From NCBI GenBank assembly GCA_041170435.1, contig JBEAYU010000045.1:7975-71974 (forward strand): a DNA stretch of 64,000 nucleotides. Direction: 5' to 3'. Below the pieces are notes generated by a model. The model saw nothing but the letters and a program-made list of their open reading frames with translations, did no database searches and was not told the origin of the DNA. The translations under genes were made by a program, and so were the position numbers. Below, piece by piece: positions 1 through 64,000 of this stretch (positions within the stretch are counted from its first letter, which is position 1; the number at the start of each line of letters is the position of its first letter). The DNA is from Bacteroidota bacterium. Its GTDB lineage: Bacteria; Bacteroidota; Ignavibacteria; Kapaibacteriales; Kapaibacteriaceae.

Positions 1-1
1 T

Positions 2-2578
2 CCGAAGGGACGTGTTGAACATCCCATCGTACGATTCTTGCGACAGTTCCATGCGCCCCTTGTCTATATCCTGATCGCCAGTGGCGTAGTGACGGCGATC
101 ATTGGAGGCATCACCGATACCTCCGTGATCTTTGGCGTGGTGCTGCTCAACGCAATCATCGGATTCGTGCAGGAGGGCAAGGCCATCTCGTCGTTGGCGC
201 GTCTGGCCAACTCTGTGGTAGGAACTGCCACGGTCGTGCGAGGGGGCGTGCGCATGCGCCTGCCGATGGAGGAGCTCGTACCGGGCGACCTCATCGTGCT
301 GGAAAGTGGCGATCGAGTGCCGGCGGATCTGCGCCTGGTGTGGGTGAAGGACCTGGCCATTGCCGAGTCAGCCCTGACCGGTGAAAGCGTCCCATCAGAG
401 AAGCAGTCGTCACCCGTTGATGCGGCGAGCGTACTTGCCGACCGTGCTTCGATGGCCTATGCCTCAACAGTGGTTACACGCGGCGCGGGAATGGGGCTGG
501 TGGTGTCCACGGGAAAGTCCACAGAGGTCGGCACGATCTCAACCTTGCTCAACGAAGCCCCCTCACTACAGACGCCGCTGACGCAGCAGATCGCACGATT
601 CAGCAATGTGCTGTTGGTGGCGATCCTGCTGCTTGCCGCCGGCACCTTTGCCGTGGGGGTCATGCGTGGCGAACGTCCGGTGGACATGGTCATGGCTGCT
701 GTTGCCCTGTCCGTTGGGGCAATTCCCGAGGGACTTCCCGCTGCGGTCACCATCATTCTGGCCATCGGCGTCAACCGCATGGCGCGTCGCAGAGCCATCG
801 TACGAAGTCTTCCGGTTGTGGAGACGCTTGGTTCGACCACGGTGATCTGCAGTGACAAGACGGGCACGCTGACGGAGAATCAGATGACCGTGGTAGCCAT
901 CACCACGGCATCGGCAGAGTACATCGTGCAGGGGACGGGATACCGACCTGAGGGAGACATCCTACGTCGAAGCAGCGCTGATGCATCTTCTCCCGTGCAC
1001 GTGGGGCATGATGTTGCGCTGCATGAGACGCTGCGCGCCGGCGTGCTGTGTTCCACAGCATCGGTCCGCCAAGTTGATGGCTATTGGCAGGCCTTGGGAG
1101 ACCCCACCGAAGCAGCCCTCGTGGTTGCCGGGATGAAGGCAGGGCTTCATCGTGACGTCGAGCAGGAGCTCATGCCGTTGGCCGACGTTGTGCCGTTCTC
1201 GAGCGATGCGCAGTACATGGCCACACTTCATCACACGCAACCATCGGGTTCGCGCATCTACATGAAGGGGGCTTTGGAGGCGCTGTTGCCTCGATGCACG
1301 AAGATGCTCACGCGGTCCGGATCCCATGAGCCCCTTGACATGCAGTCCATCACGGGTCACGTCGAAACCATGAGTGCCGAGGGCTTGCGCGTGCTGGCCT
1401 GTGCCATGAAGGACGTGGATGGACGCCTTGAGGAGATCACGTCCGACGTCCTGTCGGGTGACTTTGTACTGACGGGTATCGTGGGGATGGTCGATCCGCC
1501 TCGCCCCGAGGTACGCGCATCCATTGCCGAGTGTCATCGCGCCGGTGTGGGCGTGAAGATGATCACGGGAGATCATGCCATCACTGCCGTTGCCATTGCT
1601 CGTGATCTTGGCATCGTCGAAGTAAGTGGCCATCCCCGCGAATACGTCAAGACAGGACGTGATCTCGAACAGCTCAGTGACGAGCAGTTGGAAGATGCAG
1701 CCGAGCGCTACTCCGTCTTTGCGCGTGTGACGGCCGAGCAGAAGCTGCGTCTTGTACATGCACTTCAGCGAAGGGGGCATGTGGTTGCCATGACGGGTGA
1801 CGGAGTCAATGACGCTCCGGCACTTCGCACTGCAAACGTGGGCATTGCCATGGGGGGCACGGGCACGGACGTTGCCAAGGATGCGTCGGACATCGTGCTG
1901 ACGGATGACAACTTCACCACCATCGTTGCGGCGGTTGAGGAAGGTCGGACGGTGTTCGAAAACCTCATGAAGTTTATCGTGTGGACCATTCCAACCAATG
2001 CTGCCGAGGGCTTGGTGATCCTTGTGGCGGTGGCCCTGGGCGTTGCTTTGCCGATCCTTCCCATCCACATCTTGTGGATCAATATGACCACGGCGGTGAT
2101 CCTTGGGTTGCCACTGGCCTTTGAGCCAACGCCCCATGATGTGATGGAGCGACGTCCACGTCGCATGAGTGATCCGTTGTTTTCGCGGGACATTCTCATG
2201 CGGACCGGACTTGTCGTGCTGCTGATGCTTTCGTCCGGCTTCGGCATCTACTTCTGGGAGCTCAGTTCGGGAAGCACCCTTGTCGAAGCCCAGACCGCAG
2301 CCGCTGCCGTCTTCGTGGTCATTCAGACGTTCTACCTTTTCAACTGCCGCACGCTTGTGGGCCCGGCCAGACATCCGATCACGTCCAACATGACCGTGAT
2401 CTACGGTGCGGCTCTCATGGCCGTGCTTCAGCTGGCCTTCACATACGTGCCGTTCTTCAACGATGTGTTCCGCACCGCCCCCTTACCGCTCACCTCATGG
2501 ATGTACATCCTTGCCTGCGGCCTGGCCTCGTATGTGATCGTTTCGATCGAGAAGACGGTGAGGTGGCGATATAGCTAA
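2..2578 (+). CDS. P-type cation-transporting ATPase (type II, Ca2+/Mg2+-like); 5' end lies outside the window
   Basis: The frame is open from the window edge; the listed M at 38 is an internal TTG within PKGRVEHPIVRFLRQFHAPL. Motifs present: TGES, phosphorylation site CSDKTGTLT, hinge MTGDGVNDAPAL. Multiple TM helices. Confidence 0.9.
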   Translation, partial: PKGRVEHPIVRFLRQFHAPLVYILIASGVVTAIIGGITDTSVIFGVVLLNAIIGFVQEGKAISSLARLANSVVGTATVVRGGVRMRLPMEELVPGDLIVLESGDRVPADLRLVWVKDLAIAESALTGESVPSEKQSSPVDAASVLADRASMAYASTVVTRGAGMGLVVSTGKSTEVGTISTLLNEAPSLQTPLTQQIARFSNVLLVAILLLAAGTFAVGVMRGERPVDMVMAAVALSVGAIPEGLPAAVTIILAIGVNRMARRRAIVRSLPVVETLGSTTVICSDKTGTLTENQMTVVAITTASAEYIVQGTGYRPEGDILRRSSADASSPVHVGHDVALHETLRAGVLCSTASVRQVDGYWQALGDPTEAALVVAGMKAGLHRDVEQELMPLADVVPFSSDAQYMATLHHTQPSGSRIYMKGALEALLPRCTKMLTRSGSHEPLDMQSITGHVETMSAEGLRVLACAMKDVDGRLEEITSDVLSGDFVLTGIVGMVDPPRPEVRASIAECHRAGVGVKMITGDHAITAVAIARDLGIVEVSGHPREYVKTGRDLEQLSDEQLEDAAERYSVFARVTAEQKLRLVHALQRRGHVVAMTGDGVNDAPALRTANVGIAMGGTGTDVAKDASDIVLTDDNFTTIVAAVEEGRTVFENLMKFIVWTIPTNAAEGLVILVAVALGVALPILPIHILWINMTTAVILGLPLAFEPTPHDVMERRPRRMSDPLFSRDILMRTGLVVLLMLSSGFGIYFWELSSGSTLVEAQTAAAAVFVVIQTFYLFNCRTLVGPARHPITSNMTVIYGAALMAVLQLAFTYVPFFNDVFRTAPLPLTSWMYILACGLASYVIVSIEKTVRWRYS

Positions 2579-2638
2579 GAAGCCCTGACATATAGCTAAC
2601 TTGCATAACGTCACGTTTTTCTGTTCAGGAGCACGAAG

Positions 2639-2911
2639 ATGATAGTGATCAATATGCACGAAGCAAAGACCACATTGTCGCAGCTTGTTGAGATGGCCTT
2701 GCACGGGGAAACAGTCATCATTGCGCGACGCGGCGTGCCCGCGGTTCGCTTGGAGCCAGTATCTGATAGCGATTCACAGCGCCCTATCGGGCTTGGTGCT
2801 TCCATATCAGCAGCTGGCGATACCGGTCACGAACTACTGTCGGCCACGAATCCTGATGTGTATCAGGAAAGCACGACCGATCCACTTGACCGGCCTCGCC
2901 GCAAGGCATGA
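2639..2911 (+). CDS. Type II antitoxin, Phd/YefM-like
   Basis: N-terminus MIVINMHEAKTTLSQLVEMALHGETVIIARRGVPAVRLEPV is typical of prevent-host-death antitoxins. AGGAG lies 7-8 nt upstream. 4-nt ATGA overlap with the downstream PIN gene. Confidence 0.75.
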   Translation: MIVINMHEAKTTLSQLVEMALHGETVIIARRGVPAVRLEPVSDSDSQRPIGLGASISAAGDTGHELLSATNPDVYQESTTDPLDRPRRKA

Positions 2912-3303
2912 GTATGCGCATTCTGCTCGACACGCATGCTCTACTCTGGTACGATGCCGAACCGGACAGGCTCAGTGCGATCAGTCGCGAGATAATCCAA
3001 CAGAGAGACACGATCGTCCTCTGTTCCGCGGCATCGATCTATGAGCTATGGCAGAAGGCCATGAAACCGAAATCGCCAATCCGACCTGAACATGTCGAGT
3101 CAGTGCTTCGGCATATTCCCGTGTATGGCTTTACACTCCTTCCGATCGAAGTCAACCATGCAGCAGATGCGGCAGTTCTCAAATGGTCAAATCGTGACCC
3201 CTTTGATCGAATCATCGCAGCCCAAGCGATCGCCGAGAATTGTGCCATCATCACGTGCGATTCGGCATTCAAGAGCCTGAAGCAGGTGGAGATACTCTGG
3301 TGA
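2908..3303 (+). CDS. vapC: Type II toxin, VapC family (PIN domain)
   Basis: ILLDTHALLWY N-terminal acidic PIN signature, about 130 aa, overlaps the antitoxin stop. Its TGA stop lies inside the first heptamer of the downstream repeat array. Confidence 0.8.
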   Translation: MSMRILLDTHALLWYDAEPDRLSAISREIIQQRDTIVLCSAASIYELWQKAMKPKSPIRPEHVESVLRHIPVYGFTLLPIEVNHAADAAVLKWSNRDPFDRIIAAQAIAENCAIITCDSAFKSLKQVEILW

Positions 3304-3339
3304 CAGGTTACAGGTGACGGGTTACAGGTGACGGGTTAC
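3298..3339. repeat. Six tandem heptamers GGTKACR (alternating GGTTACA / GGTGACG)
   Basis: Direct reading: ggtgaca ggttaca ggtgacg ggttaca ggtgacg ggttaca. The vapC TGA stop (3301-3303) is embedded in unit 1. Confidence 0.95.
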
Positions 3340-3351
3340 AGGCGTGCAATC

Positions 3352-3776
3352 GTCATTCCCGCGAAAGCGGGAATCCATACATTATAGTAGGGGCGAGACG
3401 CAGTCTCGGCCGATGGTTTGCGCACAACGCCTGACGCGTCATGCTGCATAATTGCCCAGGGCTTTAGCCCTGGGAAAATAGGGGAGCCCCCTTCTACTAA
3501 TCATTTTCAAATCAATTCGATTCTATCTCTTATCCCAGGGCTTCAGCCATGGGAAAATAGAGCAAGAATGATTTGTTTGTGCTGGAATTGAAAGGGGGCT
3601 TGCCCCTCTTTCCCATGGCTGAAGCCATGGGAAGTTATGCGTTAAGATGGATCCCGGCCTGCGCCGGGATGACGGGGGTGCGCGATGAAGATGGATCCCG
3701 GCCTGCGCCGGGATGATGGTGATGGGTGCGGCCGAGAACAATGATGAATGCGGGCGAGACTGCGTCTCGCCCCTAC
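3352..3776. repeat. Repeat cluster A: at least 8 REP-like hairpin elements of several related families
   Basis: Hairpins read directly:
- 3352-3378: gtcattCCCGCGaaagCGCGGGaat-type (attcccgc gaaa gcgggaat)
- 3387-3411 and 3752-3776: GTAG-ggggcgagac...gtctcgcccc-CTAC
- 3455-3474, 3534-3553 and 3612-3631: cccaKggc-loop-gccMtggg
- 3647-3673 and 3691-3717: atggatCCCGGCctgcGCCGGGatga
No credible ORF. Confidence 0.9.
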
Positions 3777-4159
3777 TCCGACTCCGCCGTTGTTTCGTTC
3801 GCTTCATCCTCTGCGAATACGGAATCCAGATCGAAGCCCAGATTGCTCATCATACCTGGATGATGAAGTGGGTTGCGGCATCTTGATCGGTGAACGAGCC
3901 CGTGGAATCGGCTCCCATCATCGGCCTTGATGGCTGTGACGTATTCACAGCCTTCGACGATGAGGATCTTCTCGAAATCGGCTTCTACTCGAAGTTGGCC
4001 TAACTCCTGGGTAGTCCCGTTGTTCTTCTCGTCGGTAGCGTCCGACTTATCCAAAATGCTGATCAAAAGGATAACAATGAGGAATGCTGTGGCTCCAAGA
4101 AAGGAACCAGCAAAGCTCCAGAGTATAATTCTATTGCGTGCACGAAAGCGTCCGGTCAT
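3773..4159 (-). CDS. Hypothetical small membrane-anchored protein
   Basis: 128-aa ORF with one N-terminal TM helix (ILWSFAGSFLGATAFLIVILLISIL). No recognisable domain. Its 3' end abuts the GTAG hairpin at 3752-3776. Confidence 0.35.
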   Translation of the reverse strand: MTGRFRARNRIILWSFAGSFLGATAFLIVILLISILDKSDATDEKNNGTTQELGQLRVEADFEKILIVEGCEYVTAIKADDGSRFHGLVHRSRCRNPLHHPGMMSNLGFDLDSVFAEDEANETTAESE

Positions 4160-4239
4160 CGTGTTTCTGTTTGGTTTTGGGTGACAAGGTACGTTGATGC
4201 TTAAGTCATTACGTTGCGGATATCGAGGAGATTCAACGC

Positions 4240-4875
4240 CTATGATTTATGGCCTCGGTAGATCTTCTCGGCGTCGATGCGCTTGTGCACATTGAGCTTT
4301 GAGTAAATTCCTCGAACGTGCGAACGAACGGTGTCTAGACTCATAAACAGAATGTCAGCGATCTCTTTGTATTGTTTGCGGTCAGCCAAGAGTGCTAGGA
4401 CGTCGCGCTCTCGATCTGTCAATGTATCAAGGGATGTCGGACGTGGCAGGCTGGCCATGTAGTCCATAATGATCCGAGCGACGTTGCTTGTAAGTGGAGC
4501 GCCCCCTGAGTGAATCTCCTCAATTGCCTTTAGCAAACGCACTCTTGGCGTTGTTTTCAAGAGGTACCCACGTGCGCCTGCCAATATTGCTGACCGGATA
4601 TGATCATCGTCATCAAAATTGGTGAGCATGAGGATCTGGCCGGGTAGGTCTAACTCGCGAAGTCGCTCAATAGCTGTAATGCCCGATATTCCTGGAAGGC
4701 CTATATCGATGAGGAAGACATTGATAGCGTTAAGGTTGGGGCTGGCGAGAAGCTCTTCGCCGGTCTCAAAAACATCGAGGCACGAGAATCGTACGTCGGA
4801 GTTAAGCCGCTTGGATAGTCCCACTCTCAGAACAGGATCATCCTCGACGATTGCCAAACGAATAGTGTTAGACAT
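4240..4875 (-). CDS. Response regulator, NarL/FixJ (LuxR-type HTH) family
   Basis: REC domain (LAIVEDDP...FLIDIGLPGISG) plus C-terminal LuxR HTH (LTDRERDVLALLADRKQYKEIADILFMSLDTVRSHVRGIYSKL). Directly downstream of the kinase. Confidence 0.9.
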   Translation of the reverse strand: MSNTIRLAIVEDDPVLRVGLSKRLNSDVRFSCLDVFETGEELLASPNLNAINVFLIDIGLPGISGITAIERLRELDLPGQILMLTNFDDDDHIRSAILAGARGYLLKTTPRVRLLKAIEEIHSGGAPLTSNVARIIMDYMASLPRPTSLDTLTDRERDVLALLADRKQYKEIADILFMSLDTVRSHVRGIYSKLNVHKRIDAEKIYRGHKS

Positions 4876-4931
4876 ATGCGGTCTCGAATTGAATCAAATG
4901 GTATGCAATGAATGTTGCGTGGTTCTTCTGC

Positions 4932-7679
4932 TTACGATTTCGACTGGTTGCCCAACGGTACTACGAGAACAATTCTTGTACCTCTGTTTGATGATGATAG
5001 CTCTACGTGGCCACCGATCTCCATCATCCGTTCACGAATATTCAGCAGTCCAGATCCGCGGTGGGAGCGAGACGGATCGAAGCCAATGCCGTTATCGCGC
5101 AGCTCAACTCTAAGTGCATCATGAGTATCGCGGACGAACATTGATACTGAGCTCGCCTGACTGTGTCGGACAATGTTCGTTGCTATCTCTTTAGTGCTCA
5201 ACACGATGTTCCTCATTACTATGGCATCAATGAGATGTTCTTTCGATAGAAGCTCGTCATAGTTGAATGAGATGCCTTTATCAGCCATCAGATCGGCAAC
5301 CTTACCTTGTATATATCCGATCGTTGCCGCCAAGCGATCATCGTTGGACTTCATCACCCAGACAATTGAGCGAACAGAGTCAATGACCTGCTGTGCTGTG
5401 TCAGCAATAGAACGAATGGACTCATTGTCTTGATCTGCGGCAGCGTTCTCTGCCATGATCACGATCTTGGCTAGCCCCGTGCCGACATCGTCATGAAGAT
5501 CGCGGGCTATGCGAACGCGCTCCTCATGCACGTGATGCTCTGCTTCGTGTCTACGTTTATCGCGTTCGGTAGTTACTCTCGTGGCGACGAACCAAATTCC
5601 GGTTGCACTTGAGAGCAAGGTGGCCAGATAAAACCACCATGACTGCCAAAATCGTTTGGGTATTGTGAAGGTCGCTATAGCGGCATTACCGTATGAGCCA
5701 CCAACATATGAGGCCTGAACGATCAGGGTGTACGTTCCCGGTGCAAGTGTCGATAACACAATCTCTGGCGAGGTGGTCTCATATCGGACGGTGTCTGAAC
5801 CAATGAGCGTGCAGCGGTAGGTGACTGATAGCGCGCTTGAAAGGGCAATTGCGCGGGCAGTGTAACGTACTCCATCAGAGTTACTTGACGACGAATCAAG
5901 AACTACCGCTGGTGGAGGAGGATTGACAATGTCCCGCGATCTAAAGATGTTCATACCGTTGATCCCGCCGAAAGCAAATGACTGTGGACCGATTCGGTGG
6001 TGAGACCAGCTGTTGAATTCGAGACTTTGTGCCCCTTGAGATTGGGTGATTTGACGTCGCACTATATTGGAAGAAAGATCCCAGAGGATTATGCCTGCAT
6101 TGGTCGGAATAACAAGTTCTGAATCACCGACCTTATATGCCGCATAGGTGGTATTGTTCGGTAGGCCAGATCGAGAGTCGACAACACGCTCTCGCCCTGT
6201 TTGCAAGTCGATACAACGAACACCACCACCCCACGTCGAAACGTAGGCCCTGCCTTTATGCACTTCGATCGACCGAATGATGTCGATATTGGGTTTCTGG
6301 CATTGGGCATCTGGACACACGATCTTTGTCAGTGATCCACCGAGTTGTCCGCGGTACAAACCAAACTCCGTGCCGACTAGATAGTCGCCATCTTCGATTC
6401 TTGTAATCGCGCTAACAGAAATGCGTTTGTCGTTTGGAATGGGGCTCGCCGGTACAGGGAACCACTCGCTATTGAGGGAACGCAGGTTTACGCGAGCAAT
6501 ACCATCGTCAGTTCCAACCAGCACGTGGTCCTTTCCATCAGGGGCTATGCATGAAACAGCTTTACGAAGGGGGTGGCGCACTCTGTCATAGGTAAGCCAT
6601 TGTATAGACGATGACCCTTTACGCATGAAACCCAAACCGTTCTGTTCGGACCCAATCCATAGTCGACCATTACCATCGACATGCAGAGCCCGTGCTGCTC
6701 CTATGCGGACATAATCATTCGCCCACGATGCTACCATTCGACTGGTGCGAAGAACGGTATCTGTTTGGAGTATACCGGTTCGCAACCCGATATAAAGATT
6801 GCCAGCCCCATCCGAACAAAGCCCTCGAATGAAATTGTCTTGGATACGCTCAATACGACGCGTCGGCTGAAGAATGGGAAGGAGGTGGCAGTAGGGGTCA
6901 TAATGGCAAAGCCCGCCACCGTGCGTCCCTATCCACATTGTGCCGATGTTGTCTTCGTAGAGAAATCGGATGATGTTGCTACTGATAGACGCGGGGTCCA
7001 TGGGGTCGTGGTTGAGGCGCTGGGTTACGTGCATTGAATCGATGATGACAACACCTCCGCCATTCAGTCCGACCCACATACGTCCATGTGCATCCTCACA
7101 TAATGCCCAGACATCGTTGCATGGCAAACGTCGTGTGCTCTGCTCCCTCGTTGAATAGCGATATGTAGTGCGGGCGTGTGGGTCGGTAACAGATAAGCCA
7201 CTCGATACCGATGCTGTCCAGAGTCTTCCACTCCGATCTACGTACGCTACGTTCACATTGCCATTGTGGATCTGTTGTAAACTCGGCGAATTCAGTCGCC
7301 TAGGAGCAAAGACTGTCGTACGTCGCCACGTGTTGGTTAGCGCATCAAAGCGACATAGGCCATTCGGAGTACGCGCATAGACGAGGGAGTCAGCTCCGAG
7401 AAACAAATCGGAGACATTGCTGCCTGCTATCGATGTCGAGTCACCAGGACGGTGACGATAGACGACCATGTTACGCCCATCAAATCGTCCGAGTCCATCC
7501 TGCGTGCCGACCCAGATATAACCTCTGGCATCTTGCGCTATCTGATTCACGTATGACTGCGGCAGGCCTTCGCTAGAGCCAATTCGACGAAAACGATACT
7601 CCTGCCCACTGGAAAAGGCCGGTGCACACATTGCAAGTATAATCGCAACAACAGGAATCATCGCTAGAGTTATTGACAT
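4932..7679 (-). CDS. Sensor histidine kinase with periplasmic two-component-regulator propeller repeats and Y_Y_Y-like domain
   Basis: Signal peptide, repeated beta-propeller blades (GxxWVGT/WIGT motifs), one TM. HisKA_3 H-box ERVRIARDLHDDVG. HATPase_c (DNGIGFD...GSGLLNIRERM). Confidence 0.9.
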   Translation of the reverse strand: MSITLAMIPVVAIILAMCAPAFSSGQEYRFRRIGSSEGLPQSYVNQIAQDARGYIWVGTQDGLGRFDGRNMVVYRHRPGDSTSIAGSNVSDLFLGADSLVYARTPNGLCRFDALTNTWRRTTVFAPRRLNSPSLQQIHNGNVNVAYVDRSGRLWTASVSSGLSVTDPHARTTYRYSTREQSTRRLPCNDVWALCEDAHGRMWVGLNGGGVVIIDSMHVTQRLNHDPMDPASISSNIIRFLYEDNIGTMWIGTHGGGLCHYDPYCHLLPILQPTRRIERIQDNFIRGLCSDGAGNLYIGLRTGILQTDTVLRTSRMVASWANDYVRIGAARALHVDGNGRLWIGSEQNGLGFMRKGSSSIQWLTYDRVRHPLRKAVSCIAPDGKDHVLVGTDDGIARVNLRSLNSEWFPVPASPIPNDKRISVSAITRIEDGDYLVGTEFGLYRGQLGGSLTKIVCPDAQCQKPNIDIIRSIEVHKGRAYVSTWGGGVRCIDLQTGRERVVDSRSGLPNNTTYAAYKVGDSELVIPTNAGIILWDLSSNIVRRQITQSQGAQSLEFNSWSHHRIGPQSFAFGGINGMNIFRSRDIVNPPPPAVVLDSSSSNSDGVRYTARAIALSSALSVTYRCTLIGSDTVRYETTSPEIVLSTLAPGTYTLIVQASYVGGSYGNAAIATFTIPKRFWQSWWFYLATLLSSATGIWFVATRVTTERDKRRHEAEHHVHEERVRIARDLHDDVGTGLAKIVIMAENAAADQDNESIRSIADTAQQVIDSVRSIVWVMKSNDDRLAATIGYIQGKVADLMADKGISFNYDELLSKEHLIDAIVMRNIVLSTKEIATNIVRHSQASSVSMFVRDTHDALRVELRDNGIGFDPSRSHRGSGLLNIRERMMEIGGHVELSSSNRGTRIVLVVPLGNQSKS

Positions 7680-7862
7680 GAAATCATGCTAGTACAGCCG
7701 CGCATTTGCGGTCGAACATCGTGATGGCAGATCAATGTGCAATCGTATTAGCATACATATCACATTTCTTACAAATGGGGTATCTGATAGCTTGCAATCC
7801 ACACAACAAGTAGGGTGTGAGAGTAATACGCTGACTAAAAACCAACACAAGGACGGAAACAT

Positions 7863-9656
7863 ATGAATCGTCGTGTACAGTTGTTGCAACTAGGTAGTAT
7901 CATCTTACTCGTTGTGTTCTTTTGTGTGACAGCAGTATCGCTATCAGCTCGCGAATCAGATGTCGCCTCGAGGTATTGCATCGTGATGCCAACTAAAGAA
8001 CAGCACGTCTTCTCTGGGCTGAAGCGTGTAGTTGTGCCATTTACGGTTGTTAACGACGACGACGAGTTTCTTCGAAACGTCAAGGTTCATGTTGAGCCAA
8101 CTATTGCTACAGCAACCGTACACGCCCTTGAATCACATAGCCCCCTTGAAGGCGAGAGTCTGCAAATCCGAAGATATGAGGTGTGGATAGAGGGCGCTAT
8201 TGCTTTGAGTGATACATCAACTGACTACAGGCTCGCGATCACAGGCGTCAACGGAACGACATCACCTTGCACTGATACTGATAACACGCATTTGGTGAGA
8301 GTGTATCCGGCAGAGCTGAAAAACCGGTCAGTCATAGAAGCGATACTGGCCCGTATGGTGTACATAGGACGTCCATTAAGGCTAAGGCCAGAGCCGAATG
8401 CGAGAATGATCATCCCGTGGAGTCAATTCGAAGGAACATTCATTCTGCATTCCAAAGACAGCATCAGCGTGCTAACACAGCAGGGTTTGACTCCCACAGT
8501 CCCCTGCATCTCCTCCAACATCGATAGTGTCAACTTCAAAACGGAATGGATCTATGCTCCTGATCATACATCCTATGTTGAGAAGTTGCTACTGTTTCAA
8601 CAAACGAGTTCCGAGGCTAGACAGCAATCTCCGGATGTTATATCAGCCAATACTTCGCACTTCTGGGATTCTCGACGACACCGACTCATACTGTCGGGAA
8701 TCATAGTTAATCCTCCACGAAGAGACTGTGGAATCACCGCAGATGAAAAGGACTTGCTTTTGGAAGTCCAGACAGATTGGTATAGTGGTAACGGCTTTCG
8801 TTTGTTGGCAACACTCGAAAGAGAAGGCGAGCTGACCTATAGAGTAGTGCTAAATGTTCTGCCGGATTCGGCAACTATGGCGCTAGCAAACAGAAAGCAC
8901 ATAAAGTATCGAGGTGCAGATGTTGCCGTTACCTTGACGTGCACGTACAATGGCGCCTCAGAAACTGAGCAGATAAGAGGAATAGTGCCTGAATTCGCCG
9001 TCGAGTCTATTGACAGAGACCGGGAGTCAGGGAGCTGGAGAGCGCGTCTGCAAAAACAATTCAATCTGCCTAATGGCGATATATCTGTGTACCGCATGTC
9101 TCAGCAGTCAAATGACAGCCTGAACGCGTTGCTTCATCCGAGGCCAACTCTAAAACCAGCAATAATCAATGCTGTGTCGAAACTGTTGGGATCCAATGTA
9201 GTCGGATCACCCGAGTACCAGGAGATCGGTTACATCCTTAGTCGTGGTGTTACGTCCATTCAAAAAGTGATTGACAAAATGGACGAGGAAGGTGTGTTTG
9301 ACGAAAGCGTCTTAAAGTCGAAAGAGTTCGCAGATTTTGTTGGTTACATGATTGATGATCATCTATATAAGTCGAGAGAGTGGGCGCGAGAGTCGTATAT
9401 CATCGTGAATCAGAAACGAAAGTCATCGGGCAAGAACGAAGAGTCTATCGTAGGACTGTTCAGTGCATATCAAACGACAACATTGCCTAATGCATTCTAC
9501 GTGTCAGACATCAAGCGCTGCATTATTAACGCCAGCACGTTGGATCTCCTCGACGGAACGAAGATTAACCCTAACACAAAAACGCTGAAGCAGTATCTCG
9601 CAAGACTGATTGAGAGTGGATCAGCTGTCGATGTGACCGCAGAGGCGAAGCAGTAG
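7863..9656 (+). CDS. Hypothetical exported protein (597 aa), no recognisable domain
   Basis: Long ORF with an N-terminal hydrophobic signal/anchor (LGSIILLVVFFCVTAVSLSA). Lower-GC codon usage. Divergent from the kinase across a 183-bp spacer. Confidence 0.7.
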   Translation: MNRRVQLLQLGSIILLVVFFCVTAVSLSARESDVASRYCIVMPTKEQHVFSGLKRVVVPFTVVNDDDEFLRNVKVHVEPTIATATVHALESHSPLEGESLQIRRYEVWIEGAIALSDTSTDYRLAITGVNGTTSPCTDTDNTHLVRVYPAELKNRSVIEAILARMVYIGRPLRLRPEPNARMIIPWSQFEGTFILHSKDSISVLTQQGLTPTVPCISSNIDSVNFKTEWIYAPDHTSYVEKLLLFQQTSSEARQQSPDVISANTSHFWDSRRHRLILSGIIVNPPRRDCGITADEKDLLLEVQTDWYSGNGFRLLATLEREGELTYRVVLNVLPDSATMALANRKHIKYRGADVAVTLTCTYNGASETEQIRGIVPEFAVESIDRDRESGSWRARLQKQFNLPNGDISVYRMSQQSNDSLNALLHPRPTLKPAIINAVSKLLGSNVVGSPEYQEIGYILSRGVTSIQKVIDKMDEEGVFDESVLKSKEFADFVGYMIDDHLYKSREWARESYIIVNQKRKSSGKNEESIVGLFSAYQTTTLPNAFYVSDIKRCIINASTLDLLDGTKINPNTKTLKQYLARLIESGSAVDVTAEAKQ

Positions 9657-9739
9657 GTTGAACACTCAGCATTTGCAAGAATGATTGCGTACTCCGGCAA
9701 AAAACACCCTCATTTCAATTGTATCAAAGGAGCTTCACT

Positions 9740-9910
9740 ATGCCACCATGCGTTGAATGTCATTACCCGTATGCCACATCGTCGAAGTGCAAGAATTGCG
9801 GGTGCACAAATCCGATGGGCAAGGAGGAAAAAGAAGGATGTCTAAGTACAATTCTTGGATGGCTGTTTGCTGCTGCAATCGTGTACGGTGTCATTAGGTA
9901 CTTTAGTTAG
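9740..9910 (+). CDS. Small zinc-ribbon protein with C-terminal TM helix
   Basis: MPPCVECHYPYATSSKCKNCGC gives a CxxC...CxxC pattern, followed by a TM helix (ILGWLFAAAIVYGVI). AAGGAG lies 7 nt upstream of the ATG at 9740. The listed TTG start at 9719 is less likely. Confidence 0.55.
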   Translation: MPPCVECHYPYATSSKCKNCGCTNPMGKEEKEGCLSTILGWLFAAAIVYGVIRYFS

Positions 9911-10103
9911 AATAGTCGTCAGTCTGATACTGCGCGTGTTCGATGCTTCGGCTAATGATCAATCAGTTAACGTGCTAGTGTCGAATGATATGCCGATCGC
10001 ATGTCGCATTAGAGAATGAAAACAAGCAGCCTCGCAAAGCAATACTGAACAGAAAATCAACCAAACATCAACCGTAACTTAACACTTGTTAGAGGAGTGA
10101 AAA

Positions 10104-10544
10104 ATGAAGTCATACAACCTGACCTGGACAGCAACCGTGGTTTGTGCGTTTATGCTATTCATGACATCTCATATGCTAGCTCAGAGCGTGCGCGTTAAGA
10201 ATCGTAATGGTGAAGCTGTTGTGTATGTCGACGGTTCTACGCTTCGCGAACGAAATCGTAACGGGGAAGCTTTGTACTATCTCGATGGTCAAACTATCCG
10301 ACAACGCAATCGAAATGGCGAGGCAGTGTATTACATCGACGGTAACGTCGTGAAAGAACGAAACCGTAATGGTCAAGCGCTGTTTTACTTTGACGAAATG
10401 ACGATTAGGACGCAATCCAGAAACGGAGAAGCACTTTACTTTATTGATGGCAATACATTGCGCTATAAGAATCGAAACGGAGAAGCTGCCTACTACTTTG
10501 ATGGGCTGCCAGAAAAGTGGGTTATAGCATGCCTTATGCGCTGA
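10104..10544 (+). CDS. Secreted protein made of six 18-residue tandem repeats (RNRNGEALYYxDGxTxRx)
   Basis: Signal peptide ending MLAQS. Six NG-EA-YY-DG repeats. The DNA copies have diverged mostly at synonymous sites. GGAG lies upstream of the ATG. Confidence 0.75.
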   Translation: MKSYNLTWTATVVCAFMLFMTSHMLAQSVRVKNRNGEAVVYVDGSTLRERNRNGEALYYLDGQTIRQRNRNGEAVYYIDGNVVKERNRNGQALFYFDEMTIRTQSRNGEALYFIDGNTLRYKNRNGEAAYYFDGLPEKWVIACLMR

Positions 10545-10598
10545 TATTGCCTAGATTCTTTTAGAGGGCATAGTTGCAACCTTCCTATCAAAGTCATC

Positions 10599-11297
10599 AT
10601 GAAAGCACTGTCGGCACATCGACCGATTCATAAGATTGAAGCAACATTCTCCAGGGTAAGGCCGTCTCATGCAAAGAGACACGCCATTTTCGCGAATCGT
10701 TCGCAGTCAATACATAACTTTATCCTCAAGGCTATCATAAAAACGACGCAATTGGTAAGAAGTATTCATCTTGTAGTTGTCTTGGTGCTGTTCGTGATCA
10801 TTGTCATCGATTATCCAGCACTAGCGTTCGCCGGAAGAGACACGATCGAAGTGTCATACGCGAAGACGCCTGATATCTCTGTCGCTGGTGTCTATATGGA
10901 CGTGACACAGAAGATAGCTTTCGACGAACATCGCCAAATCTCTTTTCTTAAGACAAACGATCTGGCATTGTACAAGAAGTTCAAGGATGCTATCGATACC
11001 GTGGCGTTGCGGCGCACCGACCCCAATGAGATTGTCGCAATAGTGCGTAGGCACGGAGGCTCGCCCTACGAATTGCAGTACGTGAGGCTTGCATTGACTA
11101 TCATGACAGACAGGTTAGAGCGATTCAGGACGCCGTACAGAGTTAAAATGGTAATTGATGAGCATGGATTCCTTGAGCACCTCGAATGCAGAGGATTTAT
11201 GCTTCTTTCAGATGGATTCGTTCTGAAGAAGCCCTTCCTAGATCTATACAAAGTGCATCGGTCCCACCTCGAAAAGTTCGAGCCTGTCGAGCGGTAG
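10599..11297 (+). CDS. Hypothetical membrane-anchored protein (232 aa)
   Basis: ORF with one TM helix (IHLVVVLVLFVIIVIDYPALAFA). No recognisable domain. Start codon uncertain. Confidence 0.5.
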   Translation: MKALSAHRPIHKIEATFSRVRPSHAKRHAIFANRSQSIHNFILKAIIKTTQLVRSIHLVVVLVLFVIIVIDYPALAFAGRDTIEVSYAKTPDISVAGVYMDVTQKIAFDEHRQISFLKTNDLALYKKFKDAIDTVALRRTDPNEIVAIVRRHGGSPYELQYVRLALTIMTDRLERFRTPYRVKMVIDEHGFLEHLECRGFMLLSDGFVLKKPFLDLYKVHRSHLEKFEPVER

Positions 11298-11393
11298 ATC
11301 TATCTTCCCGTATTGTACGTCACCCTAGCAGAAGCCAATAGCACAGCTTTGCACAGTGCTTTATCGAGGCCAACCGAATTGATGTTCGCCGGG

Positions 11394-11636
11394 CGTCATC
11401 CCGAGGAGGCCCGAACCGAAACCCAGAGCGAAGCGAAAGGGCAGTGAGGGGCGACGAGGGACCTCGCGATGAAGATGGATCCCGGCCTGCGCCGGGATGA
11501 CGGGGGTGCGCGATGAAGATGGATCCCGGCTTGCCCCCTCATTCCCATGGCTGAAGCCATGGGCAATTGTGCATTGAGATGGATCCCGGCCTGCGCCCTC
11601 GCTTCGCTCGGCGCTTCGGCCTAGGGATGATGGAGA
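11394..11636. repeat. Repeat cluster B: nested MITE-like palindromic composite
   Basis: The outer imperfect inverted arms are tcatcccgaggaggcccgaa...gagcgaagcgaaagggc (11394-11444) and gccctcgcttcgctc...ttcggcctagggatga (11592-11636). They enclose atggatcccggcctgcgccgggatgac (11475-11501), truncated copies at 11518-11530 and 11578-11600, and cccatggctgaagccatggg (11544-11563). Confidence 0.85.
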
Positions 11637-11640
11637 GTCA

Positions 11641-12240
11641 CTACTCCGGCGTCGTTCCATCCCAGAGGATGAAGCGCAGGGTGGAGCGGCGGGGGTCGCC
11701 GAGGAGGGGGAAGCGGGAGTTATCGCGCTTGCCCATGTCGAGGTCATCGTGTTCATCCTTCCAGTCGCCGACGATCTTCTTGGCCTCTAAGCGCCACTGT
11801 TCGATCTTGTCTTGGTTGGCATCGAAAAGTTCACGGAGTTTTGTCCGAGAACGCTTGGCAATGGGTTTCACCTGCTCGACAATGCGCTTGTATTCATCGC
11901 GGTGCTTGCTGCGCAGATCCTTGAGACGATCCCGAAGTTCGGCGCGACCACCGCGCTCGAAGTTGGATTTGAGTGACTGCATGTCCTTACGTACGTCGTT
12001 GCGAAGGCGCTTGGCATCGGCACGCAGCCTTGTGAGTGTGGCCATATCCTCACGAGAGAGGGAGGCGTCGTACTCGGTGTGCATGCGGCTGACGGTTGGC
12101 AGGACCTCGCGCTCGTACCATGAGCGGAGGTCGGAGCGGAGTTCCTTGACGGCCTCACGGCGCTTCGAGCGCTGGTCCTGCGCGTTGGACGTTGCAGCGA
12201 GAGCTATTGAGGCCAGAACGATCAAGAGGATGCGTGTCAT
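11641..12240 (-). CDS. Hypothetical secreted, highly charged helical protein
   Basis: Signal peptide MTRILLIVLASIALAATSNAQ followed by Lys/Arg/Glu-rich, helix-prone sequence. Preferred over the overlapping + strand ORF 11567-12343, which is Arg/Ser-rich low complexity. Confidence 0.55.
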   Translation of the reverse strand: MTRILLIVLASIALAATSNAQDQRSKRREAVKELRSDLRSWYEREVLPTVSRMHTEYDASLSREDMATLTRLRADAKRLRNDVRKDMQSLKSNFERGGRAELRDRLKDLRSKHRDEYKRIVEQVKPIAKRSRTKLRELFDANQDKIEQWRLEAKKIVGDWKDEHDDLDMGKRDNSRFPLLGDPRRSTLRFILWDGTTPE

Positions 12241-12300
12241 GTGTCTTTCTCCATGGTGTGAACAGGGCGCAAGACCCCGATCGCCAGCGAATGGTTTAAG

Positions 12301-13011
12301 CTATTCCGACTCGTATGCTCGCTTGCGGGCAAGACGCGCCTGACGTCGGCGGGGAAAGTCGTTGTCACGCATGCGACGCTGGAGGATGATCAGCACCTCC
12401 GTCAGTGACCGATACGTGTGGTGCGGGATGCCCTCCTCCGTGCACGATGCCGCAAGCGTCCCCTTGGCAAACACCACGTCAGCATAGCGCACCGCACAGG
12501 CGTCCGACAAGCCATCGCCCACGTAGATCACCACGTCATCGTCGCCGATCGCCGACAAGATCACGTTGCGCTTGCAGGAAGCACAAAAGCACGAGCAGGA
12601 TTCGCTCGCACCAGGAAATGCCGGCTTCCACGAGCCCCCTTCATACGAAAGCGTATTGCTCGCAATGGGGATTGCAGCGTCGCCAAGTTCACGTTTGAGC
12701 AGGGGGCGGATATAGACGTCGAACCCGTCGCTGACCACGGTGGCGGGGATGTTGTTCTCTCGACTCCATGCGAGTAAAGGGGCGAGTCCGGCATCGATTT
12801 CCTGACGCTGGACAAACTCTTCCATGGCTTCGGGAGTTGCCTCGGGACGGAAGCTGCCGATGGCGCGGCGGTAGTACTCGGCAACGGTGAATTCTCCGGC
12901 CAAGAGTTCGTCGTGCAAGATGTCGAATGACCCGAACGTGCCGACGAGTTTATCGCCAACATCTCCGATGCTGATCGTTCCGTCGAAGTCGAGAAACAGG
13001 TGCAGACGCAT
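12301..13011 (-). CDS. HAD-IB family phosphatase (MtnX / phosphoserine-phosphatase-like)
   Basis: The N-terminal motif FLDFDGTIS carries the nucleophile DxD. Also present: a Cys cluster (CSCFCASCKRN) and a C-terminal YVGDGLSD motif. Confidence 0.75.
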   Translation of the reverse strand: MRLHLFLDFDGTISIGDVGDKLVGTFGSFDILHDELLAGEFTVAEYYRRAIGSFRPEATPEAMEEFVQRQEIDAGLAPLLAWSRENNIPATVVSDGFDVYIRPLLKRELGDAAIPIASNTLSYEGGSWKPAFPGASESCSCFCASCKRNVILSAIGDDDVVIYVGDGLSDACAVRYADVVFAKGTLAASCTEEGIPHHTYRSLTEVLIILQRRMRDNDFPRRRQARLARKRAYESE

Positions 13012-13014
13012 GCG

Positions 13015-13884
13015 TCAGGATTGGTACACGTAGAAGCCCCGTCCGGCTGACTTTCCGGACCAACCGGCGCGCATCATCTGCTTGAGCAGCACGCACGGAC
13101 GATACCGCTCTTGCTCGTACTCGCGCCGCAGTCCATCCAGGATCAGCGTGATGACGCCAATGCCGATCTCGTCGGCCCAGGCCAGAAGCCCCTTCGGATA
13201 GTTCACGCCGAGCATCATGGCCTTGTCGATGTCTTCCGGTGTGGCAAGCCCCTCCATCACGGCAAAGGCGGCCTCGTTGATGAGCATCGCAAGGACGCGC
13301 ATCTGCACCAGGGCGACGCGGTCCTGAACCAGCTCAATGGTGAACCCGAGACGTCGCAGAAGCAACGAGGCCTGCTCGATGTGATAGGACTCGGTGTTCA
13401 GTCCGGCCGACATGTCCATGGTCGGGAGGGTTGACATGACGCTTGGCGCCAAGCCCACCCCAACGATGCGGCGGGCGGTGTTGGTCAAGAGGCCAAGCTC
13501 GGTCGCCGTGGTGGTGAGTGCACTCACGATGACGGTAGCTGCCGGGTTGACTGATGCCGCGACATCGACGGCCATGCGGTGATCGGAATGCGACGAGATC
13601 GACAGGTCAACAATGTGGGTGAAGGCGCTGACGTGCTCCCGAAGATCCCAGATCACTGCGTCAGCGAAGTCTCCATACTCGTCAGAGTTGAAGTCGCTCA
13701 TTGATGGTAACGCCGGCTCGAGCTCTGACCCAATCTCGAACTCGTCAATCGAATCGATTGCCGGAAGGATTGAGAATCGGACGCCGGAGCGCTTCATGAT
13801 CGCCGCAAACTCCAGTACGAAGTCGAGGTCACCCGTCAACAAGACTTGCACGGAGTCTGCGTCGTGAATGTCGTATACGTTCAT
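13015..13884 (-). CDS. 3-hydroxyacyl-CoA dehydrogenase family protein (apparently degenerate active site)
   Basis: The C-terminal domain is clear (LINEAAFAVMEGLATPEDIDKAMMLGVNYPKGLLAWADEIG...GRGFYVY). Start moved to the ATG at 13884 to avoid overlapping cdsA. The N-terminal Rossmann glycine motif is not recognisable. Confidence 0.7.
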   Translation of the reverse strand: MNVYDIHDADSVQVLLTGDLDFVLEFAAIMKRSGVRFSILPAIDSIDEFEIGSELEPALPSMSDFNSDEYGDFADAVIWDLREHVSAFTHIVDLSISSHSDHRMAVDVAASVNPAATVIVSALTTTATELGLLTNTARRIVGVGLAPSVMSTLPTMDMSAGLNTESYHIEQASLLLRRLGFTIELVQDRVALVQMRVLAMLINEAAFAVMEGLATPEDIDKAMMLGVNYPKGLLAWADEIGIGVITLILDGLRREYEQERYRPCVLLKQMMRAGWSGKSAGRGFYVYQS

Positions 13885-13912
13885 CGCCCACGAAACTACG
13901 TAGCTTCGCACT

Positions 13913-14794
13913 ATGACGAACCTCACAAAACGCATCGCCGTGGCCGCCGTAGGCATACCGCTGGCCGTCGGCGTCGTCTATCTGGGCGGCTGGTTCTTCA
14001 CGGCCGCAATCACGCTTATCGCCCTGCAAGCTCTTCGAGAGTTCTATCACCTTGCCGAGTCCAAGCACGCCAGCCCGAATAAAAACGTTGGCCTTGTGTG
14101 GCTGTTGATTCTTTTGCTCGAAGTTGGTCTACACACGATCGGCGAAGGGGGATGGGGCATCTTTGGCGTGACATCCGTGGTAAGCCTACTGATGATGGTC
14201 GGCACCATTCTGACGTTGTCTTTCGAGTTGTTCCGCGCTCGTGAGAACGCCATTCTTAACACGTCTCTGACGGCCTTTGGCGTGCTGTATATCGGTCTGT
14301 GCATGGCGCCGCTGATCGTGCTCAGGAATGTTGACCAGATTGATTTGCAGGGGTCATGGGGCGATACAGGAGCGGCCCTTGTTCTTACGCTCTTTGTATC
14401 GGTGTGGCTTGCTGACACCGGTGCGTACTTCGTCGGCCTCTCCTTCGGCAAGCACAAGCTCTTCCCGCGCGTAAGTCCAAAGAAATCCTGGGAGGGCGCC
14501 ATCGGAGGGTTGGTATCCTCGACGCTAGCCTTCTGGGGAATGAGTTCGTGGTTGCTTCCCAATGTTTCGCCGATCACAGCGATCATCTGCGGCATTGCGA
14601 TCGGCATCGTCGGCCCTATTGGAGATCTCGCCGAATCACTGTTGAAACGTGACGCCGTCGTGAAGGATTCGAGTGGGATTCTTCCGGGCCACGGTGGTTT
14701 GTTTGATCGTTTTGACTCGATGCTCTTTGCTGCCCCGGTAGTGTTCATCATACTCTATGCTACTCAGATCATGAACACCCTCGGAGTTCGCTAG
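13913..14794 (+). CDS. cdsA: Phosphatidate cytidylyltransferase
   Basis: CTP_transf_1 signature SPKKSWEGAIGG...GDLAESLLKRDAVVKDSSGILPGHGGLFDRFDS. Polytopic membrane protein. Confidence 0.9.
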   Translation: MTNLTKRIAVAAVGIPLAVGVVYLGGWFFTAAITLIALQALREFYHLAESKHASPNKNVGLVWLLILLLEVGLHTIGEGGWGIFGVTSVVSLLMMVGTILTLSFELFRARENAILNTSLTAFGVLYIGLCMAPLIVLRNVDQIDLQGSWGDTGAALVLTLFVSVWLADTGAYFVGLSFGKHKLFPRVSPKKSWEGAIGGLVSSTLAFWGMSSWLLPNVSPITAIICGIAIGIVGPIGDLAESLLKRDAVVKDSSGILPGHGGLFDRFDSMLFAAPVVFIILYATQIMNTLGVR

Positions 14795-15732
14795 TGTCGG
14801 GCCATCATCATGAGCATGGTCATGATCATCACCATCATGGCCACCACCACGGGCATATCCATGAGCATTCGGACATTCGCCCCCTTCGCATTGCCGTAAC
14901 ACTCACCTCGGTGGTCTTTATCGCGCAGGTTGTCGGGGGCTTTCTCTCGGGTAGCCTCGCGCTGCTATCGGATGCGGGGCATGTGCTCGTCGACCTTGCA
15001 TCGCTACTCATTGCCTTCTTCGGGTTGCGCTTTGCCGCCAAGGCAAGGGGCGAGCATGATGTGCGCTATACGTTTGGGTTGCGCCGCGTGGAGATCCTGG
15101 CAGCACTCACAAACGGATTCTTGCTGATCGGCATCTGCATCTACATCGTCATTGAAGCGGTCAAGCGCATGGTAGGGCATGGTCACAGCCACGTCGACTC
15201 AGACCTGATGCTCTGGGTGGCCGTCGTTGGCTTTGTGGCCAACGCGATCAGCGCCATCTACCTGCACAAGTCCGAGCACATTACCACGCGCAGCGCATAT
15301 CTGCACGTGATGACGGACCTGATGTCGAGTCTTGGTGTGATCATCGCCGCTGTTGTGATCGAACTCACGGGCTGGGAGTTGATCGACCCGATCATTTCGA
15401 TCGCGATCGCCGTGATGATCACCCGCGGAGCCATTCGTGTGATCCGTCAAGCAGGGGTGATCCTTATGGAATCAGCCCCCTCGCAGATCTCTCCCGTCGA
15501 ACTTCGTGAGCGCGTCAGCTCCTTGCCCGGCATTGTCGATGTTCATGATGTCCATGTTTGGCAACTCGGCATGAACGAGTTCACGGCATCGTTGCACGTT
15601 GTCAGCGACGATCCTGCTGACGATGTGATCACACGTGTACGGCAGATGCTGAGCTCTACCTATGGTCTGTCTCACGTTACTGTTCAGGTGGAATCAACGG
15701 CGGCCGAGAGGGGAGAATGCGGCGCATGCTAA
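14794..15732 (+). CDS. Cation diffusion facilitator (CzcD/ZitB-like) metal efflux transporter
   Basis: His-rich N-terminus (HHHEHGHDHHHHGHHHGH), six TM helices, HVLVDLAS and HVMTDLMSS metal-site motifs, C-terminal cytoplasmic domain. Confidence 0.88.
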   Translation: MSGHHHEHGHDHHHHGHHHGHIHEHSDIRPLRIAVTLTSVVFIAQVVGGFLSGSLALLSDAGHVLVDLASLLIAFFGLRFAAKARGEHDVRYTFGLRRVEILAALTNGFLLIGICIYIVIEAVKRMVGHGHSHVDSDLMLWVAVVGFVANAISAIYLHKSEHITTRSAYLHVMTDLMSSLGVIIAAVVIELTGWELIDPIISIAIAVMITRGAIRVIRQAGVILMESAPSQISPVELRERVSSLPGIVDVHDVHVWQLGMNEFTASLHVVSDDPADDVITRVRQMLSSTYGLSHVTVQVESTAAERGECGAC

Positions 15733-16268
15733 CAACCGCTCGAGTTGACCCGTGGCTGCGGGCTTTCGTTGGCACGACATTCGTTGCTGCCGTGGTGCAG
15801 CTGATTCTCTCCAATGGCGATACGTTCACTGCGCGCCCCTTTGAGAGAATCTTCTCCAGCGTCGGTGTTGCAAGCGTGTATGCGTGCTACATGGCCGGAC
15901 GCTATTTCGGCACCAACAAGGCTAAGGCTGCACAGGGGGTATTCCTCTTCTGCGGGCTTTTCGCGTTGCTGCTCTCCGGCGCTCGCATGGCCGACACGGC
16001 GCTCGCCGAGTACTTGGTCTCAGCCCAGATCCTCGTACACGTAGCCTTGTCTATGATGTTCATCGGTATCAACGCCGGACTCAGCGGAGCTCTGGCCATG
16101 AATATCCTGCGCGTGCGCTCAGGACGTCGCAGCGGCATCCTCGAGATCCTCTCCGGCATCTCTGTTTCGCTGATGATGCTCTCGGTCCTCTTCCCGTGGC
16201 CGCATGAGATCCATGCTCCCGCCTGCGCCTTGATAACGGCTGTCTTTCAGCTCCTCGCACGACGATAA
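15717..16268 (+). CDS. Hypothetical polytopic membrane protein
   Basis: 183-aa ORF with about 5 predicted TM helices. 16-nt overlap with the CDF gene. No recognisable domain. Confidence 0.5.
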   Translation: MRRMLTTARVDPWLRAFVGTTFVAAVVQLILSNGDTFTARPFERIFSSVGVASVYACYMAGRYFGTNKAKAAQGVFLFCGLFALLLSGARMADTALAEYLVSAQILVHVALSMMFIGINAGLSGALAMNILRVRSGRRSGILEILSGISVSLMMLSVLFPWPHEIHAPACALITAVFQLLARR

Positions 16269-16280
16269 GGGGGCGCCTTT

Positions 16281-16306
16281 GTCATTCCCGCGAACGCGGG
16301 AATCCA
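16281..16306. repeat. REP-like hairpin (gtcattcccgcgaacgcgggaatcca)
   Basis: Same family as 3352-3378 and 21796-21822. Confidence 0.9.
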
Positions 16307-16328
16307 CACAACCGTATCTTCATCGCGC

Positions 16329-16513
16329 ATGGATCCCCGCTTTCGCGGGGATGACGAGGATGGATCCCCGCTTTCGCGGGGAAGACGAGGATGGATCCCC
16401 GCTTTCGCGGGGATGACGAGGATGGATCCCCGCTTTCGCGGGGATGACGAGGATGGATCCCCGCTTTCGCAGGGATGACGAGGATGGATCCCCGCTTTCG
16501 CAGGGATGACGAT
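16329..16513. repeat. Six contiguous 31-bp tandem units, each a hairpin (atggatCCCCGCtttcGCGGGGatgacgagg)
   Basis: Units start at 16329, 16360, 16391, 16422, 16453 and 16484. Units 5-6 share a stem mismatch (gcaggg) and unit 2 has gaagac. There are no spacers between units. Confidence 0.95.
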
Positions 16514-16517
16514 TGTA

Positions 16518-16552
16518 CCTGTAACCTGTAACCTGTAACCTGTAACCTGACC
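16518..16552. repeat. Heptamer array (CCTGTAA x4 plus CCTGACC) ending at the ATG of the next gene
   Basis: Direct reading. It is the reverse complement of the GGTTACA unit at 3298-3339. The ATG at 16553 follows immediately. Confidence 0.95.
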
Positions 16553-16882
16553 ATGTCCTACTACAACCCCACCGACCTGCCCAAGTTTGGCAACATCAGT
16601 CAGTACCAGCCGGAGCTGGCTGCGAAGTTCTTTGAATGGTATGGCGCCGTGTTTGAAGAGGGGGCGCTGACGCAGCGGGAGAAGTCGCTGATCGCTTTGG
16701 CCGTTGCACATGCGGTGCAGTGTCCGTATTGCATCGACGCCTACACGACGGACAGCTTGCAGAAGGGGTCGACGGAGCAGATGATGATGGAGGCAGTGCA
16801 TGTGGCTGCAGCCATCCGCGGTGGAGCGTCGATGGTGCACGCCGTGCAGATGATGAACAAGGTCAACGAAGTGTCGATGTAG
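16553..16882 (+). CDS. AhpD-like / carboxymuconolactone decarboxylase family protein (arsenosugar-biosynthesis-associated peroxidase-like type)
   Basis: REKSLIALAVAHAVQCPYCIDAYT carries the CxxC of the AhpD fold. About 109 aa. Lies immediately upstream of an ArsS-type radical SAM gene, as I recall for this family. Confidence 0.75.
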   Translation: MSYYNPTDLPKFGNISQYQPELAAKFFEWYGAVFEEGALTQREKSLIALAVAHAVQCPYCIDAYTTDSLQKGSTEQMMMEAVHVAAAIRGGASMVHAVQMMNKVNEVSM

Positions 16883-16894
16883 GCCCCCTGACCC

Positions 16895-17938
16895 ATGGCA
16901 CTGGCAACAACGAGTCTTCAGAAACGGGGCGCGGCGCTGGCCGACGCTGACGAGCAGCTGCGCGTTCTGCGAGGCGGCAATGCGACGTCGTTTGCTGAGG
17001 CATTGCGTCCACACGGACTCATGCCCCTGCGTCCGCGCTCGCTTACCACGCTCCAGGTGAACGTGGGAAAGATGTGTAATCAGGCGTGTAAGCATTGTCA
17101 TGTTGATGCCGGACCCGACCGGCAAGAGATCATGACGCGTGAGACGATGCAGATGTGTCTTGACGCGGTCGATCGTCTCGGTACGCAGATCGTCGATCTC
17201 ACCGGCGGTGCCCCGGAGATGAATCCGGACTTCCGATGGTTCGTCGAAGAACTTACGCGTCGGGATGTGAAAGTGATGGTGCGTTGCAACCTGACGATCA
17301 TCGTGGCGAATCCGAAGTACAACGATCTGCCGCAGTTCTTTGCCACGCACCGCGTGCATGTGGTGTCGTCGCTGCCCTTCTATGACGCAAGCCATACCGA
17401 CCGACAGCGGGGAGGGGGCGTGTTTGAGGACTCCATCATGGCGCTGCGCATGCTCAATGATGCGGGCTACGGTAAGGATGGAACGGGGCTGGTGATCGAC
17501 CTCGTGTACAATCCGCTTGGTGCGCTGCTGCCCGGTCCGCAAGCATCGCTGGAGAAGGAATTCAAACGTCAGCTCCTGACGAATCATAACGTTGTATTCA
17601 ATGCTTTGCACTGCATCACCAACATGCCGATCTCGCGCTTCCTTGAGTTTCTGGTGAACTCGGGCAACTACGAGCGCTACATGAGCACACTGGTAACTTC
17701 CTTCAATCCGGTTGCTGCTGAGAATGTGATGTGCCGTGATATGATCTCGGTAGGATGGGACGGCCAGGTGTATGACTGCGACTTCAATCAGATGCTGGAT
17801 CTTGCGGTTGCAAGCCCCCTTCGACATATCTCCGACGTGTCCGCTGAAGCGCTGATGGGTCGTGCAATAGTCATCGACCGTCACTGCTTTGGATGCACGG
17901 CCGGATCCGGCTCCTCGTGCGGAGGGCAGACCGCATGA
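16895..17938 (+). CDS. arsS: Radical SAM / Cys-rich domain protein, ArsS type (Cys rather than Sec form)
   Basis: CNQACKHC gives the CxxxCxxC cluster. The C-terminal CFGCTAGSGSSCGGQ tail is characteristic of this family. The position reported as Sec in some homologues is TGC (Cys) here. Confidence 0.8.
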   Translation: MALATTSLQKRGAALADADEQLRVLRGGNATSFAEALRPHGLMPLRPRSLTTLQVNVGKMCNQACKHCHVDAGPDRQEIMTRETMQMCLDAVDRLGTQIVDLTGGAPEMNPDFRWFVEELTRRDVKVMVRCNLTIIVANPKYNDLPQFFATHRVHVVSSLPFYDASHTDRQRGGGVFEDSIMALRMLNDAGYGKDGTGLVIDLVYNPLGALLPGPQASLEKEFKRQLLTNHNVVFNALHCITNMPISRFLEFLVNSGNYERYMSTLVTSFNPVAAENVMCRDMISVGWDGQVYDCDFNQMLDLAVASPLRHISDVSAEALMGRAIVIDRHCFGCTAGSGSSCGGQTA

Positions 17939-18504
17939 GCATCCACCGCTGCGGCTGGTGCATGAAGGACGAGCTCTACATGCGCTACCACGATGAGGAA
18001 TGGGGCTCACCATTGCACGATGATCAGATGCTGTTCGAGTTTCTGATACTGGAGACCATGCAGGCGGGATTGAGCTGGCATACAATCCTGAAGAAGCGTG
18101 AGAACTTTCGTGCCGCCTATCACCACTTCGATGTCGAGCGCGTTGCACGCTTTGGTGAACGGGAAATCGAGGAGCTTCTTCTCGATGCCGGCATCATCCG
18201 AAACCGCGCGAAGATCGAAGCGTCTGTGCGCAATGCCCGTGAGTTCATCCGCGTTCAGGAGGAATTCGGGTCATTCGATTCATACATCTGGGGCTTTGTG
18301 GATGGACGCCCCATCGTCAACACCTGGAACGAACTTTCGCAGCTGCCGGCGTCGACACCGCTGAGTGATCGTGTGAGCAAGGAACTCAAGCATCGAGGAT
18401 TTGGGTTTGTCGGAACAACTGTGGTCTATGCGCATATGCAGGCCACGGGAATGGTCAACGACCATCTTGTGTCGTGTTTCCGTCATGCAGAGCTTTGTTC
18501 ATGA
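17935..18504 (+). CDS. tag: DNA-3-methyladenine glycosylase I
   Basis: RCGWC...YHDEEWGSPLHDDQMLFEFLILETMQAGLSWHTILKKRENFR matches Tag strongly. Start taken at the ATG at 17935, giving an ATGA overlap with the arsS stop. Confidence 0.9.
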   Translation: MSIHRCGWCMKDELYMRYHDEEWGSPLHDDQMLFEFLILETMQAGLSWHTILKKRENFRAAYHHFDVERVARFGEREIEELLLDAGIIRNRAKIEASVRNAREFIRVQEEFGSFDSYIWGFVDGRPIVNTWNELSQLPASTPLSDRVSKELKHRGFGFVGTTVVYAHMQATGMVNDHLVSCFRHAELCS

Positions 18505-18938
18505 TCAACGTTCTCCTCGTCATCGCCGGCATCATCGGTATGGAGCTGTTCGTCGTCCTCTTTCACCGATACGTCATGCACGGCCTATTGTGGCGCATTC
18601 ACTCGACGCATCATAACCCGACTAAGCACCCGCTGGAGTTGAACGATGTGTTCGTAGGCTTCTTCATGAGCATCGCCTTTGGTCTCATGATATGGGGCTT
18701 CCCCGACGGTGCTCCGTTTCTGCTTGGCGTTGGCGTGGCGATCTACGGCACGGCGTACTTCATCATGCACGACATGGTCATCCACAAGAGGTTTCTGCGT
18801 CAGCCCCTTCCAAAGAATCGCTACCTGCAGGCCGTGTATCGCATGCACATGGCACATCACCGTCATGTGAGCAATGACACGGGCGAGGCCTACGGGATGT
18901 TCTTCGTGACGCCATCATACTGGCGCAAGGGCTCGTAG
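18501..18938 (+). CDS. crtZ: Beta-carotene hydroxylase-like (CrtZ / fatty acid hydroxylase superfamily)
   Basis: His boxes HRYVMHG, HSTHH, HDMVIHKRF and MAHHRH. Four TM helices. ATGA overlap with the tag stop. Confidence 0.75.
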   Translation: MINVLLVIAGIIGMELFVVLFHRYVMHGLLWRIHSTHHNPTKHPLELNDVFVGFFMSIAFGLMIWGFPDGAPFLLGVGVAIYGTAYFIMHDMVIHKRFLRQPLPKNRYLQAVYRMHMAHHRHVSNDTGEAYGMFFVTPSYWRKGS

Positions 18939-18940
18939 AC

Positions 18941-19594
18941 GTGTCGATCGGCACGCTGGTACTCGTCATCTGCAAGGCCCCGCGCAAGGGACACGTCAAG
19001 ACGCGTCTTGCGGCAACGGTTGGTGACGATGCAGCGTATCTGATGTACTCGGCCATGATGGCCCACGTGTTCAGCGAGCTTGCCCGCACCACCGTCGAGG
19101 TGCTGCCCGTCGTTGACGGACCCCGCGAACTTGTTCAGGCAGGAACCATTGAGCCCCTTGTCCAGCGAGGTGACAACCTTGGAGAGCGCATCATCAATGC
19201 ACTCGTCGATGCTCCTGCATCTGAGCGGGTGATGGTCATCGGCACGGACATGCCGTTCATTGATGCTGACCTTATCGCATCGGCGGAGTCAGCTCTCGCC
19301 GTGGCCGACGTTGTCATCGGTCCATGTGTCGATGGCGGCTACTACCTCATCGGAATGAAGACGCGTCATCCGGAGATCTTCCGCGATGTCGATTGGAGCA
19401 CCGAGCGCGTATTCGAGCAAACCATGCAGCGGTGCTCTGCTAAGGGGCTCACGGTCCACACACTCGATATCCAACGCGACGTTGACACGATCGAAGATGT
19501 AAAGGGGCTTGTAGCAACGCAGGTTAGGCACAAGGGGATCATCACACAGCTAAGGGCGTTTGCATATGCAGATGGTGATGACGGATTCGCATGA
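18941..19594 (+). CDS. DUF2064 / rSAM-selenodomain-associated transferase 1 (CofC-like nucleotidyltransferase fold)
   Basis: N-terminal VLVICKAPRKGHVKTRLA motif, GTDMPF and GPCVDGGYYLIG motifs. GTG start 2 nt after the crtZ stop. Confidence 0.7.
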   Translation: MSIGTLVLVICKAPRKGHVKTRLAATVGDDAAYLMYSAMMAHVFSELARTTVEVLPVVDGPRELVQAGTIEPLVQRGDNLGERIINALVDAPASERVMVIGTDMPFIDADLIASAESALAVADVVIGPCVDGGYYLIGMKTRHPEIFRDVDWSTERVFEQTMQRCSAKGLTVHTLDIQRDVDTIEDVKGLVATQVRHKGIITQLRAFAYADGDDGFA

Positions 19595-19635
19595 TCCCTT
19601 TCCATTCGTCGGGCAATTCTTCGTAACATCGGGCC

Positions 19636-20448
19636 ATGGAACTCAATCAGATACATTTAGGTAACGCTCTGGAGTTGGTCAATGAACTCGAGCCGGATAG
19701 TATTGATCTGATCGTTTGTGACGGTCCGTACGGGGTGACGCAGAATGAATGGGATCGAATTGGCGACATCCAGACATACAACCTCAATTTGCTGAGGATC
19801 TTCTCACGCGTACTGAAGCCAGGTGGTGCGCTCTATCTGTTCGGCAAGGATGATTGCATCGATTTTATCGACTACCGACCGTACCTCACGCTGAATCGAC
19901 GCATCGTCTGGTATCAGCCGAGTCGACTGGCGCAAGGGCGAATGAACTACACGAACAACTACGATATCATTGCCTACTTCTCGAAGGGCAAGGCCAAGAC
20001 CTACAACCTTGATGACATACGCGTGCCGCAGCTTGTGGAACTCGAACATCGGCTTCGGTGCGAACGTGTTCCTTCAGTCTTGAATGGGCAGTACGGTAAG
20101 ACGCGATTCAATGATCTTGGGAAAAATCCTGGTGATGTATGGGGTGATATCAAGCAGCTGACCTATAAGTCAAAGGAACTGCTTAGACGTGATCTTCTGA
20201 ATACCATTCAGAAACCAGAGCGACTGCTGGAACGTATTGTCCGCGCGAGTTCCAACGAAGGTGATGTTGTGCTGGATCCTTTCTCCGGCGTGGGTACAAC
20301 CTGGGCCGTGTGCGCAAGATTGAATCGCAATTTTATAGGGTTCGAGATCAATCCGCAGTTCATTGAGATATCACGTAAACGACTTGAATCATCATTAGTG
20401 GATACCGAATATGGCCTCTTCTCGGAAAACCCTCGTTCTGAGGTTTAA
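19636..20448 (+). CDS. Type II DNA methyltransferase (beta-class N6A/N4C)
   Basis: Catalytic-motif region DLIVCDGPYGV lies N-terminal and the AdoMet motif VLDPFSGVGTT is C-terminal (beta permutation). The gene is visibly AT-richer than its neighbours. Confidence 0.85.
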   Translation: MELNQIHLGNALELVNELEPDSIDLIVCDGPYGVTQNEWDRIGDIQTYNLNLLRIFSRVLKPGGALYLFGKDDCIDFIDYRPYLTLNRRIVWYQPSRLAQGRMNYTNNYDIIAYFSKGKAKTYNLDDIRVPQLVELEHRLRCERVPSVLNGQYGKTRFNDLGKNPGDVWGDIKQLTYKSKELLRRDLLNTIQKPERLLERIVRASSNEGDVVLDPFSGVGTTWAVCARLNRNFIGFEINPQFIEISRKRLESSLVDTEYGLFSENPRSEV

Positions 20449-20929
20449 TCGCAAAATCGCCAAGCGTATTATTCGTGCCGCCCAGCATCTCTATAGTGAT
20501 GGCCTAGCCCACGGCATCCGGAACATCTTTCAACCGGGCCTTATCAAGGAGATCATTATCGCGGACATTCTTGGTCACCGCGTGATCTCCAACAAACGAT
20601 TGCCGGACGCATGCAGCGCTACTGATGAAAGTGTGTTCTACGAGTACCTGACTTGTGAAGAGGGAGGCTCCTGGCAGATCGATAGGATGTTTTCAAAGCC
20701 CCTGGAGAAGCGCAGGACATCGCTCGACCGAATCCTTCGTAACGAGAAGCTCTATCTCGTGTCATTCAAACGCGACTCGCTGGATGTTTCTGTCATCTTC
20801 GAGGTCGATCCACAAGTCGCCGCTAAGGAAGCCGAGCGACAACTCAATGCAAGCAGTAATGAGATATCGCACATCTCTTTCTCTCAAAGCTGGACAAAGG
20901 TAAACGGAACCGTGGTGTGGACGAAATGA
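20411..20929 (+). CDS. Putative type II restriction endonuclease, PvuII-like
   Basis: 172 aa; overlaps the MTase by 38 nt. By-eye similarity to my recollection of R.PvuII: HGIRNIFQ vs HGINDIFQ, G-x-x-V...DA block, IFEVDPQ vs IYRLEPK. The Lys of the E-x-K motif is not evident. Confidence 0.5.
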   Translation: MASSRKTLVLRFNRKIAKRIIRAAQHLYSDGLAHGIRNIFQPGLIKEIIIADILGHRVISNKRLPDACSATDESVFYEYLTCEEGGSWQIDRMFSKPLEKRRTSLDRILRNEKLYLVSFKRDSLDVSVIFEVDPQVAAKEAERQLNASSNEISHISFSQSWTKVNGTVVWTK

Positions 20930-20968
20930 CATGATGTGGCCTTCCGTCAAGGTTGGTAGATTCACCAT

Positions 20969-22264
20969 ATGCACATCCTCATCATCGGTAACGGCATTGC
21001 CGGAGCAACGCTCGCACGCAGGCTACGAGAGCTGGGGCGAGGCGATGAGCCACTGGTGACGCTGATCTCCGATGAAGCCCCTTATCACTTCTCGCGTCCG
21101 GCTATGATGTACATCTCCACCGGACAGCTCAGGTACGAGCATACGAAGTCATACCCGGATGGGTCGTGGGATGACCTCGGCATCAAACGCATGCAGGGTC
21201 GGGTAGAGCGCATCGATGCCGAAGCGCAGAGGGTGCACATGAGCGATGGCACGACGCTCGAGGCCGATGTGATCGTCATTGCCACGGGATCGAAGCCAAA
21301 CATTCCGGCTGGACTCAACACCACGCTCCGTGGCGTGCATACCTACACGCGCTTGGAGGACGTGGCTGCGCTTGATGAATCCTTGAAGGGGGCTCTCCAC
21401 GGCGTGGTCATTGGTGGCGGTCTCATCGGTGTAGAAGCTGCCGAGATCGTGTCCACGCACATGCACAAGCGAGCGGGGAGCACTATCACGTGTGTGGTTC
21501 GCGAAGACGGATTCTATGCCAATGTGCTGCCAAGTGAGGAATCGCAGATCATCACCGAGCATTTGCGGCAGCACGGCATCAGCGTGCGGGTTTCCTCAAC
21601 GGTGGTATCCATCGACGATCAGGATGGTGATGGTCGCGTTGATCATGTGACGTTCAGCGATGGCTCCGTGATCCCGGCCAACGTGGTCGTTGTGGCCACT
21701 GGAGTGGTTCCGCGAACGGAGCTTGCCAAGGAGGCGGGAATTGCGTGCGGCGAAGGTATTGTCGTTGACGATCGATTTCGGACGAGTCATACGAAGTCAT
21801 TCCCGCAAGAGCGGGAATCCATTATCTACGCCATCGGCGACTGTGCTCAGCTGCCATGGGGTGTGCGGCCGACGTGGTATGCCGGACGCATGCATGCAGA
21901 GCATTTGGCCCACATTCTCGCAGGACATGACGAGCCGTTTCGCGATCCCATCGATTATAACAGCGCGAGGTTCTTTGATCTTGACTGGTCTACCTATGGC
22001 CACGTGCCCGCTGACGCGAGCGCAGTCAATAGCATTCTTCTCGTGGATACCGATGGCCAACGTTGTGTGCGAATCGTTCATGATGCCCACAGGTGCGTCA
22101 TCGGTATCCATGCGATTGGTCTGCGTTTGCATCAGACCGCGTGTGAGCAATGGATCGCGCAGCGCCAGCCCCTTGACGAAGCACTCAAAGAGTTGAATGC
22201 GGTGATGTTCAATGCTGAGTTTGTGCCGGCATTCGTTTCGGCATTTAGAGGAGAGGCGCAGTGA
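20969..22264 (+). CDS. FAD-dependent pyridine nucleotide-disulfide oxidoreductase family protein
   Basis: N-terminal ILIIGNGIAGA dinucleotide fold, second Rossmann VVIGGGLIGVEAA, C-terminal IYAIGDCA motif. Confidence 0.85.
   Translation: MHILIIGNGIAGATLARRLRELGRGDEPLVTLISDEAPYHFSRPAMMYISTGQLRYEHTKSYPDGSWDDLGIKRMQGRVERIDAEAQRVHMSDGTTLEADVIVIATGSKPNIPAGLNTTLRGVHTYTRLEDVAALDESLKGALHGVVIGGGLIGVEAAEIVSTHMHKRAGSTITCVVREDGFYANVLPSEESQIITEHLRQHGISVRVSSTVVSIDDQDGDGRVDHVTFSDGSVIPANVVVVATGVVPRTELAKEAGIACGEGIVVDDRFRTSHTKSFPQERESIIYAIGDCAQLPWGVRPTWYAGRMHAEHLAHILAGHDEPFRDPIDYNSARFFDLDWSTYGHVPADASAVNSILLVDTDGQRCVRIVHDAHRCVIGIHAIGLRLHQTACEQWIAQRQPLDEALKELNAVMFNAEFVPAFVSAFRGEAQ
21796..21822. repeat. REP-like hairpin copy (gtcattcccgcaagagcgggaatccat) inside the oxidoreductase CDS, in frame
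   Basis: Same element as 3352-3378 and 16281-16306. It translates as SFPQERESI, immediately before the conserved IYAIGD motif. Confidence 0.85.
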
Positions 22265-23370
22265 CAGGTATGCAGCATCCGGTGCAGATCATCCTTCCGA
22301 AGGGGGCTGGGCGGTCTGCGACGATGACGAGCTCGTTAGAGCAGCGTCCATGGCTGCGCTATATGCTGGCCGCTTTGATGACCGGCTTCTACGTCTGTGT
22401 TTACTGGTTCCCATCTGTGCTCGATCCGTTGACGCGATCCGCTGATTGCCTGTCACAAGCACTGCGACAACGTCCGGCCGATGTATGGTTTGTGTACGGT
22501 ACCATCTACACGATTGCCGTGGTTCTCTTTGGCATACGATCACTTCTGCGAAACGGTCACGAGCGATACCACCGCTACCGAATCCTGGTGCTCATGTTTG
22601 TGCAGTGCATTGCGGCGTATCTCATTCCCGCCATGCTTGTGCGCAGCGGAAGGGGCGAGTTCTACTTCTCCTACTTCTGGCCGCTCAAGCCCGAGTATCT
22701 CTTCCCATCATCCGTTACGACGATGATGTCGAGTCACGACGCTCTCATGACCTTTGCTGCTTGGTGGAGCATCATCCTGTTGGTTCTTGCCACGCCCCTT
22801 CTCACCTACTTCTATGGCAAGCGTTGGTACTGCTCGTGGGTTTGCGGCTGTGGAGCACTAGCCGAGACGGTCGGTGATGACCTTCGACACCTGAGTAGCA
22901 CGTCGAAGGACAGCTGGACGCTTGAGCGGTGGACCATCTATCCGGTCTTGGGAATCATCGCGATCATCACGATCCTGCTCTGGCAACAGCATGTTGATCC
23001 AAGTCCACAACTGTCGGGCGTTGTCAGCCATGCCAACCGCATCTACGGCTTTGTCATCGGCGGACTCTTCTCCGGCGTCATCGGCGTGGGCTTCTACCCG
23101 ATCTTCGGTGCCCGTATCTGGTGTCGCTTCGGATGTCCCATGGCCGCCATCCTGGGCATCCTTCAGAAGTACGCCTCTCGCTTCCGCATCGAGGTCAACC
23201 CCGGACAATGCATCTCCTGCGGCAACTGCAGCACCTACTGCGAGATGGGTATCGATGTGCGTTCCTACGCCGAAAGGGGCGAAACCATCAAGCGCGCCTC
23301 CTGCGTCGGCTGCGGCGTGTGCTCCAGCGTATGCCCCAGAGGAGTGTTGAGAGTGACGAGTGACGAGTGA
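22261..23370 (+). CDS. Polytopic membrane 4Fe-4S ferredoxin-type protein (NapH/MauN-like)
   Basis: Cys clusters CSWVCGCG, CRFGCP, CISCGNCSTYC and CVGCGVCSSVCP. Several TM helices. GTGA overlap with the upstream oxidoreductase. The stop lies within the heptamer array. Confidence 0.8.
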   Translation: MTGMQHPVQIILPKGAGRSATMTSSLEQRPWLRYMLAALMTGFYVCVYWFPSVLDPLTRSADCLSQALRQRPADVWFVYGTIYTIAVVLFGIRSLLRNGHERYHRYRILVLMFVQCIAAYLIPAMLVRSGRGEFYFSYFWPLKPEYLFPSSVTTMMSSHDALMTFAAWWSIILLVLATPLLTYFYGKRWYCSWVCGCGALAETVGDDLRHLSSTSKDSWTLERWTIYPVLGIIAIITILLWQQHVDPSPQLSGVVSHANRIYGFVIGGLFSGVIGVGFYPIFGARIWCRFGCPMAAILGILQKYASRFRIEVNPGQCISCGNCSTYCEMGIDVRSYAERGETIKRASCVGCGVCSSVCPRGVLRVTSDE

Positions 23371-23420
23371 CGAGTGACAAGTGACGAGTGACGAGTGACA
23401 AGTGACGAGTGACGAGTTAC
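23353..23420. repeat. Heptamer array (GTGACGA/GTGACAA), 9 units plus a partial
   Basis: Direct reading. The TGA stop of the 4Fe-4S gene (23368-23370) is inside unit 3. Confidence 0.95.
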
Positions 23421-23421
23421 T

Positions 23422-23817
23422 TCAGCCCTTACGCGCTGTTTGAATTGCGGCGACCAGCATTCGTCGGACATTAAGGGCTGTTGCCATAATCCCCTCCAGT
23501 TCTTTCGCGTCAACGAGAGGTGGCTCAGTGGTCAAGACGCCAAGCCAGTAGTACATCTCTCCCAGTTCCTTTTCGGCAATCTTAAGCTTGTGGACAAAGT
23601 CCTTCTTCGATTCGGCGAACTGCGCCTCTCGAATGTTTGCCCCAATCGAAGTTCCAGCCTTCAGCAACTGAGTTAAGACCGAGTGCTCAAGGGTAACTCC
23701 ACGGTTAAGCCTTCGACACAGAGTCCAGATCATTCGCGATAGAACAACGGAATCGTGTGACAGCGGTCCCTTGTCCCGTGATGGTAAGATGATGTCTGTT
23801 GTATTCACAAACATCAT
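23422..23817 (-). CDS. Four-helix-bundle protein (23S rRNA intervening-sequence protein / Avd-like family)
   Basis: QLLKAGTSIGANIREAQFAESKKDFVHKLKIAEKELGEMYYWLGVL matches the family signature (SIGANIxEg, F..KL.IA.KE..ET.YWL). ATG at 23817 preferred over the TTG at 23835. Confidence 0.85.
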   Translation of the reverse strand: MMFVNTTDIILPSRDKGPLSHDSVVLSRMIWTLCRRLNRGVTLEHSVLTQLLKAGTSIGANIREAQFAESKKDFVHKLKIAEKELGEMYYWLGVLTTEPPLVDAKELEGIMATALNVRRMLVAAIQTARKG

Positions 23818-23843
23818 AGAGCATTTAGGCAGCAAAACGTGAC

Positions 23844-23983
23844 GTCACTCGTCACTGGTCACTGGTCACTCGTCACTCGTCACTGGTCACTCGTCACTTG
23901 TCACTCGTCACTTGTCACTTGTCACTTGTCACTCGTCACTCGTCACTCGTCACTTGTCACTCGTCACTTGTCACTTGTGACTC
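23844..23983. repeat. Heptamer array (GTCACTC/GTCACTT/GTCACTG), 20 units; reverse complement of the 23353-23420 array
   Basis: Direct reading, unit by unit. A palindrome GTGACGTCAC at 23839-23848 forms the inner junction. The POT gene stop (23988-23990) lies just outside. Confidence 0.95.
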
Positions 23984-23987
23984 GTCC

Positions 23988-25373
23988 CTACCTCTCGCCG
24001 CCCAACATCGCGCCGAGCTTCTTGCGTGGTAGCAGGAACATGGCTACGGCCAGAAGGCTCATGCCGACCATGATGCCGAAGTAGCTTTGGTTACCCATGC
24101 GGTCATAATACGAGCCGATGAAACCGGCCAAGTAGTTGCCGAAGAAGCTCGACAGGTACCAGATACCCATGAACATGCTGACCATGCGGACGGGGGCGAC
24201 CTTTGAGACCATGGCCTGGCCGATAGGGGAGAGGTAGAGCTCGCCGATCGTGAACAGGAACACCACACTGGTGACCCATATCAGATTGAGTTTCTGTCCG
24301 TCCTCGGCCATGCCGGCAACGGCGATCATGACCAGATACGCAATGGCCATAAACACGCAGCCGATGGCCATCTTCACAACTGTCGATGGTTCAGACTTGC
24401 TGCTGCGCTGCCACGCCCAAAAGCGATTCAGCAAGGGGGCAAGCAGCACTATGAAAAATGGGTTGAGCGACTGAAACCACGAAGAAGGAACATCAATCCC
24501 AAGGATCGACCAGCTCGTTTTCTCGTCGGCCCATACCTGCAAGGTGTTGCCCTGCTGCTCGTACACACCCCAAAACAAGATGTTCACAAAGCACAAGTAT
24601 CCGATCACGATCAGGGGGCGAACCCAGCCCTGATCGACATTTGCATGTTCGGTTGTTGGCATTGCAGAGCGCTGACCCTGCTTGGGAAGATGCTTGGTGC
24701 CCATCCAGTATATGAACGTGCCAACAAGCATGCCAACGCCGGCAGCTCCAAATCCCCAGTGCCAGCCCCATGTCTGCCCAAGTGTTCCGCAGACGAGAGG
24801 TGAGAAGAAGGCACCGAGGTTCACGCCCATGTAATAGATCGTATAGGCACTGTCGATGCGCTGATCGCCCGGCTCATACAGCGTGCCCACCTGCGCACCG
24901 AGGTTCGGCTTGAACATGCCGTTGCCCATGATCAGAAACAGAAGCGCCAGAAGAAACATCGACTCAAACGCCATCATGAAGTGACCGATGGCCATGAAGA
25001 TCGCACCGAGATACACTGCATTGGTTTTGCCAAGGTGCCGGTCGGCTAGCCATCCGCCAATGAACGGAGTGAAGTAGACAAATCCCGTGTAGAGACCGTA
25101 GATCTGCGACGAAACGCCGATGACCGATAGGGGGCCGAACAGACTTGTCAGCATGTTGGTCAGCGCCGTGTACCCAAGGACATTGCCGGAGATCTGCGGG
25201 TCAAGCAAGAGATACTTCGTCATATACAGCACCAACAGTGCGCGCATGCCGTAGTAGCTGAAGCGTTCCCACATCTCGGTCAGGAACAGGTATGACAGAC
25301 CGATCGGGTGACCAAGAAACTCCTTCGTTGACGCCGCCATGCTCGCCCCTTGCTGATGAAGTAAAGTGTCCAA
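23988..25373 (-). CDS. Proton-dependent oligopeptide transporter (POT/PTR2, DtpT-like)
   Basis: GHPIGLSYLFLTEMWERFSYYGMRALLVLYM signature. About 12-14 TM helices. The start could be the second Met (25340). Confidence 0.9.
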   Translation of the reverse strand: MDTLLHQQGASMAASTKEFLGHPIGLSYLFLTEMWERFSYYGMRALLVLYMTKYLLLDPQISGNVLGYTALTNMLTSLFGPLSVIGVSSQIYGLYTGFVYFTPFIGGWLADRHLGKTNAVYLGAIFMAIGHFMMAFESMFLLALLFLIMGNGMFKPNLGAQVGTLYEPGDQRIDSAYTIYYMGVNLGAFFSPLVCGTLGQTWGWHWGFGAAGVGMLVGTFIYWMGTKHLPKQGQRSAMPTTEHANVDQGWVRPLIVIGYLCFVNILFWGVYEQQGNTLQVWADEKTSWSILGIDVPSSWFQSLNPFFIVLLAPLLNRFWAWQRSSKSEPSTVVKMAIGCVFMAIAYLVMIAVAGMAEDGQKLNLIWVTSVVFLFTIGELYLSPIGQAMVSKVAPVRMVSMFMGIWYLSSFFGNYLAGFIGSYYDRMGNQSYFGIMVGMSLLAVAMFLLPRKKLGAMLGGER

Positions 25374-25481
25374 CTCGTGCTGCCTCCATTGGCATCGGTC
25401 GCAAGATATTCCATTGCACGGGACTGTTGCGACATCTATTTTGTGGAACCATATTCAGACCATTATCAGTCCGGCTGCATC

Positions 25482-25772
25482 ATGAAAGATCTTGAGAACA
25501 TCAAGCCAATTAGTTACTTCAAGGCTAATGCGGCTGAAATGCTGGATGCACTCCGCGAGACCGGTGTGCCGTATGTGATCACCCAGAATGGAGAGGCCGC
25601 TGCTGTGCTTGTTGACTCACGTGAGTACTCCAAGATGCAGCGTGCCATTGAGCTGCTCCGTCTCATTCAGATGGGTGAGATGGACATTGCACGCGGTAAG
25701 ATCATGGGCGTCGATCAGGCCCGAGCATCAATCACGAAGGCACGACGGAAACGAGCTGATGCCTCCGCATGA
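25482..25772 (+). CDS. Type II antitoxin, Phd/YefM family
   Basis: MKDLENIKPISYFKANAAEMLDALRETGVPYVITQNGEAAAVLV. Start at the internal ATG at 25482. ATGA overlap with the toxin gene. Confidence 0.8.
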   Translation: MKDLENIKPISYFKANAAEMLDALRETGVPYVITQNGEAAAVLVDSREYSKMQRAIELLRLIQMGEMDIARGKIMGVDQARASITKARRKRADASA

Positions 25773-26095
25773 AGCAGTTCACGGTTGCTCTTACGGACGG
25801 CGGCGTGCAGGACCTCACGGCCATCGACGAATGGGTGTCCTCGTCGAAGGGGCCTCATCCCGCCGAACGGCTCGTCGATGCCCTTCTCGATCGTATCGAT
25901 GCCCTAGCACGGCTTCCGAACCGTGGCTCTGCGCTTCCCGAGTTCCACGGTCTGGTCTATCCGGACTACCGCCAGGTTGTCTGCCGCGGCTACCGCATCA
26001 TATACCGTATCGATCGTGAGACGGTGTACGTGCTTGCCGTCATCCATCAGAGGAGAGATATAGCAAGTGCGATGCTGAGCAGGTTGCAGGAGTAG
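25769..26095 (+). CDS. Type II toxin, RelE/ParE family
   Basis: 108 aa. C-terminal YRIIYRIDRETVYVLAVIHQRRD is typical of ParE/RelE toxins. Coupled to the upstream antitoxin. Confidence 0.8.
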   Translation: MKQFTVALTDGGVQDLTAIDEWVSSSKGPHPAERLVDALLDRIDALARLPNRGSALPEFHGLVYPDYRQVVCRGYRIIYRIDRETVYVLAVIHQRRDIASAMLSRLQE

Positions 26096-26098
26096 TAC

Positions 26099-26114
26099 CT
26101 CCGTAACTCCGTAA
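26099..26114. repeat. Two tandem octamers CTCCGTAA immediately after the toxin stop
   Basis: Direct reading. The reverse complement (TTACGGAG) contains GTTACGG-like units related to the GTKACRR heptamers. Each unit carries a TAA. Confidence 0.7.
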
Positions 26115-26123
26115 CTTTGAGTC

Positions 26124-28040
26124 ATGATCAACATCACCTTACCGAATGGCGATGTGCGCCAGTACCCTGTCGGGACGACTGGGATGGACATCGCCAAGAG
26201 CATCTCCGACGGGCTTGCGCGCGTGGCGGTCGGCATCTTCGTGAACGAGAAACCCTATGACCTGTCACGTCCGATCGAGATGGACGCGTCAATTCGGATT
26301 GTCACGTTCGAGCAGGAAGAGGGCAAGGAGATCTTCTGGCACTCCACGGCTCACCTGATGGCTGAGGCTTTGGAGGCGATGTATCCGGGTGTGAAGTTTG
26401 GCATCGGACCACCGATCGAGCAGGGTTTCTACTATGACGTCGATCTGCCGGGCGATGCTAAGCTCAGTGTTGATGATCTCCCGAAGATCGAAGCCAAGAT
26501 GTCTGAACTCGTCAAGCGCGACGTGCCGTATGAGCGCGTGGAGATGACCTGGGATGATGCCGTTGCCTATTTCAGAGAAAAGGGTGACGAGTACAAATTG
26601 GAACTTCTCGAGGGACTCAAGGACTCCGAGATCACGTTCTACCGTCAAGGTGCGTTCACGGACCTGTGCCGCGGCACGCACGTACCCTCGACCGGACATA
26701 TCAAGTATCCCAAGCTCCTTAGCGTGGCCGGTGCCTACTGGCGCGGCGATTCCGACCGTAAGCAGCTCACGCGCATCTACGGCATCTCCTTCCCCAAGAA
26801 GGCACAGCTGGATGAATTCCTCACGCTCCGTGAGGAGGCCGAGCGACGTGACCATCGTAAACTCGGCAAGGAACTTGAACTCTACATGATCACACCGATG
26901 GTGGGAGGGGGCTTGCCGGTATGGCTCCCGAACGGCACCACTTTGCGACGCAGACTCGAAGCATTCCTTCGCGACGAGCAGATCCGCCGCGGTTACCAAG
27001 AAGTGATCACGCCACACATCGGCAACCTGGAGCTGTACAAGACCAGTGGACACTACCCGTACTATGCCGACTCGCAGTACGATCCAATCACGGTGGAAGA
27101 CGAACAGTATCTGCTCAAGCCGATGAACTGTCCGCATCACCATCAGATCTACGCCAACAAGCCGCGTTCATACCGTGATCTTCCGTTGCGGTTCTCGGAG
27201 TTCGGAACGGTATATCGCTACGAACAGTCGGGCGAGCTCAATGGGCTCTCTCGCGTGCGCGGCTTTACGCAGGACGATGCACATATCTACTGCACGCACG
27301 ATCAACTCAAGGACGAGATCAAGAACGTTGTTGAGCTGACGCAGCACGTGTTCCGCACCTTTGGCATGGACGTTTCAACGCGACTGTCCTTCCGTGATGA
27401 TAACGCCTCTAAGTATGGTGGTGATCTCGAGTTCTGGGAGCGCTCGGAGCGTGAGCTCAAAGAAGTTGCCGACGAAATGGGTCTTGAGTACTTCATCGGA
27501 CTCGGTGAAGCGGCATTCTACGGTCCAAAGATCGACTTCATCGTGCGGGACGCAATCGGCCGTAAGTGGCAGCTGGGCACCGTGCAGGTTGACTACGTGA
27601 TGCCCGAGCGGTTCAAGCTTGAGTACGTTGGTGCAGATAACCAGAAGCACCGTCCGGTGATCGTCCACCGAGCCCCCTTCGGCTCGATGGAGCGCTTCAT
27701 CTCGATTCTCATCGAACATTATGCGGGCAACTTCCCGTTCTGGATCGCGCCGACGCAGGTGAGTATCCTGCCCATTGCCGATGCACATCACACGTTTGCT
27801 CAGGATCTGGCAGCAGAGTTCGAGGCTATGGGGCTACGCGTTCATTGCGACCTGCGCAACGAGAAGATCAACCGCAAGGTGGCCGAGAGCGAGCAGAAGA
27901 AGATCCCGTATGCACTGGTGATCGGCTCCAAGGAGATCGAGAACGACGCCGTCGCCGTGCGCGTGCATGGTCAGGGTGATAAGGGGCAAATGAAGGTCGC
28001 TGACGTCAAGGGGCTCTTCACCGAGTTGAACAAGCCCTGA
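26124..28040 (+). CDS. thrS: Threonine--tRNA ligase
   Basis: TGS domain, second additional domain (HSTAHLMAEA), class II core (FRDEQIRRGY..., HRAPFGSMERF), anticodon-binding domain. 638 aa. Confidence 0.97.
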   Translation: MINITLPNGDVRQYPVGTTGMDIAKSISDGLARVAVGIFVNEKPYDLSRPIEMDASIRIVTFEQEEGKEIFWHSTAHLMAEALEAMYPGVKFGIGPPIEQGFYYDVDLPGDAKLSVDDLPKIEAKMSELVKRDVPYERVEMTWDDAVAYFREKGDEYKLELLEGLKDSEITFYRQGAFTDLCRGTHVPSTGHIKYPKLLSVAGAYWRGDSDRKQLTRIYGISFPKKAQLDEFLTLREEAERRDHRKLGKELELYMITPMVGGGLPVWLPNGTTLRRRLEAFLRDEQIRRGYQEVITPHIGNLELYKTSGHYPYYADSQYDPITVEDEQYLLKPMNCPHHHQIYANKPRSYRDLPLRFSEFGTVYRYEQSGELNGLSRVRGFTQDDAHIYCTHDQLKDEIKNVVELTQHVFRTFGMDVSTRLSFRDDNASKYGGDLEFWERSERELKEVADEMGLEYFIGLGEAAFYGPKIDFIVRDAIGRKWQLGTVQVDYVMPERFKLEYVGADNQKHRPVIVHRAPFGSMERFISILIEHYAGNFPFWIAPTQVSILPIADAHHTFAQDLAAEFEAMGLRVHCDLRNEKINRKVAESEQKKIPYALVIGSKEIENDAVAVRVHGQGDKGQMKVADVKGLFTELNKP

Positions 28041-28049
28041 TATCCAGCC

Positions 28050-29081
28050 ATGATGACGCTGACATCGACGCAGTGGATCATGGTGGTGACGATGCTTGCC
28101 GCAAGCATCGTTCTTGCTTGGGTACTTCGGCAGATCATCAGTAGCATCATCAGGCGGGCCGTGCGACGCGTGCTGCGCTCGGAGCCGAATGCGGGCCTCG
28201 TCCGATCGGTCGCGCGAAGTCTTGCCCTCATGATCGTGGCGGAGGCTGACAGTGTGCTTCTGCCGATGCTCGTTCTGGCTGATACGGTCACCGCGCGTGT
28301 TTCTACGACGCTGGACGCGCTTGCCATAGCATTTTTGTCCATTGCGATCTACCGGTTTGTCGATCTCGTTTGTGCTCGTGCCGTGCTCCATCTCATGCGC
28401 GCACGAACAGATGGACACGAGATCGCCGAGACGCTCGCCCCCTTGGTGGCCTCCACGATAAAGGTTCTCGTGGCTGTTGTGGGCGTCATGACTGTGCTCG
28501 GTTTTCTTGGGGTGAACGTTGCGGCCATCATCACCGGTCTGTCCATCGGAGGCGCTGCCTTGGCACTTGCCTCGCAGGACACGGTGAAGAACCTCTTCGG
28601 TTCTCTTGTGATCATCACGGATCGTCCGTTCGTTGTCGGGGATTGGATCTCTACGCCGGGAGCTGAGGGTGTTGTGCGAGAGATCGGATTTCGTAGCACA
28701 CGCATTGTCACGTCCACCGGTAGTCTCATCACGCTTTCAAATGGAAAACTCGCCGACGCGACGATCGACAACATTGGCATCAAGAAACGTCACCAGCTCA
28801 GCACTTCGATCACACTTGACGCTTCGTCATCCAGGACCGGCATCGCATCATTCATCGAGCGCGTCACGGACCATCTTCTGCAGAGTGTGGACGTGATGCA
28901 AGATGAGCCCATGAATGTGACCATTCGTGAGATCTCGCCGACGGGCATTGTCGTGAACATCATGTTTCACGTGCGTGCATCGCGTCAGCCTGAAGCGGCT
29001 GGCATCCTCCATCGGCTTCACCTTGTGATGCTTGCAAGTGCAGACGAGGCTTCGGTCACCCTTGCCAAAACAACGTCATGA
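28050..29081 (+). CDS. Mechanosensitive ion channel (MscS family)
   Basis: TM helices followed by [17 protein letters not shown], the MscS beta-domain signature. Confidence 0.85.
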
Positions 29082-29431
29082 CAACCAAAGAACACCTCGC
29101 CAAAAAGGCCACTGAGCGTGGACTCGGCACGCATGCACGACATATCTTCCTGTGCGCCACACCCACCAAGCCCAAGTGCTGTGCACCCGAGAAGGGATCC
29201 GAAAGCTGGGATTATCTCAAGCATCGACTCAAGGAGCTGGGCATGGACGACAGTGGTGGCGTGTATCGCACAAAGGCCGACTGTTTGCGTGTATGCCTGA
29301 AGGGACCCATTGCAGTGGTCCACCCAGACAACGTCTGGTATCACTCCTGCACGCCAAAGGTTTTGGAGCGCATCATTCAGGAGCACCTCATCGGTGGAAC
29401 ACCGGTCGAAGAGTATCGACTAAAGGCCTAA
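29078..29431 (+). CDS. Thioredoxin-like [2Fe-2S] ferredoxin family protein
   Basis: [14 protein letters not shown]...[20 protein letters not shown] gives the Cys pattern of (2Fe-2S) ferredoxin-domain proteins. ATGA overlap with the mscS-like stop. Confidence 0.7.
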
Positions 29432-29433
29432 GG

Positions 29434-30096
29434 TCAGGGGGCCTTGAGCAGTTGCACAACATGGATGTGCACGGCAATGTAGGCCAATGCCAGCGGCGTT
29501 ATCAGGCCGATGCGCGAAACGGAGGTGCGTACGCGCGACACCATGTGTGGGGGAATGAATCGGAAGGAGAAAAACGCACTACGGATGCCATGGTGTAGAT
29601 GAGATGCAAGAGCCACCATGCAGACAACATAGAAGAGCGTGTACCATGGCGAAGCAAACGCTTCGTGTGCCATCTTGTACAGATCTGCCGGAGCCCCTTC
29701 AGCGGCAAAGCGATTTGGGATGAAGAACCGGTCGAGGTGGACCACAAGAAAAATCAGGATGACGATGCCGGTCCATCCAACCAGATGCGTTGACACGCTC
29801 TGCTGGGGCCGCTTTGTGGGATGTTGCTGCATGAAGCGACGGTGTTGACGTCGCATGTACAGCCCCAAGCCTATGTGTAGCGCAAAGAGCGCGAACAATG
29901 CCACTTCGGCAATGCGGATGGCCAATGCGTGCCCCATGGTCTCGGTGAACCATCTGTATGGCGCTGGATCGGAAAGCAGCAGAAGGCTGTTGCCAAGGAC
30001 GTGTTCAACGCAGAAGACAAGCAGGAGCATGCCGGTACTGGCTTCGACCATCTTGCGTCCGCGGACCGTGGCAAGCCCCTTGAGAGCCGACAACAT
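29434..30096 (-). CDS. Succinate dehydrogenase/fumarate reductase cytochrome b subunit-like protein (b558 family), orphan
   Basis: Five TM helices with conserved His positions (RGRKMVEASTG...EHVLGN, ALHIGLG, VVHLDRF, SHLHHGIRSAF). Start moved to Met at 30096 to remove overlap. No sdhA/sdhB adjacent. Confidence 0.5.
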   Translation of the reverse strand: MLSALKGLATVRGRKMVEASTGMLLLVFCVEHVLGNSLLLLSDPAPYRWFTETMGHALAIRIAEVALFALFALHIGLGLYMRRQHRRFMQQHPTKRPQQSVSTHLVGWTGIVILIFLVVHLDRFFIPNRFAAEGAPADLYKMAHEAFASPWYTLFYVVCMVALASHLHHGIRSAFFSFRFIPPHMVSRVRTSVSRIGLITPLALAYIAVHIHVVQLLKAP

Positions 30097-30100
30097 GCCG

Positions 30101-30418
30101 TTAGCGCTCCGTTGACCAGATGCGCTCGGAGACGCTCCGCGTGGCGACCACACGATCGCCGAAAATCCGTGTATGATCGGCCATCAGGGCTGGTGCGAAC
30201 TCAGTGCGGTAGCGCGTGAGCTTGTCCTGACTCTCGCACGTATAGCGCACGCGAAACGTGGTGTGACCATCCGTTGAGGGATCGGTAAGACGATGCAGCT
30301 CGGAGCTGACGAGCATGCCGGTGTTAACGACGTCATCAATGTGATGGGACGTCATGTACTCCAACCACTGCTCGACCAGATCGTCTGGTACGATGACTTC
30401 GACCTGATAGATGATCAT
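30101..30418 (-). CDS. DUF4286 family protein
   Basis: MIIYQVEVIVPDDLVEQWLEYMTSHHIDDVVNTG matches my recollection of DUF4286 proteins. 105 aa. Confidence 0.65.
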   Translation of the reverse strand: MIIYQVEVIVPDDLVEQWLEYMTSHHIDDVVNTGMLVSSELHRLTDPSTDGHTTFRVRYTCESQDKLTRYRTEFAPALMADHTRIFGDRVVATRSVSERIWSTER

Positions 30419-31749
30419 GCTCGGGAAGGGGCTGGAGGTGGTAGTGTTCGTTTGAGAATGATCGCGCCAACGACGGCAGAGAGAGCCGAACCGGCAAGGA
30501 CGCTAAGCTTTGCCATGTCCAGATGCTGTGGTTGGATAAAGGCAAGGTTCGCCACAAAGAGTGCCATCGTAAAGCCGATGCCGCAGAGCAGCGAAACGCC
30601 ATACATCTGCACCATGGTGACCCCAGCAGGAAGACGCGTAAGCCCCATGCGCACCGATAGCCACACCGAACCGGTGATGCCGATCTGCTTGCCAAGGAAC
30701 AAGCCGAGGGCTATTCCGAGGCCTACCGGACTGGTAAGACCGGCAAGCATTGATGGTGAGATCACCACGCCGGCATTGACCAGCGCGAACAATGGCATGA
30801 TGCCAAATGACACGACCTTGCTGAGTCCATGCTCGATGCGATGCAATGGTGTTTGCACGTGTTCACACATCTCTTCGAGCGCGTGTACGGCATCGAGTTG
30901 TTTACCCTCGTCTTCATCGGTCTGCGTTCGACGACTGATCTGCTCGATCAGATCACGCGAGCGAGTGAAGAACGAAATGCGGTCGATACGAGAATGCGCC
31001 GGAATGCACATTGCCAGGGCGACGCCGGCAATGGTGGCGTGGATGCCACTGGCAAGTACCACAAGCCAAAGAGCAAAGCCCAGGAGCCCGTAGAACCATA
31101 GCGAGTGGATGCCAAGGCGATTTCCCCCGTAGAGCACCACCACAATGAGCAACGCCAGCAGGAGCATCGGAATGTTGAGGGCTGCCGTGTAGAAGATCGC
31201 GATCACAAGGACGGCCAGCAGATCGTCGACGATGGCCAGAGCGGCAAGAAAGACCCTCAAACCGGTCGGAATTCTGTCACCCAACAGCGCCAGTACGCCC
31301 AGAGCAAAGGCGATATCGGTTGCCACCGGAACCCCCCAGCCCCGTGCCGCATCCGAACCAGCATTGAAAAGGAGGTAGGTGACGGCCGGCCCTACCATGC
31401 CAAAGACGGCGGCGATCATCGGAAGAAGGGCCTTCTGGCGAGAAGAGAGTTCGCCCACTAAGAGTTCGCGCTTGATCTCGAGTCCGACGACCAAGAAGAA
31501 GAGCACCATGAGGCCGTCGTTGACGAAGTGTGCAAGAGAGAACGACAGGTCCAACGGACCGAGCACGAACCGTACTGGCTGATGCAGAAAAGCCTCGTAG
31601 CTGCTGTGCCAAGGGGAGTTGGTCCAAAGCAGTGCCAGGGCCGTTACCGCCAGGATGGTGATCCCGGTGGAGGTCGTTCGCTGCACAAACTCGGCGAATG
31701 AACTCTGCACTGCCGTCGAGAGGCGCTGGAAGCGTGTTGCTGGAGTCAT
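30415..31749 (-). CDS. nhaA: Na+/H+ antiporter NhaA
   Basis: LSFSLAHFVNDGLMVLFFLVVGLEIKRELLVGELS and ATDIAFALGVLALLG signatures. Confidence 0.92.
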   Translation of the reverse strand: MTPATRFQRLSTAVQSSFAEFVQRTTSTGITILAVTALALLWTNSPWHSSYEAFLHQPVRFVLGPLDLSFSLAHFVNDGLMVLFFLVVGLEIKRELLVGELSSRQKALLPMIAAVFGMVGPAVTYLLFNAGSDAARGWGVPVATDIAFALGVLALLGDRIPTGLRVFLAALAIVDDLLAVLVIAIFYTAALNIPMLLLALLIVVVLYGGNRLGIHSLWFYGLLGFALWLVVLASGIHATIAGVALAMCIPAHSRIDRISFFTRSRDLIEQISRRTQTDEDEGKQLDAVHALEEMCEHVQTPLHRIEHGLSKVVSFGIMPLFALVNAGVVISPSMLAGLTSPVGLGIALGLFLGKQIGITGSVWLSVRMGLTRLPAGVTMVQMYGVSLLCGIGFTMALFVANLAFIQPQHLDMAKLSVLAGSALSAVVGAIILKRTLPPPAPSRA

Positions 31750-32612
31750 GTTCGTACGATCGACTCACAATACTGACGGTAACTTGAGTTCGGCAGCTGT
31801 GCCACACTCGCCAGGAACTCCTCCGTCGAAAGAAAGCCTTGCTGCAGTGCAACCTCTTCAGGACATCCGATCTTGAGGCCCTGACGCTTTTCAATCGCGT
31901 GAATGAAGGTGCTTGCATCAAGCAAACTCTCAGGCGTTCCGGTATCAAGCCATGCCACGCCCCTTCCGATCATCTCCACGTTCAGTGCGCCACGTTCAAG
32001 GTAGATGCGGTGCACGTCTGTGATCTCGAGCTCGCCACGTTTTCCCGGTTGAAGATTGGCGGCTATCTCGACAACATCGTTGTTGTACACGTAGAGTCCA
32101 GGAATGGCCAGATTCGACTTCGGCTTGGCCGGTTTTTCCTCGATCGAAAGGACCTTGCCGCCCGGCCCCATTTCCACTACTCCGTAACGCTCCGGGTCCG
32201 TCACCGGATACCCGAAGACCGTTGCCCCGGCATTGTTGGCGATGGCACGGCGGTAGAAGTCGAGCTTGCCATAGAAGATGTTGTCGCCCAGGATCAGCGA
32301 TACCGAGTCGCGGCCAACAAACTCGCGTCCAACTCGAAAGGCATCGGCAAGCCCCCTCGGAGCATCCTGAACCACGTACTGCAGGGAGATACCGTAGCGA
32401 GAACCGTCCCCGAGAAGTCTCTCAAAGGTTGGCGTGTCCTGCGGCGTCGAGATCACCAGAATGTCACGTATCCCGGCCATCATCAACGTCGATAGCGGGT
32501 AGAAGATCATCGGTTTGTCATACACCGGCTGCAGCTGCTTCGAAAAGGCAGCCGTCAGGGGGTAGAGACGCGATCCGCTACCGCCTGCGAGGATTATTCC
32601 GCGAGTTGTCAT
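31746..32612 (-). CDS. rfbA: Glucose-1-phosphate thymidylyltransferase
   Basis: GIILAGGSGSRLYPLT, YDKPMIYYPLS-like and LGDNIFYG motifs. 288 aa. Confidence 0.93.
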   Translation of the reverse strand: MTTRGIILAGGSGSRLYPLTAAFSKQLQPVYDKPMIFYPLSTLMMAGIRDILVISTPQDTPTFERLLGDGSRYGISLQYVVQDAPRGLADAFRVGREFVGRDSVSLILGDNIFYGKLDFYRRAIANNAGATVFGYPVTDPERYGVVEMGPGGKVLSIEEKPAKPKSNLAIPGLYVYNNDVVEIAANLQPGKRGELEITDVHRIYLERGALNVEMIGRGVAWLDTGTPESLLDASTFIHAIEKRQGLKIGCPEEVALQQGFLSTEEFLASVAQLPNSSYRQYCESIVRT

Positions 32613-32677
32613 GCGGCGAAGTTACGGCCCATGGGTGCCACGTCGAAGTGGCCTGACACGTGCAGTGGGGAAGGGGG

Positions 32678-33385
32678 CTAGTCGTTGTCCCGTTCGTGAA
32701 TCGCCTTGATGACGTCCACGCCGTCTTCGTTGACTGCGCGGTGACGGACGAGTTTGGCTTCGGACAGGAAGATGACGTTCTCGGCGATGTTCGTCGCGTG
32801 ATCTGCCATGCGCTCGAGGTTATACAATCCAACCAGGACGATGGCGCCGTCAGGAACCAGAGAACTATCCTCCTTCATGATCTCGATCAGTTCGGCCCGG
32901 ATCACGTCATAGAGGTGGTCAACGTTCGAGTCCGATGGAAGGATATGCGCGGCAAGTTCGGGGTCATTGTTGATGAATGCATCAAGACTCGACTTCAACA
33001 TCGTGTACGCAGCATTGGCGATACGATGAAGATCGATCTGATTGGCCAGCTTCACGGCATCGGGCGATTCGATCACGATCGAGGCCACGTTCGTTGCCAT
33101 ATCTCCGATACGCTCGAGTTCGTTGTTGATCTTGATGGCGGCCAGGAGAAGACGTAGATCGGTTGCCACCGGCTGGTTGAGAGCGAAGATGCGCTGACAT
33201 TGCTTGTCGATCTTGAGGTCGAGTTTATCGACCTTGTCATCGCGCTCCACAACGATCCGTGCAAGCTCTTGGTTGCCTTCGCGCAATGAGCGCAGGGCGA
33301 ATTCGACCTGCTCCTCGACCAGTGATCCCATGCGGATCAGGCGCGTGCGGAGTTTGTCGAGATCTTCTTCAAATGTTCTATTCAT
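32678..33385 (-). CDS. phoU: Phosphate signalling complex protein PhoU
   Basis: Two PhoU repeats (ERIGDMATNVA / ERMADHATNIAE). Last gene of the pst operon. Confidence 0.93.
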   Translation of the reverse strand: MNRTFEEDLDKLRTRLIRMGSLVEEQVEFALRSLREGNQELARIVVERDDKVDKLDLKIDKQCQRIFALNQPVATDLRLLLAAIKINNELERIGDMATNVASIVIESPDAVKLANQIDLHRIANAAYTMLKSSLDAFINNDPELAAHILPSDSNVDHLYDVIRAELIEIMKEDSSLVPDGAIVLVGLYNLERMADHATNIAENVIFLSEAKLVRHRAVNEDGVDVIKAIHERDND

Positions 33386-33389
33386 GGGC

Positions 33390-34157
33390 TTATCCGAAAC
33401 GACCGGTGATGTAGTCTTCGGTCTCCTTCTTTGAAGGGCTGGTAAAGATCGACCTTGTGCGATCGAACTCGATCAGTGAACCCATCAAGAAGAAGCCGGT
33501 GAAATCCGAAACACGTGCGGCCTGTTGCATGTTGTGTGTCACAAGCACGATCGTGTAGGCATCTTTCAATTCCGTGATCAACTCTTCGACCTTTCCCGTC
33601 GAGATCGGGTCGAGTGCCGAGCACGGTTCATCCATCAAGAGAATGTCCGGGTTGATAGCAATTGCGCGTGCTATACAGAGTCGCTGCTGCTGTCCTCCGG
33701 AGAGTCCGAGCGCCGAGTGATGAAGTCGATCCTTTACCTCATCCCAGAGCGCCGACCTTCTAAGGCACGATTCGACGATCGAGTCGAGATCTGATTTTGA
33801 AGGGCGCTCGTTAAGCGTCAGACCATATGTAATGTTCTCGTAGATCGATTTCGGAAAGGGGATGGACTTCTGGAACACCATGCCTATGCGGCGCCGAAGG
33901 GTCACAACGTCCACATCCTTGGAATAGACATCGATTCCATCCACCACCATGTGACCGTCGGTCCTCGTCCCGTCGATGAGATCGTTCATCCGATTGATCG
34001 AGCGCAGAAACGTGGACTTCCCACATCCCGACGGCCCGATGAAGGCCGTTACCCGACGCTCGGGAATGCCGATCGTGATGCTGTGCAGCGCTTGCTTCGA
34101 CCCGTAGTAAAAGCTAAAGTCGTGCGCTTCGATCTTAAGAGGTAGGTCTTTTGCCAT
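33390..34157 (-). CDS. pstB: Phosphate ABC transporter ATP-binding protein
   Basis: Walker [10 protein letters not shown], signature LSGGQQQRL, Walker B ILLMDEP. PstB-specific N-terminus. Confidence 0.96.
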
Positions 34158-34170
34158 GGAAGGGGGCTCC

Positions 34171-35082
34171 TTATCGCTTCCGCAAACGGGAGCGAATGAG
34201 AATGGCCGTTAGATTCAGAAGGAATGTCAGCCCAAGTAGCACCAACGTTGTGGCATACTGCAGAGGCAGCGTCAGGTCAACATCAGGGGACTGCGTTGAG
34301 AGCACAAACAGGTGGTATCCCAGGTGCATGAACTTTTCGGTGACGGCTGATGGGATAGACTCAGCGCTGTAGGTGACGCCCACGAACAGGATCGCAGCTA
34401 CCTCGCCGGCCCCTCGCCCAACGGCGAGGATCGAACCGGTGAGGATGCCCGTCACGGCGTTGGGAATGACAACCTTTGTGATCGTCTGCCAGCGTGTTGC
34501 GCCAAGTGCCAAAGAGGCTTCGCGCAGATCGCGTGGGACGGCACGGAGAGCTTCCTCGACCGCAACGATCACCACCGGGAGGGTTAGAACAGCTAGCGTG
34601 GCCGACGACCACAAGAGCGATCCGTCACCCAGCGATGAGGTGCCAAACCAACTGTCGATTCCGTTGCCCATGAACTGGATGAAGAAGCCGACGCCGAAAA
34701 GGCCAAAGACGATCGACGGAACACCGGCCAGGGTGTTGACGGCAAAGCGCACCGATCGGGCGAACCACGAGTCCTGCTTGGCAAACTCTGTCAGATAAAT
34801 GGCTGTAGCCGTGCCAACCGGAACACCCAGCATCGTCATCAGCAATACCAGCAAGGTCGTGCCGGCCAGCGCCGGCCAGATGCCACCCTCGGTGTTGTTG
34901 TTGCGCGGGAATTCGCTCAAGAACGACCACGTGACACCGTCGCCCCCGTTTGCGATGAACGACCCAACCATGCCGAGAATGATGCCCAATACCGCCACGG
35001 CTGCAGTCAACGCAATCGTCACGGCAAAGAATCCGATCAGTCGCTTTGGTAGCGGCATGGATGATGAGGACGTCTGCATCAT
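34171..35082 (-). CDS. pstA: Phosphate ABC transporter permease PstA
   Basis: EAA loop [15 protein letters not shown]. Six TM helices. Operon position. Confidence 0.92.
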
Positions 35083-36287
35083 TGCCCTTGGAACTTCTTG
35101 ATGAGGCGCTTCTTAACGTACAGCTCCGTCACCGCGTTAAGGCTGAACGAAAACACAAACAGGATCACGCCCATGAAGAAGAGCACACCGTAGTGCTCCG
35201 ATCCCCAGACGACCTCGCCCATCTCACTTCCGATCGTGGCGGCAACTGTGCGTGCCGGCTCAAGGGGAGAAAGACTCGACAAGGGGGCGTTCCCTGTTGC
35301 CATGATGGCGATCATCGTCTCTCCGAACGCTCGTCCGATGCCAAGAAGGACGGCGGCGAAAACGCCGGGCGCTGCCGCCGGAAGCATCACGCGATAGGCG
35401 GTCTGCCACTCGGTGGATCCAAGCGCGAGTGAGGCTTCCCGGAGTGACTTTGGCACGGCACTGAGTGCATCTTCGGCGATGGAAAACACGATCGGAATCA
35501 CGGCCAACGAAAGTCCGATACCACCAACGACAGCGTTGAGACGGTACTGACCGCCGGTGAGGTCCTGAATGAAGCTTGCCACGGTGACCAAGCAAAAGAA
35601 GCCGATAACGACCGACGGGAAGCCGGCTAGGAGTTCGATGGCGGGCTTGACGATTTCACGCACACGTCGGCGTGCAAAGAAGGCAACATAGAGTGCCGCC
35701 AAAATGCCCAGTGGTGCACCGATGATGATGGCGATGACCGTGGTCTTAGCGGTACCGATAAGAAGAGGAGCGAGACCAAACTTGGGAACCTCTCCCACCG
35801 GTTGCCAGGAGTCTCCGGATAACTTCGACAGGACGCTTCGCTGGGCAACAGTGTCGACTGGTTCAGCTGCGGCTTCAACGTCATCAATATCATCCGGGAG
35901 AAGCCCCGTATCAGGATTGTAGATCTCCGGATACTTTGGATTCTTTGACGCGTAGATGAACTGGCCCGGTGCTCCGGGCTCTCCCTGCGGCTCCACCGAG
36001 GCGGGTTCCTCAGCGTCCGGGTTGTAGACCTCGGGTTCGGCCGACGTCGACCCTGACGATCCTCCGGGATCATACGACTCGGGAACCAGCTCTCCGGAAG
36101 GGGATGATGACGATGTCGATTCCGCCGTGGTGGCAGAGGTGCTCACGAACAACGTGGCCGCCTCTCGCATCACGAAAAGAAGGATCAGGAAAATGACAAT
36201 GATCGAGGCGGATGCGACGAGGCGAATGGACCATTCCATGATCCACTCGCCCGGTCGTTTGCGTGTTTGTTGAAACGGATTCGGCAC
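35079..36287 (-). CDS. pstC: Phosphate ABC transporter permease PstC with an expanded low-complexity first loop
   Basis: EAA loop [21 protein letters not shown]. An extra Ser/Pro/Glu-rich loop of about 130 aa follows TM1. Confidence 0.9.
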   Translation of the reverse strand: MPNPFQQTRKRPGEWIMEWSIRLVASASIIVIFLILLFVMREAATLFVSTSATTAESTSSSSPSGELVPESYDPGGSSGSTSAEPEVYNPDAEEPASVEPQGEPGAPGQFIYASKNPKYPEIYNPDTGLLPDDIDDVEAAAEPVDTVAQRSVLSKLSGDSWQPVGEVPKFGLAPLLIGTAKTTVIAIIIGAPLGILAALYVAFFARRRVREIVKPAIELLAGFPSVVIGFFCLVTVASFIQDLTGGQYRLNAVVGGIGLSLAVIPIVFSIAEDALSAVPKSLREASLALGSTEWQTAYRVMLPAAAPGVFAAVLLGIGRAFGETMIAIMATGNAPLSSLSPLEPARTVAATIGSEMGEVVWGSEHYGVLFFMGVILFVFSFSLNAVTELYVKKRLIKKFQGQ

Positions 36288-36295
36288 TCAACCCT

Positions 36296-37138
36296 TTACT
36301 TCTTCTTGATCGGATAGTAGCCGACCTCGGAGACGACTTTTTGACCTGAGGCCGAAATTACCCAGTCGATGAATTTCTTGACGCTTCCTTCTGGTTTACG
36401 ATTCAGATAAAAGTAGAGGAATCGCGAAATAGGATACTCTCCGGAATGGATCGTGGCAACCGTTGCCATGATTGCCTTGGCAGATGCATCCTTGGCGATC
36501 GGGACGGCCTTCACGTTCTTGGCATATGCTGCGCCACCGAATCCGATGCCGTTCGGATCCTTTGAGATGGCGTTGATCAGGGCAGCCGTTCCGGCCATGT
36601 GCTGCGCATTGGCAGCGAAATCCTGCTTGTTCAGCACGTGCTCTTTGAAGAATTCATACGTGCCGGAGTTGTTCTCGCGTGAGTACAACAAGATCGGTTT
36701 GTTTGGTCCGCCAACATCCTTCCAGTTCTTGATCTTGCCGGTGAAGATGTCCTTGACCTGTGCCATTGTGAGTTGTTTGACGGAGTTACTCTTGTGCACA
36801 TAGATGGCCAACCCGTCCATGGCGACGCGAATCTCAAGCCCCTTATAGCCGTACTTCTTCTCAAGTTGGGCTACCTCATCCTTCTTGATCGGTCGGGAGG
36901 ATGAGCAGATGTCGGTTGTCCCATTAATCAACGCTGCGATGCCTGTGCCGGAACCACCACCGGTGACCTGGAACTCCGTGGCCTTCTTATCAGGATACAT
37001 CTCCGTCCAGCGCTGAACAAGTATCACCATGGTGTCCGACCCCTTGATCGTTACCAGGTCCTTGGGCATTGCCCACGCCACGAAGCTCAGAATCAGAAGT
37101 GCTGCGGTGAAGGGGGCGAGTTGGCGAAAGTATTTCAT
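36296..37138 (-). CDS. pstS: Phosphate ABC transporter substrate-binding protein PstS
   Basis: Start at Met 37138 (MKYFRQLAPFTAALLILSFVAWA signal). IKGSDTMV...VTGGGSGTGIAALINGTTDICSSSR signature. The listed ORF extension to 37471 is upstream read-through. Confidence 0.93.
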   Translation of the reverse strand: MKYFRQLAPFTAALLILSFVAWAMPKDLVTIKGSDTMVILVQRWTEMYPDKKATEFQVTGGGSGTGIAALINGTTDICSSSRPIKKDEVAQLEKKYGYKGLEIRVAMDGLAIYVHKSNSVKQLTMAQVKDIFTGKIKNWKDVGGPNKPILLYSRENNSGTYEFFKEHVLNKQDFAANAQHMAGTAALINAISKDPNGIGFGGAAYAKNVKAVPIAKDASAKAIMATVATIHSGEYPISRFLYFYLNRKPEGSVKKFIDWVISASGQKVVSEVGYYPIKKK

Positions 37139-37242
37139 GCGTGTTGATGTTGATAGTGAACAGAACGACTTCAAAATTGAGGAGGAAGATTCGTGAGCGA
37201 GCCACGAAGCATCAATGTTACCCGATGGTAACATCGGGCACC

Positions 37243-38487
37243 TTAGATGCCGAGCTCGACGTTGAAACGTCCGTAATAGATGGTCTCGAGAGCATTGTTG
37301 CGGTTGTATTGCATCGTGCGGGTCGTACCCAGCTCGAAGTTGGCCTTTACACGGTGACGATTGAAGTAGTACCCCACGACCGCAGCGATGTTTGTTTGCT
37401 TGGTGTAATCCGAAAGCCCTGCAAGCTGTGAACCGGCGTCGACCACGGCATAGCGAGCAGCCACATTCCACATCGACGGGAATACATATGATGCCTGTGC
37501 CATGTAACCGGTACCAACGAAGATCGCCGATGCCTCCCGGCGCGTCGTATCCCGATATGTTACCGGGTTGTCCGAAGTGCGTTGGGCATACTCAGTGTAG
37601 ATCGACAAGCCGCTGTACTTGAAAAGAGCGTCAGCATACGCCACATTCGAGGAGCGCTGTGCGAACAGCGCCCGACCCAGCGTGCCGCGCGTCTTTGTCT
37701 GACGGTCGTTCCGCTGGTATGAAAAACCTACACTCAGCTTTGGTGACTGTTCACGAAGGATATCGCCTTCGAAGTAGTCGCCCCCTCCGGTGAAGGCTCC
37801 AAATGGCAAAACTTCAATGCGGCCCGTGTAGGCAAGCCCGCCGCCCGGGATCACCGGCTGGTTGCGACCATCACCCGAGGAGATCGCCGCACGAAGATTG
37901 ACCACCACATCGCCCGTGATGGGACGCCAGAAGCCCTGGAATCCGAAGTCACGGTCGAGATTGAAGGCGCCATTGACGATCGATCGATCAGGTATCTCTA
38001 GATCGGCCGAGGAGACCACACGCTGGCGGTTGCCAGGTAGCTTGGTCTGGCCAAATCCGATTTGCAGGTCGCGGGAGAAATTCCAGAACACCATAGCGTC
38101 GCGGATGATGTTCGGGAACTGCGTGTCGTTCCAGTCCATGTCTGAGCGAGAGAACGACAGCTGGAGATTGAATGTCAGCCTTGGATCGACCAGCGTCCCA
38201 CCGAATCTCATGCGGAGTCGGCGTGTGACCATATCCGTCGAACCAGCAGACAGGTCCAGATCATCGTCCTCACCCATGGTCTTGGTGGTATAGGTGGCCC
38301 AGTTCTGCATGCGAAAGCGCATGGTTACGCGTGTGGCACTGTCGGCCGATTGAAAGATCACGCCGTCAGAATTGAAATCGAAACTGCCAGTCGACTGCGT
38401 GGAGGCCTGTGCCCACGAGCGTTCAGCGGCGCCAGACAGCCCCAAAAGCAGAATGATGATCGAAACGATTGAGTTGCAAACCTTCAC
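37243..38487 (-). CDS. Outer-membrane phosphate-selective porin (OprO/OprP-like)
   Basis: Signal peptide, alternating beta-strand pattern, C-terminal aromatic-rich strands. First gene upstream of pstS. Confidence 0.75.
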   Translation of the reverse strand: MKVCNSIVSIIILLLGLSGAAERSWAQASTQSTGSFDFNSDGVIFQSADSATRVTMRFRMQNWATYTTKTMGEDDDLDLSAGSTDMVTRRLRMRFGGTLVDPRLTFNLQLSFSRSDMDWNDTQFPNIIRDAMVFWNFSRDLQIGFGQTKLPGNRQRVVSSADLEIPDRSIVNGAFNLDRDFGFQGFWRPITGDVVVNLRAAISSGDGRNQPVIPGGGLAYTGRIEVLPFGAFTGGGDYFEGDILREQSPKLSVGFSYQRNDRQTKTRGTLGRALFAQRSSNVAYADALFKYSGLSIYTEYAQRTSDNPVTYRDTTRREASAIFVGTGYMAQASYVFPSMWNVAARYAVVDAGSQLAGLSDYTKQTNIAAVVGYYFNRHRVKANFELGTTRTMQYNRNNALETIYYGRFNVELGI

Positions 38488-38539
38488 ACGACCCCCGTGT
38501 TAATGGTGTTTTATGAAATTGTTTCGGCGCAAACCTATC

Positions 38540-38589
38540 GTAACACTTGCGTAACAGTAGGTTACCATTCGGTAACATTGACCGTAACG
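38540..38589. promoter_or_regulatory. Five GTAACA-like hexamers with about 11-bp phasing (candidate Pho-box array)
   Basis: GTAACA at 38540, 38551 and 38572; GTTACC at 38561; GTAACG at 38584. They lie 53-102 nt upstream of the porin-pst operon start and 56-105 nt upstream of pfkA. Confidence 0.4.
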
Positions 38590-38644
38590 TCCGTACTTCT
38601 CCTCCGCCGAGGCAATCGGCTGTCGCCCCGTATCTTCGCAGTCG

Positions 38645-39604
38645 ATGAAACGAATTGCTCTTTTTACCAGCGGGGGTGATGCTCCCGGAATGAACGCCCA
38701 TATTCGGGCGGTCGAACGTGTCGGCGAAAAGCGTGGCGTTGAGGTTGTCGGCATCATCGGAGGATACTCAGGAATGATCGCCGGTCATTTCGAGACGCTC
38801 GACAGGATCAGAACGGCAAACATCATTGATCGCGGCGGAACAATTTTGAAGACATCACGCTGCGAGGACTTTCTTAGTGTCGAAGGTCGATCCCAGGCGA
38901 TCGATCAGCTTCGCCGTCACGGAATTGAAGGAGTCATCGCATGTGGCGGTGACGGGACGTTTCACGGCGCACATGCACTCTGGACGGAGCATGGCATTCC
39001 GATCGTCGGGACGCCGGGAACGATTGACAACGACCTGGCCGGGACGGACTTTACGATAGGATATGACACGGCCATCAACACGGCGGCTCAGGCGATCGAC
39101 AAGATCCGCGATACCGCCGACTCTCATGGCCGGCTCTTCTTCATCGAAGTGATGGGGCGGCATGCCGGTTTCATCGCCATGGATGTTGGCATCGCCTGCG
39201 GTGCAGAGTACATTGCCGTACCGGAAACGATGACAGACATTGATGAGCTGTACCGACGGATCATTTCGCAGGGACGTGAGCGCCGCACGGTTGTGATCGT
39301 TGGCGAGGGCGACGAACTGGGCGGAGCGATGGGCATCAGCAAGGCGATAGAGGAGCGATATGGCATTCCGTCGAAGGTCTCGATCCTTGGACACATTCAG
39401 CGAGGGGGCTCTCCTACGGTTCGTGATCGTGTATTGGCCTCGAGGCTCGGGGCTGCCGCGGTGGATGCATTGCTCGGCGGACGCACTGACGTGATGATCG
39501 GTGAAGTTGCCGGTTCGGTGCGAATGGTGCCGCTGGAAGAAACCTGGACAACGCGCAAGCCCGTACCGGGATATCTCAAGGAACTTTCGACGATACTGAT
39601 ATGA
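38645..39604 (+). CDS. pfkA: ATP-dependent 6-phosphofructokinase
   Basis: IALFTSGGDAPGMNA, GGDGT, PGTIDNDL, MGRHAGF and HIQRGGSPT motifs. Confidence 0.95.
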   Translation: MKRIALFTSGGDAPGMNAHIRAVERVGEKRGVEVVGIIGGYSGMIAGHFETLDRIRTANIIDRGGTILKTSRCEDFLSVEGRSQAIDQLRRHGIEGVIACGGDGTFHGAHALWTEHGIPIVGTPGTIDNDLAGTDFTIGYDTAINTAAQAIDKIRDTADSHGRLFFIEVMGRHAGFIAMDVGIACGAEYIAVPETMTDIDELYRRIISQGRERRTVVIVGEGDELGGAMGISKAIEERYGIPSKVSILGHIQRGGSPTVRDRVLASRLGAAAVDALLGGRTDVMIGEVAGSVRMVPLEETWTTRKPVPGYLKELSTILI

Positions 39605-39879
39605 ACGTACCATTTCTCAGTGTGCTGCAGGTCTTTCAAGTCGAGGGACTGGTGGCCCTTGGCAAGATGATGCATCCTGCCACAGGCGAGATCGCAAAGA
39701 ATGAAGACTATGCGCGATATGTGATCGGCGTTCTTGACACGCTCCGTCAAAAGACCGCGGGCAATCGCGATGCTGAGGAAGACCGCTTCCTTGAGCAGAC
39801 ATTGTCGCTGCTTAAGCTCAACTTTGTTGAGGTGTTCGGCAACCCCGATGCCCCTTCCTCGAAGGATCAACTTGCATGA
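39601..39879 (+). CDS. DUF1844 domain protein
   Basis: LVALGKMMHPATGEI...ARYVIGVLDTLRQKTAGN pattern. ATGA overlaps on both sides (pfkA and nadK). Confidence 0.65.
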   Translation: MNVPFLSVLQVFQVEGLVALGKMMHPATGEIAKNEDYARYVIGVLDTLRQKTAGNRDAEEDRFLEQTLSLLKLNFVEVFGNPDAPSSKDQLA

Positions 39880-40745
39880 TGCGCCAGCTGGCCATCATGG
39901 CATATACCGGCCGGCCGGATGCCGTCCATGGAGTATCCGTAGCAATCGAACGGTTTCGGGCCGAGGGAATCGACGTCATCATCAGTCCGAGTATGGCACA
40001 GGCACTCAGGGCTGAGATCTCTGCCAAATGCATGGTCCGCGAACCTGATGAGTTCCGGAAGTTGGCCGACATGGTCATGACCTTTGGTGGGGATGGGACG
40101 TTGCTGGCGGCGGCACGCACCATGATGGGTACCGACGTCCCGATCATGGGAGTGAACGTGGGTAAGCTGGGCTTCCTTGCCGAGTTCGCAATGTCCGAGC
40201 TTGAAGATGCCATCCAGCGCGTTTTGTCAGGTGCATATCGGATCGTTGATCGTACCACGCTTGAGGTGAGGTTCGGTGCGGTGTCGAGCTTTGCCTTGAA
40301 TGAGGTTCTCGTTGAGAGATCATCAAAGGCGAAGATGATCGCGGTCAAAGCATGGGTTGATGATCATCATGTGGCTGATTATCGAGCCGATGGTGTGATC
40401 GTGGCAACACCGACGGGATCGACAGCGTATTCACTGGCAGCGGGAGGGCCGATCATTGCGCCCTCCACCAGTTCTCTATGCATAACGCCGATCGCACCGC
40501 ATACGCTCACGCTGCGCCCCTTGATCATTGATGATTCATCGGAGATTAGACTACAGCTCCTGTCCGATGCCGCCCCTGGCCAAGTGGTTGCCGATGGTCA
40601 GATCCTCGGAGTGATTGGTCCTGACCAGACGATCCACGTTCGGAAGAGTTCGCATCTGGTGAAGCTCGTCAAGCGAGTCGATAGCACGTATTATGACCTG
40701 CTTCGGCAAAAGTTGCTCTGGTCGGTCGATCCGGCAACAAAGTAG
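39876..40745 (+). CDS. nadK: NAD kinase
   Basis: GGDGTLL motif, NEV...R, TPTGSTAYSLAAGGPI signature. Confidence 0.93.
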   Translation: MMRQLAIMAYTGRPDAVHGVSVAIERFRAEGIDVIISPSMAQALRAEISAKCMVREPDEFRKLADMVMTFGGDGTLLAAARTMMGTDVPIMGVNVGKLGFLAEFAMSELEDAIQRVLSGAYRIVDRTTLEVRFGAVSSFALNEVLVERSSKAKMIAVKAWVDDHHVADYRADGVIVATPTGSTAYSLAAGGPIIAPSTSSLCITPIAPHTLTLRPLIIDDSSEIRLQLLSDAAPGQVVADGQILGVIGPDQTIHVRKSSHLVKLVKRVDSTYYDLLRQKLLWSVDPATK

Positions 40746-40759
40746 GTCAGGGCAATCTC

Positions 40760-42124
40760 GTGCTCAAGCGCGAACTGTCGCTCTTTCAGGCCACGGCGAT
40801 CAACATGATCGATATGGTCGGCATCGGCCCCTTTGTAACGGCAGCTCTGGTGGCTGCAACCATGGGCTCTGCACCGCTGGCCCTACTTGCGTGGAGTGTT
40901 GGCTTCGTCATCTGCTTGGTCGATGCCAGTGTCTGGAGTGAGCTTGGGGCGCGGATGCCGGAGGCAGGTGGTTCGTACGTCTTCCTGCGAGAATCCTACG
41001 GTCGCGACCGATGGGGCAGGCTGATGTCATTTCTGTTCGTGTGGCAAACGACGTTCCAAGCACCATTGGTGGTGGCCTCCGCATCCATCGGCTTTATGAA
41101 GTATGCGACCTACCTGGTGGGTCCGGTTGACCAGACGATCAGTCGTCTCTGTTCGGCAGCTCTCATCGTTGTCGTCACCTATCTGCTGTATCGACGCATT
41201 GGCGACGTTGGTAAGATCTCGGTCGCACTCTGGTTCTGCGTCATCGCAACGTTCATGTGGATCATCGGTTCCGGGATCATGTTCGGTGACGTGTCAAAGG
41301 CCTTCTCCGGTGCTCTCACAACGACGGATCCGCACATGTCTGTTTGGGCCGCACTCGGAATTGCGAGCATCCCCACCATGTATTCGTTTTTGGGCTACTA
41401 CAATGTCTGCCACCTCGGAGCGGAGGTCCGCTCACCGGAACGGACAATTCCGAGGAGTATGTATCTGTCGATCCTGGGCATCGGGATCCTCTACCTGTCG
41501 TATCAGATCTCTCTCTTCAGCATTCTTCCCGTGTCAGAAGTCGCGAGCTCTGACTTTGTGGTGAGCCTCTACATCGATCGGCTCTATGGGCCGACCGCAG
41601 CTCAGATCATGACGGGGCTCGTGCTCGTGGTAGCTGTCTCCTCACTTTTCAGCCTGATGCTTGGGTATTCGCGGATTCCCTTCGCGGCTGCCCGTGATGG
41701 GATCTTCTTTCGGGTCTTCGAGCGGCTCCACCCAACTGAGCACTTCCCGCATGTTTCGCTGTTGGTGCTTGCCGGCATCGGCATCGGTTTTTGTCTGACG
41801 CTGACGCTGGACGATGCCATCAAGTCGATCATCACCATGCGTGTGTTCACGCAGTTCATTGCCCAGGCGGTAGGACTGTTCATCATACGCTCTCGCTATG
41901 GTGCATCGTCGATGCCATGGCGAATGTGGCTCTATCCCTTGCCGGCACTCCTGGCCGTGTGTGCCTGGGTCTGGGTGTTTATGAGTGCTACACCGCAGAA
42001 GCAACAGGTTGGTATCATTGCGCCGATCGTCGGCCTGATCGCCTTTGTGCTCCTTGCCAAATTCCGCGGTACCTGGCCGTTTTATGTCTCTACAGGTACG
42101 AGTTCATCAGGGGGCCAGGCATGA
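40760..42124 (+). CDS. APC superfamily amino acid permease
   Basis: 12 TM helices. N-terminal LSLFQATAINMIDMVGIGPF. GTG start. Confidence 0.85.
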   Translation: MLKRELSLFQATAINMIDMVGIGPFVTAALVAATMGSAPLALLAWSVGFVICLVDASVWSELGARMPEAGGSYVFLRESYGRDRWGRLMSFLFVWQTTFQAPLVVASASIGFMKYATYLVGPVDQTISRLCSAALIVVVTYLLYRRIGDVGKISVALWFCVIATFMWIIGSGIMFGDVSKAFSGALTTTDPHMSVWAALGIASIPTMYSFLGYYNVCHLGAEVRSPERTIPRSMYLSILGIGILYLSYQISLFSILPVSEVASSDFVVSLYIDRLYGPTAAQIMTGLVLVVAVSSLFSLMLGYSRIPFAAARDGIFFRVFERLHPTEHFPHVSLLVLAGIGIGFCLTLTLDDAIKSIITMRVFTQFIAQAVGLFIIRSRYGASSMPWRMWLYPLPALLAVCAWVWVFMSATPQKQQVGIIAPIVGLIAFVLLAKFRGTWPFYVSTGTSSSGGQA

Positions 42125-43725
42125 CGAATCAGCAGATCGGAGGAACGATCGTAGATGTCCACGCACGGCGCATGTATCCGGGCGTCATCACGATCGAGAA
42201 CGGGCGAATCACCGATATCAGTGAAGTTGGGCAAGCCCCCTCGACGCATTTCATTGTCCCGGGCTTTGTAGATGCCCATGTCCACATTGAGTCGTCGATG
42301 CTCATCCCATCCGAGTTTGCCAGGCTGGCCGTTGCGCATGGCACGGTTGCCACCGTGAGTGACCCGCATGAGATCGCGAATGTCTGTGGAGTGGAGGGCG
42401 TGCGGTACATGCTCGACAATGCCTTGCGTGTTCCCTTCACCTTCGCCTTTGGTGCCCCGTCATGCGTACCGGCAACATCCTTTGAAACAGCCGGGGCTCG
42501 TCTGACGGCAGAAGACATTCGGGTGTTGTTCGAAGATGATCGCGTTCGCTATCTGAGCGAGATGATGAACTGGCCCGGTGTGCTCAATCAGGACCCAGAC
42601 GTGATGGAGAAGCTCGCCATCGCTCGAACGTGTGGACGTGTCATTGATGGTCACGCTCCGGGCCTTCGGAAGGATGATGCTCGGAGGTATGCTGAGCATG
42701 GCATCAGCACGGATCACGAGTGCTTTACTCTTGAGGAGGCACTCGATAAGATCGACTGCGGAATGAAGATTCTCATTCGTGAAGGCTCAGCAGCCCGGAA
42801 CTATGATGCCTTGCATCCGTTGATCGGCTCACACCCTGGACGCGTGATGTTCTGCTCTGATGATATGCATCCTGACTCGTTGGTGCTGGGTCATGTCGAT
42901 CGACTGGTGCGACGGTCACTCGAGCTTGGATACGACCTGTACGACGTGCTGCGCTGCGCCAGCGTCAATCCCGTTGACCACTATGGTATTGATGTTGGTC
43001 TCTTGCGCATGGGAGATCGGGCTGACTTGGTCGTCATCGAGGATATTGATTCGTTCGTCGTTCGCGAAACATGGATTGCCGGCACCTGTGTCGCTCGAGG
43101 CGGCATTTCCATGATACCTCATCAGTCAGAGATGCCAATCAACCAGTTTGGCATCTCGCCCATCACTGAGTCAATGATAGGGGGCGCGGCAGATGGCTCG
43201 ACGGTGCGCGTGATCGTTGCACATGACGGTCAGCTCGTGACAACGGAGGAACATGCCGTGCTTCCTGCCAACGATGTTCTGAAGCTTGTTGTTGTGAATC
43301 GATACGCCGATGCACCGGTTGCTGTTGCCTACGTTCGCTCGTTCGGGCTTGTTACCGGCGCGTTGGCAAGCTCCGTCGCACACGATTCACACAACATCAT
43401 CGCGGTCGGCCGAACCGATGCAGACATTGTTTGTGCCGTCAATGCCATCGTCGAGGCTCGCGGTGGGATCAGCGTAGCACATGATGGTGCTGCACATGTT
43501 CTGAAACTCCCCGTGGCTGGACTCATGAGTAACGCCGATGGCTATGAGGTTGCGCAGAGGTACACAGAGCTCGACGCGATGGCCAAGAGTCTTGGTTCGC
43601 CACTGCGAGCCCCCTTCATGACGCTTTCGTTCATGGCTCTGTTGGTGATTCCACAACTCAAGCTCAGCGACAAGGGGCTTTTTGACGGCGAGAAGTTCAC
43701 CTTTACGAGTGTGGTCGTCTCGTAG
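42121..43725 (+). CDS. ade: Adenine deaminase
   Basis: Start at the ATG at 42121 (ATGA overlap with the permease stop). PGFVDAHVHIESSM amidohydrolase metal site, SDPHEIANV, CSDD...HP motifs. Confidence 0.9.
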   Translation: MTNQQIGGTIVDVHARRMYPGVITIENGRITDISEVGQAPSTHFIVPGFVDAHVHIESSMLIPSEFARLAVAHGTVATVSDPHEIANVCGVEGVRYMLDNALRVPFTFAFGAPSCVPATSFETAGARLTAEDIRVLFEDDRVRYLSEMMNWPGVLNQDPDVMEKLAIARTCGRVIDGHAPGLRKDDARRYAEHGISTDHECFTLEEALDKIDCGMKILIREGSAARNYDALHPLIGSHPGRVMFCSDDMHPDSLVLGHVDRLVRRSLELGYDLYDVLRCASVNPVDHYGIDVGLLRMGDRADLVVIEDIDSFVVRETWIAGTCVARGGISMIPHQSEMPINQFGISPITESMIGGAADGSTVRVIVAHDGQLVTTEEHAVLPANDVLKLVVVNRYADAPVAVAYVRSFGLVTGALASSVAHDSHNIIAVGRTDADIVCAVNAIVEARGGISVAHDGAAHVLKLPVAGLMSNADGYEVAQRYTELDAMAKSLGSPLRAPFMTLSFMALLVIPQLKLSDKGLFDGEKFTFTSVVVS

Positions 43726-43734
43726 ATTTGCCCT

Positions 43735-44619
43735 ATGACCATGCTGTACCGGCAGCCCATATTTCCGATCGATTCCTCCGTGCTTCGTCTGATTCAGTTC
43801 GCGTTGCACGAGGATATTGGTACGGGCGACATCACAAGTGATTGTTGCATTCCTCATACGGCTCGAGCTGCTGCACGATTCATCGTCAAGGAACAGGGCA
43901 TCATCTGTGGCTTGCCGGTCCTTCCGATCATCTTCCGACAGCTTTCCGACGATGTGAATATTGACATCCTTGTCGAAGAGGGCAGCATCTGCAGTCCCGG
44001 CACCGTTGTGGCCAGGATTGAGGGTCCGGCCCAAGTGTTGCTGACCGGTGAACGAACGGCCCTGAACTTCATCCAAAGAATGAGCGGGGTTGCCACCAAA
44101 ACCCGCACGTATGTTGACAGGATAGAAGGGACCAGCGCGCAGATACTTGATACCCGAAAGACAATTCCCGGCTGGCGCCTAATCGATAAGTACGCGACGG
44201 TCATTGGCGGAGCACGGAATCATCGATTTGGTCTCTACGACATGGTCATGCTGAAAGACAACCACATCGCTGCATGCGGGGGCATACGCAATGCCGTAGA
44301 ACGTGTGATCTCGGAGCTTCGGTCCCACAAGGCCATTCGAATCGAGGTCGAAGCCCAGTCACTGGAAGATGTGGCCGAGGTTCTGCAGTGTTCGGGGGTT
44401 CACAGAGTCATGTTCGACAATTTCACCCCTGATCTGGTGGCCAAGGGCGTTCGCATGGTTGCCCACCAGCTTGAAACCGAGGCAAGTGGCAATATCACGC
44501 TGACGAATTTGCGTGAGTACGCTCAGACTGGTGTGGACTTTATCAGCGTCGGCGCGATCACACACAGTGCTGTGGCGCTTGACATCTCCATGAAATTCAT
44601 TTTGCCCCGTTCGATTTAA
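43735..44619 (+). CDS. nadC: Nicotinate-nucleotide pyrophosphorylase (carboxylating)
   Basis: GERTALNFIQRMSGVAT, DTRKTIPGWR, LKDNHI and SGNITL motifs. Confidence 0.93.
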   Translation: MTMLYRQPIFPIDSSVLRLIQFALHEDIGTGDITSDCCIPHTARAAARFIVKEQGIICGLPVLPIIFRQLSDDVNIDILVEEGSICSPGTVVARIEGPAQVLLTGERTALNFIQRMSGVATKTRTYVDRIEGTSAQILDTRKTIPGWRLIDKYATVIGGARNHRFGLYDMVMLKDNHIAACGGIRNAVERVISELRSHKAIRIEVEAQSLEDVAEVLQCSGVHRVMFDNFTPDLVAKGVRMVAHQLETEASGNITLTNLREYAQTGVDFISVGAITHSAVALDISMKFILPRSI

Positions 44620-44941
44620 CTCCGCGTCTTGGCTTTGCCGCGCTCACTGCTACTGCTGGCTTCGGCATTGTCGGAGAGATCTTCTTTGCCGAGCCATCCT
44701 TCGGACCTGTAACGTCGAAGAGAGATGGCAGGGGGCCTTCCAGCACGTACGAACGACGTCCGATCTCATACTTGATCGGCAGGTCGAGACCATTGATCAT
44801 GTAGTCGAAATCGCGGGCAACAGTGCGTTGACTGACGTCTAGGAGACGCGCCATGTGGCCGGCGGTGACGCGCTGGCCGTTGGTGAGGTGCTGGAGGATG
44901 ACCCGTATGCGGATCAGCATGGGGCGTGACATGGACTTCAT
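44597..44941 (-). CDS. Small HTH (HTH_11/DeoR-N-like) DNA-binding protein
   Basis: RIRVILQHLTNGQRVTAGHMARLLDVSQRTVARDFDYM is a winged-helix motif. Start uncertain (Met 44941 or 44932). Downstream of rpoN. The 3' end converges on nadC with a 23-nt overlap. Confidence 0.55.
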   Translation of the reverse strand: MKSMSRPMLIRIRVILQHLTNGQRVTAGHMARLLDVSQRTVARDFDYMINGLDLPIKYEIGRRSYVLEGPLPSLFDVTGPKDGSAKKISPTMPKPAVAVSAAKPRRGVKSNGAK

Positions 44942-45110
44942 ATGGACAACGAACAACGACGATAGAATCATTCAATGCTACGACGCTCAATATGTCAAAG
45001 ACTGTCATAGTGTGCCAATTGGCCCATAAATCATCACGAAGGGTACGTTCGCAGGATGGAACCAGCTCTATTCTTCGTGGGATGTCACTGTACCTACGTG
45101 ACCGAAGGGG

Positions 45111-46748
45111 TCACAATTCTTTGCGAAGACGGGCAACGGGTATGCGAAGTTGCTCGCGATACTTTGCCACGGTGCGACGAGCAACATTGAACCCAAGCTT
45201 CTTGAGGTCCTTGCAGATCTTTTCGTCGCTCAATGGCTTGCTCTTCGACTCAGCATCGATCAGCTCCTTGATCTTCTGCTTGATGACGCGTGTGGAGACC
45301 TCTTCACCGTCATCTGTGGTCAGAGATTCACTGAAGAAGTACTTCAGCTCGAACGTTCCAAACGAGGTCAGCACGTACTTGGCATTGACGATGCGGCAAA
45401 CGGTCGAGATATCCAGCCCCGTGATCTCAGATACATCTCGGTAGATAAGGGGCTTAAGGTGTTCCGGTCCCCTGCGGAAGAACTCCTGCTGAAGGCCAAC
45501 GATGGACGTCATGACGCGCAACATGGTGTTCTTCCGCTGGCGCAGTGCCTGCATGAGGAACTTAGCATCCTCGTACTTTTTGCGCAGAAACTCCCTTGTT
45601 TCCCGATTGAACTTCAGAAACCGGGCCTCTTTTTTCAATCGCTCATAGGCCGTGCTCACCCGCAGGGTCGGTAGTCGAGAGTCATTGACGGTGATCAGAA
45701 AATCCGTCCCGTCTTCAGTGAGTTCCACCGTAAAGTCCGGTACAACGGTGTTCATCTCGGCTGAGATCGTGCCCCCACCTGGCCGGGGCGTTAGGTGACG
45801 GATTACATCAAGAGCTTCACGTAGGTAGGATGCGGTCACATCGAGCTGCCGTTCGATGACGTGATAGTGCTTCATCGCAAACGGTTCGTATGCCTTAGTA
45901 AGAACCAACAGCGCCAGCTTCTGTGCGGCGTTGGGCCGTTCGATGCAGCGGAGTTGTGAGACCAGACACTCCTGAACGGTACGTGACGCGATGCCCGGTG
46001 GGTCGAGGGATTGTACTTTCTTGAGGACGCTCTCGGCCTGTTCCATCGTCAGCGGCACGGTGAGGCGGTCAATCCCTTCGATCAGATCACGTTGGTAAAG
46101 CGCAACACGAACGCCGCGTTCGATCTGATGGAGGGCAAGATTGTGCTCGCTGAATCGGTTGTTCGTCTCTTCGAGAAGCTCATCCAAGGGTCGTCGCAAG
46201 TACCCGTCGTCATCGATACTTCCGATGATATACTGGCCGAACTCGTGTTCCTCGGCAGTCAACGGCATATACCGCAGTTGCTCTAGGAGATCTTCTTCAA
46301 CGGTCGGTTCGGTGCCGATCTGGAAACGATAGTCTTCTTCGTCGTCCTCTGCCGGTCCTGCATCGCCCCCTGAGGCAGACGCGTCATCTCCAAGCAGGAG
46401 CTTCTGGAACTCGAATGCCTCGGACATATCGAACTCCTGCTGATCAAGCGGCGTCTGAGACACATCGTCGATGGATGCTCCCTCGGGACGAAGGGCTGAC
46501 ATTTCGGGCGCCGGCGCCGCGTATGCGGTGGATTCAGCTGAGCCTTCGCCGTCTCCCGTCACACGATCAGCTTCCTCAGGGGTGACCTCGTTTTCGGAGG
46601 CCTCCTCGAGCATAGGATTGTTTTCGAGTTCGATGCGGACATGCTGCTCAAGCTGCAAGAGGGGCAGCTGTAGCATCTTGAGGTACTGGATCTGCTGCGG
46701 AGTCAGTGACTGCTGCAGTCCCGTCTGGAGGTTGAGACCCACCTTCAT
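45111..46748 (-). CDS. rpoN: RNA polymerase sigma-54 factor
   Basis: Gln/Leu-rich region I (LQQSLTPQQIQYLKMLQLPLLQLEQ), acidic region II, core-binding domain, and the C-terminal RpoN box ARRTVAKYRE. Confidence 0.95.
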   Translation of the reverse strand: MKVGLNLQTGLQQSLTPQQIQYLKMLQLPLLQLEQHVRIELENNPMLEEASENEVTPEEADRVTGDGEGSAESTAYAAPAPEMSALRPEGASIDDVSQTPLDQQEFDMSEAFEFQKLLLGDDASASGGDAGPAEDDEEDYRFQIGTEPTVEEDLLEQLRYMPLTAEEHEFGQYIIGSIDDDGYLRRPLDELLEETNNRFSEHNLALHQIERGVRVALYQRDLIEGIDRLTVPLTMEQAESVLKKVQSLDPPGIASRTVQECLVSQLRCIERPNAAQKLALLVLTKAYEPFAMKHYHVIERQLDVTASYLREALDVIRHLTPRPGGGTISAEMNTVVPDFTVELTEDGTDFLITVNDSRLPTLRVSTAYERLKKEARFLKFNRETREFLRKKYEDAKFLMQALRQRKNTMLRVMTSIVGLQQEFFRRGPEHLKPLIYRDVSEITGLDISTVCRIVNAKYVLTSFGTFELKYFFSESLTTDDGEEVSTRVIKQKIKELIDAESKSKPLSDEKICKDLKKLGFNVARRTVAKYREQLRIPVARLRKEL

Positions 46749-47317
46749 GCGTCACCTCCGTCTTGACCTTTGGCGGCGGCAACGATGCGCTTGTAGAGGT
46801 CCTCACCGTATGCTCGTACAAGCGCTTCACGCAGTGACTCAACCAAGGGCAGGCCGAGTTCAGCGCCAAGTGCTCTTCCAGGTTCGCATTCGTCGATCTT
46901 CTCGTAGTGCAAGTACGGCCCACCGAAGTTTGCAACGCGAATAGGGAAGAGGTGGCAGGAAAGGGGCTTGCGGAACGACGATGTGCCGCTCAACCACGCG
47001 CGCTCAAGTGCGCACTTGGCTACGTCGCTCTCATAGTACACGAAGACGCAATCCGCCTCATCAAGGCATGCCACAGAAAGGTCGCCAGGGGAACCCTCAA
47101 CAGGGTCGTTCTCTTCAAGCCACGCCCGCGACCGGTCCGGCAAAAACTCTAGTGAAGTTGAGATCGCTGCTCTGAGTGGTTCGACTTCACCCTCCAGAAG
47201 AGGTGCTCCGGCCCCACCTTTCATGGTGCAACAGGCCCCCTTGCACTGCCGCAGATCGCAGGCGAAGGATGCACCGAGAACCTGTTCTTGAATCAGAAGA
47301 TGGTCGAGCAGAATCAT
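46745..47317 (-). CDS. DUF3109 family protein
   Basis: CDLRQCKGACCTMKGGAGAPLLEGE Cys motif. ATGA overlap with the rpoN start. Confidence 0.65.
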   Translation of the reverse strand: MILLDHLLIQEQVLGASFACDLRQCKGACCTMKGGAGAPLLEGEVEPLRAAISTSLEFLPDRSRAWLEENDPVEGSPGDLSVACLDEADCVFVYYESDVAKCALERAWLSGTSSFRKPLSCHLFPIRVANFGGPYLHYEKIDECEPGRALGAELGLPLVESLREALVRAYGEDLYKRIVAAAKGQDGGDA

Positions 47318-47361
47318 GCTTCCGAAAATTTAGCACGATTCTTGCTAGGAATAATCCACAG

Positions 47362-49587
47362 CTACGCGCGGGCCCGCAAACGCAGGGAGTTTGACACGAC
47401 GGTCACCGAGCTCATGGCCATGGCAAAAGCAGCGTACATCGGGGTGAGCTGCAATCCGAGTAGGGGAATGAGCGCGCCTGCAGCCAGAGGGATGCCAAGG
47501 ACGTTGTAGATGAAAGCCAGAACGAAGTTTTGGCGAATGATCTTCATGGTTGCCGCCGAAACGTGCAGTGCCTCGATGATGGATCGAAGGTCGTTCCGCA
47601 TGAGCGTGAGATCCGCCGACGTTTTTGCGATGTCAGTGGCTGATCCGACGGCGACGCCAACATCGGCCTGGGCCAGACACGGAGCGTCATTGATCCCATC
47701 CCCCACCATGGCAACCACTGAGCCCCTTTTCTGCAGCAAAGCGATGGCATCTCGTTTTCCGTCGGGATCGACGGAATGAACGACGTCTGTGATGCCGAGG
47801 CGTCCGGCGATGGACAACGCCGCCTCTTTCCGGTCGCCGGTGAGCATGACGATGCGGAGGCCACTCAAGCGTAGCGCGTTGATGACCTCGGTCGACTCCG
47901 GGCGCAGTTCATCGGCGATACCAATTGCAACGCATACAACACCGTCGATGCTGACAAAGACCGAAGTCAGGCCCGCCGAGGCATCCGCATCAGCGGCATC
48001 TTGTAGTTGCTGAGGAATCAGCAGCAGCGACTCGCTCATGAGGCCGCTGCTGCCGATGCGGACGCGGCTACCGCTGACGCTTCCGGTTGTGCCGCGCCCG
48101 GGAATGGTCCGCACATCGGTCGTATCGAACAGTTCAGCTCCGGCAGTGTTGCACCATTCTCGTACGGCTCGTGCTAGGGGGTGCTCCGATCGGTGTTCGA
48201 GGCTGTTGGCGAGCGAGACCACGTGATGGCGATCCAAGCGTGGATGGTCGATCTGCGTCCATCGTTGCACACGCGGCTGCCCCATCGTGAGTGTTCCGGT
48301 CTTGTCGAGAACGATGGTATCGACCGAATCTAGGCGTTCCAGGCTGGCAGCATTGGCAAACAGAATGCCCCGCCTGGCAGCAGCGCCGGTTCCGGCAATG
48401 ATGGCCGTTGGCGTGGCAAGGCCAAGTGCACAAGGACAGGCGATCACGAGCACCGACACCGCAAGCATCAGTGGACGCCCGGTGGCACCTGCCTGTGGAT
48501 CTGCCAGAAGCCAAACAACATAGGTCGCTATAGCGGCAACAACGACGATCGGCACAAAGACGCCGCTGATCCTGTCTGCCATCCGCTGAATAGGAGCCTT
48601 GCTCGACTGTGCGGATTCCACTGAGCGAATGATGCCGGCAAGTACCGTATCGGCGCCGACTGCCGTGGCTCTGACTGTGAAGGAGCCTAGAGTGTTGAGG
48701 GACCCGCCAATGACAGGGTCATTGACGCCGCGCTCAACGGGAATGCTCTCCCCGGTGAGCATCGATTCATCGATGGCCGATGACCCAGTGATGATGATAC
48801 CGTCGACGGGAATCTGTTCACCAGGGCGAACGACGAAGACATCGCCAACGAGAACTTCCGATGCGCTGACGACCTGCTCGCGACCGTCTCGAATGATCGA
48901 GGCATGTTGGACGTGGTGTCTGAGTAGGGATGCGAGCGTGTCTGCCGTACGTTGCTTGGCTCTGGACTCCAGCCACTTGCCCAGTAGTACCAATGCAATG
49001 ATCGTGGTGGTCGAGTCGTAGTACGCGCCTGCATGCGCGTGTTCCGCAAACTGCTCCGGTATGAACGTCATCAGAACGCTTATGACGAATGCCGATCCCG
49101 TACCAAGGGTCACCAGCGTATCCATAGTAGCTCTTCCGTGACGTGCGGCAATGAATGCGCCACGAAAGAACATCCGTCCGGACCAAAGAACGGGAAGTGT
49201 CAGCACCAGAAGGATCTCGTTGACGTGCGCAAATCCAAGGCCAGTCATGGCCGACATTGCAATGAGCACAACGGCAGCGCTAAAGGGGGCTGCAATGAGA
49301 AGTGATTGACGATACTCGTGAGCAGGAGCTTCCAGACGCCTGATGAACTCAGTGTCATCTGTCCTGCTGTGCTGACCATACACTGCCTCAACTGCATACC
49401 CGGCCGAGACCACGGCATCGCGGAGGGTTTGGTCATCTACGTTGTCACTTATCTCAACAGTTGCACTGTTCGTGACGAGGTTTACCGACGCCGATGCAAC
49501 ACCCTGCACCTTCAATAATCCCTGTTCAACGGCCGAGACACAGGCCGAGCAGTGCATGCCGGCGATATCGATGATCCGGGTTGTCAC
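47362..49587 (-). CDS. copA: Copper-translocating P1B-type ATPase
   Basis: N-terminal HMA domain [13 protein letters not shown] motif ([12 protein letters not shown]), [18 protein letters not shown] start directly adjacent to the msrA stop. Confidence 0.92.
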
Positions 49588-50265
49588 TTAACGTGCATCG
49601 GAACGGAGTCGATCTTTGAACTGCTTTTTGAACTTCTCAACCTTTGGTCTGACAACGAAGGCGCAATATGGCTGAGCGCCATTCTGCTCGTAGTAGTTCT
49701 GATGATACTCCTCGGCCTTGTAGAACGTCGTCGCCGGCGTGATCTCCGTCACGATCGGGTCGCTCCATGTGCCCGACGCAGTGAGCTGCTGAACATACTC
49801 TCTGCTGATTGCTGCTTGCTCGTCGCTGTGCGTATAAATGGCGCTTCTGTACTGTGTACCGACATCGTTACCCTGTCGATTAAGCGTCGTAGGGTCATGA
49901 GAGGCAAAGAAGATCTGCAGAATGTCTGCGAACGAAATCACCGCTGGATTAAACGTCACCCTGCATACCTCCGCATGGCCCGTGGTGCCCTCACAGACCT
50001 GCTTGTAGGTGGGGTTGGGAACGGATCCTCCGGTGTAGCCACTCTCGACGGCAATGACGCCTTCGACCAGTTCGAAGACGGCTTCGACACACCAGAAACA
50101 GCCGCCGCCAAGGGTGGCGACCTCACGATGTTGCGATGAATCCATATGAGCTGAGGATGATGAGTGAAAGGAAGGAGGCTGTTGACGCGCCTCGACGCAT
50201 CCTGCCGCGGCAAGGACGGCGCAGAGGATCATGAAAATCTGTGTTCGAAGAGTCTGATGGCTCAT
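49588..50265 (-). CDS. msrA: Peptide-methionine (S)-S-oxide reductase MsrA with lipoprotein-type signal peptide
   Basis: GGGCFWCVEAVF catalytic motif. N-terminal FMILCAVLAAAGC resembles a lipobox. Confidence 0.9.
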   Translation of the reverse strand: MSHQTLRTQIFMILCAVLAAAGCVEARQQPPSFHSSSSAHMDSSQHREVATLGGGCFWCVEAVFELVEGVIAVESGYTGGSVPNPTYKQVCEGTTGHAEVCRVTFNPAVISFADILQIFFASHDPTTLNRQGNDVGTQYRSAIYTHSDEQAAISREYVQQLTASGTWSDPIVTEITPATTFYKAEEYHQNYYEQNGAQPYCAFVVRPKVEKFKKQFKDRLRSDAR

Positions 50266-50451
50266 GTAGCTGATCGTGCGATGCTGAATCCAAGAAATGC
50301 CATGAGTATCCCACCCAGGAATGTGAAAGCGGAATAGGTTGCGAGTGACAGCACCGCATGACGTTCCAACATGGCTGTTGTTTCACAGCGAACGCCGAAT
50401 TCGTTGTGAAACCGCCGCAAACTACGCCGCCAGGCAAATATCTTTGCCGTC

Positions 50452-52908
50452 ATGAAAACATCCGTCACTCTGGTTGCGATCTTCGTTTGCGCCGCCATGC
50501 TGCGTGCACAGGCCCCTTTTATTCATACCAACACCATGGTCGATGCACCGGGATCCGAGCCACGTGAGCATCCACTGGATGTGGAGCGCATGACGCTCCG
50601 CGTGCGCTTCGATCCGCCAAAGGGGATCGTCTACGGAGCCGTCACACATGTGTTCAGGGTCCTTCAGCCCGTGGTTGACTCCGTTGAGTTTGATGCGATC
50701 CGAATCCGTGTGTCATCTGCAAAGCTCGGATCACGAACGATCAGGTATCGATCCACCGATACGTCAGTTATCGCCTACTTCTCGCCAGCGTTGACCTGGG
50801 ACGTGTATGACTCGCTGACCTTCGTGTACGAAGCGATCCCACGGAAAGGTATCTACTTCATCGGGTGGAACGACCCGTCCAATCGGATGCGAAAGCAGAT
50901 TTGGACGCAGGGACAGGGCATCGATAATCGTCACTGGATCCCGATGTATGACGAGATGAACGACAAGATGATCACCGAGACGATCACCACCTTTGACGGT
51001 GAATACGAGGTGCTCTCGAATGGTACCAGGCTTGGGGTGGCAAAAAATGTCGATGGTAGCAAGACCTGGCACTACACCATGACGCGGCCGCATGCTTCCT
51101 ATCTGTTGATGCTTGCCATCGGGAAATACACCATCACTGAGAAACGATCTGCAAGCGGCGTTCCGATCAGACTGTACTCCTATCCCGAGCATCCTGAACG
51201 CATCGATCCAACGTACATGTACAGCGTTGAGTCGATGGACTTTCTCGAGAAAGAGATCGGCGTCCCGTATCCATGGGAATCGTACAGTCAGGTGCCAGTG
51301 GCCGACTACATCTTTGGTGCGATGGAGAATACCACGGCAACGATCTTCGGTGACTTTTCACAAACGGATCGACGCAGCTGGCTCGATCGCTCGTACGTCA
51401 ACACAAACGTCCATGAACTTACTCACCAGTGGTTTGGAGACCTGGTCACGGCACGCAGCAATAAGTCGGTATGGCTTCAAGAGAGCTTTGCCACCTTCTA
51501 CCCCCATCTGTTCATTCGAAACACCCCGGCGCTCGGAGGTGAAGATGGCTATCAGTGGAGCAGACGTGGGATGCACCGCAGCGCTCTAAGTGCAGCGGAG
51601 TCAGACCGCCTGCCGATCGTGCACCCATCGCCGGGTTCGGCGCGGATCTACCCCAAGGGCGCTAGCGTGCTGGACATGATGGCCTACGTTTTCGGCGATT
51701 CGGCCCTGCGTAGGGTGATTCGCCACTACACGCTGCGGCACATGTATCAGAACGTGGAGACCAATGATCTCTACCAGTCTTTCCAGGACACGCTTGGTGT
51801 GGCCCCGGAGAGGTTCTTCGATCAGTGGCTCTACAAAGGTGGCGAGCCCCATTACCGTGTGAGTCATTCCCCCGGAAGTACGCTGATCGATGGATCATTG
51901 ACGCCGTGTACGATCGTCACCATTGATCAGATCCATCAGACGGACGCGCTGACAGGTCTCTTCCAAATGCCGATCACTCTGGAAGTGTACTATGCCGATG
52001 GGACCAGTCGACGTGTCAGAACAGATGTTTCGAAGCAGAGCACAACGGTCGCGGTTCCCAACGCAGGCAATCAACAAGTTCTATTCGTTCTGTTCGACCC
52101 TGGCTCGTATATCCTGAAGAAGGTCACGTTCAATAAATCATGGGACGAACGCCGCGAGCAGCTGGCACGGGCCAAGAACATGATCGATAGATACGACGCT
52201 CTTGAGTCGATGCGCGGTGACATCGATCGCAATGACGAACGAGTACGGATTCTTTCGGATGTCATGTCCAAGGAGACGTTCCATGCCATGCGGTCCGAAG
52301 CCGTCATGCAAGCAGTGGAAATGGCATCCAACGGCACAAAGACAGCATGGAAGATCGTCGAAAAGGGGCTTGCGGACCCACACGTCGAGGTGCGGAAGTC
52401 TGCCATCAACTCGATGACCGAGGTTCCAAGGGAATTGCGGGATGACGTCGAAGCCCTGCTGGCCGATTCATCGTATGCGGTCATTCAGACTGCCTTGGCC
52501 AAGTTGGCGCGGTCATTCCCCGCCGATGTCAGGCGGATCGTCTCGAAGGTCGCAGATGTCCGCGGAGCTCATGAGCGTGTTCGTATCGCCCGGCTTGAAC
52601 TCGAAGCCGAAGGGGGCTCGTCATCTGCCCTTGATGAACTTGCCGATCTTTCCGGTCCTGGATGGGAGTTCATCACCCGGCAAAACGCGATGGCCGCAAT
52701 TCGGCGCCTCGGAATGGTCACTCCGGCGGCGGCTGCCAACATGATCTCCGCCGTGCTTGGAACGAACAACCGACTGAGCGCAACGGCCAGTGGCATCGTC
52801 ACCGCCCTTTGCGAGCAGCCACGCCTGAAGGCCATTTTCCGTCAAGCCGTTGATCTGCAACAACTTGGACCACATCAGAAGAGTCTTCTAGCGCCTATTC
52901 TGCGCTAA
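50452..52908 (+). CDS. M1 family metallopeptidase (aminopeptidase N-like) with C-terminal HEAT-like repeats
   Basis: Signal peptide, GAMENT exopeptidase motif, HELTHQWFGDLVT...WLQESFA zinc site. Confidence 0.9.
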   Translation: MKTSVTLVAIFVCAAMLRAQAPFIHTNTMVDAPGSEPREHPLDVERMTLRVRFDPPKGIVYGAVTHVFRVLQPVVDSVEFDAIRIRVSSAKLGSRTIRYRSTDTSVIAYFSPALTWDVYDSLTFVYEAIPRKGIYFIGWNDPSNRMRKQIWTQGQGIDNRHWIPMYDEMNDKMITETITTFDGEYEVLSNGTRLGVAKNVDGSKTWHYTMTRPHASYLLMLAIGKYTITEKRSASGVPIRLYSYPEHPERIDPTYMYSVESMDFLEKEIGVPYPWESYSQVPVADYIFGAMENTTATIFGDFSQTDRRSWLDRSYVNTNVHELTHQWFGDLVTARSNKSVWLQESFATFYPHLFIRNTPALGGEDGYQWSRRGMHRSALSAAESDRLPIVHPSPGSARIYPKGASVLDMMAYVFGDSALRRVIRHYTLRHMYQNVETNDLYQSFQDTLGVAPERFFDQWLYKGGEPHYRVSHSPGSTLIDGSLTPCTIVTIDQIHQTDALTGLFQMPITLEVYYADGTSRRVRTDVSKQSTTVAVPNAGNQQVLFVLFDPGSYILKKVTFNKSWDERREQLARAKNMIDRYDALESMRGDIDRNDERVRILSDVMSKETFHAMRSEAVMQAVEMASNGTKTAWKIVEKGLADPHVEVRKSAINSMTEVPRELRDDVEALLADSSYAVIQTALAKLARSFPADVRRIVSKVADVRGAHERVRIARLELEAEGGSSSALDELADLSGPGWEFITRQNAMAAIRRLGMVTPAAAANMISAVLGTNNRLSATASGIVTALCEQPRLKAIFRQAVDLQQLGPHQKSLLAPILR

Positions 52909-52918
52909 ATTGAGAAAA

Positions 52919-52934
52919 TTGGTTCGGTTCTTGC
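52919..52934 (+). promoter_or_regulatory. Candidate sigma-54 promoter (TGGttcGgttcTTGCt)
   Basis: GG and GC elements at the canonical spacing of TGGCACG-N4-TTGCW. About 170 nt upstream of the Ig-repeat gene. rpoN is present in the window. Confidence 0.3.
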
Positions 52935-53103
52935 TTCGTACAACAGTCAGCTTTTGATTCAGCCACTGAAATGTGGTTGTTTCGGATGTCGACGTTGTCT
53001 ATTTTCGGCGGTCGTATGCCCGACGTAGGTCGAGGTGTGCGGCGTTCCTGTAACCACGATGAAGAACATGATTCGAAATACTCATTCAACTCCAGGAGGA
53101 GCT

Positions 53104-54867
53104 ATGCTTCGTGCCAAAACCACGTTTGTCGCCTTGCTTGCGGCAATGATCTTCGGAGGTGTATCGATGATCGCACAACCGGCGGTCTCGATCGTTTCCA
53201 ACCCCGCAAGCGCCTACGTTTGCTTTGGTGACTCGTACAATCTTGTCTGCATTGCCAACACACCGGCGACAGCTCGCACCACGTATCAGTGGTTCCGCGA
53301 CGGCGTCATCCTGAATGGACGCACCGGCAACTTCATGACGTTGAATGTTTCTGACTACTCCAGCGGTGGTGTGTATTCATGTTCGGTCACGGCAGACGAT
53401 ACCACCGGAAACTCTGGTTCAACAACAGTGTCCTCGGAGGGTGCGACGGTTATCGTTGTCCGTCCAACACAGATCACAAGTCATCCGGCTTCCGCTTCGG
53501 CAGCCAAGGGCGGAACGGTGATGATGTCGGTCGGAGTAGAAGCTGTGGGCGGTCCTCAGGACTTTGTTCCAGGTTATCAGTGGATGAAGCGCACGTGGAA
53601 TGCCACAACGCTCACATATGACGATACCCCGATCAATGATAATGGCCGCATCTATGGCTCACAGTCGTCGATTCTGACGGTGACAGACGTCCGTGAGTCG
53701 GACACGACAGGTCTCTATGTCTGCGAAGTAACAGGCTTCTGCAAGGGGGCTATCAAGTCGCGTGTTGCTCGCGTCTTCATGCCGGCCGTTACCGTGTCGA
53801 ACATGACACCAAATCTTTGCCAAGGTGGTTCGCTTTCTCTTTCGTGCGACAACAATGTGACGTCGCTTCCAGAGGGATCAGCCAGCTGCCAGTGGTACAA
53901 GGGTAGCGCCAAGCTCACTAACGGCAACGGTGTTGCCGGCGCAAATGCCAATGTTCTTTCGATTGCGAACGTAACACCTGCAGCTGCCGGTGAGTATTCA
54001 TGCGTTGTCACGTACGGTTCGACGAACCTGCGTGTTTCTTCGAACCCTGTGACCGTCAACGTTGGTACGGCACCAACGATCGTTCGTAGCCCAGAGACAA
54101 CAACGGCATGCGAAGGTCAGGTAATGACAATGTCGGCTGTTGCTACCGGCGAAGGCCTGAAGTTCCAGTGGATGAAGGGATCAGAGGTTCTTGCTGGTGA
54201 GACCGGTGCCACACTTTCAAAGGTCGTTACGACGGACGACGCAGGATTCTACAGCGTCGTAGTCAGCAACATGTGCGGTGACAAGACGTCGCGCATTGCC
54301 GAGTTGAACGTTGAGCCACTTCCGGTCATCGAGTCGCAGCCAAATGACGTAGCGTTCACTGAAGGCGCCCCGATCAGCTTCACAGTGATGGCCAAGGGCC
54401 GCAACATCTATCAGTACCAGTGGTACCTCAATGGTGTTGCCATTGATGGTGCGACCAAGCAGACATATACAGTCGCCAGCGCAAAGCGCAGCGATGAAGG
54501 CCAGTACTATTGCGAGCTGACCAATCTGTGTGGAGCGGTAAAGTCACGTGTGGCGACAGCATCAGCCGTCATGGGCGTATCAGATGACGTCGTGTCGGGC
54601 GGATATGTCATGAGCATCGCACGTCCGAATCCAACGACAGATGTTGCTACGATCACGTACACTCTTCCTGTCAGCGAAATGGTCCGCGTTGTCATCTCCG
54701 ACCTCACCGGACGTGAGCTGGGCACGATCAGCAACGAGATGGTCGCAGCCGGCACGAACACCGTGTCGTTCAGCGCTGCTGAGCGCAACCTGACACCTGG
54801 TGTGTACAGCGTCACGCTGTCAGCCGGTACGTTCACGGCAACACAGCAAGTGGTCGTGGTCAAGTAA
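53104..54867 (+). CDS. Secreted protein with about five Ig-like (I-set) domains and a C-terminal T9SS sorting domain
   Basis: AGGAGG lies upstream of the ATG at 53104, followed by a signal peptide. Recurrent G-x-Y-x-C-x-V motifs (GVYSCSV, GLYVCEV, GEYSCVV, GQYYCEL). The C-terminal ~80 aa resemble a Por secretion tail (ARPNPTTDVATITYTL...GVYSVTL). Confidence 0.85.
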   Translation: MLRAKTTFVALLAAMIFGGVSMIAQPAVSIVSNPASAYVCFGDSYNLVCIANTPATARTTYQWFRDGVILNGRTGNFMTLNVSDYSSGGVYSCSVTADDTTGNSGSTTVSSEGATVIVVRPTQITSHPASASAAKGGTVMMSVGVEAVGGPQDFVPGYQWMKRTWNATTLTYDDTPINDNGRIYGSQSSILTVTDVRESDTTGLYVCEVTGFCKGAIKSRVARVFMPAVTVSNMTPNLCQGGSLSLSCDNNVTSLPEGSASCQWYKGSAKLTNGNGVAGANANVLSIANVTPAAAGEYSCVVTYGSTNLRVSSNPVTVNVGTAPTIVRSPETTTACEGQVMTMSAVATGEGLKFQWMKGSEVLAGETGATLSKVVTTDDAGFYSVVVSNMCGDKTSRIAELNVEPLPVIESQPNDVAFTEGAPISFTVMAKGRNIYQYQWYLNGVAIDGATKQTYTVASAKRSDEGQYYCELTNLCGAVKSRVATASAVMGVSDDVVSGGYVMSIARPNPTTDVATITYTLPVSEMVRVVISDLTGRELGTISNEMVAAGTNTVSFSAAERNLTPGVYSVTLSAGTFTATQQVVVVK

Positions 54868-54897
54868 AAACGTCGAATCAACACCTATCACACAAGA

Positions 54898-54936
54898 ACG
54901 GCGGCAGGGATTTTTCCCTGCCGCCGTTTCTTGTTT
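54898..54936. terminator. Bidirectional Rho-independent terminator
   Basis: 12-bp GC-rich stem acggcggcaggg / ccctgccgccgt, loop attttt, followed by ttcttgttt. Lies between convergent genes. Confidence 0.8.
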
Positions 54937-54954
54937 ACACGATGAGTTTGCGCC

Positions 54955-55554
54955 TTACCGCAGATCGATCACTTCCCATCCTTTGGGTATGCTGAATTGG
55001 AACAATGACGCGGAGGTCGATGCGTTGGACCTGAATTTCGTGATGGTATATGAGATACGTGACGGCCCGGAAGTGATGCTGACCTTCGTGACATTCAGCG
55101 ATGCATCGAGTGTAACGTCGACCGATGAAACGTTGGCTATCACGGCGTTGGGCGCTGGTGCTTCGAGCCTGAGAATGGTCGATGCAGCCGTGCTCTGAAC
55201 CACCTGTGAGCGGTACACAGACATGATCTCAAAGAAGACTCGCTCAAGCGACACGTCTGTGGAAAGGGGCTTGTACTGGTTGATCACAACGCTGTGGGTG
55301 ATCGCGTCTGCATTCCAGACCGTCGTACCGTTGCAAACGATCGTCCGGTCTCCAGCCACAATCCGGTATCGCCCTCCGCGGCGAGCGGTGATGGTGCCTT
55401 TGAGCCCATCGGAATTCGCAAAGTTCATCTTGATCGATGACAGGGAACGGTACTTGGCATGAAAGGCCTCAAGAGCGTCCCTGTTCGATCGTGCTGGAAT
55501 GGCCAGCGCACAAAGAATGAGGCCGGTCGATATGAGTCGTGGGCGAGAGATCAT
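54955..55554 (-). CDS. LolA-like outer-membrane lipoprotein carrier family protein
   Basis: Signal peptide. Pattern FHAKYRSLSSIKMNF...GTITARRGGRYRI...TIVCNGTTVWN is typical of LolA-fold proteins. Confidence 0.6.
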   Translation of the reverse strand: MISRPRLISTGLILCALAIPARSNRDALEAFHAKYRSLSSIKMNFANSDGLKGTITARRGGRYRIVAGDRTIVCNGTTVWNADAITHSVVINQYKPLSTDVSLERVFFEIMSVYRSQVVQSTAASTILRLEAPAPNAVIANVSSVDVTLDASLNVTKVSITSGPSRISYTITKFRSNASTSASLFQFSIPKGWEVIDLR

Positions 55555-55563
55555 GAGAGCCTG

Positions 55564-56364
55564 TTAGCGAGGTGAAGAAATGCGCGCACCGATCGGACCA
55601 CGTAGTCCCGAGTAACCGGTAAGTTCCGCGTCGATCGAACCAATGGGGATCTTCGTGCTCACCTTGATGGGAATTCGGCGATCATCGTCGCTGAGCCATA
55701 GCAAGAGTTTCCCTTCGAACTTGAAGAGACTTCCGGACTTTATCACCGGCTCGACGACAACACAGCGGAACGTGCCTGCCTCCACTTCGATGGTCTGTCG
55801 GCCAAGGATCTTTATGGCCAGATCATGCGTCTCGCGATCGAAGAAATTCTGCAGGTAGATGACCTCCCCGCGTTTGTATTTCGACAGATCAAGAGCACGA
55901 ATGTAATAGAATGCCGAGACGATGTCGTGCACAAACACCGGTATAGGGAATGTTCCCTCGGTTGTAGAGGCGAGTTTCGTCACATGATCGAACGTTGCCG
56001 AGAAATCCTTTTGGAAGCCCCCTTCACGAATACTCTGTTCGAATTTCCACGGAAAGATCCCATCTACGTCAACCAATGTGCGGTATCGATCACGGACACG
56101 GTAGAGAAAGTCGAGGGACTTGAGGGAAGCGACCTCGAAGCGAATGTCGTAGCAGGGCCGTCCGGCGACCATGACAGGCTGCTTGCCAATGACGAAGTAA
56201 GCGGTACCAGCTTTGATGAACTTGTAACCCACGCTGTACTCGAGACGCTCGCCAAGGCCGAATGCTTCGTTGGCGATGTGCCGTAGCGGTGGCCGGTCAT
56301 CATCGGCACGCAACAGGAGGACGGTTGTTGCGAAGAGCAAAGCGATGTGAAGGGGGCGAAACAT
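55564..56364 (-). CDS. DUF3108 domain protein
   Basis: Start at Met 56364 (MFRPLHIALLFATTVLLL signal). GERLEYSVGYKFIKAGTAYF pattern. The listed ORF extension to 56571 runs antisense through the tRNA. Confidence 0.7.
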   Translation of the reverse strand: MFRPLHIALLFATTVLLLRADDDRPPLRHIANEAFGLGERLEYSVGYKFIKAGTAYFVIGKQPVMVAGRPCYDIRFEVASLKSLDFLYRVRDRYRTLVDVDGIFPWKFEQSIREGGFQKDFSATFDHVTKLASTTEGTFPIPVFVHDIVSAFYYIRALDLSKYKRGEVIYLQNFFDRETHDLAIKILGRQTIEVEAGTFRCVVVEPVIKSGSLFKFEGKLLLWLSDDDRRIPIKVSTKIPIGSIDAELTGYSGLRGPIGARISSPR

Positions 56365-56465
56365 ACCCCTGCCGAGACGTCCGGCAGAAAACCATCGTGT
56401 GAGAGATTGCCTGAATCGACGCGTCCGAACGTCGATACGATGCCGTGAGAAGGGAGAGAAGGAAG

Positions 56466-56538
<73 letters not shown>

Positions 56539-56554
56539 GACGTGGGAAGTCTGA

Positions 56555-57310
56555 TCAGTTGAAAAGTCCAACGAAGATGCCGATCTGTGCGCTCAGGCCA
56601 CTGATGCCGATGGACGACGGGACATTGAGCGAGGATCCATGGAGGTTTGCCGTCCAGTCCGATGTCGACACAGGTACCGTATATGCTGTCTGGACACGAA
56701 GATTCAAGAATGGCGTCACGGCGTATTCGACCGAGAGTCGAGGCTGCAAGCACAGTGAGCTCTGCTCGAGAAACACCTGCGAGGTCATTGATGAATCGCT
56801 ATCCCAGTTAAACGGTCCACTCGTTGTAGATGACGTGATGGTCGAATAACCCCATGTGAGTCCTACACCGGGGATGATCGCGAGCTTTGCCGCCGGAACG
56901 ATGGCGTAATCGAAATGTAGCGATCGCGTTGAGATCGAATAATCAAGGCTTCTCTTCATGCCCCCTCCGGTGCTGATGAGGTCCTTCACCGATCCAACCG
57001 ATCCGGAGAGCCAGGAAAAGCCGAGTCGAAGATTTGGAACGACACCGATGGCAGCAAAGAACTCGGCTCCGGCAAGAATGAATGGAGACGATAACTCGTC
57101 GAGTTCCATCCTTGTGGCTTTTGCGTTCAGTGCCGTGACGTCTGGCGTGAAGAGCGAAAATGCGGGGCCGATGCCGATCGACGAATAGGCGACGGTCTCT
57201 TCCGGCAGTGGCTCTTCGTCGAAGTTCAGTTCATTGAGTCTGTCATCCTGCGCGGTGGCGCCGACAACGCTCAACAAGGCTATAAGAATGAGTGCAAATG
57301 GCCGAAACAT
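56555..57310 (-). CDS. Putative outer-membrane beta-barrel protein
   Basis: Start at Met 57310 (MFRPFALILIALLSVVGATAQ signal). Alternating hydrophobic beta-strand pattern. The C-terminus ends GLFN. Confidence 0.55.
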   Translation of the reverse strand: MFRPFALILIALLSVVGATAQDDRLNELNFDEEPLPEETVAYSSIGIGPAFSLFTPDVTALNAKATRMELDELSSPFILAGAEFFAAIGVVPNLRLGFSWLSGSVGSVKDLISTGGGMKRSLDYSISTRSLHFDYAIVPAAKLAIIPGVGLTWGYSTITSSTTSGPFNWDSDSSMTSQVFLEQSSLCLQPRLSVEYAVTPFLNLRVQTAYTVPVSTSDWTANLHGSSLNVPSSIGISGLSAQIGIFVGLFN

Positions 57311-57368
57311 GTCGTGAACTCCAGAATAGGTTGACTGCGAAGATACGGGGCTCCGTAGTTTCGCCGCC

Positions 57369-58460
57369 ATGAGGATCGTTGCAGTCATCATGGCAGGTGG
57401 ACTTGGCATACGACTTTGGCCACGCAGTACGGAGCGGAAGCCGAAGCAGTTCGTTCATGCTATCGGTGAAGGGACGCTGATCCAGAATACTGTTGCCCGA
57501 TTGCAGCCTCTTGTGGATGCTGTGGACGTGTACGTTGTGACCACGGCTGACCTGCGGCATCACATTCACGATCAACTTCCAATGGTCGGTGCCGACAGGA
57601 TCATCAGCGAACCGTTCGGACGCAACACGGGCCCGGCAATCGCACTCTCTGCAATGACGGTCCAGGAACGTCTCGGTGACGATGTCGTGATGGTCATTCT
57701 CCCGAGTGACCATGTCATTAACAACATTCGTGAGTTCCAGGTCGTTGTCGACATGGCATGCACAGCTGCCGTTGCACTCGATTGCATCATGACCATTGGA
57801 GTGATGCCTACTCGTCCCGAAACAGGTTATGGATACATCCAGGTTGGCGAGCCTATCGAGAGTGAGAACCCGGTGCTCCGTGATCACGTCAAGCGCGTCT
57901 CGAGTTTCGCCGAGAAGCCCGACATGGCAACGGCCCAGCGGTTCATCGATGCAGGCGGCTTCGTGTGGAACTCCGGCATCGTCGTTGGCACCGCTCGAGC
58001 CATCACTCGCGCCGTCGACGAGTACATGCCGGATCACGCGCCGCTCTTTCATCAGTGGCAACGCCGCGGCCAAGGGGCTGATCATGACATCCTTCTCGAG
58101 TCCCTGTATCGGCAGATGCGCTCCGTCTCCTTCGACGTGGCAGTGCTTGAACGCGACCCAACGATTGGTGTTGTTGAGGGGGCGTTCGGTTGGAGTGACC
58201 TTGGTACGTGGGACGAGCTGTACCGCATGTCGCTGAAGGATGGGAAGAACAACGTCATTGAGGGCAATGTCACCTCTGTGCGGACGACAAATTGTCTGAT
58301 CTCTGCAGGATCGGGTCGACTCGTTGGCGCCGTGGACGTCGACAATCTCATCATCGTCGAAACTGATCAGTCCGTCTTGGTCTGTAGGCGCGGACAGGCA
58401 GAAAACGTGCGAGACCTCGTTGAGCATCTTCGACGTCGGCAAATGTCCAAGCATTTCTAG
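57369..58460 (+). CDS. Mannose-1-phosphate guanylyltransferase (nucleotidyltransferase domain type)
   Basis: VIMAGGLGIRLWPRSTERKPKQF, EPFGRNTGPAI, FAEKPD and WNSGI motifs. The 468-aa antisense ORF is a shadow. Confidence 0.88.
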   Translation: MRIVAVIMAGGLGIRLWPRSTERKPKQFVHAIGEGTLIQNTVARLQPLVDAVDVYVVTTADLRHHIHDQLPMVGADRIISEPFGRNTGPAIALSAMTVQERLGDDVVMVILPSDHVINNIREFQVVVDMACTAAVALDCIMTIGVMPTRPETGYGYIQVGEPIESENPVLRDHVKRVSSFAEKPDMATAQRFIDAGGFVWNSGIVVGTARAITRAVDEYMPDHAPLFHQWQRRGQGADHDILLESLYRQMRSVSFDVAVLERDPTIGVVEGAFGWSDLGTWDELYRMSLKDGKNNVIEGNVTSVRTTNCLISAGSGRLVGAVDVDNLIIVETDQSVLVCRRGQAENVRDLVEHLRRRQMSKHF

Positions 58461-58490
58461 CCCCCTGTCGTGTCGAGGTCGATCCACCAT

Positions 58491-59288
58491 ATGGTGCTGG
58501 TTGTTGTGGTTGTGTTGGCAACCGTGTCGGTGGTCGCTCAGCAGCAGCCCCTTGCCGACTCGTCGGCTCGGGTACTCCGTGACGTCCGGCGCCAGATCGA
58601 ACGTGATCGCCGCTCGTCCGATAGTCTTCGCTCGCTTTGGGAACGTCAATGGCGATTGAGCGACAGTTTGCGTGTCGAGTCAATGCTGTTTCGAATGCGA
58701 AGCGACTCTCTGCGCCGCGCCGTGACGCAATCCGAGCGGCGCGAACTGGAGATGCTTCAGGCATTGTCTGCGCCAGATACCGCACCGGCGCGTGACACTG
58801 TGGGGAGCGTCCCGGAACAATCGACTCCGTTCAATGCTGACTCAGTGCTTGACCAAGTGGAGCGCGTTGGCGCGGCGATCCGCCGCAATCGTTCGGGAAA
58901 GGTGAGCGCCGGCCGCACGTTAAGTGATACGATCACGCAGTTGGTGATGATCTCTGAGCCGGATACCGGGACGGCATCGTACTACGCAGAGGCCTTTCAT
59001 GGCCGCCGAACCTCAAGCGGTGAGATTTTCGACATGCACGATCGCACCTGCGCTCATAGGTGGTTGCCGTTCAACACTCATCTGCTGGTGACGAACCTAG
59101 CAAATGGACGCAAGGTTGTGGTGCGAGTCACCGATCGTGGTCCGTGGAAGAAAACTCGGATCATCGATTTATCGAAGAAAGCTGCCGTCGACCTCGACAT
59201 GATACGTGCCGGCACGGCACGAGTCAGCATTCAGGTGGTAAAGCAGCAGAGTGCTCCCACCGAGGCCGACGCAGACGGGGACCGGTGA
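58491..59288 (+). CDS. rlpA: Septal ring lytic transglycosylase RlpA family protein (DPBB domain)
   Basis: GTASYYAEAFHGRRTSSGEIFDMHDRTCAHRWLPFNTHLLVTNLANGRKVVVRVTDRGP. Signal peptide begins at the ATG at 58491 (alternative GTG at 58470). Confidence 0.85.
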   Translation: MVLVVVVVLATVSVVAQQQPLADSSARVLRDVRRQIERDRRSSDSLRSLWERQWRLSDSLRVESMLFRMRSDSLRRAVTQSERRELEMLQALSAPDTAPARDTVGSVPEQSTPFNADSVLDQVERVGAAIRRNRSGKVSAGRTLSDTITQLVMISEPDTGTASYYAEAFHGRRTSSGEIFDMHDRTCAHRWLPFNTHLLVTNLANGRKVVVRVTDRGPWKKTRIIDLSKKAAVDLDMIRAGTARVSIQVVKQQSAPTEADADGDR

Positions 59289-59332
59289 GGTTGCTGTTCA
59301 TTTAGGGTCATCATGGATGACCAAACGATGAA

Positions 59333-60424
59333 TCAGCAGAAGGGGATCTTGACTACTTCCGCGGGGAATGTTGTTCCCCGAGCCGCGATCTCGATCGTGG
59401 TACCCGGCGCAGACAATGCAGTGGGAACATATCCAAGTCCGATTCCCACGCCAAGCGACGGCGACTGATTTCCACTGGTCACGGTACCTACCGTCTGACC
59501 ATTGTCGGTGATTGCGTAGCCGTTGCGAGGGATGAGCTTTTCCGTGAGCATCTTGAATCCCACAAGCTTGCGCTGCGGTCCCTGTTCCTTCACGGCTGCG
59601 ATGACATCACTGCCATTGAAGGGGCCCTTGGCCAGCTTGGTGATCCAGCCAAGACCTGCCTCAATGGGGTTGGTCTCATCGGTAATGTCATTTCCGTAGA
59701 GGCAGTATCCCTTTTCGAGGCGCAACGTATCGCGGGCTCCCAGTCCGATCCACGCGATGCCACATTCACGACCGGCCTCAAACAGGGCCCCCACCACAGT
59801 CGCGGCCACGGACTCATCACCGGTAAAGTAGAGTTCGAAACCGATCTCTCCCGTGTAACCAGTGCGCGAGAGGATCATCGGGACTCCGGCCAGTGTACCC
59901 TCGGCAAAGCCGTAATAGGGAATCACGGATAGGTCGGTCGTGGTGAGCTTCTGAAGCGTTTCGATGCTCTTTGGGCCTTGCACAGCAAGCAGGCTGTAGT
60001 CATCACTGCGATCGACCAATGTCACGTTCGTGACGTCTGCCGCCTGCTGACTGATCCAGGCCCAGTCTTTTTCGATGTTCGCTCCGTTGACGACCAGCAT
60101 GTATGAGTTCTCCGCCAGCATGTATACGAGCAGATCGTCAACCAGCCCACCATTCGGCCGGGGCAGGGCCGAATACTGAGCCTTACCCGGTGTAAGCTTC
60201 GAAGCGTCATTGACGGTGATCTTCTGGATCAGTGCCAGTGAATCAGGCCCTGACACGAAGAACTCGCCCATGTGCGACACATCGAAGATGCCCACGGCAT
60301 TGCGCACGAGCTTGTGCTCGGCAATGATCCCCGTCGGGTACTGAATGGGCATTTCGAATCCTGCAAACGATACCATTTTGGCACCGGCGGCAAGGTGGAG
60401 CGCATGGAACTTCGTGGTCTTCAT
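59333..60424 (-). CDS. gcvT: Glycine cleavage system aminomethyltransferase
   Basis: FAGFEMPIQY, FDVSHMGEF, GYTGEIGFEL and ARDTLRLE motifs. 363 aa. Confidence 0.95.
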   Translation of the reverse strand: MKTTKFHALHLAAGAKMVSFAGFEMPIQYPTGIIAEHKLVRNAVGIFDVSHMGEFFVSGPDSLALIQKITVNDASKLTPGKAQYSALPRPNGGLVDDLLVYMLAENSYMLVVNGANIEKDWAWISQQAADVTNVTLVDRSDDYSLLAVQGPKSIETLQKLTTTDLSVIPYYGFAEGTLAGVPMILSRTGYTGEIGFELYFTGDESVAATVVGALFEAGRECGIAWIGLGARDTLRLEKGYCLYGNDITDETNPIEAGLGWITKLAKGPFNGSDVIAAVKEQGPQRKLVGFKMLTEKLIPRNGYAITDNGQTVGTVTSGNQSPSLGVGIGLGYVPTALSAPGTTIEIAARGTTFPAEVVKIPFC

Positions 60425-60484
60425 GTCGTACCTTCGTAAAGAGAGTTGCGAATATAACCAGTCACAGCACCAGGGAGTTTCAGC

Positions 60485-61804
60485 ATGACCTCGCGTCGAT
60501 CGATGTTACGCTCGTTAGCGGCACTAGGGCCGACCGCACTGTTCGCCTCCGAGTCGCTTGCTGCGGTAACGCAGTGGCTGCCGACGGCATCACCTCATGT
60601 CCCCGCATCCGTGGTCGCTGAGGACGAGGATTTCTGGTCTACCGTGCAACAGGCATTCGATGTTGACAGGTCGATCATCAACCTCAATAACGGCGGAGTG
60701 TCCCCGTCGCCCCGTACCGTTCAGGCTGCCTTTCGGCGGTATACGGACCAGGCAAACAACATGCCCGCCTATGAGATGTGGCGCCACCAAGAGCCGCAGG
60801 TCGAGTCCATTCGCGAAGGCTTGGCAGACATTTTCGCCGTCAGCCCCGAAGAGATCGCCATAACACGCAATGCCAGCGAGGCCCTCGAAACACTCCAACT
60901 CGGAATGCCTCTTGAACGGGGCGATGAAGTATTGACCACGACGCATGATTATCCGAGGATGCTCACGACGTGGGAGCAGCGAGCCCGCCGCGATGGGATT
61001 GTGATCAAGAAGGTGGGTTTCCCGACGCCGCTGAAGCGACGCCAAGATTTTGTCGATGCGATCGAAGCCGGTATCACGGACCGCACAAAGGTCATCCACA
61101 TCTCCCACGTCGTCTTTCTCACCGGTCAGATCTTGCCTGTTCGTGACGTATGCCGCCTGGCAGCTCGCCGGAACATCCGTTGTATCGTCGATGGAGCGCA
61201 TTCGTTTGCCCACTTTCCGTTCACCCAGAAGGATCTCGAGTGCGAGTACTTCGGGACGTCCTTGCACAAGTGGTTCCTTGGTCCGATCGGCACAGGGATG
61301 CTGTACGTCAAGAAGGAGCGCATCGCCGATGTGTGGCCTCTGATGGCGGCACCCAAAGACATGGATGCCAACATCAGGAAGTTTGAGGAGATTGGAACGC
61401 ATCCGGCGGCCATGCATAACGCACTGATAGAATCGATCGCATTCCATCGTGCCATGGGGGTGGAACGCAAGGCCGCCCGTCTGCGCCATCTTCATACCGT
61501 ATGGACCGATCAGCTGGGGAAGTTCGACAACGTCCGCTTTCTCACCGATATCGCGGACGACGAGAATCAATGCGGACTTCGCTTGGTGCACATCGAAGGG
61601 ACGGATCCCGGCAAGGTGTCTTCCTACCTTCTCGAAAAGCATAGGATCTTTACCGTATCGATCGGTCACGAAGATTTCAAGGGGCTTCGGGTTGCCCCTT
61701 CAGTGTACACAACGGTCGACGAGATGATGCGGTTTTCCAAGGCCATGAGCATGATCGCCCGTGGCGAGGCCGGATCTGCCGTGTCAGTTGATGTGAAGGG
61801 CTGA
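60485..61804 (+). CDS. Class V aminotransferase-fold PLP enzyme with Tat-type signal
   Basis: Twin-arginine N-terminus TSRRSMLRSLAALG. Class V fold with the SLHKW Lys motif. Confidence 0.8.
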   Translation: MTSRRSMLRSLAALGPTALFASESLAAVTQWLPTASPHVPASVVAEDEDFWSTVQQAFDVDRSIINLNNGGVSPSPRTVQAAFRRYTDQANNMPAYEMWRHQEPQVESIREGLADIFAVSPEEIAITRNASEALETLQLGMPLERGDEVLTTTHDYPRMLTTWEQRARRDGIVIKKVGFPTPLKRRQDFVDAIEAGITDRTKVIHISHVVFLTGQILPVRDVCRLAARRNIRCIVDGAHSFAHFPFTQKDLECEYFGTSLHKWFLGPIGTGMLYVKKERIADVWPLMAAPKDMDANIRKFEEIGTHPAAMHNALIESIAFHRAMGVERKAARLRHLHTVWTDQLGKFDNVRFLTDIADDENQCGLRLVHIEGTDPGKVSSYLLEKHRIFTVSIGHEDFKGLRVAPSVYTTVDEMMRFSKAMSMIARGEAGSAVSVDVKG

Positions 61805-62260
61805 CAATCCGCGGGTCGTATCGCCAATGTCCGCAAACGGTGGCGGGCTGTTGGGGCGGAAAACTTCGTCAAGCTCATCCTCAAGCGTGCGCGTCTCGTG
61901 AAACCGGTCCTGGTCGCGCACGAAGCTCGCCATGATCTCCAGGTGCCATGGTGGTAGCAGTGTTACGTGCACGGCCTCGTCCCACTCGAACGAGCGAAGG
62001 TGAGCCCCCTGACTGCGAAGGGTGCGCCGAAGATCCTCCAGTACCTCCCCGATGAAGTCTGGAATGCTCGCCTCCTCATTCACGGAAAGCAGAATGTGCA
62101 CATGGTCCTCGCGGGTGTGCACTGCAGCCGAGCGCAGTTTGTGCCGTTGTGCCGTCCGGTCGACCGTCTGCTCTAAGAGGTGGTGAATGCCGCGGGGAAT
62201 CATGAGTCCCTCTCCGGGAATGATGATCAGGTGAAGCCCCAGCCCTTTATATGCTTGCAT
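61784..62260 (-). CDS. IS200/IS605 Y1-transposase-like (RAYT-like) protein with Phe at the expected catalytic Tyr position
   Basis: HUH motif in EDHVHILLSV. The C-terminal helix reads SFVRDQDRFHE where the family has YIxNQxxHH. Start at Met 62260 is assumed. 21-nt convergent overlap with the aminotransferase. Confidence 0.5.
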   Translation of the reverse strand: MQAYKGLGLHLIIIPGEGLMIPRGIHHLLEQTVDRTAQRHKLRSAAVHTREDHVHILLSVNEEASIPDFIGEVLEDLRRTLRSQGAHLRSFEWDEAVHVTLLPPWHLEIMASFVRDQDRFHETRTLEDELDEVFRPNSPPPFADIGDTTRGLSALHIN

Positions 62261-62455
62261 TGTGGTGCCCAAGTTGAACGTGAGAGAAAGTTGGTTTGCA
62301 TCCACTTCGTGTTTCTTCGGTGGCAGAACGTGACATGAGCCGTCAAGCCGGGCCAACATCCGTGACATCTGGGCGTCGTAAATTGCCGCTCCGAGGACGC
62401 CCAGTCGGTGCGCACGGGTAGTTCCACTTCACAACAGCGATAGAGGCCCCTTACT

Positions 62456-62782
62456 ATGCTCGGTATGTTGCGTTCACTTCTTGGCGGCTCGAACGACGAG
62501 CTGCTGCAGGCCCTGCGGCAGGGAGCACTTATCATCGACGTCCGAACACGTGCTGAATACCAGGGTGGGCACGTGGCAGGATCGAAGAACATTCCTCTCA
62601 ACGAGGTCCCTGCGGCGCTTGAGAAGCATCCCAAGGCAACGCCCATCGTCTTTTGCTGCGCCTCTGGTGGCCGCAGCGGTCAAGCAACGTCATTCGCCGC
62701 TTCGAAGGGGTATACCGCAATCAATGGTGGTCCGTGGACGACCGTGAATAAGGCAGTTTCCGATATTCAACAAGGACAATGA
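62456..62782 (+). CDS. Rhodanese-like domain protein (cytoplasmic)
   Basis: IIDVRTRAEYQGGHVAGSKNIP and active-site loop CASGGRS. Confidence 0.85.
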   Translation: MLGMLRSLLGGSNDELLQALRQGALIIDVRTRAEYQGGHVAGSKNIPLNEVPAALEKHPKATPIVFCCASGGRSGQATSFAASKGYTAINGGPWTTVNKAVSDIQQGQ

Positions 62783-63192
62783 ACATGACCAGGATCGCCA
62801 TCGCTCTCGTGTTTCTCTCAACGACGTTTTCATGTACGATGAATGCCCAGCAGGTTAAGGACGTCGACGTCAAAGCTGCCAAGGCCATGATCGACAAGGG
62901 TGGCGTGACCATTCTTGATGTTCGCACTCCCGCTGAATACCAGGCCGGCCATATCGCTGAATCGGTCTTGGCCAACTACAACGATCCGGCATTCGAGACC
63001 ATGATCGCCAAGATCGATAAGAACAAGCCTGTTCTGGTGTATTGCGCAGCCGGTGGCCGCAGTTCCAGAGCAGCCAAGCTGATGTCCGAGAAGGGCTGGA
63101 AGAACGTCAGCAACATGCTTGGCGGTATGGGAGCATGGGGTAAGGCCGGCTATGTGGTGGAAATTTACGAAGAGGGTAAGGGTAAGAAGTAA
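62779..63192 (+). CDS. Rhodanese-like domain protein with signal peptide
   Basis: Signal peptide. ILDVRTPAEYQAGHI and active-site loop CAAGGRS. ATGA overlap with the preceding paralogue. Confidence 0.85.
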   Translation: MNMTRIAIALVFLSTTFSCTMNAQQVKDVDVKAAKAMIDKGGVTILDVRTPAEYQAGHIAESVLANYNDPAFETMIAKIDKNKPVLVYCAAGGRSSRAAKLMSEKGWKNVSNMLGGMGAWGKAGYVVEIYEEGKGKK

Positions 63193-63201
63193 CCAGCATC
63201 A

Positions 63202-64000
63202 ATGTTAACGCTAACACTGAAGCCGCGTGAGGAGAGACGCCTTCGCGACGGTCACCTGTGGGCCTATCGTGATGAGCTGGTGCATGCGCCCGATGCTGTG
63301 CCTGGCGAGCTCGTGCGCCTTGTGGCCCATGACGGATCGTCGCTCGGATCTGGCCTGTACAATCCGCTTTCGAAGATTGCCGTGCGCCTGTTAGGGGGCG
63401 AGGTAGAGACACTTGACACGCATTTTTTCGTTCGTCGTTTCCAGACGTCCCTGCAGCTACGACGTCGGATGCTCCCGAACGAAGAGTCCTATCGTCTCGT
63501 CTTCGGCGAGGCGGATTTGCTCAGCGGGCTGATCGTTGATGTATACGGACAGTACGCAGCGCTGCAAATGCTCTCAGCAGGGATGGATCGTGCCAAGCCC
63601 CGTGTCATCGAAGCGCTCCTGCAGGTGTTGCCAGATCTCAAGGGTATCATTGAGAAGAACACAGCCCAGACCCGCAAGAAGGAGGGTCTCGAACTTGTCG
63701 ATGCCGTCGTCTGGGGTGAGATTCCTGAGCGGGTGCATGTTCGAGAGAACGGTCTTGCCTTGGAGATCGATCTTCTTGGCGGCCAGAAGACAGGTTACTT
63801 TCTTGATCAAAAGATCAACCGCCGCGTGGTGGGGTCACTCTCGGCCGGCCGTAGCGTCTTGGATTGCTTTTGCAATGTCGGCGGCTTTGCTCTCAACGCC
63901 GCTGCCGGGGGAGCTCGACTGGCGCTTGGGGTTGATTCTTCGGTGACGGCCATCGAGGGGGCTCGACGGCATGCCGAGATCAATGGCCTCGAGAACTGCA
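63202..64000 (+). CDS. rlmI: Class I SAM-dependent rRNA methyltransferase (RlmI-like, PUA plus MTase); 3' end outside the window
   Basis: Not in the ORF track because it has no stop in the window. I translated frame 1 from the ATG at 63202: MLTLTLKPREERRLRDGHLWAYRDE...GQKTGYFLDQ...VLDCFCNVGGFAL. Confidence 0.85.
   Translation, partial: MLTLTLKPREERRLRDGHLWAYRDELVHAPDAVPGELVRLVAHDGSSLGSGLYNPLSKIAVRLLGGEVETLDTHFFVRRFQTSLQLRRRMLPNEESYRLVFGEADLLSGLIVDVYGQYAALQMLSAGMDRAKPRVIEALLQVLPDLKGIIEKNTAQTRKKEGLELVDAVVWGEIPERVHVRENGLALEIDLLGGQKTGYFLDQKINRRVVGSLSAGRSVLDCFCNVGGFALNAAAGGARLALGVDSSVTAIEGARRHAEINGLENC

Follow-up and report, generated by a model that had tools for sequence, protein, structure and literature searches.

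Why does one short word recur so insistently along 64 kb of DNA from an uncultured Candidatus Kapaibacterium? The stretch analysed (the window, 64 kb, 55.6% GC) had drawn attention for the heptamer AGGGGGC, and an exact count returns 30 AGGGGGC and 23 GCCCCCT, 53 in all, the numbers given by the preliminary description; its coordinates are right except for two, each one base off (26907 is 26906; 35283 is 35282). Its chance estimate of 10–15 copies was too high: Markov models predict 5–7.5 (order-1, 5.1; order-3, 7.5), the order-3 model giving z = 16.6, and AGGGGGC ranks first among window 7-mers by z-score and, tied, by raw count. The over-representation is confirmed as genuine and is stronger than first claimed. 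The flanks are as specific as had been argued, with A-G5-C accounting for 53 of 81 runs of at least five G or C (65%) and the minor flanks (CG5C 4, TG5C 2, AG5T 4, AG5A 2) agreeing with the earlier tallies; the additional 5′ A seen on about half of the copies is present on 26/53. The four-G variant, previously only suspected to be frequent, proves to be the second most over-represented 7-mer (AAGGGGC). The heptamer is too narrow a definition, and the selected word is A-(A/G)-GGGG-C, or ARGGGGC, with T frequent as the next base (ARGGGGC(T); 7–8 bp, ~13 bits). It has 94 copies in the 64-kb window (1.5 per kb), and is ~10 times more abundant than chance in this Kapaibacterium and its relatives, irrespective of gene, strand and reading frame.

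Copies within genes read in many ways (relatives are designated by L numbers). AGGGGGC lies in coding sense on the plus strand at 241–247 (R-G-G), 1266–1272 (K-G-A), 1772–1778 (AGG GGG C), 16659–16665 (E-G-A), 17413–17419 (G-G-G; derived in this strain), 21387–21393 (kept in 5/5 aligned relatives), 22301–22307 (kept in 3/3), 26906–26912 (thrS; xxA GGG GGC, Gly-Gly), 39403–39409 (pfk), 43179–43185, 52611–52617, 53744–53750 and 58177–58183, and on the minus strand at 4501–4507 (response regulator, low-GC island), 12634–12640 (E-G-G), 32351–32357 (AGG GGG CTT; CGN Arg codons in relatives outside the clade), 37780–37786 (G-G-G), 46365–46371 (rpoN), 47235–47241, 56017–56023, 56960–56966 and 62004–62010 (Y1 transposase-like gene). 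It is antisense to genes on the plus strand at 12701–12707, 24434–24440, 24613–24619 (AAGGGGC in L003/L004), 25129–25135 (kept in 5/6 relatives), 35282–35288, 37111–37117 (AAGGGGC in L004, L009, L011 and L053), 44730–44736 and 49284–49290, and on the minus strand at 557–563 (A-P-S), 2477–2483, 8140–8146 (island), 14879–14885 (kept in L004), 15475–15481, 17814–17820, 27672–27678 (thrS; GCC CCC T, Ala-Pro), 28437–28443 (lost as GCCCCCC in L081/L082), 42235–42241 and 43609–43615. AAGGGGC is sense on the plus strand at 15045–15051, 19442–19448 and 19502–19508 (both K-G-L), 22650–22656, 23274–23280 (polymorphic; AAAGGGC in L081), 25847–25853 (ParE toxin gene), 27981–27987 and 28008–28014 (both thrS), 43672–43678, 52363–52369, 58072–58078 and 61679–61685, and on the minus strand at 6031–6037 (histidine kinase, island), 13188–13194, 25345–25351, 29693–29699, 30075–30081, 31959–31965, 36838–36844 and 47722–47728; it is antisense on the plus strand at 12777–12783, 30426–30432, 45447–45453 (rpoN), 46961–46967, 55264–55270 and 59619–59625 (gcvT), and on the minus strand at 55–61, 1330–1336, 15835–15841, 18803–18809, 19153–19159, 21077–21083, 22168–22174, 22794–22800, 39850–39856, 40516–40522, 40827–40833, 50512–50518, 58547–58553 and 61694–61700.

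The coding copies could in principle follow from what the proteins or their codons require. Coding sequences of the window hold 43 AGGGGGC, against 6.5±2.4 after synonymous-codon shuffling (maximum 16 in 1000 shuffles), 5.6±2.3 after shuffling codon order and 12.7±3.2 (maximum 24 in 300) under a codon-pair-preserving Euler shuffle, a control that is over-conservative by design. Shuffle and Markov expectations both fall far below the observed counts, so the over-representation claim withstands the comparisons by which it had been proposed to stand or fall. The closeness of the first two expectations (6.5 and 5.6) indicates that protein sequences have barely been reshaped. That all codon phases and either strand are used, as the preliminary description stated, holds for the wider family: AGGGGGC splits 23 sense to 20 antisense and fills 5/6 frames, and ARGGGGC/ANGGGGC fills 6/6. 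Where the protein permits the motif, 82/421 positions (19.5%) carry it against 13.5 expected, rising to 53–60% in favourable frames (about 20–60% overall), and this occupancy, with the shuffles, bears out a signal at the level of DNA rather than of peptide or codon. All seven motif positions act as a synonymous third position in some frame; every base is thus driven, which excludes single-base repair bias, codon bias and peptide motifs as the cause. One-mismatch neighbours show no depletion relative to the outgroup and the clade matches the outgroup in its density of GGGGC lacking the A at −2; the signal is thus one of pure gain.

Outside genes the word is denser still, non-coding DNA and gene junctions holding 11/94 ARGGGGC copies in 6.3% of the DNA (~2-fold). 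Intergenic AGGGGGC copies stand at 3486–3492 (minus), 3593–3599 (plus, within a small hairpin), 11533–11539 (minus) and 63393–63399 (plus), with an AAGGGGC at 62446–62452 (minus). All seven junction placements described earlier are correct: 16268–16274 (plus) overlaps the TAA stop of CDS 15717–16268; 16883–16889 (minus) is flanked by a CMD/AhpD-like stop and a radical-SAM ATG; 29436–29442 and 32672–32678 (both plus) overlap the stop codons of minus-strand CDS 29434–30153 and phoU-like CDS 32678–33385; 34161–34167 (plus) occupies the gap separating pstB-like and pstA-like CDS; 42109–42115 (plus) lies at the 3′ end of a permease CDS, the next ATG (42121) being 12 nt on; and 58460–58466 (minus) overlaps the TAG stop of a mannose-1-P guanylyltransferase-like CDS. 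Two further plus-strand copies lie at 56351–56357, in the 5′ part or leader of a DUF3108 gene whose CDS start is uncertain (tRNA-Met at 56465–56538), and at 63956–63962, at the window end, where no CDS was called. Copies are spaced more evenly than random (CV 0.85 in the window; 15/15 loci below simulation). Inverted pairs are essentially lacking from the window except for one clear convergent pair, the closest, at 61679/61694.

Motifs of the Chi or KOPS type would be expected to follow a strand. Across 30 syntenic loci, the G-rich strand carries 52.7% of ANGGGGC and 55.9% of AGGGGGC, which is what GC skew alone predicts, and no replication-strand skew beyond this was found. On this ground the word is like iterated oligomers of the uptake-signal or HIP1 type, as first suggested, and unlike Chi or KOPS. 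Whatever keeps and multiplies the word acts at the level of the complete duplex motif; proteins, codons, transcripts and replication strands are not its target.

The low-GC island at 4–11 kb had been cited as poor in copies, which is true of raw numbers; as a signal the scarcity is mostly a composition effect, enrichment relative to own composition being 7.3-fold there and ~10-fold elsewhere, and the argument for a host signature drawn from it is weak. The island was also rejected as a restriction–modification system, since what it carries are genes for a histidine kinase and a response regulator of the LuxR type; the single methyltransferase module of the window is at 19.6–20.9 kb. Putative accessory segments, when pooled, are enriched 5.6-fold, against 10.2-fold in the remainder (P = 0.049).

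A lineage signature is nevertheless what comparison with relatives reveals. Clade DNA (442 kb) contains 307 AGGGGGC where 37 are expected, and a same-GC outgroup (238 kb) contains 8 where 8.7 are expected; ARGGGGC density is 1.16 per kb in the former and 0.05 per kb in the latter (~23 times). On a ThrRS tree the motif-enriched genomes form one monophyletic Kapaibacteria clade, with the word running throughout it and missing from its GC-matched sister lineages. The motif is lineage-specific and vertically inherited, with loss in one sub-branch (L018/L019/L040, 0.03 per kb). Position 2 switches between A and G across relatives with the other bases unchanged, and the AG fraction ranges by sub-lineage from 0.30–0.32 to 0.73–0.75 (Fisher P = 1e-6).

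Individual sites are also held. At aligned orthologous, synonymous positions AGGGGGC is identical in 52.6% of clade comparisons and AAGGGGC in 35.2%; the corresponding rate is 14.6–14.8% for permuted 7-mers of matched composition and 17.6% over all 7-mers. Two sites in thrS illustrate this, that at 26906 being the same in 18 clade genomes (~60 others vary freely at synonymous positions) and that at 27672 in 13 (AAGGGGC in L012, L013 and L022), with three and two synonymous positions, respectively, fixed in these genomes and freely variable elsewhere. Between 97%-identical strains, a comparison of low power, 30/36 motif copies are preserved, no better than the 83% of average 7-mers. Synonymous positions are drawn to the motif where the protein tolerates it, non-coding DNA and gene ends are favoured, and copies are then retained across species.

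What might exert such a force? ARGGGGC resembles the self-DNA tags by which some bacteria distinguish their own DNA when taking it up and recombining it. The best reading, which we put forward tentatively from the sequence comparisons, is that the word may serve DNA uptake or recombination as a DUS/USS-like self-DNA tag. A DNA-binding component peculiar to the lineage, belonging to uptake and transformation or to recombination just downstream, would prefer fragments bearing the word; alleles bearing it would therefore be imported and recombined more often, and the preference would both accumulate the word (molecular drive) and favour exchange with kin. The AG and AA dialects and the full loss in one sub-branch might then reflect change or loss of the recognition protein. 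Selection of any kind on the whole motif, with no requirement for uptake, predicts all the positive features just as well, so uptake is not singled out by them. We know of no case of natural transformation in the uncultured Kapaibacteria, and the 64-kb window holds no competence, pilus, receptor or recombination genes. 

The mechanism proposed for a self-DNA tag is that known for neisserial DUS and pasteurellacean USS. ARGGGGC shares with these the lack of strand skew beyond GC skew, the excess in non-coding DNA and junctions, the even spacing and the lesser enrichment of accessory segments, and its AG/AA dialects parallel those of DUS (PMC3630211). Unlike DUS and USS (9–12 bp) it is short, and it essentially lacks the inverted, terminator-forming pairs typical of both. 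The scant reshaping of proteins also speaks against the tag reading, as does, at low power, the merely average preservation of copies between 97%-identical strains. ComEC-domain proteins occur in every Chlorobi strain examined and nearly all Bacteroidetes (PMC6299819), and HIP1, the other classic hyper-abundant word, is reported to stimulate natural transformation (bioRxiv 10.1101/2024.09.10.611283). One copy in the window records a gain in this strain: at 17413, where L081, L004 and L053 read TGGCGGT, the motif arose by 2–3 clustered synonymous changes that sit in a local SNP cluster, and this site, a single anecdote, looks like an imported tract.

Exact counting across the whole window (55.6% GC) finds 30 copies of AGGGGGC and 23 of its reverse complement GCCCCCT, the same numbers that the preliminary description had reached by eye; its coordinates also stand for all but two copies, each of which lies one base away (26906, given as 26907; 35282, given as 35283). 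Of the window's 81 G or C runs at least five bases long, 53 (65%) are A-G5-C, and any other flank pair occurs at most six times. A further 5′ A is present in 26 of the 53 copies and a T directly 3′ in 25. No 7-mer of the window is commoner than AGGGGGC, which shares first place with one other, and under maximal-order Markov models it is the most over-represented; the 53 copies compare with 7.5 expected from an order-3 model (z = 16.6) and 5.1 from an order-1 model.

A codon log-odds model called 65 CDSs, covering 93.7% of the window. These hold 43 of the copies (23 in sense and 20 in antisense orientation), which use five of the six frames; the other 10 lie between genes or touch a start or stop codon, non-coding DNA forming 6.3% of the window, and the by-eye placement of seven copies at gene junctions is correct throughout. 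Shuffling synonymous codons within each gene, with protein and codon usage kept, yields 6.5 ± 2.4 copies (maximum 16 in 1,000 shuffles) against the 43 observed, and shuffling whole codons within each gene yields 5.6 ± 2.3 (maximum 15 in 1,000). An Euler shuffle that preserves codon pairs yields 12.7 ± 3.2 (maximum 24 in 300), and is over-conservative because it retains the GGG-GGC pairs created by the motif itself. The preliminary description had staked its claim on codon-pair-preserving shuffles and Markov z-scores: the former do not regenerate the count and the latter are far from unremarkable. Since the expectation with the protein sequence kept in its real order (6.5) is close to that in shuffled order (5.6), the proteins have hardly been reshaped. 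When all 7-mers are ranked by the synonymous shuffle, AGGGGGC comes first and AAGGGGC second (40 copies in CDSs, 7.9 expected).

Judged by the relatives of its threonyl-tRNA synthetase (ThrRS), the window belongs to Candidatus Kapaibacterium (Kapabacteria, Bacteroidota/Chlorobi group): the top ThrRS matches have 92–98% protein identity, but DNA around thrS is only ~72–82% identical. The motif was counted in 80 fetched loci. In one set of genomes AGGGGGC is found 307 times against 37 expected, and in other Kapaibacteria (51–60% GC) 8 times against 8.7, which shows that enrichment tracks lineage and not GC content. The motif-rich genomes form one clade on a ThrRS neighbour-joining tree (hereafter the clade, with same-GC sister Kapaibacteria as its outgroup), and a sub-branch formed by loci L018 (JAFDZT010000001.1), L019 (JBGAJM010000002.1) and L040 (JBBRES010000004.1) has lost the motif completely (0.03 per kb). 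Larger clade assemblies include those behind L053 (JBDKEN010000002.1, 1.26 Mb), L012 (VGVV01000001.1) and L022 (JBILLF010000001.1). Motif-negative Kapaibacteria were searched for rival over-represented words that could represent other dialects, and none of comparable strength was found. Elsewhere, the whole locus of a distant Bacteroidota MAG (L026, 43% GC) has 203 copies of TTTAAAA against 50 expected, and CAATTCC is over-represented in two further loci (L034, 31 against 9.5 expected; L038, 26 against 8.3); such heptamers could be further words specific to a lineage, or simply repeats.

The word itself was delimited by comparing a 442-kb clade pool, made up of the window and related genomes, with the equal-GC outgroup. 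An A lies two bases 5′ of GGGGC in 72% of such pentamers in the clade pool and in 26% in the outgroup, and the base in between is most often G (307), followed by A (206), T (121) and C (78). Relative to the outgroup, density per kb rises ~21-fold for AGGGGGC and ~28-fold for AAGGGGC, but only ~2.7-fold for ATGGGGC and ACGGGGC, and the remaining one-mismatch neighbours are unchanged (0.5–1.6-fold). These neighbour densities define the word as ARGGGGC, and because GGGGC without the upstream A is equally dense in clade and outgroup, the signal is pure gain. The information lies in the seven positions, beyond which T is mildly favoured at +1 (found in 56% of copies, 0.44 bit) and G weakly at −2 and −3. 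So defined, the word has a clade density 23 times that of the same-GC outgroup and occurs 94 times in the window (1.47 per kb), with 11 copies non-coding and 83 inside genes; the ARGGGGC/ANGGGGC family uses all six reading frames. The two forms are unevenly shared between lineages: the AG fraction at position 2 is 0.30–0.32 in L006, L008, L010, L068 and in L024, L025, and 0.73–0.75 in L015–L017 (Fisher P = 1e-6). The data show ARGGGGC to be a real, clade-specific word, independent of orientation and frame, which has evolved dialects and been lost once.

Codon-pair bias, a frequent peptide, dispersed repeats or terminator hairpins, or sequencing error in G runs could in principle produce such a pattern as an artefact or by-product. 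The ANGGGGC family does contain 23% of the window's GGG codons, and the distant Ignavibacteria locus L074, which might have been a further case (five AAGGGGC against 0.3 expected), owes its few copies to ordinary terminator hairpins. Codon, codon-pair and peptide effects are ruled out by the shuffles, however; the flanks of the copies are unrelated save for the T at +1, inverted pairs are rare, reading frames are intact, and MAGs that many independent projects built with different assemblers show the motif at the same sites. The shuffles and the recurrence of sites at aligned positions together refute this explanation, leaving it a negligible probability. A REP- or MITE-type dispersed repeat was likewise rejected, given the unrelated flanks and the location of most copies within genes.

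Conservation between species is illustrated by the two AGGGGGC copies in thrS. The Gly-Gly site at 26906 is exactly AGGGGGC in 18 clade genomes, with three synonymous positions fixed, where outgroups vary synonymously (TGGCGGT, CGGAGGT, AGGTGGA); the antisense Ala-Pro site at 27672 is AGGGGGC in 13 clade genomes and AAGGGGC in three others (L012, L013 and L022). Over all clade alignments, AGGGGGC is identical at 52.6% of aligned positions and AAGGGGC at 35.2%, compared with 14.6–14.8% for 7-mers made by permuting the same bases and 17.6% for all 7-mers. Many of the non-identical clade cases are A↔G toggles at position 2, and none of 62 aligned copies is identical in attenuated and outgroup genomes. 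Synonymous change alone would permit the motif at 421 positions of the window, of which 82 (19.5%) are filled against 13.5 expected from codon usage, with occupancy in favourable frames reaching 12/20 for [K/E/Q]-G-A, 17/32 for A-P-[S/L/F/Y] and 11/19 for K-G-[L/P/Q]. Each of the seven motif positions is the synonymous third position in some frame, and as copies are spread over the frames, the force must recognize the whole word. That force acts on the entire double-stranded motif, holds sites across species and has filled as many as half of the positions that permit the motif.

Variation within the species, which is present in several samples (ERZ28593140, ERZ21930854, JGI 3300045581 and SRR30127095), was followed in contigs recovered by exact-protein look-up. 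Two of these (L083 and L085) are 100% identical to the window, hence uninformative, and three (L081, L082 and L086) are 97–98% identical. In the 97% strains 30 of 36 motif copies are intact, equal to the 83% for all coding 7-mers in a comparison of low power, and both gains and losses of the motif are present between same-species strains. In the strain of the window, two or three clustered synonymous changes within a local SNP cluster created the copy at 17413; as a single anecdote, this origin is compatible with a short imported tract.

These data bear on whether the word could be generated neutrally, by a lineage-specific quirk of polymerase or repair whose context-dependent bias turns neighbouring sequences into A-R-GGGG-C without any function. 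A pattern that is lineage-specific and strand-symmetric, leaves protein sequences as they were and displays no extra constraint within the species is what such a bias would give. It would, however, have to be specific over 7 bp and act at every position of the word; the neighbours that should drain into the motif are undepleted, copies are kept 3.5 times more than composition-matched words across ~20–28% nucleotide divergence, and their spacing is under-dispersed, not clustered. We consider this explanation distinctly improbable. The more particular candidate of Vsr/Dcm-like repair of a single mismatch (VSP-type) is excluded, as all seven positions are driven and the T-variant neighbour is not depleted relative to the outgroup.

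Orientation was examined in 30 syntenic loci, whose GC skew is positive throughout. Of the ANGGGGC copies, 52.7% (431:387) have their G-rich form on the G-rich strand, as do 55.9% of the AGGGGGC copies, and the ANGGGGC split in the window is 63:65. This is what a GC skew of ~+0.03 predicts, and hence there is no Chi- or KOPS-like polarity, which upholds the earlier suggestion that the motif resembles uptake signals or HIP1 more than Chi or KOPS. Spacing is more even than random: the coefficient of variation is 0.85 in the window (P = 0.067), and values fall below simulation in 15 of 15 loci (combined z = −4.9), although these loci share conserved sites and so are not independent. Five motif pairs lie within 60 bp of each other in the window, and the only clear convergent inverted pair (61679/61694) is inside a CDS.

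Regularity of this kind is also expected of a cis-acting chromosomal site under ordinary selection, required about once per kb in either orientation and bound or processed by an abundant lineage-specific DNA protein, which might be a nucleoid-organizing or loading factor, or an AddAB/RecBCD-type nuclease that reads an unskewed Chi-like signal for 'self, start repair'. Constraint on the whole motif, its conservation, the toggle at position 2 and the even spacing are all in keeping with such a site, as is the likeness of a short G-rich word to known Chi sites. Chi (GCTGGTGG in E. coli, AGCGG in B. subtilis, GCGCGTG in L. lactis) is similarly short, G-rich, group-specific and over-represented, and would share with ARGGGGC the marking of self DNA for recombinational repair, but has one active orientation, co-directional with replication. 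The FtsK- or SpoIIIE-orienting polar octamers KOPS, SRS and AIMS are G-rich and chromosome-wide like ARGGGGC, and differ from it in that their strand polarity is extreme and reverses at dif. Strong strand skew characterizes the known Chi, KOPS and SRS motifs; ARGGGGC, lacking polarity, is thus neither Chi nor KOPS. The same want of co-orientation with the replication strand beyond GC skew counts against a cis-acting site, as does the failure to detect added conservation between the 97%-identical strains, a test of low power. From conservation like that reported here, Xu et al. inferred selection on HIP1 and a link to nucleoid structure (PMC5861425). Overall we regard a cis-acting site as a serious contender, if on balance an unlikely one.

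Methylation offers another route to an abundant word. ARGGGGC could be the target of a conserved, perhaps orphan, methyltransferase of the clade, its abundance being upheld by methylation-linked processes such as methyl-directed repair or conversion, or the use of methylation to tell incoming DNA from self (compare RAATTY in Campylobacter). As a degenerate asymmetric 7-mer with a single R/N position, ARGGGGC resembles recognition sites of methyltransferases or Type IIG/III enzymes, and its on/off phylogeny and dialects fit the gain, loss or respecification of a single enzyme. Among known cases, the abundance of HIP1 goes with orphan methyltransferases (PMC4390886), and transformation is enhanced by HIP1 in its methylated form (bioRxiv 10.1101/2024.09.10.611283). 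The sole methyltransferase of the window, an N6/N4 DNA methyltransferase (PF01555, 19636–20448), sits in a 1.4-kb lower-GC insertion (19595–20960) together with an overlapping 172-aa ORF that has no Pfam match; this insertion, probably a small R-M module, contains no ARGGGGC copy. It is present in the same-species strain L081 and absent from L003, L004 and L053, and since these relatives are equally motif-rich, the module cannot explain the motif. Repair at a single position, in the manner of Vsr, does not rescue the idea, for the reasons that excluded it as a mutational source. A methyltransferase target is an unlikely explanation, though a more probable one than a neutral bias.

Comparison with HIP1 (GCGATCGC) of cyanobacteria is close. 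Both are hyper-abundant short words inside and between ORFs, and both are conserved between genomes beyond coding need (for ARGGGGC, 52.6% against 14.6% for controls). They are also alike in having no peptide, RNA or expression role and in being clade-wide, with exceptional lineages that lack the word or use variants (PMC5861425, PMC4390886). In HIP1, conservation has been taken as evidence of selection and tied to nucleoid structure (PMC5861425), and a role in natural transformation was recently reported (bioRxiv 10.1101/2024.09.10.611283). HIP1 is an 8-bp palindrome containing two orphan-methyltransferase targets, whereas ARGGGGC is asymmetric with no cognate methyltransferase known; AGGGGGC reads GCCCCCT on the opposite strand, and not being a palindrome, ARGGGGC is not HIP1. 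The RAATTY methyl-mark of Campylobacter jejuni is likewise a short, degenerate and abundant would-be self tag for transformation, but is palindromic and dependent on CtsM methylation, where ARGGGGC is asymmetric.

The uptake sequences of Neisseriaceae (DUS, GCCGTCTGAA core, with ComP as receptor) and Pasteurellaceae (USS, AAGTGCGGT core) provide the other close parallel, occurring like ARGGGGC about once per kb. All are orientation-independent, use all frames and are commoner outside genes; all belong to one clade, with lineage dialects, conservation at orthologous sites, even spacing and, perhaps for ARGGGGC too, a somewhat lower density in accessory DNA (PMC3630211, PMC2397512). In the window, pooled putative accessory segments (the low-GC island, the methyltransferase insertion, two toxin–antitoxin pairs, a variable cassette and a Y1 transposase-like gene) are 5.6-fold enriched in the motif, compared with 10.2-fold for the rest (P = 0.049). 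The low-GC island alone is 7.3-fold enriched against ~10-fold elsewhere, so its scarcity of copies, read in the preliminary description as a host signature, is mostly a matter of composition. ARGGGGC differs from DUS and USS in being shorter (7–8 bp with one degenerate position, against a core of 9–12 bp), in its ~10-fold enrichment where theirs is 100-fold or more, in having almost none of the inverted-pair terminators that are frequent for DUS and USS, and in its hosts, which belong to a different phylum (the Bacteroidota/Chlorobi group), and are uncultured. Its length, its missing terminator pairs and the putative nature of any uptake role keep it out of the DUS/USS family. No published mention of an ARGGGGC-type motif in bacteria was found in our literature search; by these comparisons ARGGGGC would work like DUS/USS and HIP1, in a phylum-level group that appears to have no described iterated word.

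Because its profile matches those of DUS and HIP1, we tentatively favour ARGGGGC as a self-DNA tag acting in uptake or recombination, while giving this reading well below an even chance. The shortness of the word and the lack of inverted-pair terminators count against such a tag, and so does the fact that Kapaibacteria are not known to be competent. Proteins with a ComEC domain are, however, general among Chlorobi and Bacteroidetes (PMC6299819). Competence and recombination genes, including recBCD/addAB, were found neither in the window nor in the loci examined. It is possible, at a probability slightly lower again, that the clade has sequence-specific recognition of self DNA, most likely as sequence-biased uptake or transformation; this would be the first outside Proteobacteria, in an uncultured lineage of the Bacteroidota/Chlorobi group. 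If the word does report sequence-biased transformation, it provides evidence of kin-biased gene exchange in environmental bacteria of the Bacteroidota group. Few words of this iterated, genome-wide kind have been explained (DUS, USS, Chi and KOPS), HIP1 still being debated after 30 years, and ARGGGGC adds a clean new example from a little-studied uncultured lineage. Its sharp phylogenetic on/off boundary, dialects and degenerate position mean that comparative genomics alone could nominate a recognition protein, which, if the recognition system is true, should be findable by phylogenetic profiling on account of the dialects and the sub-branch loss. The word also provides a strong binning and taxonomic signature for MAGs of the clade and a usable marker separating native from recently acquired DNA.

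Ordinary housekeeping genes occur in the window, among them those for P-type ATPases, thrS, the pst operon, pfk, rpoN and gcvT. Rfam and tRNA scans of the window place no motif copy in a known RNA; their sole match is a tRNA-Met (CAT) at 56465–56538 on the minus strand, between two minus-strand CDSs, and because calling the longest ORF starts the DUF3108 gene at 56571, where it runs into this tRNA, that start is wrong. The low-GC island (3773–11297, 48.6% GC) is not an R-M module; it encodes a two-component system instead, with a 915-aa Reg_prop β-propeller histidine kinase and a LuxR-type response regulator, alongside a Bflower_3-domain protein and three proteins without a Pfam match. Two type II toxin–antitoxin pairs are present, Phd/YefM with a PIN toxin (2639–3303) and Phd/YefM with a ParE toxin (25377–26095), the latter directly upstream of thrS and conserved in the same-species strains L081 and L082.

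Several repeats accompany these genes. A PF05635 gene (23S rRNA IVP or Avd-like four-helix protein, 137 aa, 23422–23835, minus strand) is flanked by 7-bp tandem arrays, GAGTGAC ×9.6 and the inversely oriented CGTCACT ×20.6 (23351–23417 and 23843–23986), with heptamer arrays also at 3299–3342 and 16517–16549. In the 97%-identical strain L081 (6115–7861) a 398-aa Fic-domain gene occupies the same slot, together with a 31-nt hairpin repeat. The slot resembles a variable cassette site with heptamer arrays as its borders, and recalls the STRR repeats of cyanobacteria. A 31-nt unit, ATGGATCCCCGCTTTCGCGGGGATGACGAGG, with an 8-bp stem and a 4-nt loop, is repeated 5.9 times in tandem at 16329–16512; positions of this unit or REP-like elements also include 3355, 3651, 3695, 11479, 16284 and 21799, and related copies lie next to the Fic gene of L081 and, in L001, upstream of thrS. 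The window has 12 REP-like palindromes (ATYCCSGC-N4-GCSGGRAT), mostly intergenic, where chance would give 0.03. A Y1_Tnp-like gene (IS200-like HUH transposase, 194 aa, 61784–62368, minus strand; a weak match, E = 1e-6) is single-copy and conserved in place in loci L083 and L084, and may be a RAYT-type domesticated transposase tied to the REP-like hairpins.

Follow-up and report, generated by a model that had tools for sequence, protein, structure and literature searches.

The window analyzed here, a whole stretch of 64,000 nt of DNA, carries four consecutive plus-strand genes (genes 1–4) that are mosaic cargo of a species-specific genomic island and not a conserved four-gene unit. Judging from sequence comparison, the largest of them, gene 1, has a single origin inside the host's family and is a fast-diverging fusion of the periplasmic parts of two proteins, A and B, encoded by the core operon A-B-C-D. 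This anatomy and the evolutionary origin of the locus, as described below, are held with high confidence. On balance, it is somewhat probable that the island is a mosaic in which gene 1 provides a regulated periplasmic accessory of the A-B machine, and the functional mechanism proposed for this accessory is tentative and rather doubtful.

Layout and composition of the locus

All four open reading frames (ORFs) were confirmed, each with independent support as a real gene (Table 1). On the minus strand lie the genes for a two-component system (TCS) and, beyond the regulator, for a 128-aa protein with a single transmembrane (TM) segment, which gene calling in an independent assembly also recovers (GC3 0.57) and gave no match in family searches. 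GC3 ranges from 0.46 to 0.57 in the island genes versus 0.71 to 0.77 in the flanking core genes, and the GC content of the genome is 56.7%. Within the island, the TCS half has a GC content of ~51% and the cargo half one of ~46–47%, so the two halves may have arrived separately. A preliminary description of this DNA had reported four consecutive genes over 7863–11297, with lengths of 597, 56, and 232 aa for genes 1, 2, and 4, starting 183 bp from and divergent to a histidine kinase/response regulator operon, in a region of lower GC and foreign composition, and had placed all four products in the envelope. These points were reproduced, the operon encoding a periplasm-sensing Reg_prop/HisKA_3 kinase and a NarL-type regulator, and the compositional point by both the GC3 contrast and a true insertion relative to sister species.

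Table 1. Features of the island, numbered from the first nucleotide of the window
Feature	Position	Strand	Remarks
Left 66-nt REP-type direct repeat	3644..3709	.	Island boundary; within REP cluster 3350–3780
128-aa single-TM protein	3773..4159	−	80 nt downstream of regulator; island member
Response regulator, NarL/FixJ-type	4240..4875	−	Response_reg (REC) 5e-19, GerE HTH 1e-14
Sensor histidine kinase	4932..7679	−	Signal/TM, periplasmic Reg_prop propellers + Y_Y_Y, second TM, HisKA_3, HATPase_c
Divergent intergenic region	7680..7862	.	183 nt; presumed promoters
Gene 1	7863..9656	+	597 aa; signal peptide or anchor, residues 3–22
Gene 1, tandem Ig-like β-sandwich domains	7974–9005 (residues 38–381)	+	Homologous to C-terminus of core protein A
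Gene 1, α/β domain after linker	9036–9653 (residues 392–597)	+	Homologous to N-terminal domain of B
Gene 2	9740–9910	+	56 aa; AAAGGAG 7 nt before ATG
Gene 3	10104–10544	+	146 aa
Gene 4	10599–11297	+	232-aa ORF
Right 66-nt direct repeat	11472..11537	.	Within REP cluster 11350–11640

A species-specific insert at a variable site

The kinase, the regulator, genes 1–4, and the 128-aa membrane protein are the cargo of a low-GC insert of ~7.8 kb, which lies inside a cluster of REP repeats. The site is a variable one, with vapBC on one side and a conserved gene of 199 aa on the other, and the host is a Kapaibacterium-type bacterium. In sister species the site is empty or differently filled: the flanking core genes are 9.7 kb apart here versus 0.7–2.6 kb in most of these species, and in one genome (G015) the sequence equivalent to window position 3260 is joined to that of 11636 with 137 nt between, whereas another (G001) has the REP cluster and no island and a third (G003) has other exported orphans of low GC there. 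The two 66-nt boundary repeats are 97% identical to each other and belong to a dispersed REP-like family, with tens of partial copies over 29 contigs of the genome, rather than being specific att sites. No integrase, transposase, or tRNA was found at the site, nor any recombinase among the island ORFs scanned against Pfam.

Gene 1 as a fusion of parts of two core envelope proteins

The homology of gene 1 becomes visible only after a six-frame search of relatives, which recovered homologs in 25 of 60 genomes (25–36% identity) plus a paralog on contig C81; out of 5.8 billion proteins, a word-index search returned the self-match only. The relationship is to A-B-C-D, a clade-specific operon for envelope proteins in Kapabacteria, Ignavibacteria, and Chlorobiota of which no description was found in the literature. 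The first part of gene 1, with three Ig-like domains, matches the C-terminal region of A (~340 aa, ending in IPEFR) at 27–36% identity, with E values down to 2.7e-54 and VPEF conserved. Residues 390–578 match the start of B, the adjacent outer-membrane protein (E values 1e-6 to 1e-3), in an aligned domain that spans residues 390–597, and the terminus of gene 1 is the NVTxEAQGI motif of B; the homology to B takes in the IPEF, G-D-I-S-V-Y/F, and terminal EAQ motifs. Missing from gene 1 are the invariant N-terminal TM helix of A, MSKGGAGKVYFVLYLAVILELLIIIVERDEAEEHL, and its long helical region, an unrelated signal peptide leading directly into the Ig-like region, as well as the signal peptide of B and its β-barrel, the latter because gene 1 ends with the EAQ motif. 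Production of A and B as one chain by programmed read-through was considered and ruled out, since the two genes are separate in every case, with the stop after IPEFR, and their frame relation varies among genomes.

Besides gene 1, the fused short build was found only in P0003 and P0005 among 1.84 billion representative proteins (about 26–30% identity to gene 1), and a profile scan of metagenome contigs with an alignment of this short type gave no match. In the tree, these three form one clade nested in the family's A clade (support 99/99, a value that long-branch attraction could inflate). Their branches, 0.6–1.2 in length versus a median of 0.07 for A genes, are ~10 times longer, and such length could mean relaxed constraint, not adaptive change. 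The AlphaFold model of gene 1 is confident over both domains (mean pLDDT 85.5; 82 for the C-terminal domain). Foldseek matched it to Ig and cadherin ectodomains and returned nothing significant for the C-terminal domain against the PDB and viral models; PDB profile searches, one of them with a profile of A, were empty.

The products of genes 2–4

The product of gene 3 is predicted to be a secreted six-fold β-flower protein, matching Pfam PF21786 over residues 35–125 with 39.8 bits against a cut-off of 34 (E = 4.9e-10). [quoted passage not shown] Gene 3 has a signal peptide, six 18-residue hairpin repeats, visible in the DNA as a 54-nt spacing, and a C-terminal hydrophobic helix, PEKWVIACLMR, which would correspond to the helix that the 12-stranded barrel encloses in this family. 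Each repeat holds NRNG (SRNG in unit 5), and the second turn is DG except in unit 4, which has DE. Homologs with 40–55% identity were found, none of them among the 60 relatives; the best two carry PF21786 in precomputed tables, and the end GLPEKWV[IL]ACL is common to gene 3, P0009–P0012, and the metagenomic contig L109.

Gene 4 probably encodes an exported domain of ~155 aa with a signal peptide and not, as the preliminary description had it, a 232-aa single-pass membrane protein: the ORF comprises a basic N-terminal extension of uncertain reality, a hydrophobic segment ending in LAFA|GRD, and the conserved domain, with the motifs YLEHLECRGF and DGFVL. Its start is ambiguous, gene callers having given 232, 189, and 170 aa, with an alternative TTG start at 10752. 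Neither the 60 relatives nor 400 genomes from across the phylum contain gene 4. A 48% identical homolog of gene 4 adjoins a 55% identical homolog of gene 3 on metagenomic contigs (L109, L110, L112); gene 4 represents a small new family that elsewhere also travels with a β-flower gene. The product of gene 2 is small and looks like a tail-anchored zinc-ribbon protein, with an N-terminal CxxC...CxxC segment and a C-terminal TM helix, and the gene is under purifying selection. All six differences from a 98.3% identical contig (L115) are synonymous and at third positions, and gene finders call the gene in two other assemblies; family searches with it gave no match.

These features bear on whether the genes are functionless leftovers, gene 1 being what is left, in decay, of a duplicated A-B pair after the loss of both ends, with the small ORFs as hitch-hiking junk. 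Such decay would suit the very long branches and atypical composition of gene 1, the extreme rarity of these genes in databases, and the uncertain start of gene 4. However, the 597-codon frame is intact, the fused build is kept in two homologs of low identity, and both domains of gene 1 are modeled with confidence; purifying selection on gene 2, the invariant motifs of the gene 4 domain at 48% identity, and the retention of six repeats and the terminal helix in gene 3 likewise make decay most improbable.

The two-component system and the question of a single operon

The kinase, with the H-box-like sequence RIARDLHDDVG, is the single example of its type in the genome. Homologs with 34–48% identity occur in two of 18 sister species searched (three of 19 genus genomes, counting the host), and kinase and cargo do not stay together, since these homologs (in G005 and G010) stand beside unrelated genes, in one case a peptidase-like operon. 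Control of genes 1–4 by the TCS is inferred from adjacency. In the divergent spacer, where the preliminary description had proposed a search for a LuxR-type binding site, no inverted or direct repeat of at least 8 nt turned up, and a sigma-70 scan stayed at chance level. Scans for the Bacteroidota −7 motif (TAnnTTTG), sigma-70 promoters, and terminators did not exceed chance, and no match lies in the spacer. The spacer shares one 10-mer, ATGTGATATG, with the spacer upstream of the G005 kinase, a borderline observation with ~0.07 expected by chance.

The preliminary description had read genes 1–4 as one operon, a surface, adhesion, or envelope module forming the dedicated regulon of the adjacent TCS. 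That reading has several points on its side: the genes lie on one strand with gaps of 83, 193, and 54 nt and no terminator-like site found on the plus strand between them, they begin 183 nt from the divergent kinase gene, all their products are envelope-located, and they share an island whose window sequence recurs in two other assemblies, L114 and L116, at 100% or 99.98% identity, with genes 3 and 4 recurring together elsewhere. Yet this pair is the only one among the four to do so, and the complete set, whose neighborhood conservation the preliminary description had named as a check, was found together only in near-identical assemblies from one population. Moreover, P0005, the gene-1 homolog, is followed by a convergent gene, β-flower homologs are mostly alone in unrelated contexts, and the kinase homologs face a peptidase-like operon or another gene. 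A single dedicated operon is unlikely. The preliminary description would have given up its reading if the proteins fell into well-known families of unrelated function or if the four genes never co-occurred with each other or with the TCS, and this test goes against it in part, the set being confined to near-identical assemblies. Its statement that the genes have no recognizable domain was wrong for gene 3, and the label orphan does not hold for gene 1, a diverged paralog of the lineage's core envelope genes, or for gene 3, a member of a catalogued family.

Possible function of the island

In the mechanism that would go with a mosaic island and a periplasmic accessory, the propeller kinase would sense a periplasmic or envelope cue, and the NarL-type regulator would then switch on the divergent genes. 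The gene-1 product would stay in the periplasm and, as we infer, bind those partners whose usual meeting point is the A-B junction of the core trans-envelope complex, and through this binding it would remodel, cap, or compete with that complex. The β-flower and gene-4 proteins would act apart from it as an exported pair, which may bind lipid or envelope components. It would be a long shot to extend this to all proteins of the gene-1 type as regulated, fast-evolving soluble mimics of the A-B joint, acting as a switchable cap or decoy, with the fusion, as a natural "Rosetta stone," revealing a docking of the A tip onto the N-terminal domain of B and with the β-flower and gene 4 forming a second, previously unrecognized exported pair. 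If that were true, the mimic would serve either to switch the machine off in response to a periplasmic signal or to shield the machine against phages or effectors that exploit it. The cluster itself is ordinary accessory-island cargo.

Defense or competition has also to be weighed for the island itself, gene 1 then encoding a secreted decoy of the A-B junction against phages, tailocins, or effectors and the β-flower pair adding a further defense. The hypervariable site, the adjoining vapBC, the different exported orphans in a sister species, and the ~10 times faster evolution of gene 1 than of its parent would be in keeping with such a role. On the other hand, PADLOC assigned none of the five island proteins tested to a family, matches in PHROG were only weak and those in a phage genome collection nil, the C-terminal motif of the β-flower occurs in no viral contig, and A-B is not known to be used by any phage of these uncultured bacteria, all of which leaves a defensive role quite improbable.

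The interest of the locus lies in gene 1, a rare case in which nature has joined the periplasmic end of A to the periplasmic start of B, and as such direct genomic evidence that the two parts work jointly in a conserved, undescribed trans-envelope system across Kapabacteria, Ignavibacteria, and Chlorobi. As a soluble construct with a confident model and no membrane parts, it may also be usable for studying that system. The recurrent pairing of the β-flower with gene 4 is the first neighborhood clue for PF21786 as a subgroup of this fold.

Comparison with known systems

Gene 3 resembles the β-flowers of PF21786 in scoring above the cut-off and in its six hairpin units (N-x-x-G and D-G turns), export signal, and hydrophobic C-terminal helix conserved among its closest homologs; it differs from those published in its link to an exported gene-4 partner family, which is absent from that account (PMC10584680). 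As in flexible genomic islands, the site is empty or holds other cargo in sister species, the composition is atypical, direct repeats mark the edges, and a toxin-antitoxin pair adjoins; unlike islands with an integrase, transposase, or tRNA, this one has none of them at its site, and its repeats are of a genome-wide REP-like type. The TCS is built like the propeller sensor kinases of Bacteroidota, with a Reg_prop, Y_Y_Y, HisKA_3, and HATPase_c kinase and a REC/GerE regulator, but it is a classical two-protein system and an island-borne accessory, in contrast to hybrid one-protein HTCS.

PorM (GldM) of the type IX secretion (T9SS)/gliding core is anchored in the inner membrane, from which a helical segment leads on to Ig-like domains in the periplasm, and its tip meets a periplasmic partner, PorN (GldN), near the outer membrane. 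The likeness of the present proteins to PorM/PorN is one of architecture only and is meant as an analogy. Identity with PorM/GldM or PorN/GldN was considered and rejected: gene 1, A, and B match neither GldM nor GldN in Pfam or NCBIfam, there is no PDB sequence match, GldM_1st (PF12081) has no match in the genome, and the folded domain of PorN (7pvh), the second-ranked Foldseek match of the C-terminal domain of gene 1, is not significant (E 0.18, TM 0.30).

A further comparison is with the A-B-C-D operon of the lineage itself, which gene 1 resembles in residues 38–381, like the Ig-like C-terminus of A, and 390–597, like the N-terminal domain of B. It differs in being one chain where A and B are two, in having no C or D after it, and in lying in an accessory island, whereas the core operon lies downstream of a class II ribonucleotide reductase gene, and it evolves ~10 times faster than A.

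Position and composition of the island

Genes 1–4, four open reading frames on the plus strand, occupy the positions given in the preliminary description, including the divergent gap to the kinase gene, and share a low-GC insert of about 7.8 kb (the island) with genes for a sensor kinase, a response regulator and a 128-aa membrane protein. The two-component pair reported beside them was verified with Pfam and NCBIfam, the kinase containing Reg_prop propellers, Y_Y_Y, HisKA_3 and HATPase_c domains and the regulator REC and GerE domains. The foreign composition ascribed to the region also holds: GC along the window falls from 0.56–0.61 to 0.44–0.51 between about 4 and 11 kb (genome GC, 56.7%), and GC3 is 0.46–0.57 in the seven island genes versus 0.71–0.77 in the flanking core genes.

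Features of the island, its flanks and the loci compared with it (coordinates count along the window unless a contig is named)
Feature	Position	Strand	Details
Cation ATPase	38-2578		left flanking core gene
PhdYeFM/PIN (vapBC-type) toxin-antitoxin pair	2639-3303		directly left of REP cluster and island
REP-like hairpin cluster, left	3350-3780		flanks island
Membrane protein	3773-4159	-	128 aa; after regulator gene
Response regulator	4240-4875	-	211 aa; after kinase gene
Sensor kinase	4932-7679	-	915 aa; divergent from gene 1 across 183 nt
Gene 1	7863-9656	+	597 aa
Gene 2	9740-9910	+	56 aa; ATG at 9740; AAAGGAG 7 nt upstream
Gene 3	10104-10544	+	146 aa
Gene 4	10599-11297	+	232 aa
REP-like hairpin cluster, right	11350-11640		flanks island
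HAD-type protein	12301-13011		right flanking core gene
A-B-C-D operon, own genome	C81 (L009:4997-11671)		directly downstream of class II ribonucleotide reductase gene
Composite metagenomic locus	L109/L110/L112		gene-4 homologue, 610-aa protein without family, beta-flower gene, 366-aa protein, 147-aa protein

The island was genuinely inserted, and its site is variable. Between the flanking core genes lie 9.7 kb in the window but only 0.7–2.6 kb in most sister species, and DNA comparison shows window position 3260 joined to 11636 in G015, with 137 nt between, and about 1.1 kb of REP-like sequence alone in G001, with the clusters fused and no cargo. The vapBC-type pair is found in G003, G015 and G001 and is missing from G004, which also has no REPs at the site. 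In G003, the closest species, the site holds other low-GC cargo, namely three exported orphans, all with signal peptides (216, 409 and 227 aa); the hot spot after vapBC gathers differing exported orphans in different species. G003 additionally has a second low-GC block on the minus strand, left of vapBC, encoding 240 and 478 aa (locus L096, G003:C6:19500-27800). In the window, a 66-nt direct repeat marks each edge of the insert (3644-3709 and 11472-11537, 97% identical); the two copies belong to a REP-like family scattered on 29 contigs. The hairpin cores of the flanking REP-like clusters, CCATGGCTGAAGCCATGG and CCCGGCCTGCGCCGGG, have 18 and 16 genome copies, respectively. Among the island ORFs scanned against Pfam, no recombinase was recognised. 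An identical island occurs in two further assemblies (L114, 100%; L116, 99.98%), and a third fragment, L115, shows 98.3% identity to the window.

Gene 1 as a fusion of two core envelope parts

Gene 1 had been regarded as an orphan; it has no match in Pfam, NCBIfam, PADLOC or PHROGs, and a word-index protein search returned the self-match alone. This label does not survive a six-frame search, which detected homologues of 25–36% identity in 25 of 60 relatives and a paralogue on contig C81 of the same genome (tblastn E 2e-50). The build and origin of gene 1 are established. On C81, the gene-1-like region is divided between two neighbouring genes, A and B, the first part of gene 1 resembling the last ~340 residues of A and the second the first ~200 residues of B. 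Gene 1 joins them in a single chain, in which a short linker separates VPEF from the B-type domain, and its C-terminus, DVTAEAKQ, aligns with the NVTxEAQGI motif of B at the end of the aligned N-terminal segment.

Only six relatives came out of an exhaustive HMMER search covering 1.84 billion representative proteins: P0003 (465 aa) and P0005 (614 aa), which have the short fused build of gene 1 and their own signal peptides, three A-type proteins, and one C-terminal fragment from a near-identical strain. No gene of this type was found in other genomes of the family (51 species). In a maximum-likelihood tree, the three fused proteins group as a single clade (support 99/99) that falls inside the A clade of Kapaibacteriaceae, with terminal branches of 0.6–1.2 against a median of 0.07, indicating a single origin followed by evolution about ten times faster, although the tree program's long-branch warning applies to this clade. 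The fused architecture common to the three proteins supports a single origin independently of the tree. Gene callers place the start of gene 1 differently (7863-7985), one assembly having a 597-aa form and another a 556-aa form that lacks the signal peptide; the N-terminal hydrophobic segments in both P0003 and P0005 support the longer form.

The AlphaFold model of gene 1, built from an 89-row alignment (mean pLDDT 85.5, pTM 0.60), consists of an N-terminal helix (residues 3-22), an all-beta region (residues 38-381) and an alpha/beta domain (residues 392-597). Against the PDB, Foldseek matches the beta region to tandem Ig, cadherin and fibronectin ectodomains at E about 1e-7. The C-terminal domain modelled by itself (pLDDT 82.4) matches nothing significantly, whether in the PDB or among viral models; its second-ranked match, the folded domain of PorN (E 0.18, TM 0.30), is only a lead.

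The core A-B-C-D operon

The operon from which these parts are known is conserved, with 264 loci in genomes of Kapabacteria, Ignavibacteria and Chlorobiota, and lies directly 3' of the class II ribonucleotide reductase gene in the four loci inspected as well as in the own-genome copy; we found no published description of it. As encoded on C81, A (721 aa) runs from a TM helix through a long helical stretch to a beta-rich region, B (572 aa) has a signal peptide, C is 491 aa, and D combines vWA and OmpA; A, B and C belong to no Pfam family. The rest of B looks like an outer-membrane barrel, as judged by eye from the sequence. The N-terminus of A, MSKGGAGKVYFVLYLAVILELLIIIVERDEAEEHL, is invariant, and its N-terminal TM segment is identical among the A-type sequences read. 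In every case A and B are distinct genes, and read-through joining them is ruled out by the stop after ...IPEFR and the variable frame relation. As a natural fusion, gene 1 provides genomic evidence for an interaction of the tip of A with the N-terminal domain of B.

Genes 2, 3 and 4

Gene 2, which matches no Pfam or NCBIfam family, encodes two CxxC pairs and, after them, a C-terminal TM helix. Compared with the L115 fragment, the ORF carries six differences, all six synonymous third-position changes, while the spacers carry five in the downstream 193 nt and none in the upstream 83 nt. Since the chance of six synonymous changes out of six is roughly 3e-4 (an estimate taking ~1/4 of random changes as synonymous), the substitution pattern demonstrates a protein-coding gene under purifying selection.

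For gene 3, in which no domain had been recognised, Pfam PF21786, the six-fold beta-flower defined in 2023 from AlphaFold models (PMC10584680), matches above the curated cut-off. The protein is composed of a signal peptide, six 18-residue units and a C-terminal hydrophobic helix, PEKWVIACLMR, which is common to its closest homologues. One homologue, P0009 (47% identity; L103:4103-7657), lies near the phospholipid-synthesis genes CTP_transf_1/CdsA and phosphatidylserine decarboxylase, curious neighbours given the clan link of the family to lipid-binding Tubby domains, but possibly a coincidence.

Gene 4, described earlier as a single-pass membrane protein, instead probably encodes an exported domain. 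Its start varies by gene caller (232, 189 or 170 aa). In a second sample, a protein sharing 95% identity begins at the residue-44 position, and its N-terminus is a typical signal peptide that ends in LAFA|GRD. Neither the 60 relatives nor 400 genomes of the phylum contain gene 4. When the C-terminal beta-flower motif was used in a degenerate-pattern scan, three metagenomic contigs that overlap one another were recovered (L109, L110 and L112; GC 46–49%). They encode a homologue of gene 4 (181 aa, 48% identity, E 2e-51) and, 1.9 kb downstream on the same strand, a beta-flower homologue of gene 3 (55% identity); the genes that separate and follow this pair are unrelated. This pairing and the signal-peptide homologue indicate that gene 4 is an exported domain of ~155 aa, representing a small new family linked to the beta-flower subgroup of gene 3; as read from these contigs, the genetic linkage of genes 3 and 4 is clear. 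The pair may here be carried by a further mobile or accessory region. Among the other products of this locus, the 366-aa protein has a weak Arm-DNA-binding match under the cut-off and the 147-aa protein a weak PHROG endonuclease match.

Regulation and proposed function

Genes 1–4 could constitute one module controlled by the adjacent two-component system, given their strand, spacing and divergent arrangement, the envelope location common to all products and their place within the same island. However, the co-occurrence proposed as a check in the preliminary description is seen in near-identical strains only; P0005, encoded on a 4,178-nt contig of IMG sample 3300059473, has a divergent, truncated 487-aa gene upstream of it and a convergent gene after it, and other beta-flower homologues occur singly, in unrelated surroundings. 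Kinase homologues in the genus, found only in G005 (45–48%) and G010 (34–37%), face an S41-peptidase-like operon or another gene. Nor does the spacer (7680-7862), where a LuxR-type site was to be sought, contain a repeat able to serve as an operator, and promoter scans stayed at chance level. A 10-mer, ATGTGATATG, occurs in the spacers that lie upstream of two propeller kinases homologous to each other (window 7776-7785; L101, G005:C160, 3393-3402); with about 0.07 such matches expected by chance, it is a borderline case and a weak candidate for a regulator site.

We propose that the periplasmic propeller kinase and the NarL-type regulator would switch on the divergent genes, and that the gene 1 product would remain in the periplasm. 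Because what gene 1 retains is precisely the pair of segments on either side of the A-B gene boundary, its product may bind the partners of the A-B junction and so modify, or compete with, the core trans-envelope complex. The beta-flower protein and the gene 4 product would act as a separate exported pair; that they bind lipid or the envelope is a guess from the clan relation of the beta-flower family to Tubby. The main value of the cluster lies in what gene 1 tells about the core A-B system.

Comparison with known systems

A and B resemble the type IX secretion proteins PorM and PorN in architecture only, and no test of membership placed them in that system. Gene 1 belongs to a three-member family without description. 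Gene 3 adds a member to a known family, the two-component system is of a common type, and the island is a typical insertion of the sort seen in flexible genomic islands.

What the first reader, a model, noticed from the sequence alone, without database searches (positions are those of the whole stretch)
16281..16552. The whole 284-bp spacer upstream of the radical-SAM cluster is built from repeats: one hairpin, six 31-bp tandem hairpin units, then a heptamer array ending at the ATG
**Composition of the spacer.** Between the stop of the membrane-protein gene (16268) and the ATG at 16553 there is almost no unique sequence. The order is:
- gtcattcccgcgaacgcgggaatcca
- six head-to-tail copies of atggatCCCCGCtttcGCGGGGatgacgagg; units 5 and 6 share the same stem mismatch, which suggests recent local duplication
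- CCTGTAA x4

**Consequences.** Each unit can form an 8-bp GC-rich hairpin in RNA or single-stranded DNA. A promoter for the downstream cluster must therefore lie within or upstream of the array, or the cluster is co-transcribed through six consecutive stem-loops. This resembles enterobacterial BIME/REP clusters that modulate mRNA stability, termination or DNA gyrase/IHF binding, but with a different sequence family and a strictly tandem organisation.
Basis: seen in the sequence. Interest (0 to 1): 0.6.

Follow-up and report, generated by a model that had tools for sequence, protein, structure and literature searches.

The report
Known hairpin repeats, tandemly amplified, plus heptamers
The spacer is real but is built from two already-described kinds of bacterial non-coding repeat: the widespread "CGTC-1 / dRS3 / NTS" DNA hairpin, which small Ssn nucleases recognise, here copied head-to-tail six times, and a 7-base repeat run of the kind known to sit right before start codons. 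It is therefore an unusual arrangement of known elements, not a special switch for the radical-SAM genes.

Summary
**Observation.** Confirmed: one hairpin, six 31-bp head-to-tail hairpin units and 4.7 CCTGTAA heptamers fill the 284-bp spacer and end 3 nt before the ATG. An independent metagenome assembly shows the same six units.

**Hairpins.**
- The single hairpin and the six units are one family in opposite orientations: (C/T)GTC-ATYCCCGC-GAAA-GCGGGRAT-CCA.
- The genome holds at least 122 copies; 112 lie outside called genes, and the stem changes compensate each other.
- The family fits the published CGTC-1 REP definition (Neisseria dRS3, Rickettsia RPE-6). It matches the NTS consensus, the single-strand DNA target of Ssn GIY-YIG nucleases, at 27 of 28 bases.
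- No RAYT transposase flanks it. In unrelated genomes and in two congeners, small GIY-YIG genes sit between two copies.
- This genome has only a divergent Ssn-like gene.

**What is unusual.** The head-to-tail amplification is atypical: the sister species has one unit at this site, and tandem runs are negligible for this family elsewhere.

**Heptamers.** The array belongs to the start-codon-abutting class described for TAACTGA repeats. Its position is conserved across the genus, but the unit sequence is not.

**Verdict.** The same composite precedes unrelated housekeeping genes, so a cluster-specific regulatory role is unlikely. This is a new member of known kinds, of modest interest.

The parts
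15717..16268 (+). Upstream gene (183 aa, no Pfam or NCBIfam match). Its stop codon lies 15 nt before the first stem.
   Evidence: ORF list, self-trained gene calls, no family hit. Orthologs lie upstream of the AhpD-like gene in G001, G015 and G006 only.
16280..16307 (+). CGTC-1 / NTS-type hairpin copy in + orientation: TGTC tag, 8-bp stem ATTCCCGC/GCGGGAAT, loop GAAC, CCA tail. This is the left arm of the doublet.
   Evidence: Folds at -13.5 kcal/mol. Together with unit 1 it can form a long hairpin of -41.3 kcal/mol, z = -7.6.
16308..16328 (.). Inter-arm spacer of the doublet (unique sequence). The arms start 50 bp apart, within the family's usual 45-65 bp.
16329..16511 (-). Six head-to-tail copies (31-bp period) of the same hairpin family in - orientation. 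The bottom strand reads CGTCATCCCCGCGAAAGCGGGGATCCAT plus a 3-nt linker. Units 5 and 6 carry a stem mismatch and unit 2 a tag change.
   Evidence: TRF 5.9 copies, 98% matches. Unit list. Census hits at 16331-16510. -15.7 kcal/mol per unit. Same six units in an independent assembly. One unit at the orthologous site in G003.
16517..16549 (+). Heptamer array (CCTGTAA, the same as TAACCTG) x4.7. It is C-rich and G-poor on the mRNA-sense strand, carries TAA in all three frames, and ends 3 nt before the ATG.
   Evidence: Genome-wide class of 29 such arrays. Orientation rule. Unstructured leader at -2.3 kcal/mol, z = +0.6. Array at the same position with other units in congeners.
16553..16882 (+). 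AhpD-like gene (TIGR04169, arsenosugar biosynthesis-associated peroxidase-like protein), the first gene after the spacer.
   Evidence: 185.5 bits against a cut-off of 120, residues 2-109 of 109.
16895..17938 (+).
   Evidence: 436 bits against a cut-off of 300. Pfam Radical_SAM plus DUF3641.

Best explanation
The spacer combines two unrelated, genome-wide classes of non-coding repeat.

**1. Hairpin block.** The hairpins are CGTC-1 REPs, also known as Neisseria dRS3 / NTS or 'Ssn-related motifs'. They have a (C/T)GTC tag, an 8-bp stem starting with AT, a GAAA loop and a CCA tail.
- Published work shows this motif is bound as single-stranded DNA, on one strand only, by small single-domain GIY-YIG 'Ssn' nucleases. 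These cut a few nucleotides upstream of the tag. Their genes typically sit between two inverted copies of the motif.
- At this site an ordinary convergent doublet (hairpin 1 plus unit 1) was already present in the common ancestor with the sister species.
- I infer that the right arm plus its 3-nt linker was then amplified head-to-tail to six copies in this lineage, by replication slippage or unequal exchange between direct repeats.

**2. Heptamer run.** It belongs to the class of direct heptamer repeats that lie in a fixed orientation immediately upstream of start codons. That array is older than the hairpins at this site.

**Likely consequences (inferred, not shown).**
- The hairpin block is tolerated selfish or neutral DNA in a spacer that is probably transcribed through.
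- It lacks U-tracts, so it should not terminate transcription. As RNA it would form up to seven stable stem-loops that could slow 3'-5' decay of the upstream message.
- The G-poor, unstructured heptamer leader keeps the start codon accessible and closes all three upstream frames.
- Nothing ties the structure specifically to arsenosugar genes.
For: **Family identity**
- Hairpin 1 equals the reverse complement of the units.
- The genome census gives 122 copies with compensatory stem variants; positions 5/20 and 8/17 covary.
- 112 of 122 copies lie outside called genes, which cover 90% of the genome. Copies are about 4-fold depleted in divergent spacers.
- The consensus C-GTC-ATYCCCGC-GAAA-GCGGGRAT-CCA-T fits the CGTC-1 definition (PMC3733652). 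It matches the NTS consensus CGTCATTCCCGCGMAVGCGGGAATCYRG at 27 of 28 positions.
- The gonococcal sequence in PMC7593972 carries CGTCATTCCCGCGAAAGCGGGAATCT. BLAST finds at least 40 places per N. gonorrhoeae record.

**Spread**
- The exact 25-mer occurs in at least 120 stretches from more than 12 phyla.
- Eight unrelated genomes hold 49-718 copies each.

**Link to Ssn, not RAYT**
- Four of those eight genomes have no Y1 transposase, and no Y1 gene there is flanked by the family.
- Seven of eight have 95-125 aa GIY-YIG homologs, mostly bracketed '+copy gene -copy' at 10-40 bp.
- Congeners G003 and G006 have such bracketed genes, 55-69% identical to proteobacterial ones.
- G000 has a 99-aa Ssn-like gene with the catalytic Tyr, Tyr, Arg and Glu, flanked by CGTCAT-tagged hairpins.
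- CGTCATYC occurs 500 times in the genome against 63 for the reversed control.

**Local amplification**
- Every array has its own linker.
- G003 has one unit with the same GATTGT junction at this site, and one against two units upstream of ndk.
- An independent assembly differs only at unit 6.

**Heptamers**
- The genome has 76 arrays.
- All 19 start-abutting arrays are C-rich on the sense strand, and 19 of 21 stop-abutting arrays are G-rich.
- The abutted start codons were verified against full-length profiles.
- The same behaviour is published for TAACTGA repeats (PMC4679880).

**No terminator** was found and the leader is unstructured.
Against: - The Ssn type that is bracketed by this hairpin family is absent from the G000 assembly. 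G000's own Ssn-like gene is only 36-39% identical to that type, and its flanking hairpin variant has just three copies, all local. Who acts on the 122 copies in this genome, if anyone, is therefore open.
- Across the genus, presence of a small GIY-YIG gene and hairpin copy number correlate only loosely. These are fragmented assemblies.
- Head-to-tail runs are described as negligible for CGTC REPs and were absent from 80 loci of other phyla. 'Ordinary slippage' therefore does not explain why this genus makes them at seven or more loci.
- Hairpins and heptamer arrays share spacers more often than a length-weighted null predicts: 14 against 5.6 +/- 2.1, with 0 of 5000 permutations reaching 14. 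That hints at a link which this explanation treats as coincidence of preferred sites.
- No transcript data could be examined.
Confidence: 0.75

Rival explanations
1. The array has been co-opted as an RNA-level element. It is co-transcribed with the upstream genes, and its seven stem-loops protect the upstream mRNA from 3'-5' exonucleases, or create a processing site that uncouples expression of the two halves of the operon. The first hairpin, 15 nt after the stop codon, may also dampen translation of the upstream gene, as reported for E. coli REPs close to stop codons.
For: - The flanking genes are co-directional and closely packed.
- No promoter-like or terminator-like site lies on the + strand of the spacer.
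- The stems are strong, at -16 kcal/mol each.
- REP copies favour co-directional and convergent spacers, as reported for REPs thought to act as RNA (PMC3733652).
- The first stem starts 15 nt after the stop codon. The REP translation effect comes from Liang et al. 2015, which I know only as cited in PMC5581495.
Against: - There are no transcript data.
- Unit number varies (6, 1 or 0) among relatives that keep both genes.
- Two of the six units carry destabilising mismatches.
- The published protein partner of this motif does not bind RNA.
- In several congeners a different gene lies upstream, so co-transcription is not a conserved feature.
Confidence: 0.25
2. One reading: the array is a dedicated regulatory or insulator element for the downstream radical-SAM (arsenosugar) cluster.
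For: The array sits directly upstream of the cluster's first gene and fills the spacer. Every promoter must lie upstream of it or inside it.
Against: - The same hairpin-then-heptamer-then-ATG composite lies in front of unrelated genes: ndk, gcvP, an aminotransferase gene and a tRNA.
- The hairpin family has 122 copies genome-wide.
- Congeners with the same cluster have one or no hairpin units.
Confidence: 0.07
3. The hairpins are REPINs mobilised by a REP-associated tyrosine transposase (RAYT) encoded in the genome.
For: - The genome has two intact Y1 transposase genes.
- Copies of the family lie 130-240 bp outside the C21 gene on both sides, in inverted orientation.
- The doublets look like REPINs.
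Against: - The C21 gene and its orthologs are immediately flanked by a different palindrome, CCCCGGGCCAAGGCCCGGGG, with co-varying hairpins in more distant orthologs.
- The C15 gene has a third palindrome family.
- Congeners with 21-49 copies have no intact Y1 gene.
- Unrelated genomes with 139-370 copies have none at all.
- The literature states that CGTC REPs lack a dedicated transposase.
Confidence: 0.04
4. The array is an assembly artefact: collapsed or expanded repeats, or a chimeric join.
For: The genome is a 93-contig draft, and 14 copies of the family lie at contig ends.
Against: An independent assembly from another sample gives the same six units with one SNP. Unit-specific variants anchor the order.
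Confidence: 0.03

Closest known systems
CGTC-1 family of CGTC-tagged REPs (Di Nocera, De Gregorio and Rocco 2013, PMC3733652), which includes Neisseria dRS3 and Rickettsia RPE-6
   Same: Unpaired CGTC (or TGTC) tag, 8-bp stem beginning with AT, 4-nt loop and CCA tail. High copy number, mostly between co-directional and convergent genes. Inverted dimers 20-100 bp apart, often with different stems in the two arms. No dedicated tyrosine transposase.
   Different: That paper reports head-to-tail dimers as negligible and grouped elements as rare. Here, and in congeners, head-to-tail runs of 3-9 units with 29-39 bp periods occur at seven or more loci. The host is an uncultured Kapabacteria-like lineage according to earlier notes, which I did not verify.
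NTS / Ssn-related motifs with SsnA GIY-YIG single-strand DNA nucleases (Chenal et al. 2025, PMC11893778)
   Same: 27 of 28 positions of the NTS consensus match. Small single-domain GIY-YIG genes are bracketed by two inverted copies in unrelated genomes and in two congeners. The taxa with large expansions are the same (Rickettsia, Povalibacter, Devosia, sphingomonads).
   Different: In this genome the bracketed Ssn type is not in the assembly. The only Ssn-like gene belongs to a divergent clade with its own local hairpin variant. No activity, transformation phenotype or competence is known for this organism.
Neisserial intergenic mosaic elements (NIME arrays: dRS3 alternating with RS elements; PMC1797815)
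   Same: Arrays of the same hairpin, and variable unit number between related genomes at syntenic sites.
   Different: NIME arrays are mosaics of many different 19-214 bp RS elements. Here the linker is a single 3-14 nt sequence repeated identically within each array, which indicates simple tandem duplication. No link to surface-protein genes was seen.
E. coli REP / BIME clusters and Pseudomonas REPINs with RAYT transposases (PMC3116915, PMC5581495)
   Same: Extragenic GC-rich palindromes, inverted doublets able to form long hairpins, and clustering in transcribed spacers.
   Different: The tag is CGTC, not GTAG. No RAYT is associated with this family. BIMEs alternate orientation, whereas this array is head-to-tail.
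Intergenic TAACTGA heptamer direct repeats of Beggiatoaceae, Cyanobacteria and Bacteroidetes (MacGregor 2015, PMC4679880)
   Same: Heptamer direct repeats of a few to tens of copies in 'forward' orientation, ending about 1-5 nt before start codons. Stop codons in all three frames, no Shine-Dalgarno sequence, housekeeping genes downstream, and occasional reversed arrays right after stop codons.
   Different: The unit is TAACCTG (with TCACCTG, AAAACCC and GTCACTC classes also present), not TAACTGA. Here the unit is typical of the species rather than of the locus, and arrays co-occur with CGTC-1 hairpins.

Membership tests
CGTC-1 REP (Di Nocera 2013) | Unpaired 5' tag CGTC (TGTC and CCTC variants allowed) | tested here: met
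   Position -1 is C in 106 of 118 copies, followed by an invariant GTC. Hairpin 1 has TGTC.
CGTC-1 REP (Di Nocera 2013) | 8-bp stem beginning with A-T, 4-nt loop, short CCA tail | tested here: met
   Consensus ATYCCCGC-GAAA-GCGGGRAT-CCA. The fold shows 8 pairs and a 4-nt loop.
CGTC-1 REP (Di Nocera 2013) | High-copy, extragenic, mainly between co-directional and convergent genes | tested here: met
   122 copies, 112 outside genes. Density per 10 kb is 2.2 in co-directional, 2.6 in convergent and 0.6 in divergent spacers.
CGTC-1 REP (Di Nocera 2013) | Predominantly inverted dimers, with head-to-tail dimers negligible | tested here: not met
   Inverted doublets exist, but this genome has head-to-tail runs of 3-9 units at seven loci. 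Elsewhere 46 of 62 neighbouring pairs are convergent and there are no runs of three or more. This concerns organisation, not sequence membership.
NTS / SRM-Ssn system (Chenal 2025) | Match to the oriented NTS consensus CGTCATTCCCGCGMAVGCGGGAATCYRG | tested here: met
   27 of 28 positions match, comparing the consensus with the text.
NTS / SRM-Ssn system (Chenal 2025) | Genome encodes a single-domain Ssn (about 94 aa, GIY-YIG) with catalytic Tyr, Tyr and Glu | tested here: met
   C78:27660-27956, 99 aa, PF01541 at 53.8 bits. Conserved VYI, LYVG, R..H and REK in the alignment. It belongs to a clade different from the homologs bracketed by this hairpin.
NTS / SRM-Ssn system (Chenal 2025) | The ssn gene is bracketed by copies of the motif | tested here: inconclusive
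   In G000 the gene is flanked by CGTCAT-tagged hairpins of a variant sequence, not by the dispersed family. The feature is met for this family in G003, G006 and 7 of 8 unrelated genomes. No such gene is in the G000 assembly.
NTS / SRM-Ssn system (Chenal 2025) | Strand-specific binding and cleavage of single-stranded DNA upstream of the tag | not testable with these tools
   This needs purified protein and oligonucleotides. The predicted cut for unit 6 falls at the junction with the heptamer array on the bottom strand.
REPIN / RAYT system | A single-copy Y1 transposase gene directly flanked by the same REP | tested here: not met
   The Y1 genes of G000 are flanked by other palindromes. Genomes rich in this hairpin lack Y1 genes.
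E. coli BIME | GTAG-tagged Y and Z REPs in alternating orientation with defined linker motifs | tested here: not met
   The tag is CGTC, there are six direct units, and the linker is a single 3-nt sequence.
Start-codon-proximal heptamer direct repeats (MacGregor 2015) | Direct heptamer repeats in forward orientation ending within a few nt of a start codon, with stops in three frames and no SD | tested here: met
   The array ends 3 nt before the verified ATG. All 19 start-abutting arrays are in the C-rich sense orientation. TAA occurs in each unit. SD use is weak genome-wide, 23% against 11% in shuffles.
CRISPR array | Repeats separated by unique spacers of similar length | tested here: not met
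   The 'spacers' are an identical 3-nt linker and the period is 31 bp.

The most novel reading that the evidence does not exclude
In this genus, nicking by an Ssn-type nuclease just upstream of the CGTC tag may itself drive repeat growth.

- Nicking would produce the head-to-tail hairpin runs, which are otherwise almost unknown for this family. It would also favour expansion of the heptamer array that lies exactly at the predicted cut site.
- The resulting unit would be a structured hairpin block followed by a G-poor, three-frame-stop, unstructured heptamer leader that ends at the ATG. It would behave as a portable 5' module retained in front of genes without a Shine-Dalgarno sequence.
- Heptamer units are typical of the species rather than of the locus. 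That would then reflect a trans-acting factor, either a nuclease or an RNA-binding protein, whose specificity drifts between species.
Probability: 0.12. Interest if true: 0.65.

Novelty: new member of a known kind. Interest (0 to 1): 0.3.

Why it matters
- The finding adds an uncultured Kapabacteria-like lineage to the hosts of the CGTC-1 / NTS hairpin family.
- It reproduces, with independent data, the association of that hairpin with small GIY-YIG nuclease genes and not with RAYT transposases.
- Practically, it warns annotators that this spacer, and the phantom ORFs read through it, are repeat DNA and not a regulatory device of the arsenosugar genes.
- Three points may deserve a specialist's look. 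One is the head-to-tail amplification, which the literature calls negligible for this family. The second is the statistically supported co-occurrence of the hairpins with start-codon-abutting heptamer arrays. The third is the species-typical (not locus-typical) heptamer unit, which is hard to explain by local slippage alone.

Tried and rejected
- **RAYT link.** I first took the C21 Y1 transposase to be the partner of this hairpin, because copies lie on both sides of it. Comparison with orthologs showed that its immediate, conserved flanks are another palindrome, so I withdrew that.
- **IS110-type recombinase** (the dRS3-targeting enzyme of neisserial phages): none in the genome.
- **Unbiased neighbour search.** Clustering ORFs within 600 bp of 80 cross-phylum copies found only phantom ORFs through the repeat. 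It could not find ssn, because only 1-3 copies per genome flank that gene.
- **Rfam.** Only sub-threshold hits, such as DUF3577 RNA at 31 bits against 42.6, which I take as chance matches to stacked hairpins.
- **Promoter and terminator scan.** Nothing on the + strand of the spacer. The sigma-70 consensus may not suit this lineage.
- **Strain variation.** Exact-protein look-up gave one other contig. A metagenome scan anchored on the gene start gave none.
- **Y/Z-like arm dimorphism.** Arms with different stems are frequent (8 of 10 doublets here, 17 of 36 elsewhere) but this is not a rule.
- **Literature search** for the peptide strings produced by phantom translation: no hits.
- **CRISPR and assembly artefact:** both rejected.
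Full report
**1. Observation**

The spacer between the stop codon at 16266-16268 and the ATG at 16553 reads as described.
- Tandem Repeats Finder reports 5.9 copies of a 31-bp unit at 16329-16512 (98% matches) and 4.7 copies of ACCTGTA at 16517-16549.
- Units 5 and 6 share a G-to-A stem mismatch, and unit 2 has a flank change.
- An intact unit folds into an 8-bp stem with a 4-nt loop at -15.7 kcal/mol. The mismatch units fold at -9.5 kcal/mol. The whole spacer folds better than all 200 shuffles.
- The ATG is the true start of a TIGR04169 AhpD-like protein (residues 2-109 of a 109-position profile). ArsS (TIGR04167) follows it.
- An independent JGI metagenome contig carries the same six units and heptamers. 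Its only difference is that unit 6 lacks the mismatch. The structure is therefore real.

**2. One family, two orientations**

The single hairpin (GTCATTCCCGCGAACGCGGGAATCC) is the same element as the reverse complement of the units (GTCATCCCCGCGAAAGCGGGGATCC).

In the 2.48-Mb, 93-contig genome I found 122 copies at three or fewer substitutions.
- The stem variants compensate each other: T...A, C...G and CCGGC...GCCGG.
- The conserved element is 28 nt: C-GTC-ATYCCCGC-GAAA-GCGGGRAT-CCA-T. Positions 5/20 and 8/17 covary.
- A self-trained gene caller (1844 genes, 90% coding) places 112 of 122 copies outside genes.
- Copies are about four-fold rarer per kb in divergent spacers than in co-directional or convergent ones.

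Neighbouring copies form convergent doublets and also head-to-tail runs. Examples are 6 x 31 bp here, 3 + 9 x 39 bp on C52, 6 x 38 bp at the end of C40, and several triplets. Each run has its own linker repeated in every unit. That points to local duplication of unit plus linker, not repeated insertion.

**3. What the family is**

I first suspected a RAYT-mobilised REP, because copies lie on both sides of a Y1 transposase gene on C21. Three results ruled this out.
- Orthologs of that gene in four congeners are flanked directly by a different palindrome, CCCCGGGCCAAGGCCCGGGG (54 copies in G000). More distant orthologs carry co-varying hairpins.
- The second Y1 gene has a third palindrome family.
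- Congeners with 21-49 copies of the finding's family have no intact Y1 gene.

A scan of one genome per species found the exact 25-mer in at least 120 stretches from more than a dozen phyla.
- Eight of those genomes hold 49-718 copies each.
- Four of the eight have no Y1 gene at all, and no Y1 gene there is flanked by the element.

The literature then settled the identity.
- The gonococcal pilE-upstream sequence printed in PMC7593972 contains CGTCATTCCCGCGAAAGCGGGAATCT with an inverted partner. This is the dRS3 repeat of neisserial NIME arrays (PMC1797815).
- Earlier notes of this scan pointed me to two papers, which I read and tested.
- Di Nocera et al. 2013 define CGTC-1 REPs by a CGTC tag, an 8-bp stem starting with AT, a 4-nt loop and a CCA tail. 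The family includes dRS3 and Rickettsia RPE-6, is mostly organised as inverted dimers with 'HT dimers negligible', and has no dedicated transposase. The finding's family meets every sequence criterion.
- Chenal et al. 2025 define the oriented NTS consensus CGTCATTCCCGCGMAVGCGGGAATCYRG. They show that the 94-aa GIY-YIG protein SsnA binds it only as single-stranded DNA, on one strand, and cuts a few nucleotides upstream. It does not act on RNA or dsDNA. ssn genes are typically bracketed by the motif. The family here matches 27 of 28 positions.

**4. My own test of the Ssn link**

- G000 has one small GIY-YIG gene (C78:27660-27956, 99 aa). It has the conserved Tyr, Tyr, Arg and Glu.
- It is flanked on both sides by CGTCAT-tagged hairpins of a variant sequence. 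That variant has only three copies, all local.
- Homologs occur in 7 of the 8 unrelated genomes, including three of the four that lack Y1 genes.
- Most of those homologs are bracketed '+copy, gene, -copy' at 10-40 bp.
- In the genus, G003 and G006 have such bracketed genes. G006 shows [+copy]-gene-[-copy x 4, 37-bp period], the same one-arm amplification as in the finding.
- The bracketed proteins of G003 and G006 are 55-69% identical to proteobacterial ones, but only 36-39% identical to the G000 type. Hairpin and nuclease therefore appear to travel together across phyla.
- No trace of the bracketed type exists in the G000 assembly. However, 14 copies of the hairpin lie at contig ends, so absence is not proven.
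- The element also occurs, unannotated, on chromids, on a few true plasmids and in one Microcystis jumbo phage.

**5. History at this site**

Upstream of the orthologous AhpD-like gene:
- G003 has a slightly degenerate + copy, one - copy with the same GATTGT junction, and five CCTGTAA units.
- G001 has other CGTCAT-tagged palindromes.
- The remaining congeners have none of this family.

Upstream of ndk, G000 has two units where G003 has one. The doublet therefore predates the G000/G003 split, and the extra units arose, or were kept, in the G000 lineage.

In other phyla 46 of 62 neighbouring pairs are convergent doublets whose starts lie 45-65 bp apart, and there are no same-strand runs of three or more. 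The first pair here is 50 bp apart. The head-to-tail runs are the atypical feature, and they recur in this genus.

**6. The heptamer array**

The genome has 76 period-7 arrays. The CCTGTAA class is the commonest, with 29.
- All 19 arrays that abut a start codon are C-rich and G-poor on the gene's sense strand.
- 19 of 21 arrays that abut a stop codon are G-rich on that gene's sense strand.
- The abutted starts belong to ndk, dnaE, trxB, nuoI, purK, gcvP and others. They agree with full-length curated profiles, so this is not an artefact of ORF calling.
- MacGregor 2015 described this behaviour for TAACTGA repeats in Beggiatoaceae, Cyanobacteria and Bacteroidetes: forward orientation, ending about 1 nt before start codons, three-frame stops, and no Shine-Dalgarno sequence.
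- Shine-Dalgarno use is weak in this genome. The heptamer leader plus the first codons is unstructured, at -2.3 kcal/mol with z = +0.6.

At the AhpD-like and ndk loci an array ending at the ATG is present in most of the genus, but the unit differs by species. CCTGTAA, CCTCACA, CCCAAAA, CCTAAAA and 8-mers all occur. Where both loci can be compared, the same species tends to use the same unit at both.

Hairpins and arrays share a spacer 14 times against 5.6 +/- 2.1 expected, with 0 of 5000 permutations reaching 14. Where both occur, the array always lies between the hairpins and the gene.

**7. How it most likely works**

*Shown:*
- the family identity;
- its genome-wide and cross-phylum spread;
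- its lack of a RAYT partner;
- its association with Ssn-type genes elsewhere;
- local tandem duplication;
- the older, position-conserved heptamer leader;
- the recurrence of the composite before unrelated genes.

*Inferred:*
- the block is tolerated repeat DNA in a transcribed spacer;
- without U-tracts it should not terminate transcription;
- as RNA it could stabilise the upstream message;
- the heptamer leader keeps the start codon accessible.

*Not known:*
- whether any Ssn acts on these copies in this organism;
- why this genus makes head-to-tail runs.

The predicted Ssn cut for unit 6 falls on the bottom strand at the junction with the heptamer array. That is suggestive but untested.

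**8. Verdict**

The finding is a new member of known kinds in a new host, with an unusual head-to-tail organisation. Interest is modest.

Noticed in passing
window 61784-62368 (-) = G000:C45:69758-70342: A Y1-transposase-like gene (PF01797, 30 bits) is conserved across the genus at similar scores. It has the HUH motif (DHVHI), but the catalytic Tyr position reads Phe (SFVRDQ against RYIRDQ in the intact paralog). No flanking hairpins. It may be a domesticated, catalytically altered Y1 protein.
   Followed up: partly
G000:C21:383-757 (L001/L016) and orthologs L017-L022: A single-copy IS200/RAYT-type gene is flanked in inverted orientation by CCCCGGGCCAAGGCCCGGGG (54 copies in the genome). Orthologs in G014 and G007 carry co-varying hairpins (CCCACGGCTGAAGCCGTGGG, ACCCAGGGCTTAAGCCCTGGGT). 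This looks like a clean RAYT-REP co-evolution series in a Bacteroidota-like lineage.
   Followed up: partly
G000:C15:1920-2426 and upstream (L002): A second intact Y1 transposase gene is preceded by about 107-bp tandem units, each containing the palindrome CGCCTAGGCCTTTGGCCTAGGCG.
   Followed up: no
window 21796-21820 (+): A copy of the CGTC-1 hairpin with three substitutions (GTCATTCCCGCAAGAGCGGGAATCC) lies inside the 431-aa ORF 20969-22264. It may be an in-frame intragenic REP of the kind reported for Rickettsia, or a chance match.
   Followed up: no
whole genome; in the window 3299-3342, 16517-16549, 23351-23417 and 23843-23986: Heptamer arrays follow a polarity rule: the 3' end of the C-rich strand is the end that touches a coding sequence (19 of 19 at start codons, 19 of 21 at stop codons). 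Several arrays fill a whole spacer or supply the stop codon of the upstream gene.
   Followed up: partly
loci L004-L015 (ahpD-like) and L178-L190 (ndk): The heptamer or octamer unit at orthologous start codons differs between species. G001 and G004 each use the same unit at both loci (CCCAAAA; CCTCACA/CCTCAAA), and G012 uses CCTAAAA at ndk. Local slippage alone would not be expected to give this.
   Followed up: partly
G000:C56:111355-111760: A tRNA gene is embedded in repeats: (GGTGACA)x11, a + hairpin, (CCTGTAA/CCCGTAA)x9, the tRNA, then a + hairpin and two - hairpins.
   Followed up: no
G000:C78:27660-28300: The Ssn-like GIY-YIG gene is preceded by three 55-bp tandem units, each with a CGTCAT-tagged hairpin (CGTCATCCTGAGCCGCGCAGCGGCGAAGGAC). 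Further upstream a CCTGTAA array abuts the start of a response-regulator-like gene on the other strand.
   Followed up: partly
L013 (G008), upstream of the AhpD-like gene: About ten tandem copies of a 13-mer (GGTCGGCGCGATA) lie directly upstream of an 8-mer array that ends at the ATG.
   Followed up: no
window 16361-16469 (-): Sub-threshold Rfam match to DUF3577 RNA (31 bits, gathering score 42.6). Probably a chance fit to stacked hairpins.
   Followed up: no
window 3352-3376, 3649-3717 and 11477-11501: Further copies of the same hairpin family lie in the window. They include the CCGGC...GCCGG stem variant and one copy next to a GGTGACA array.
   Followed up: no
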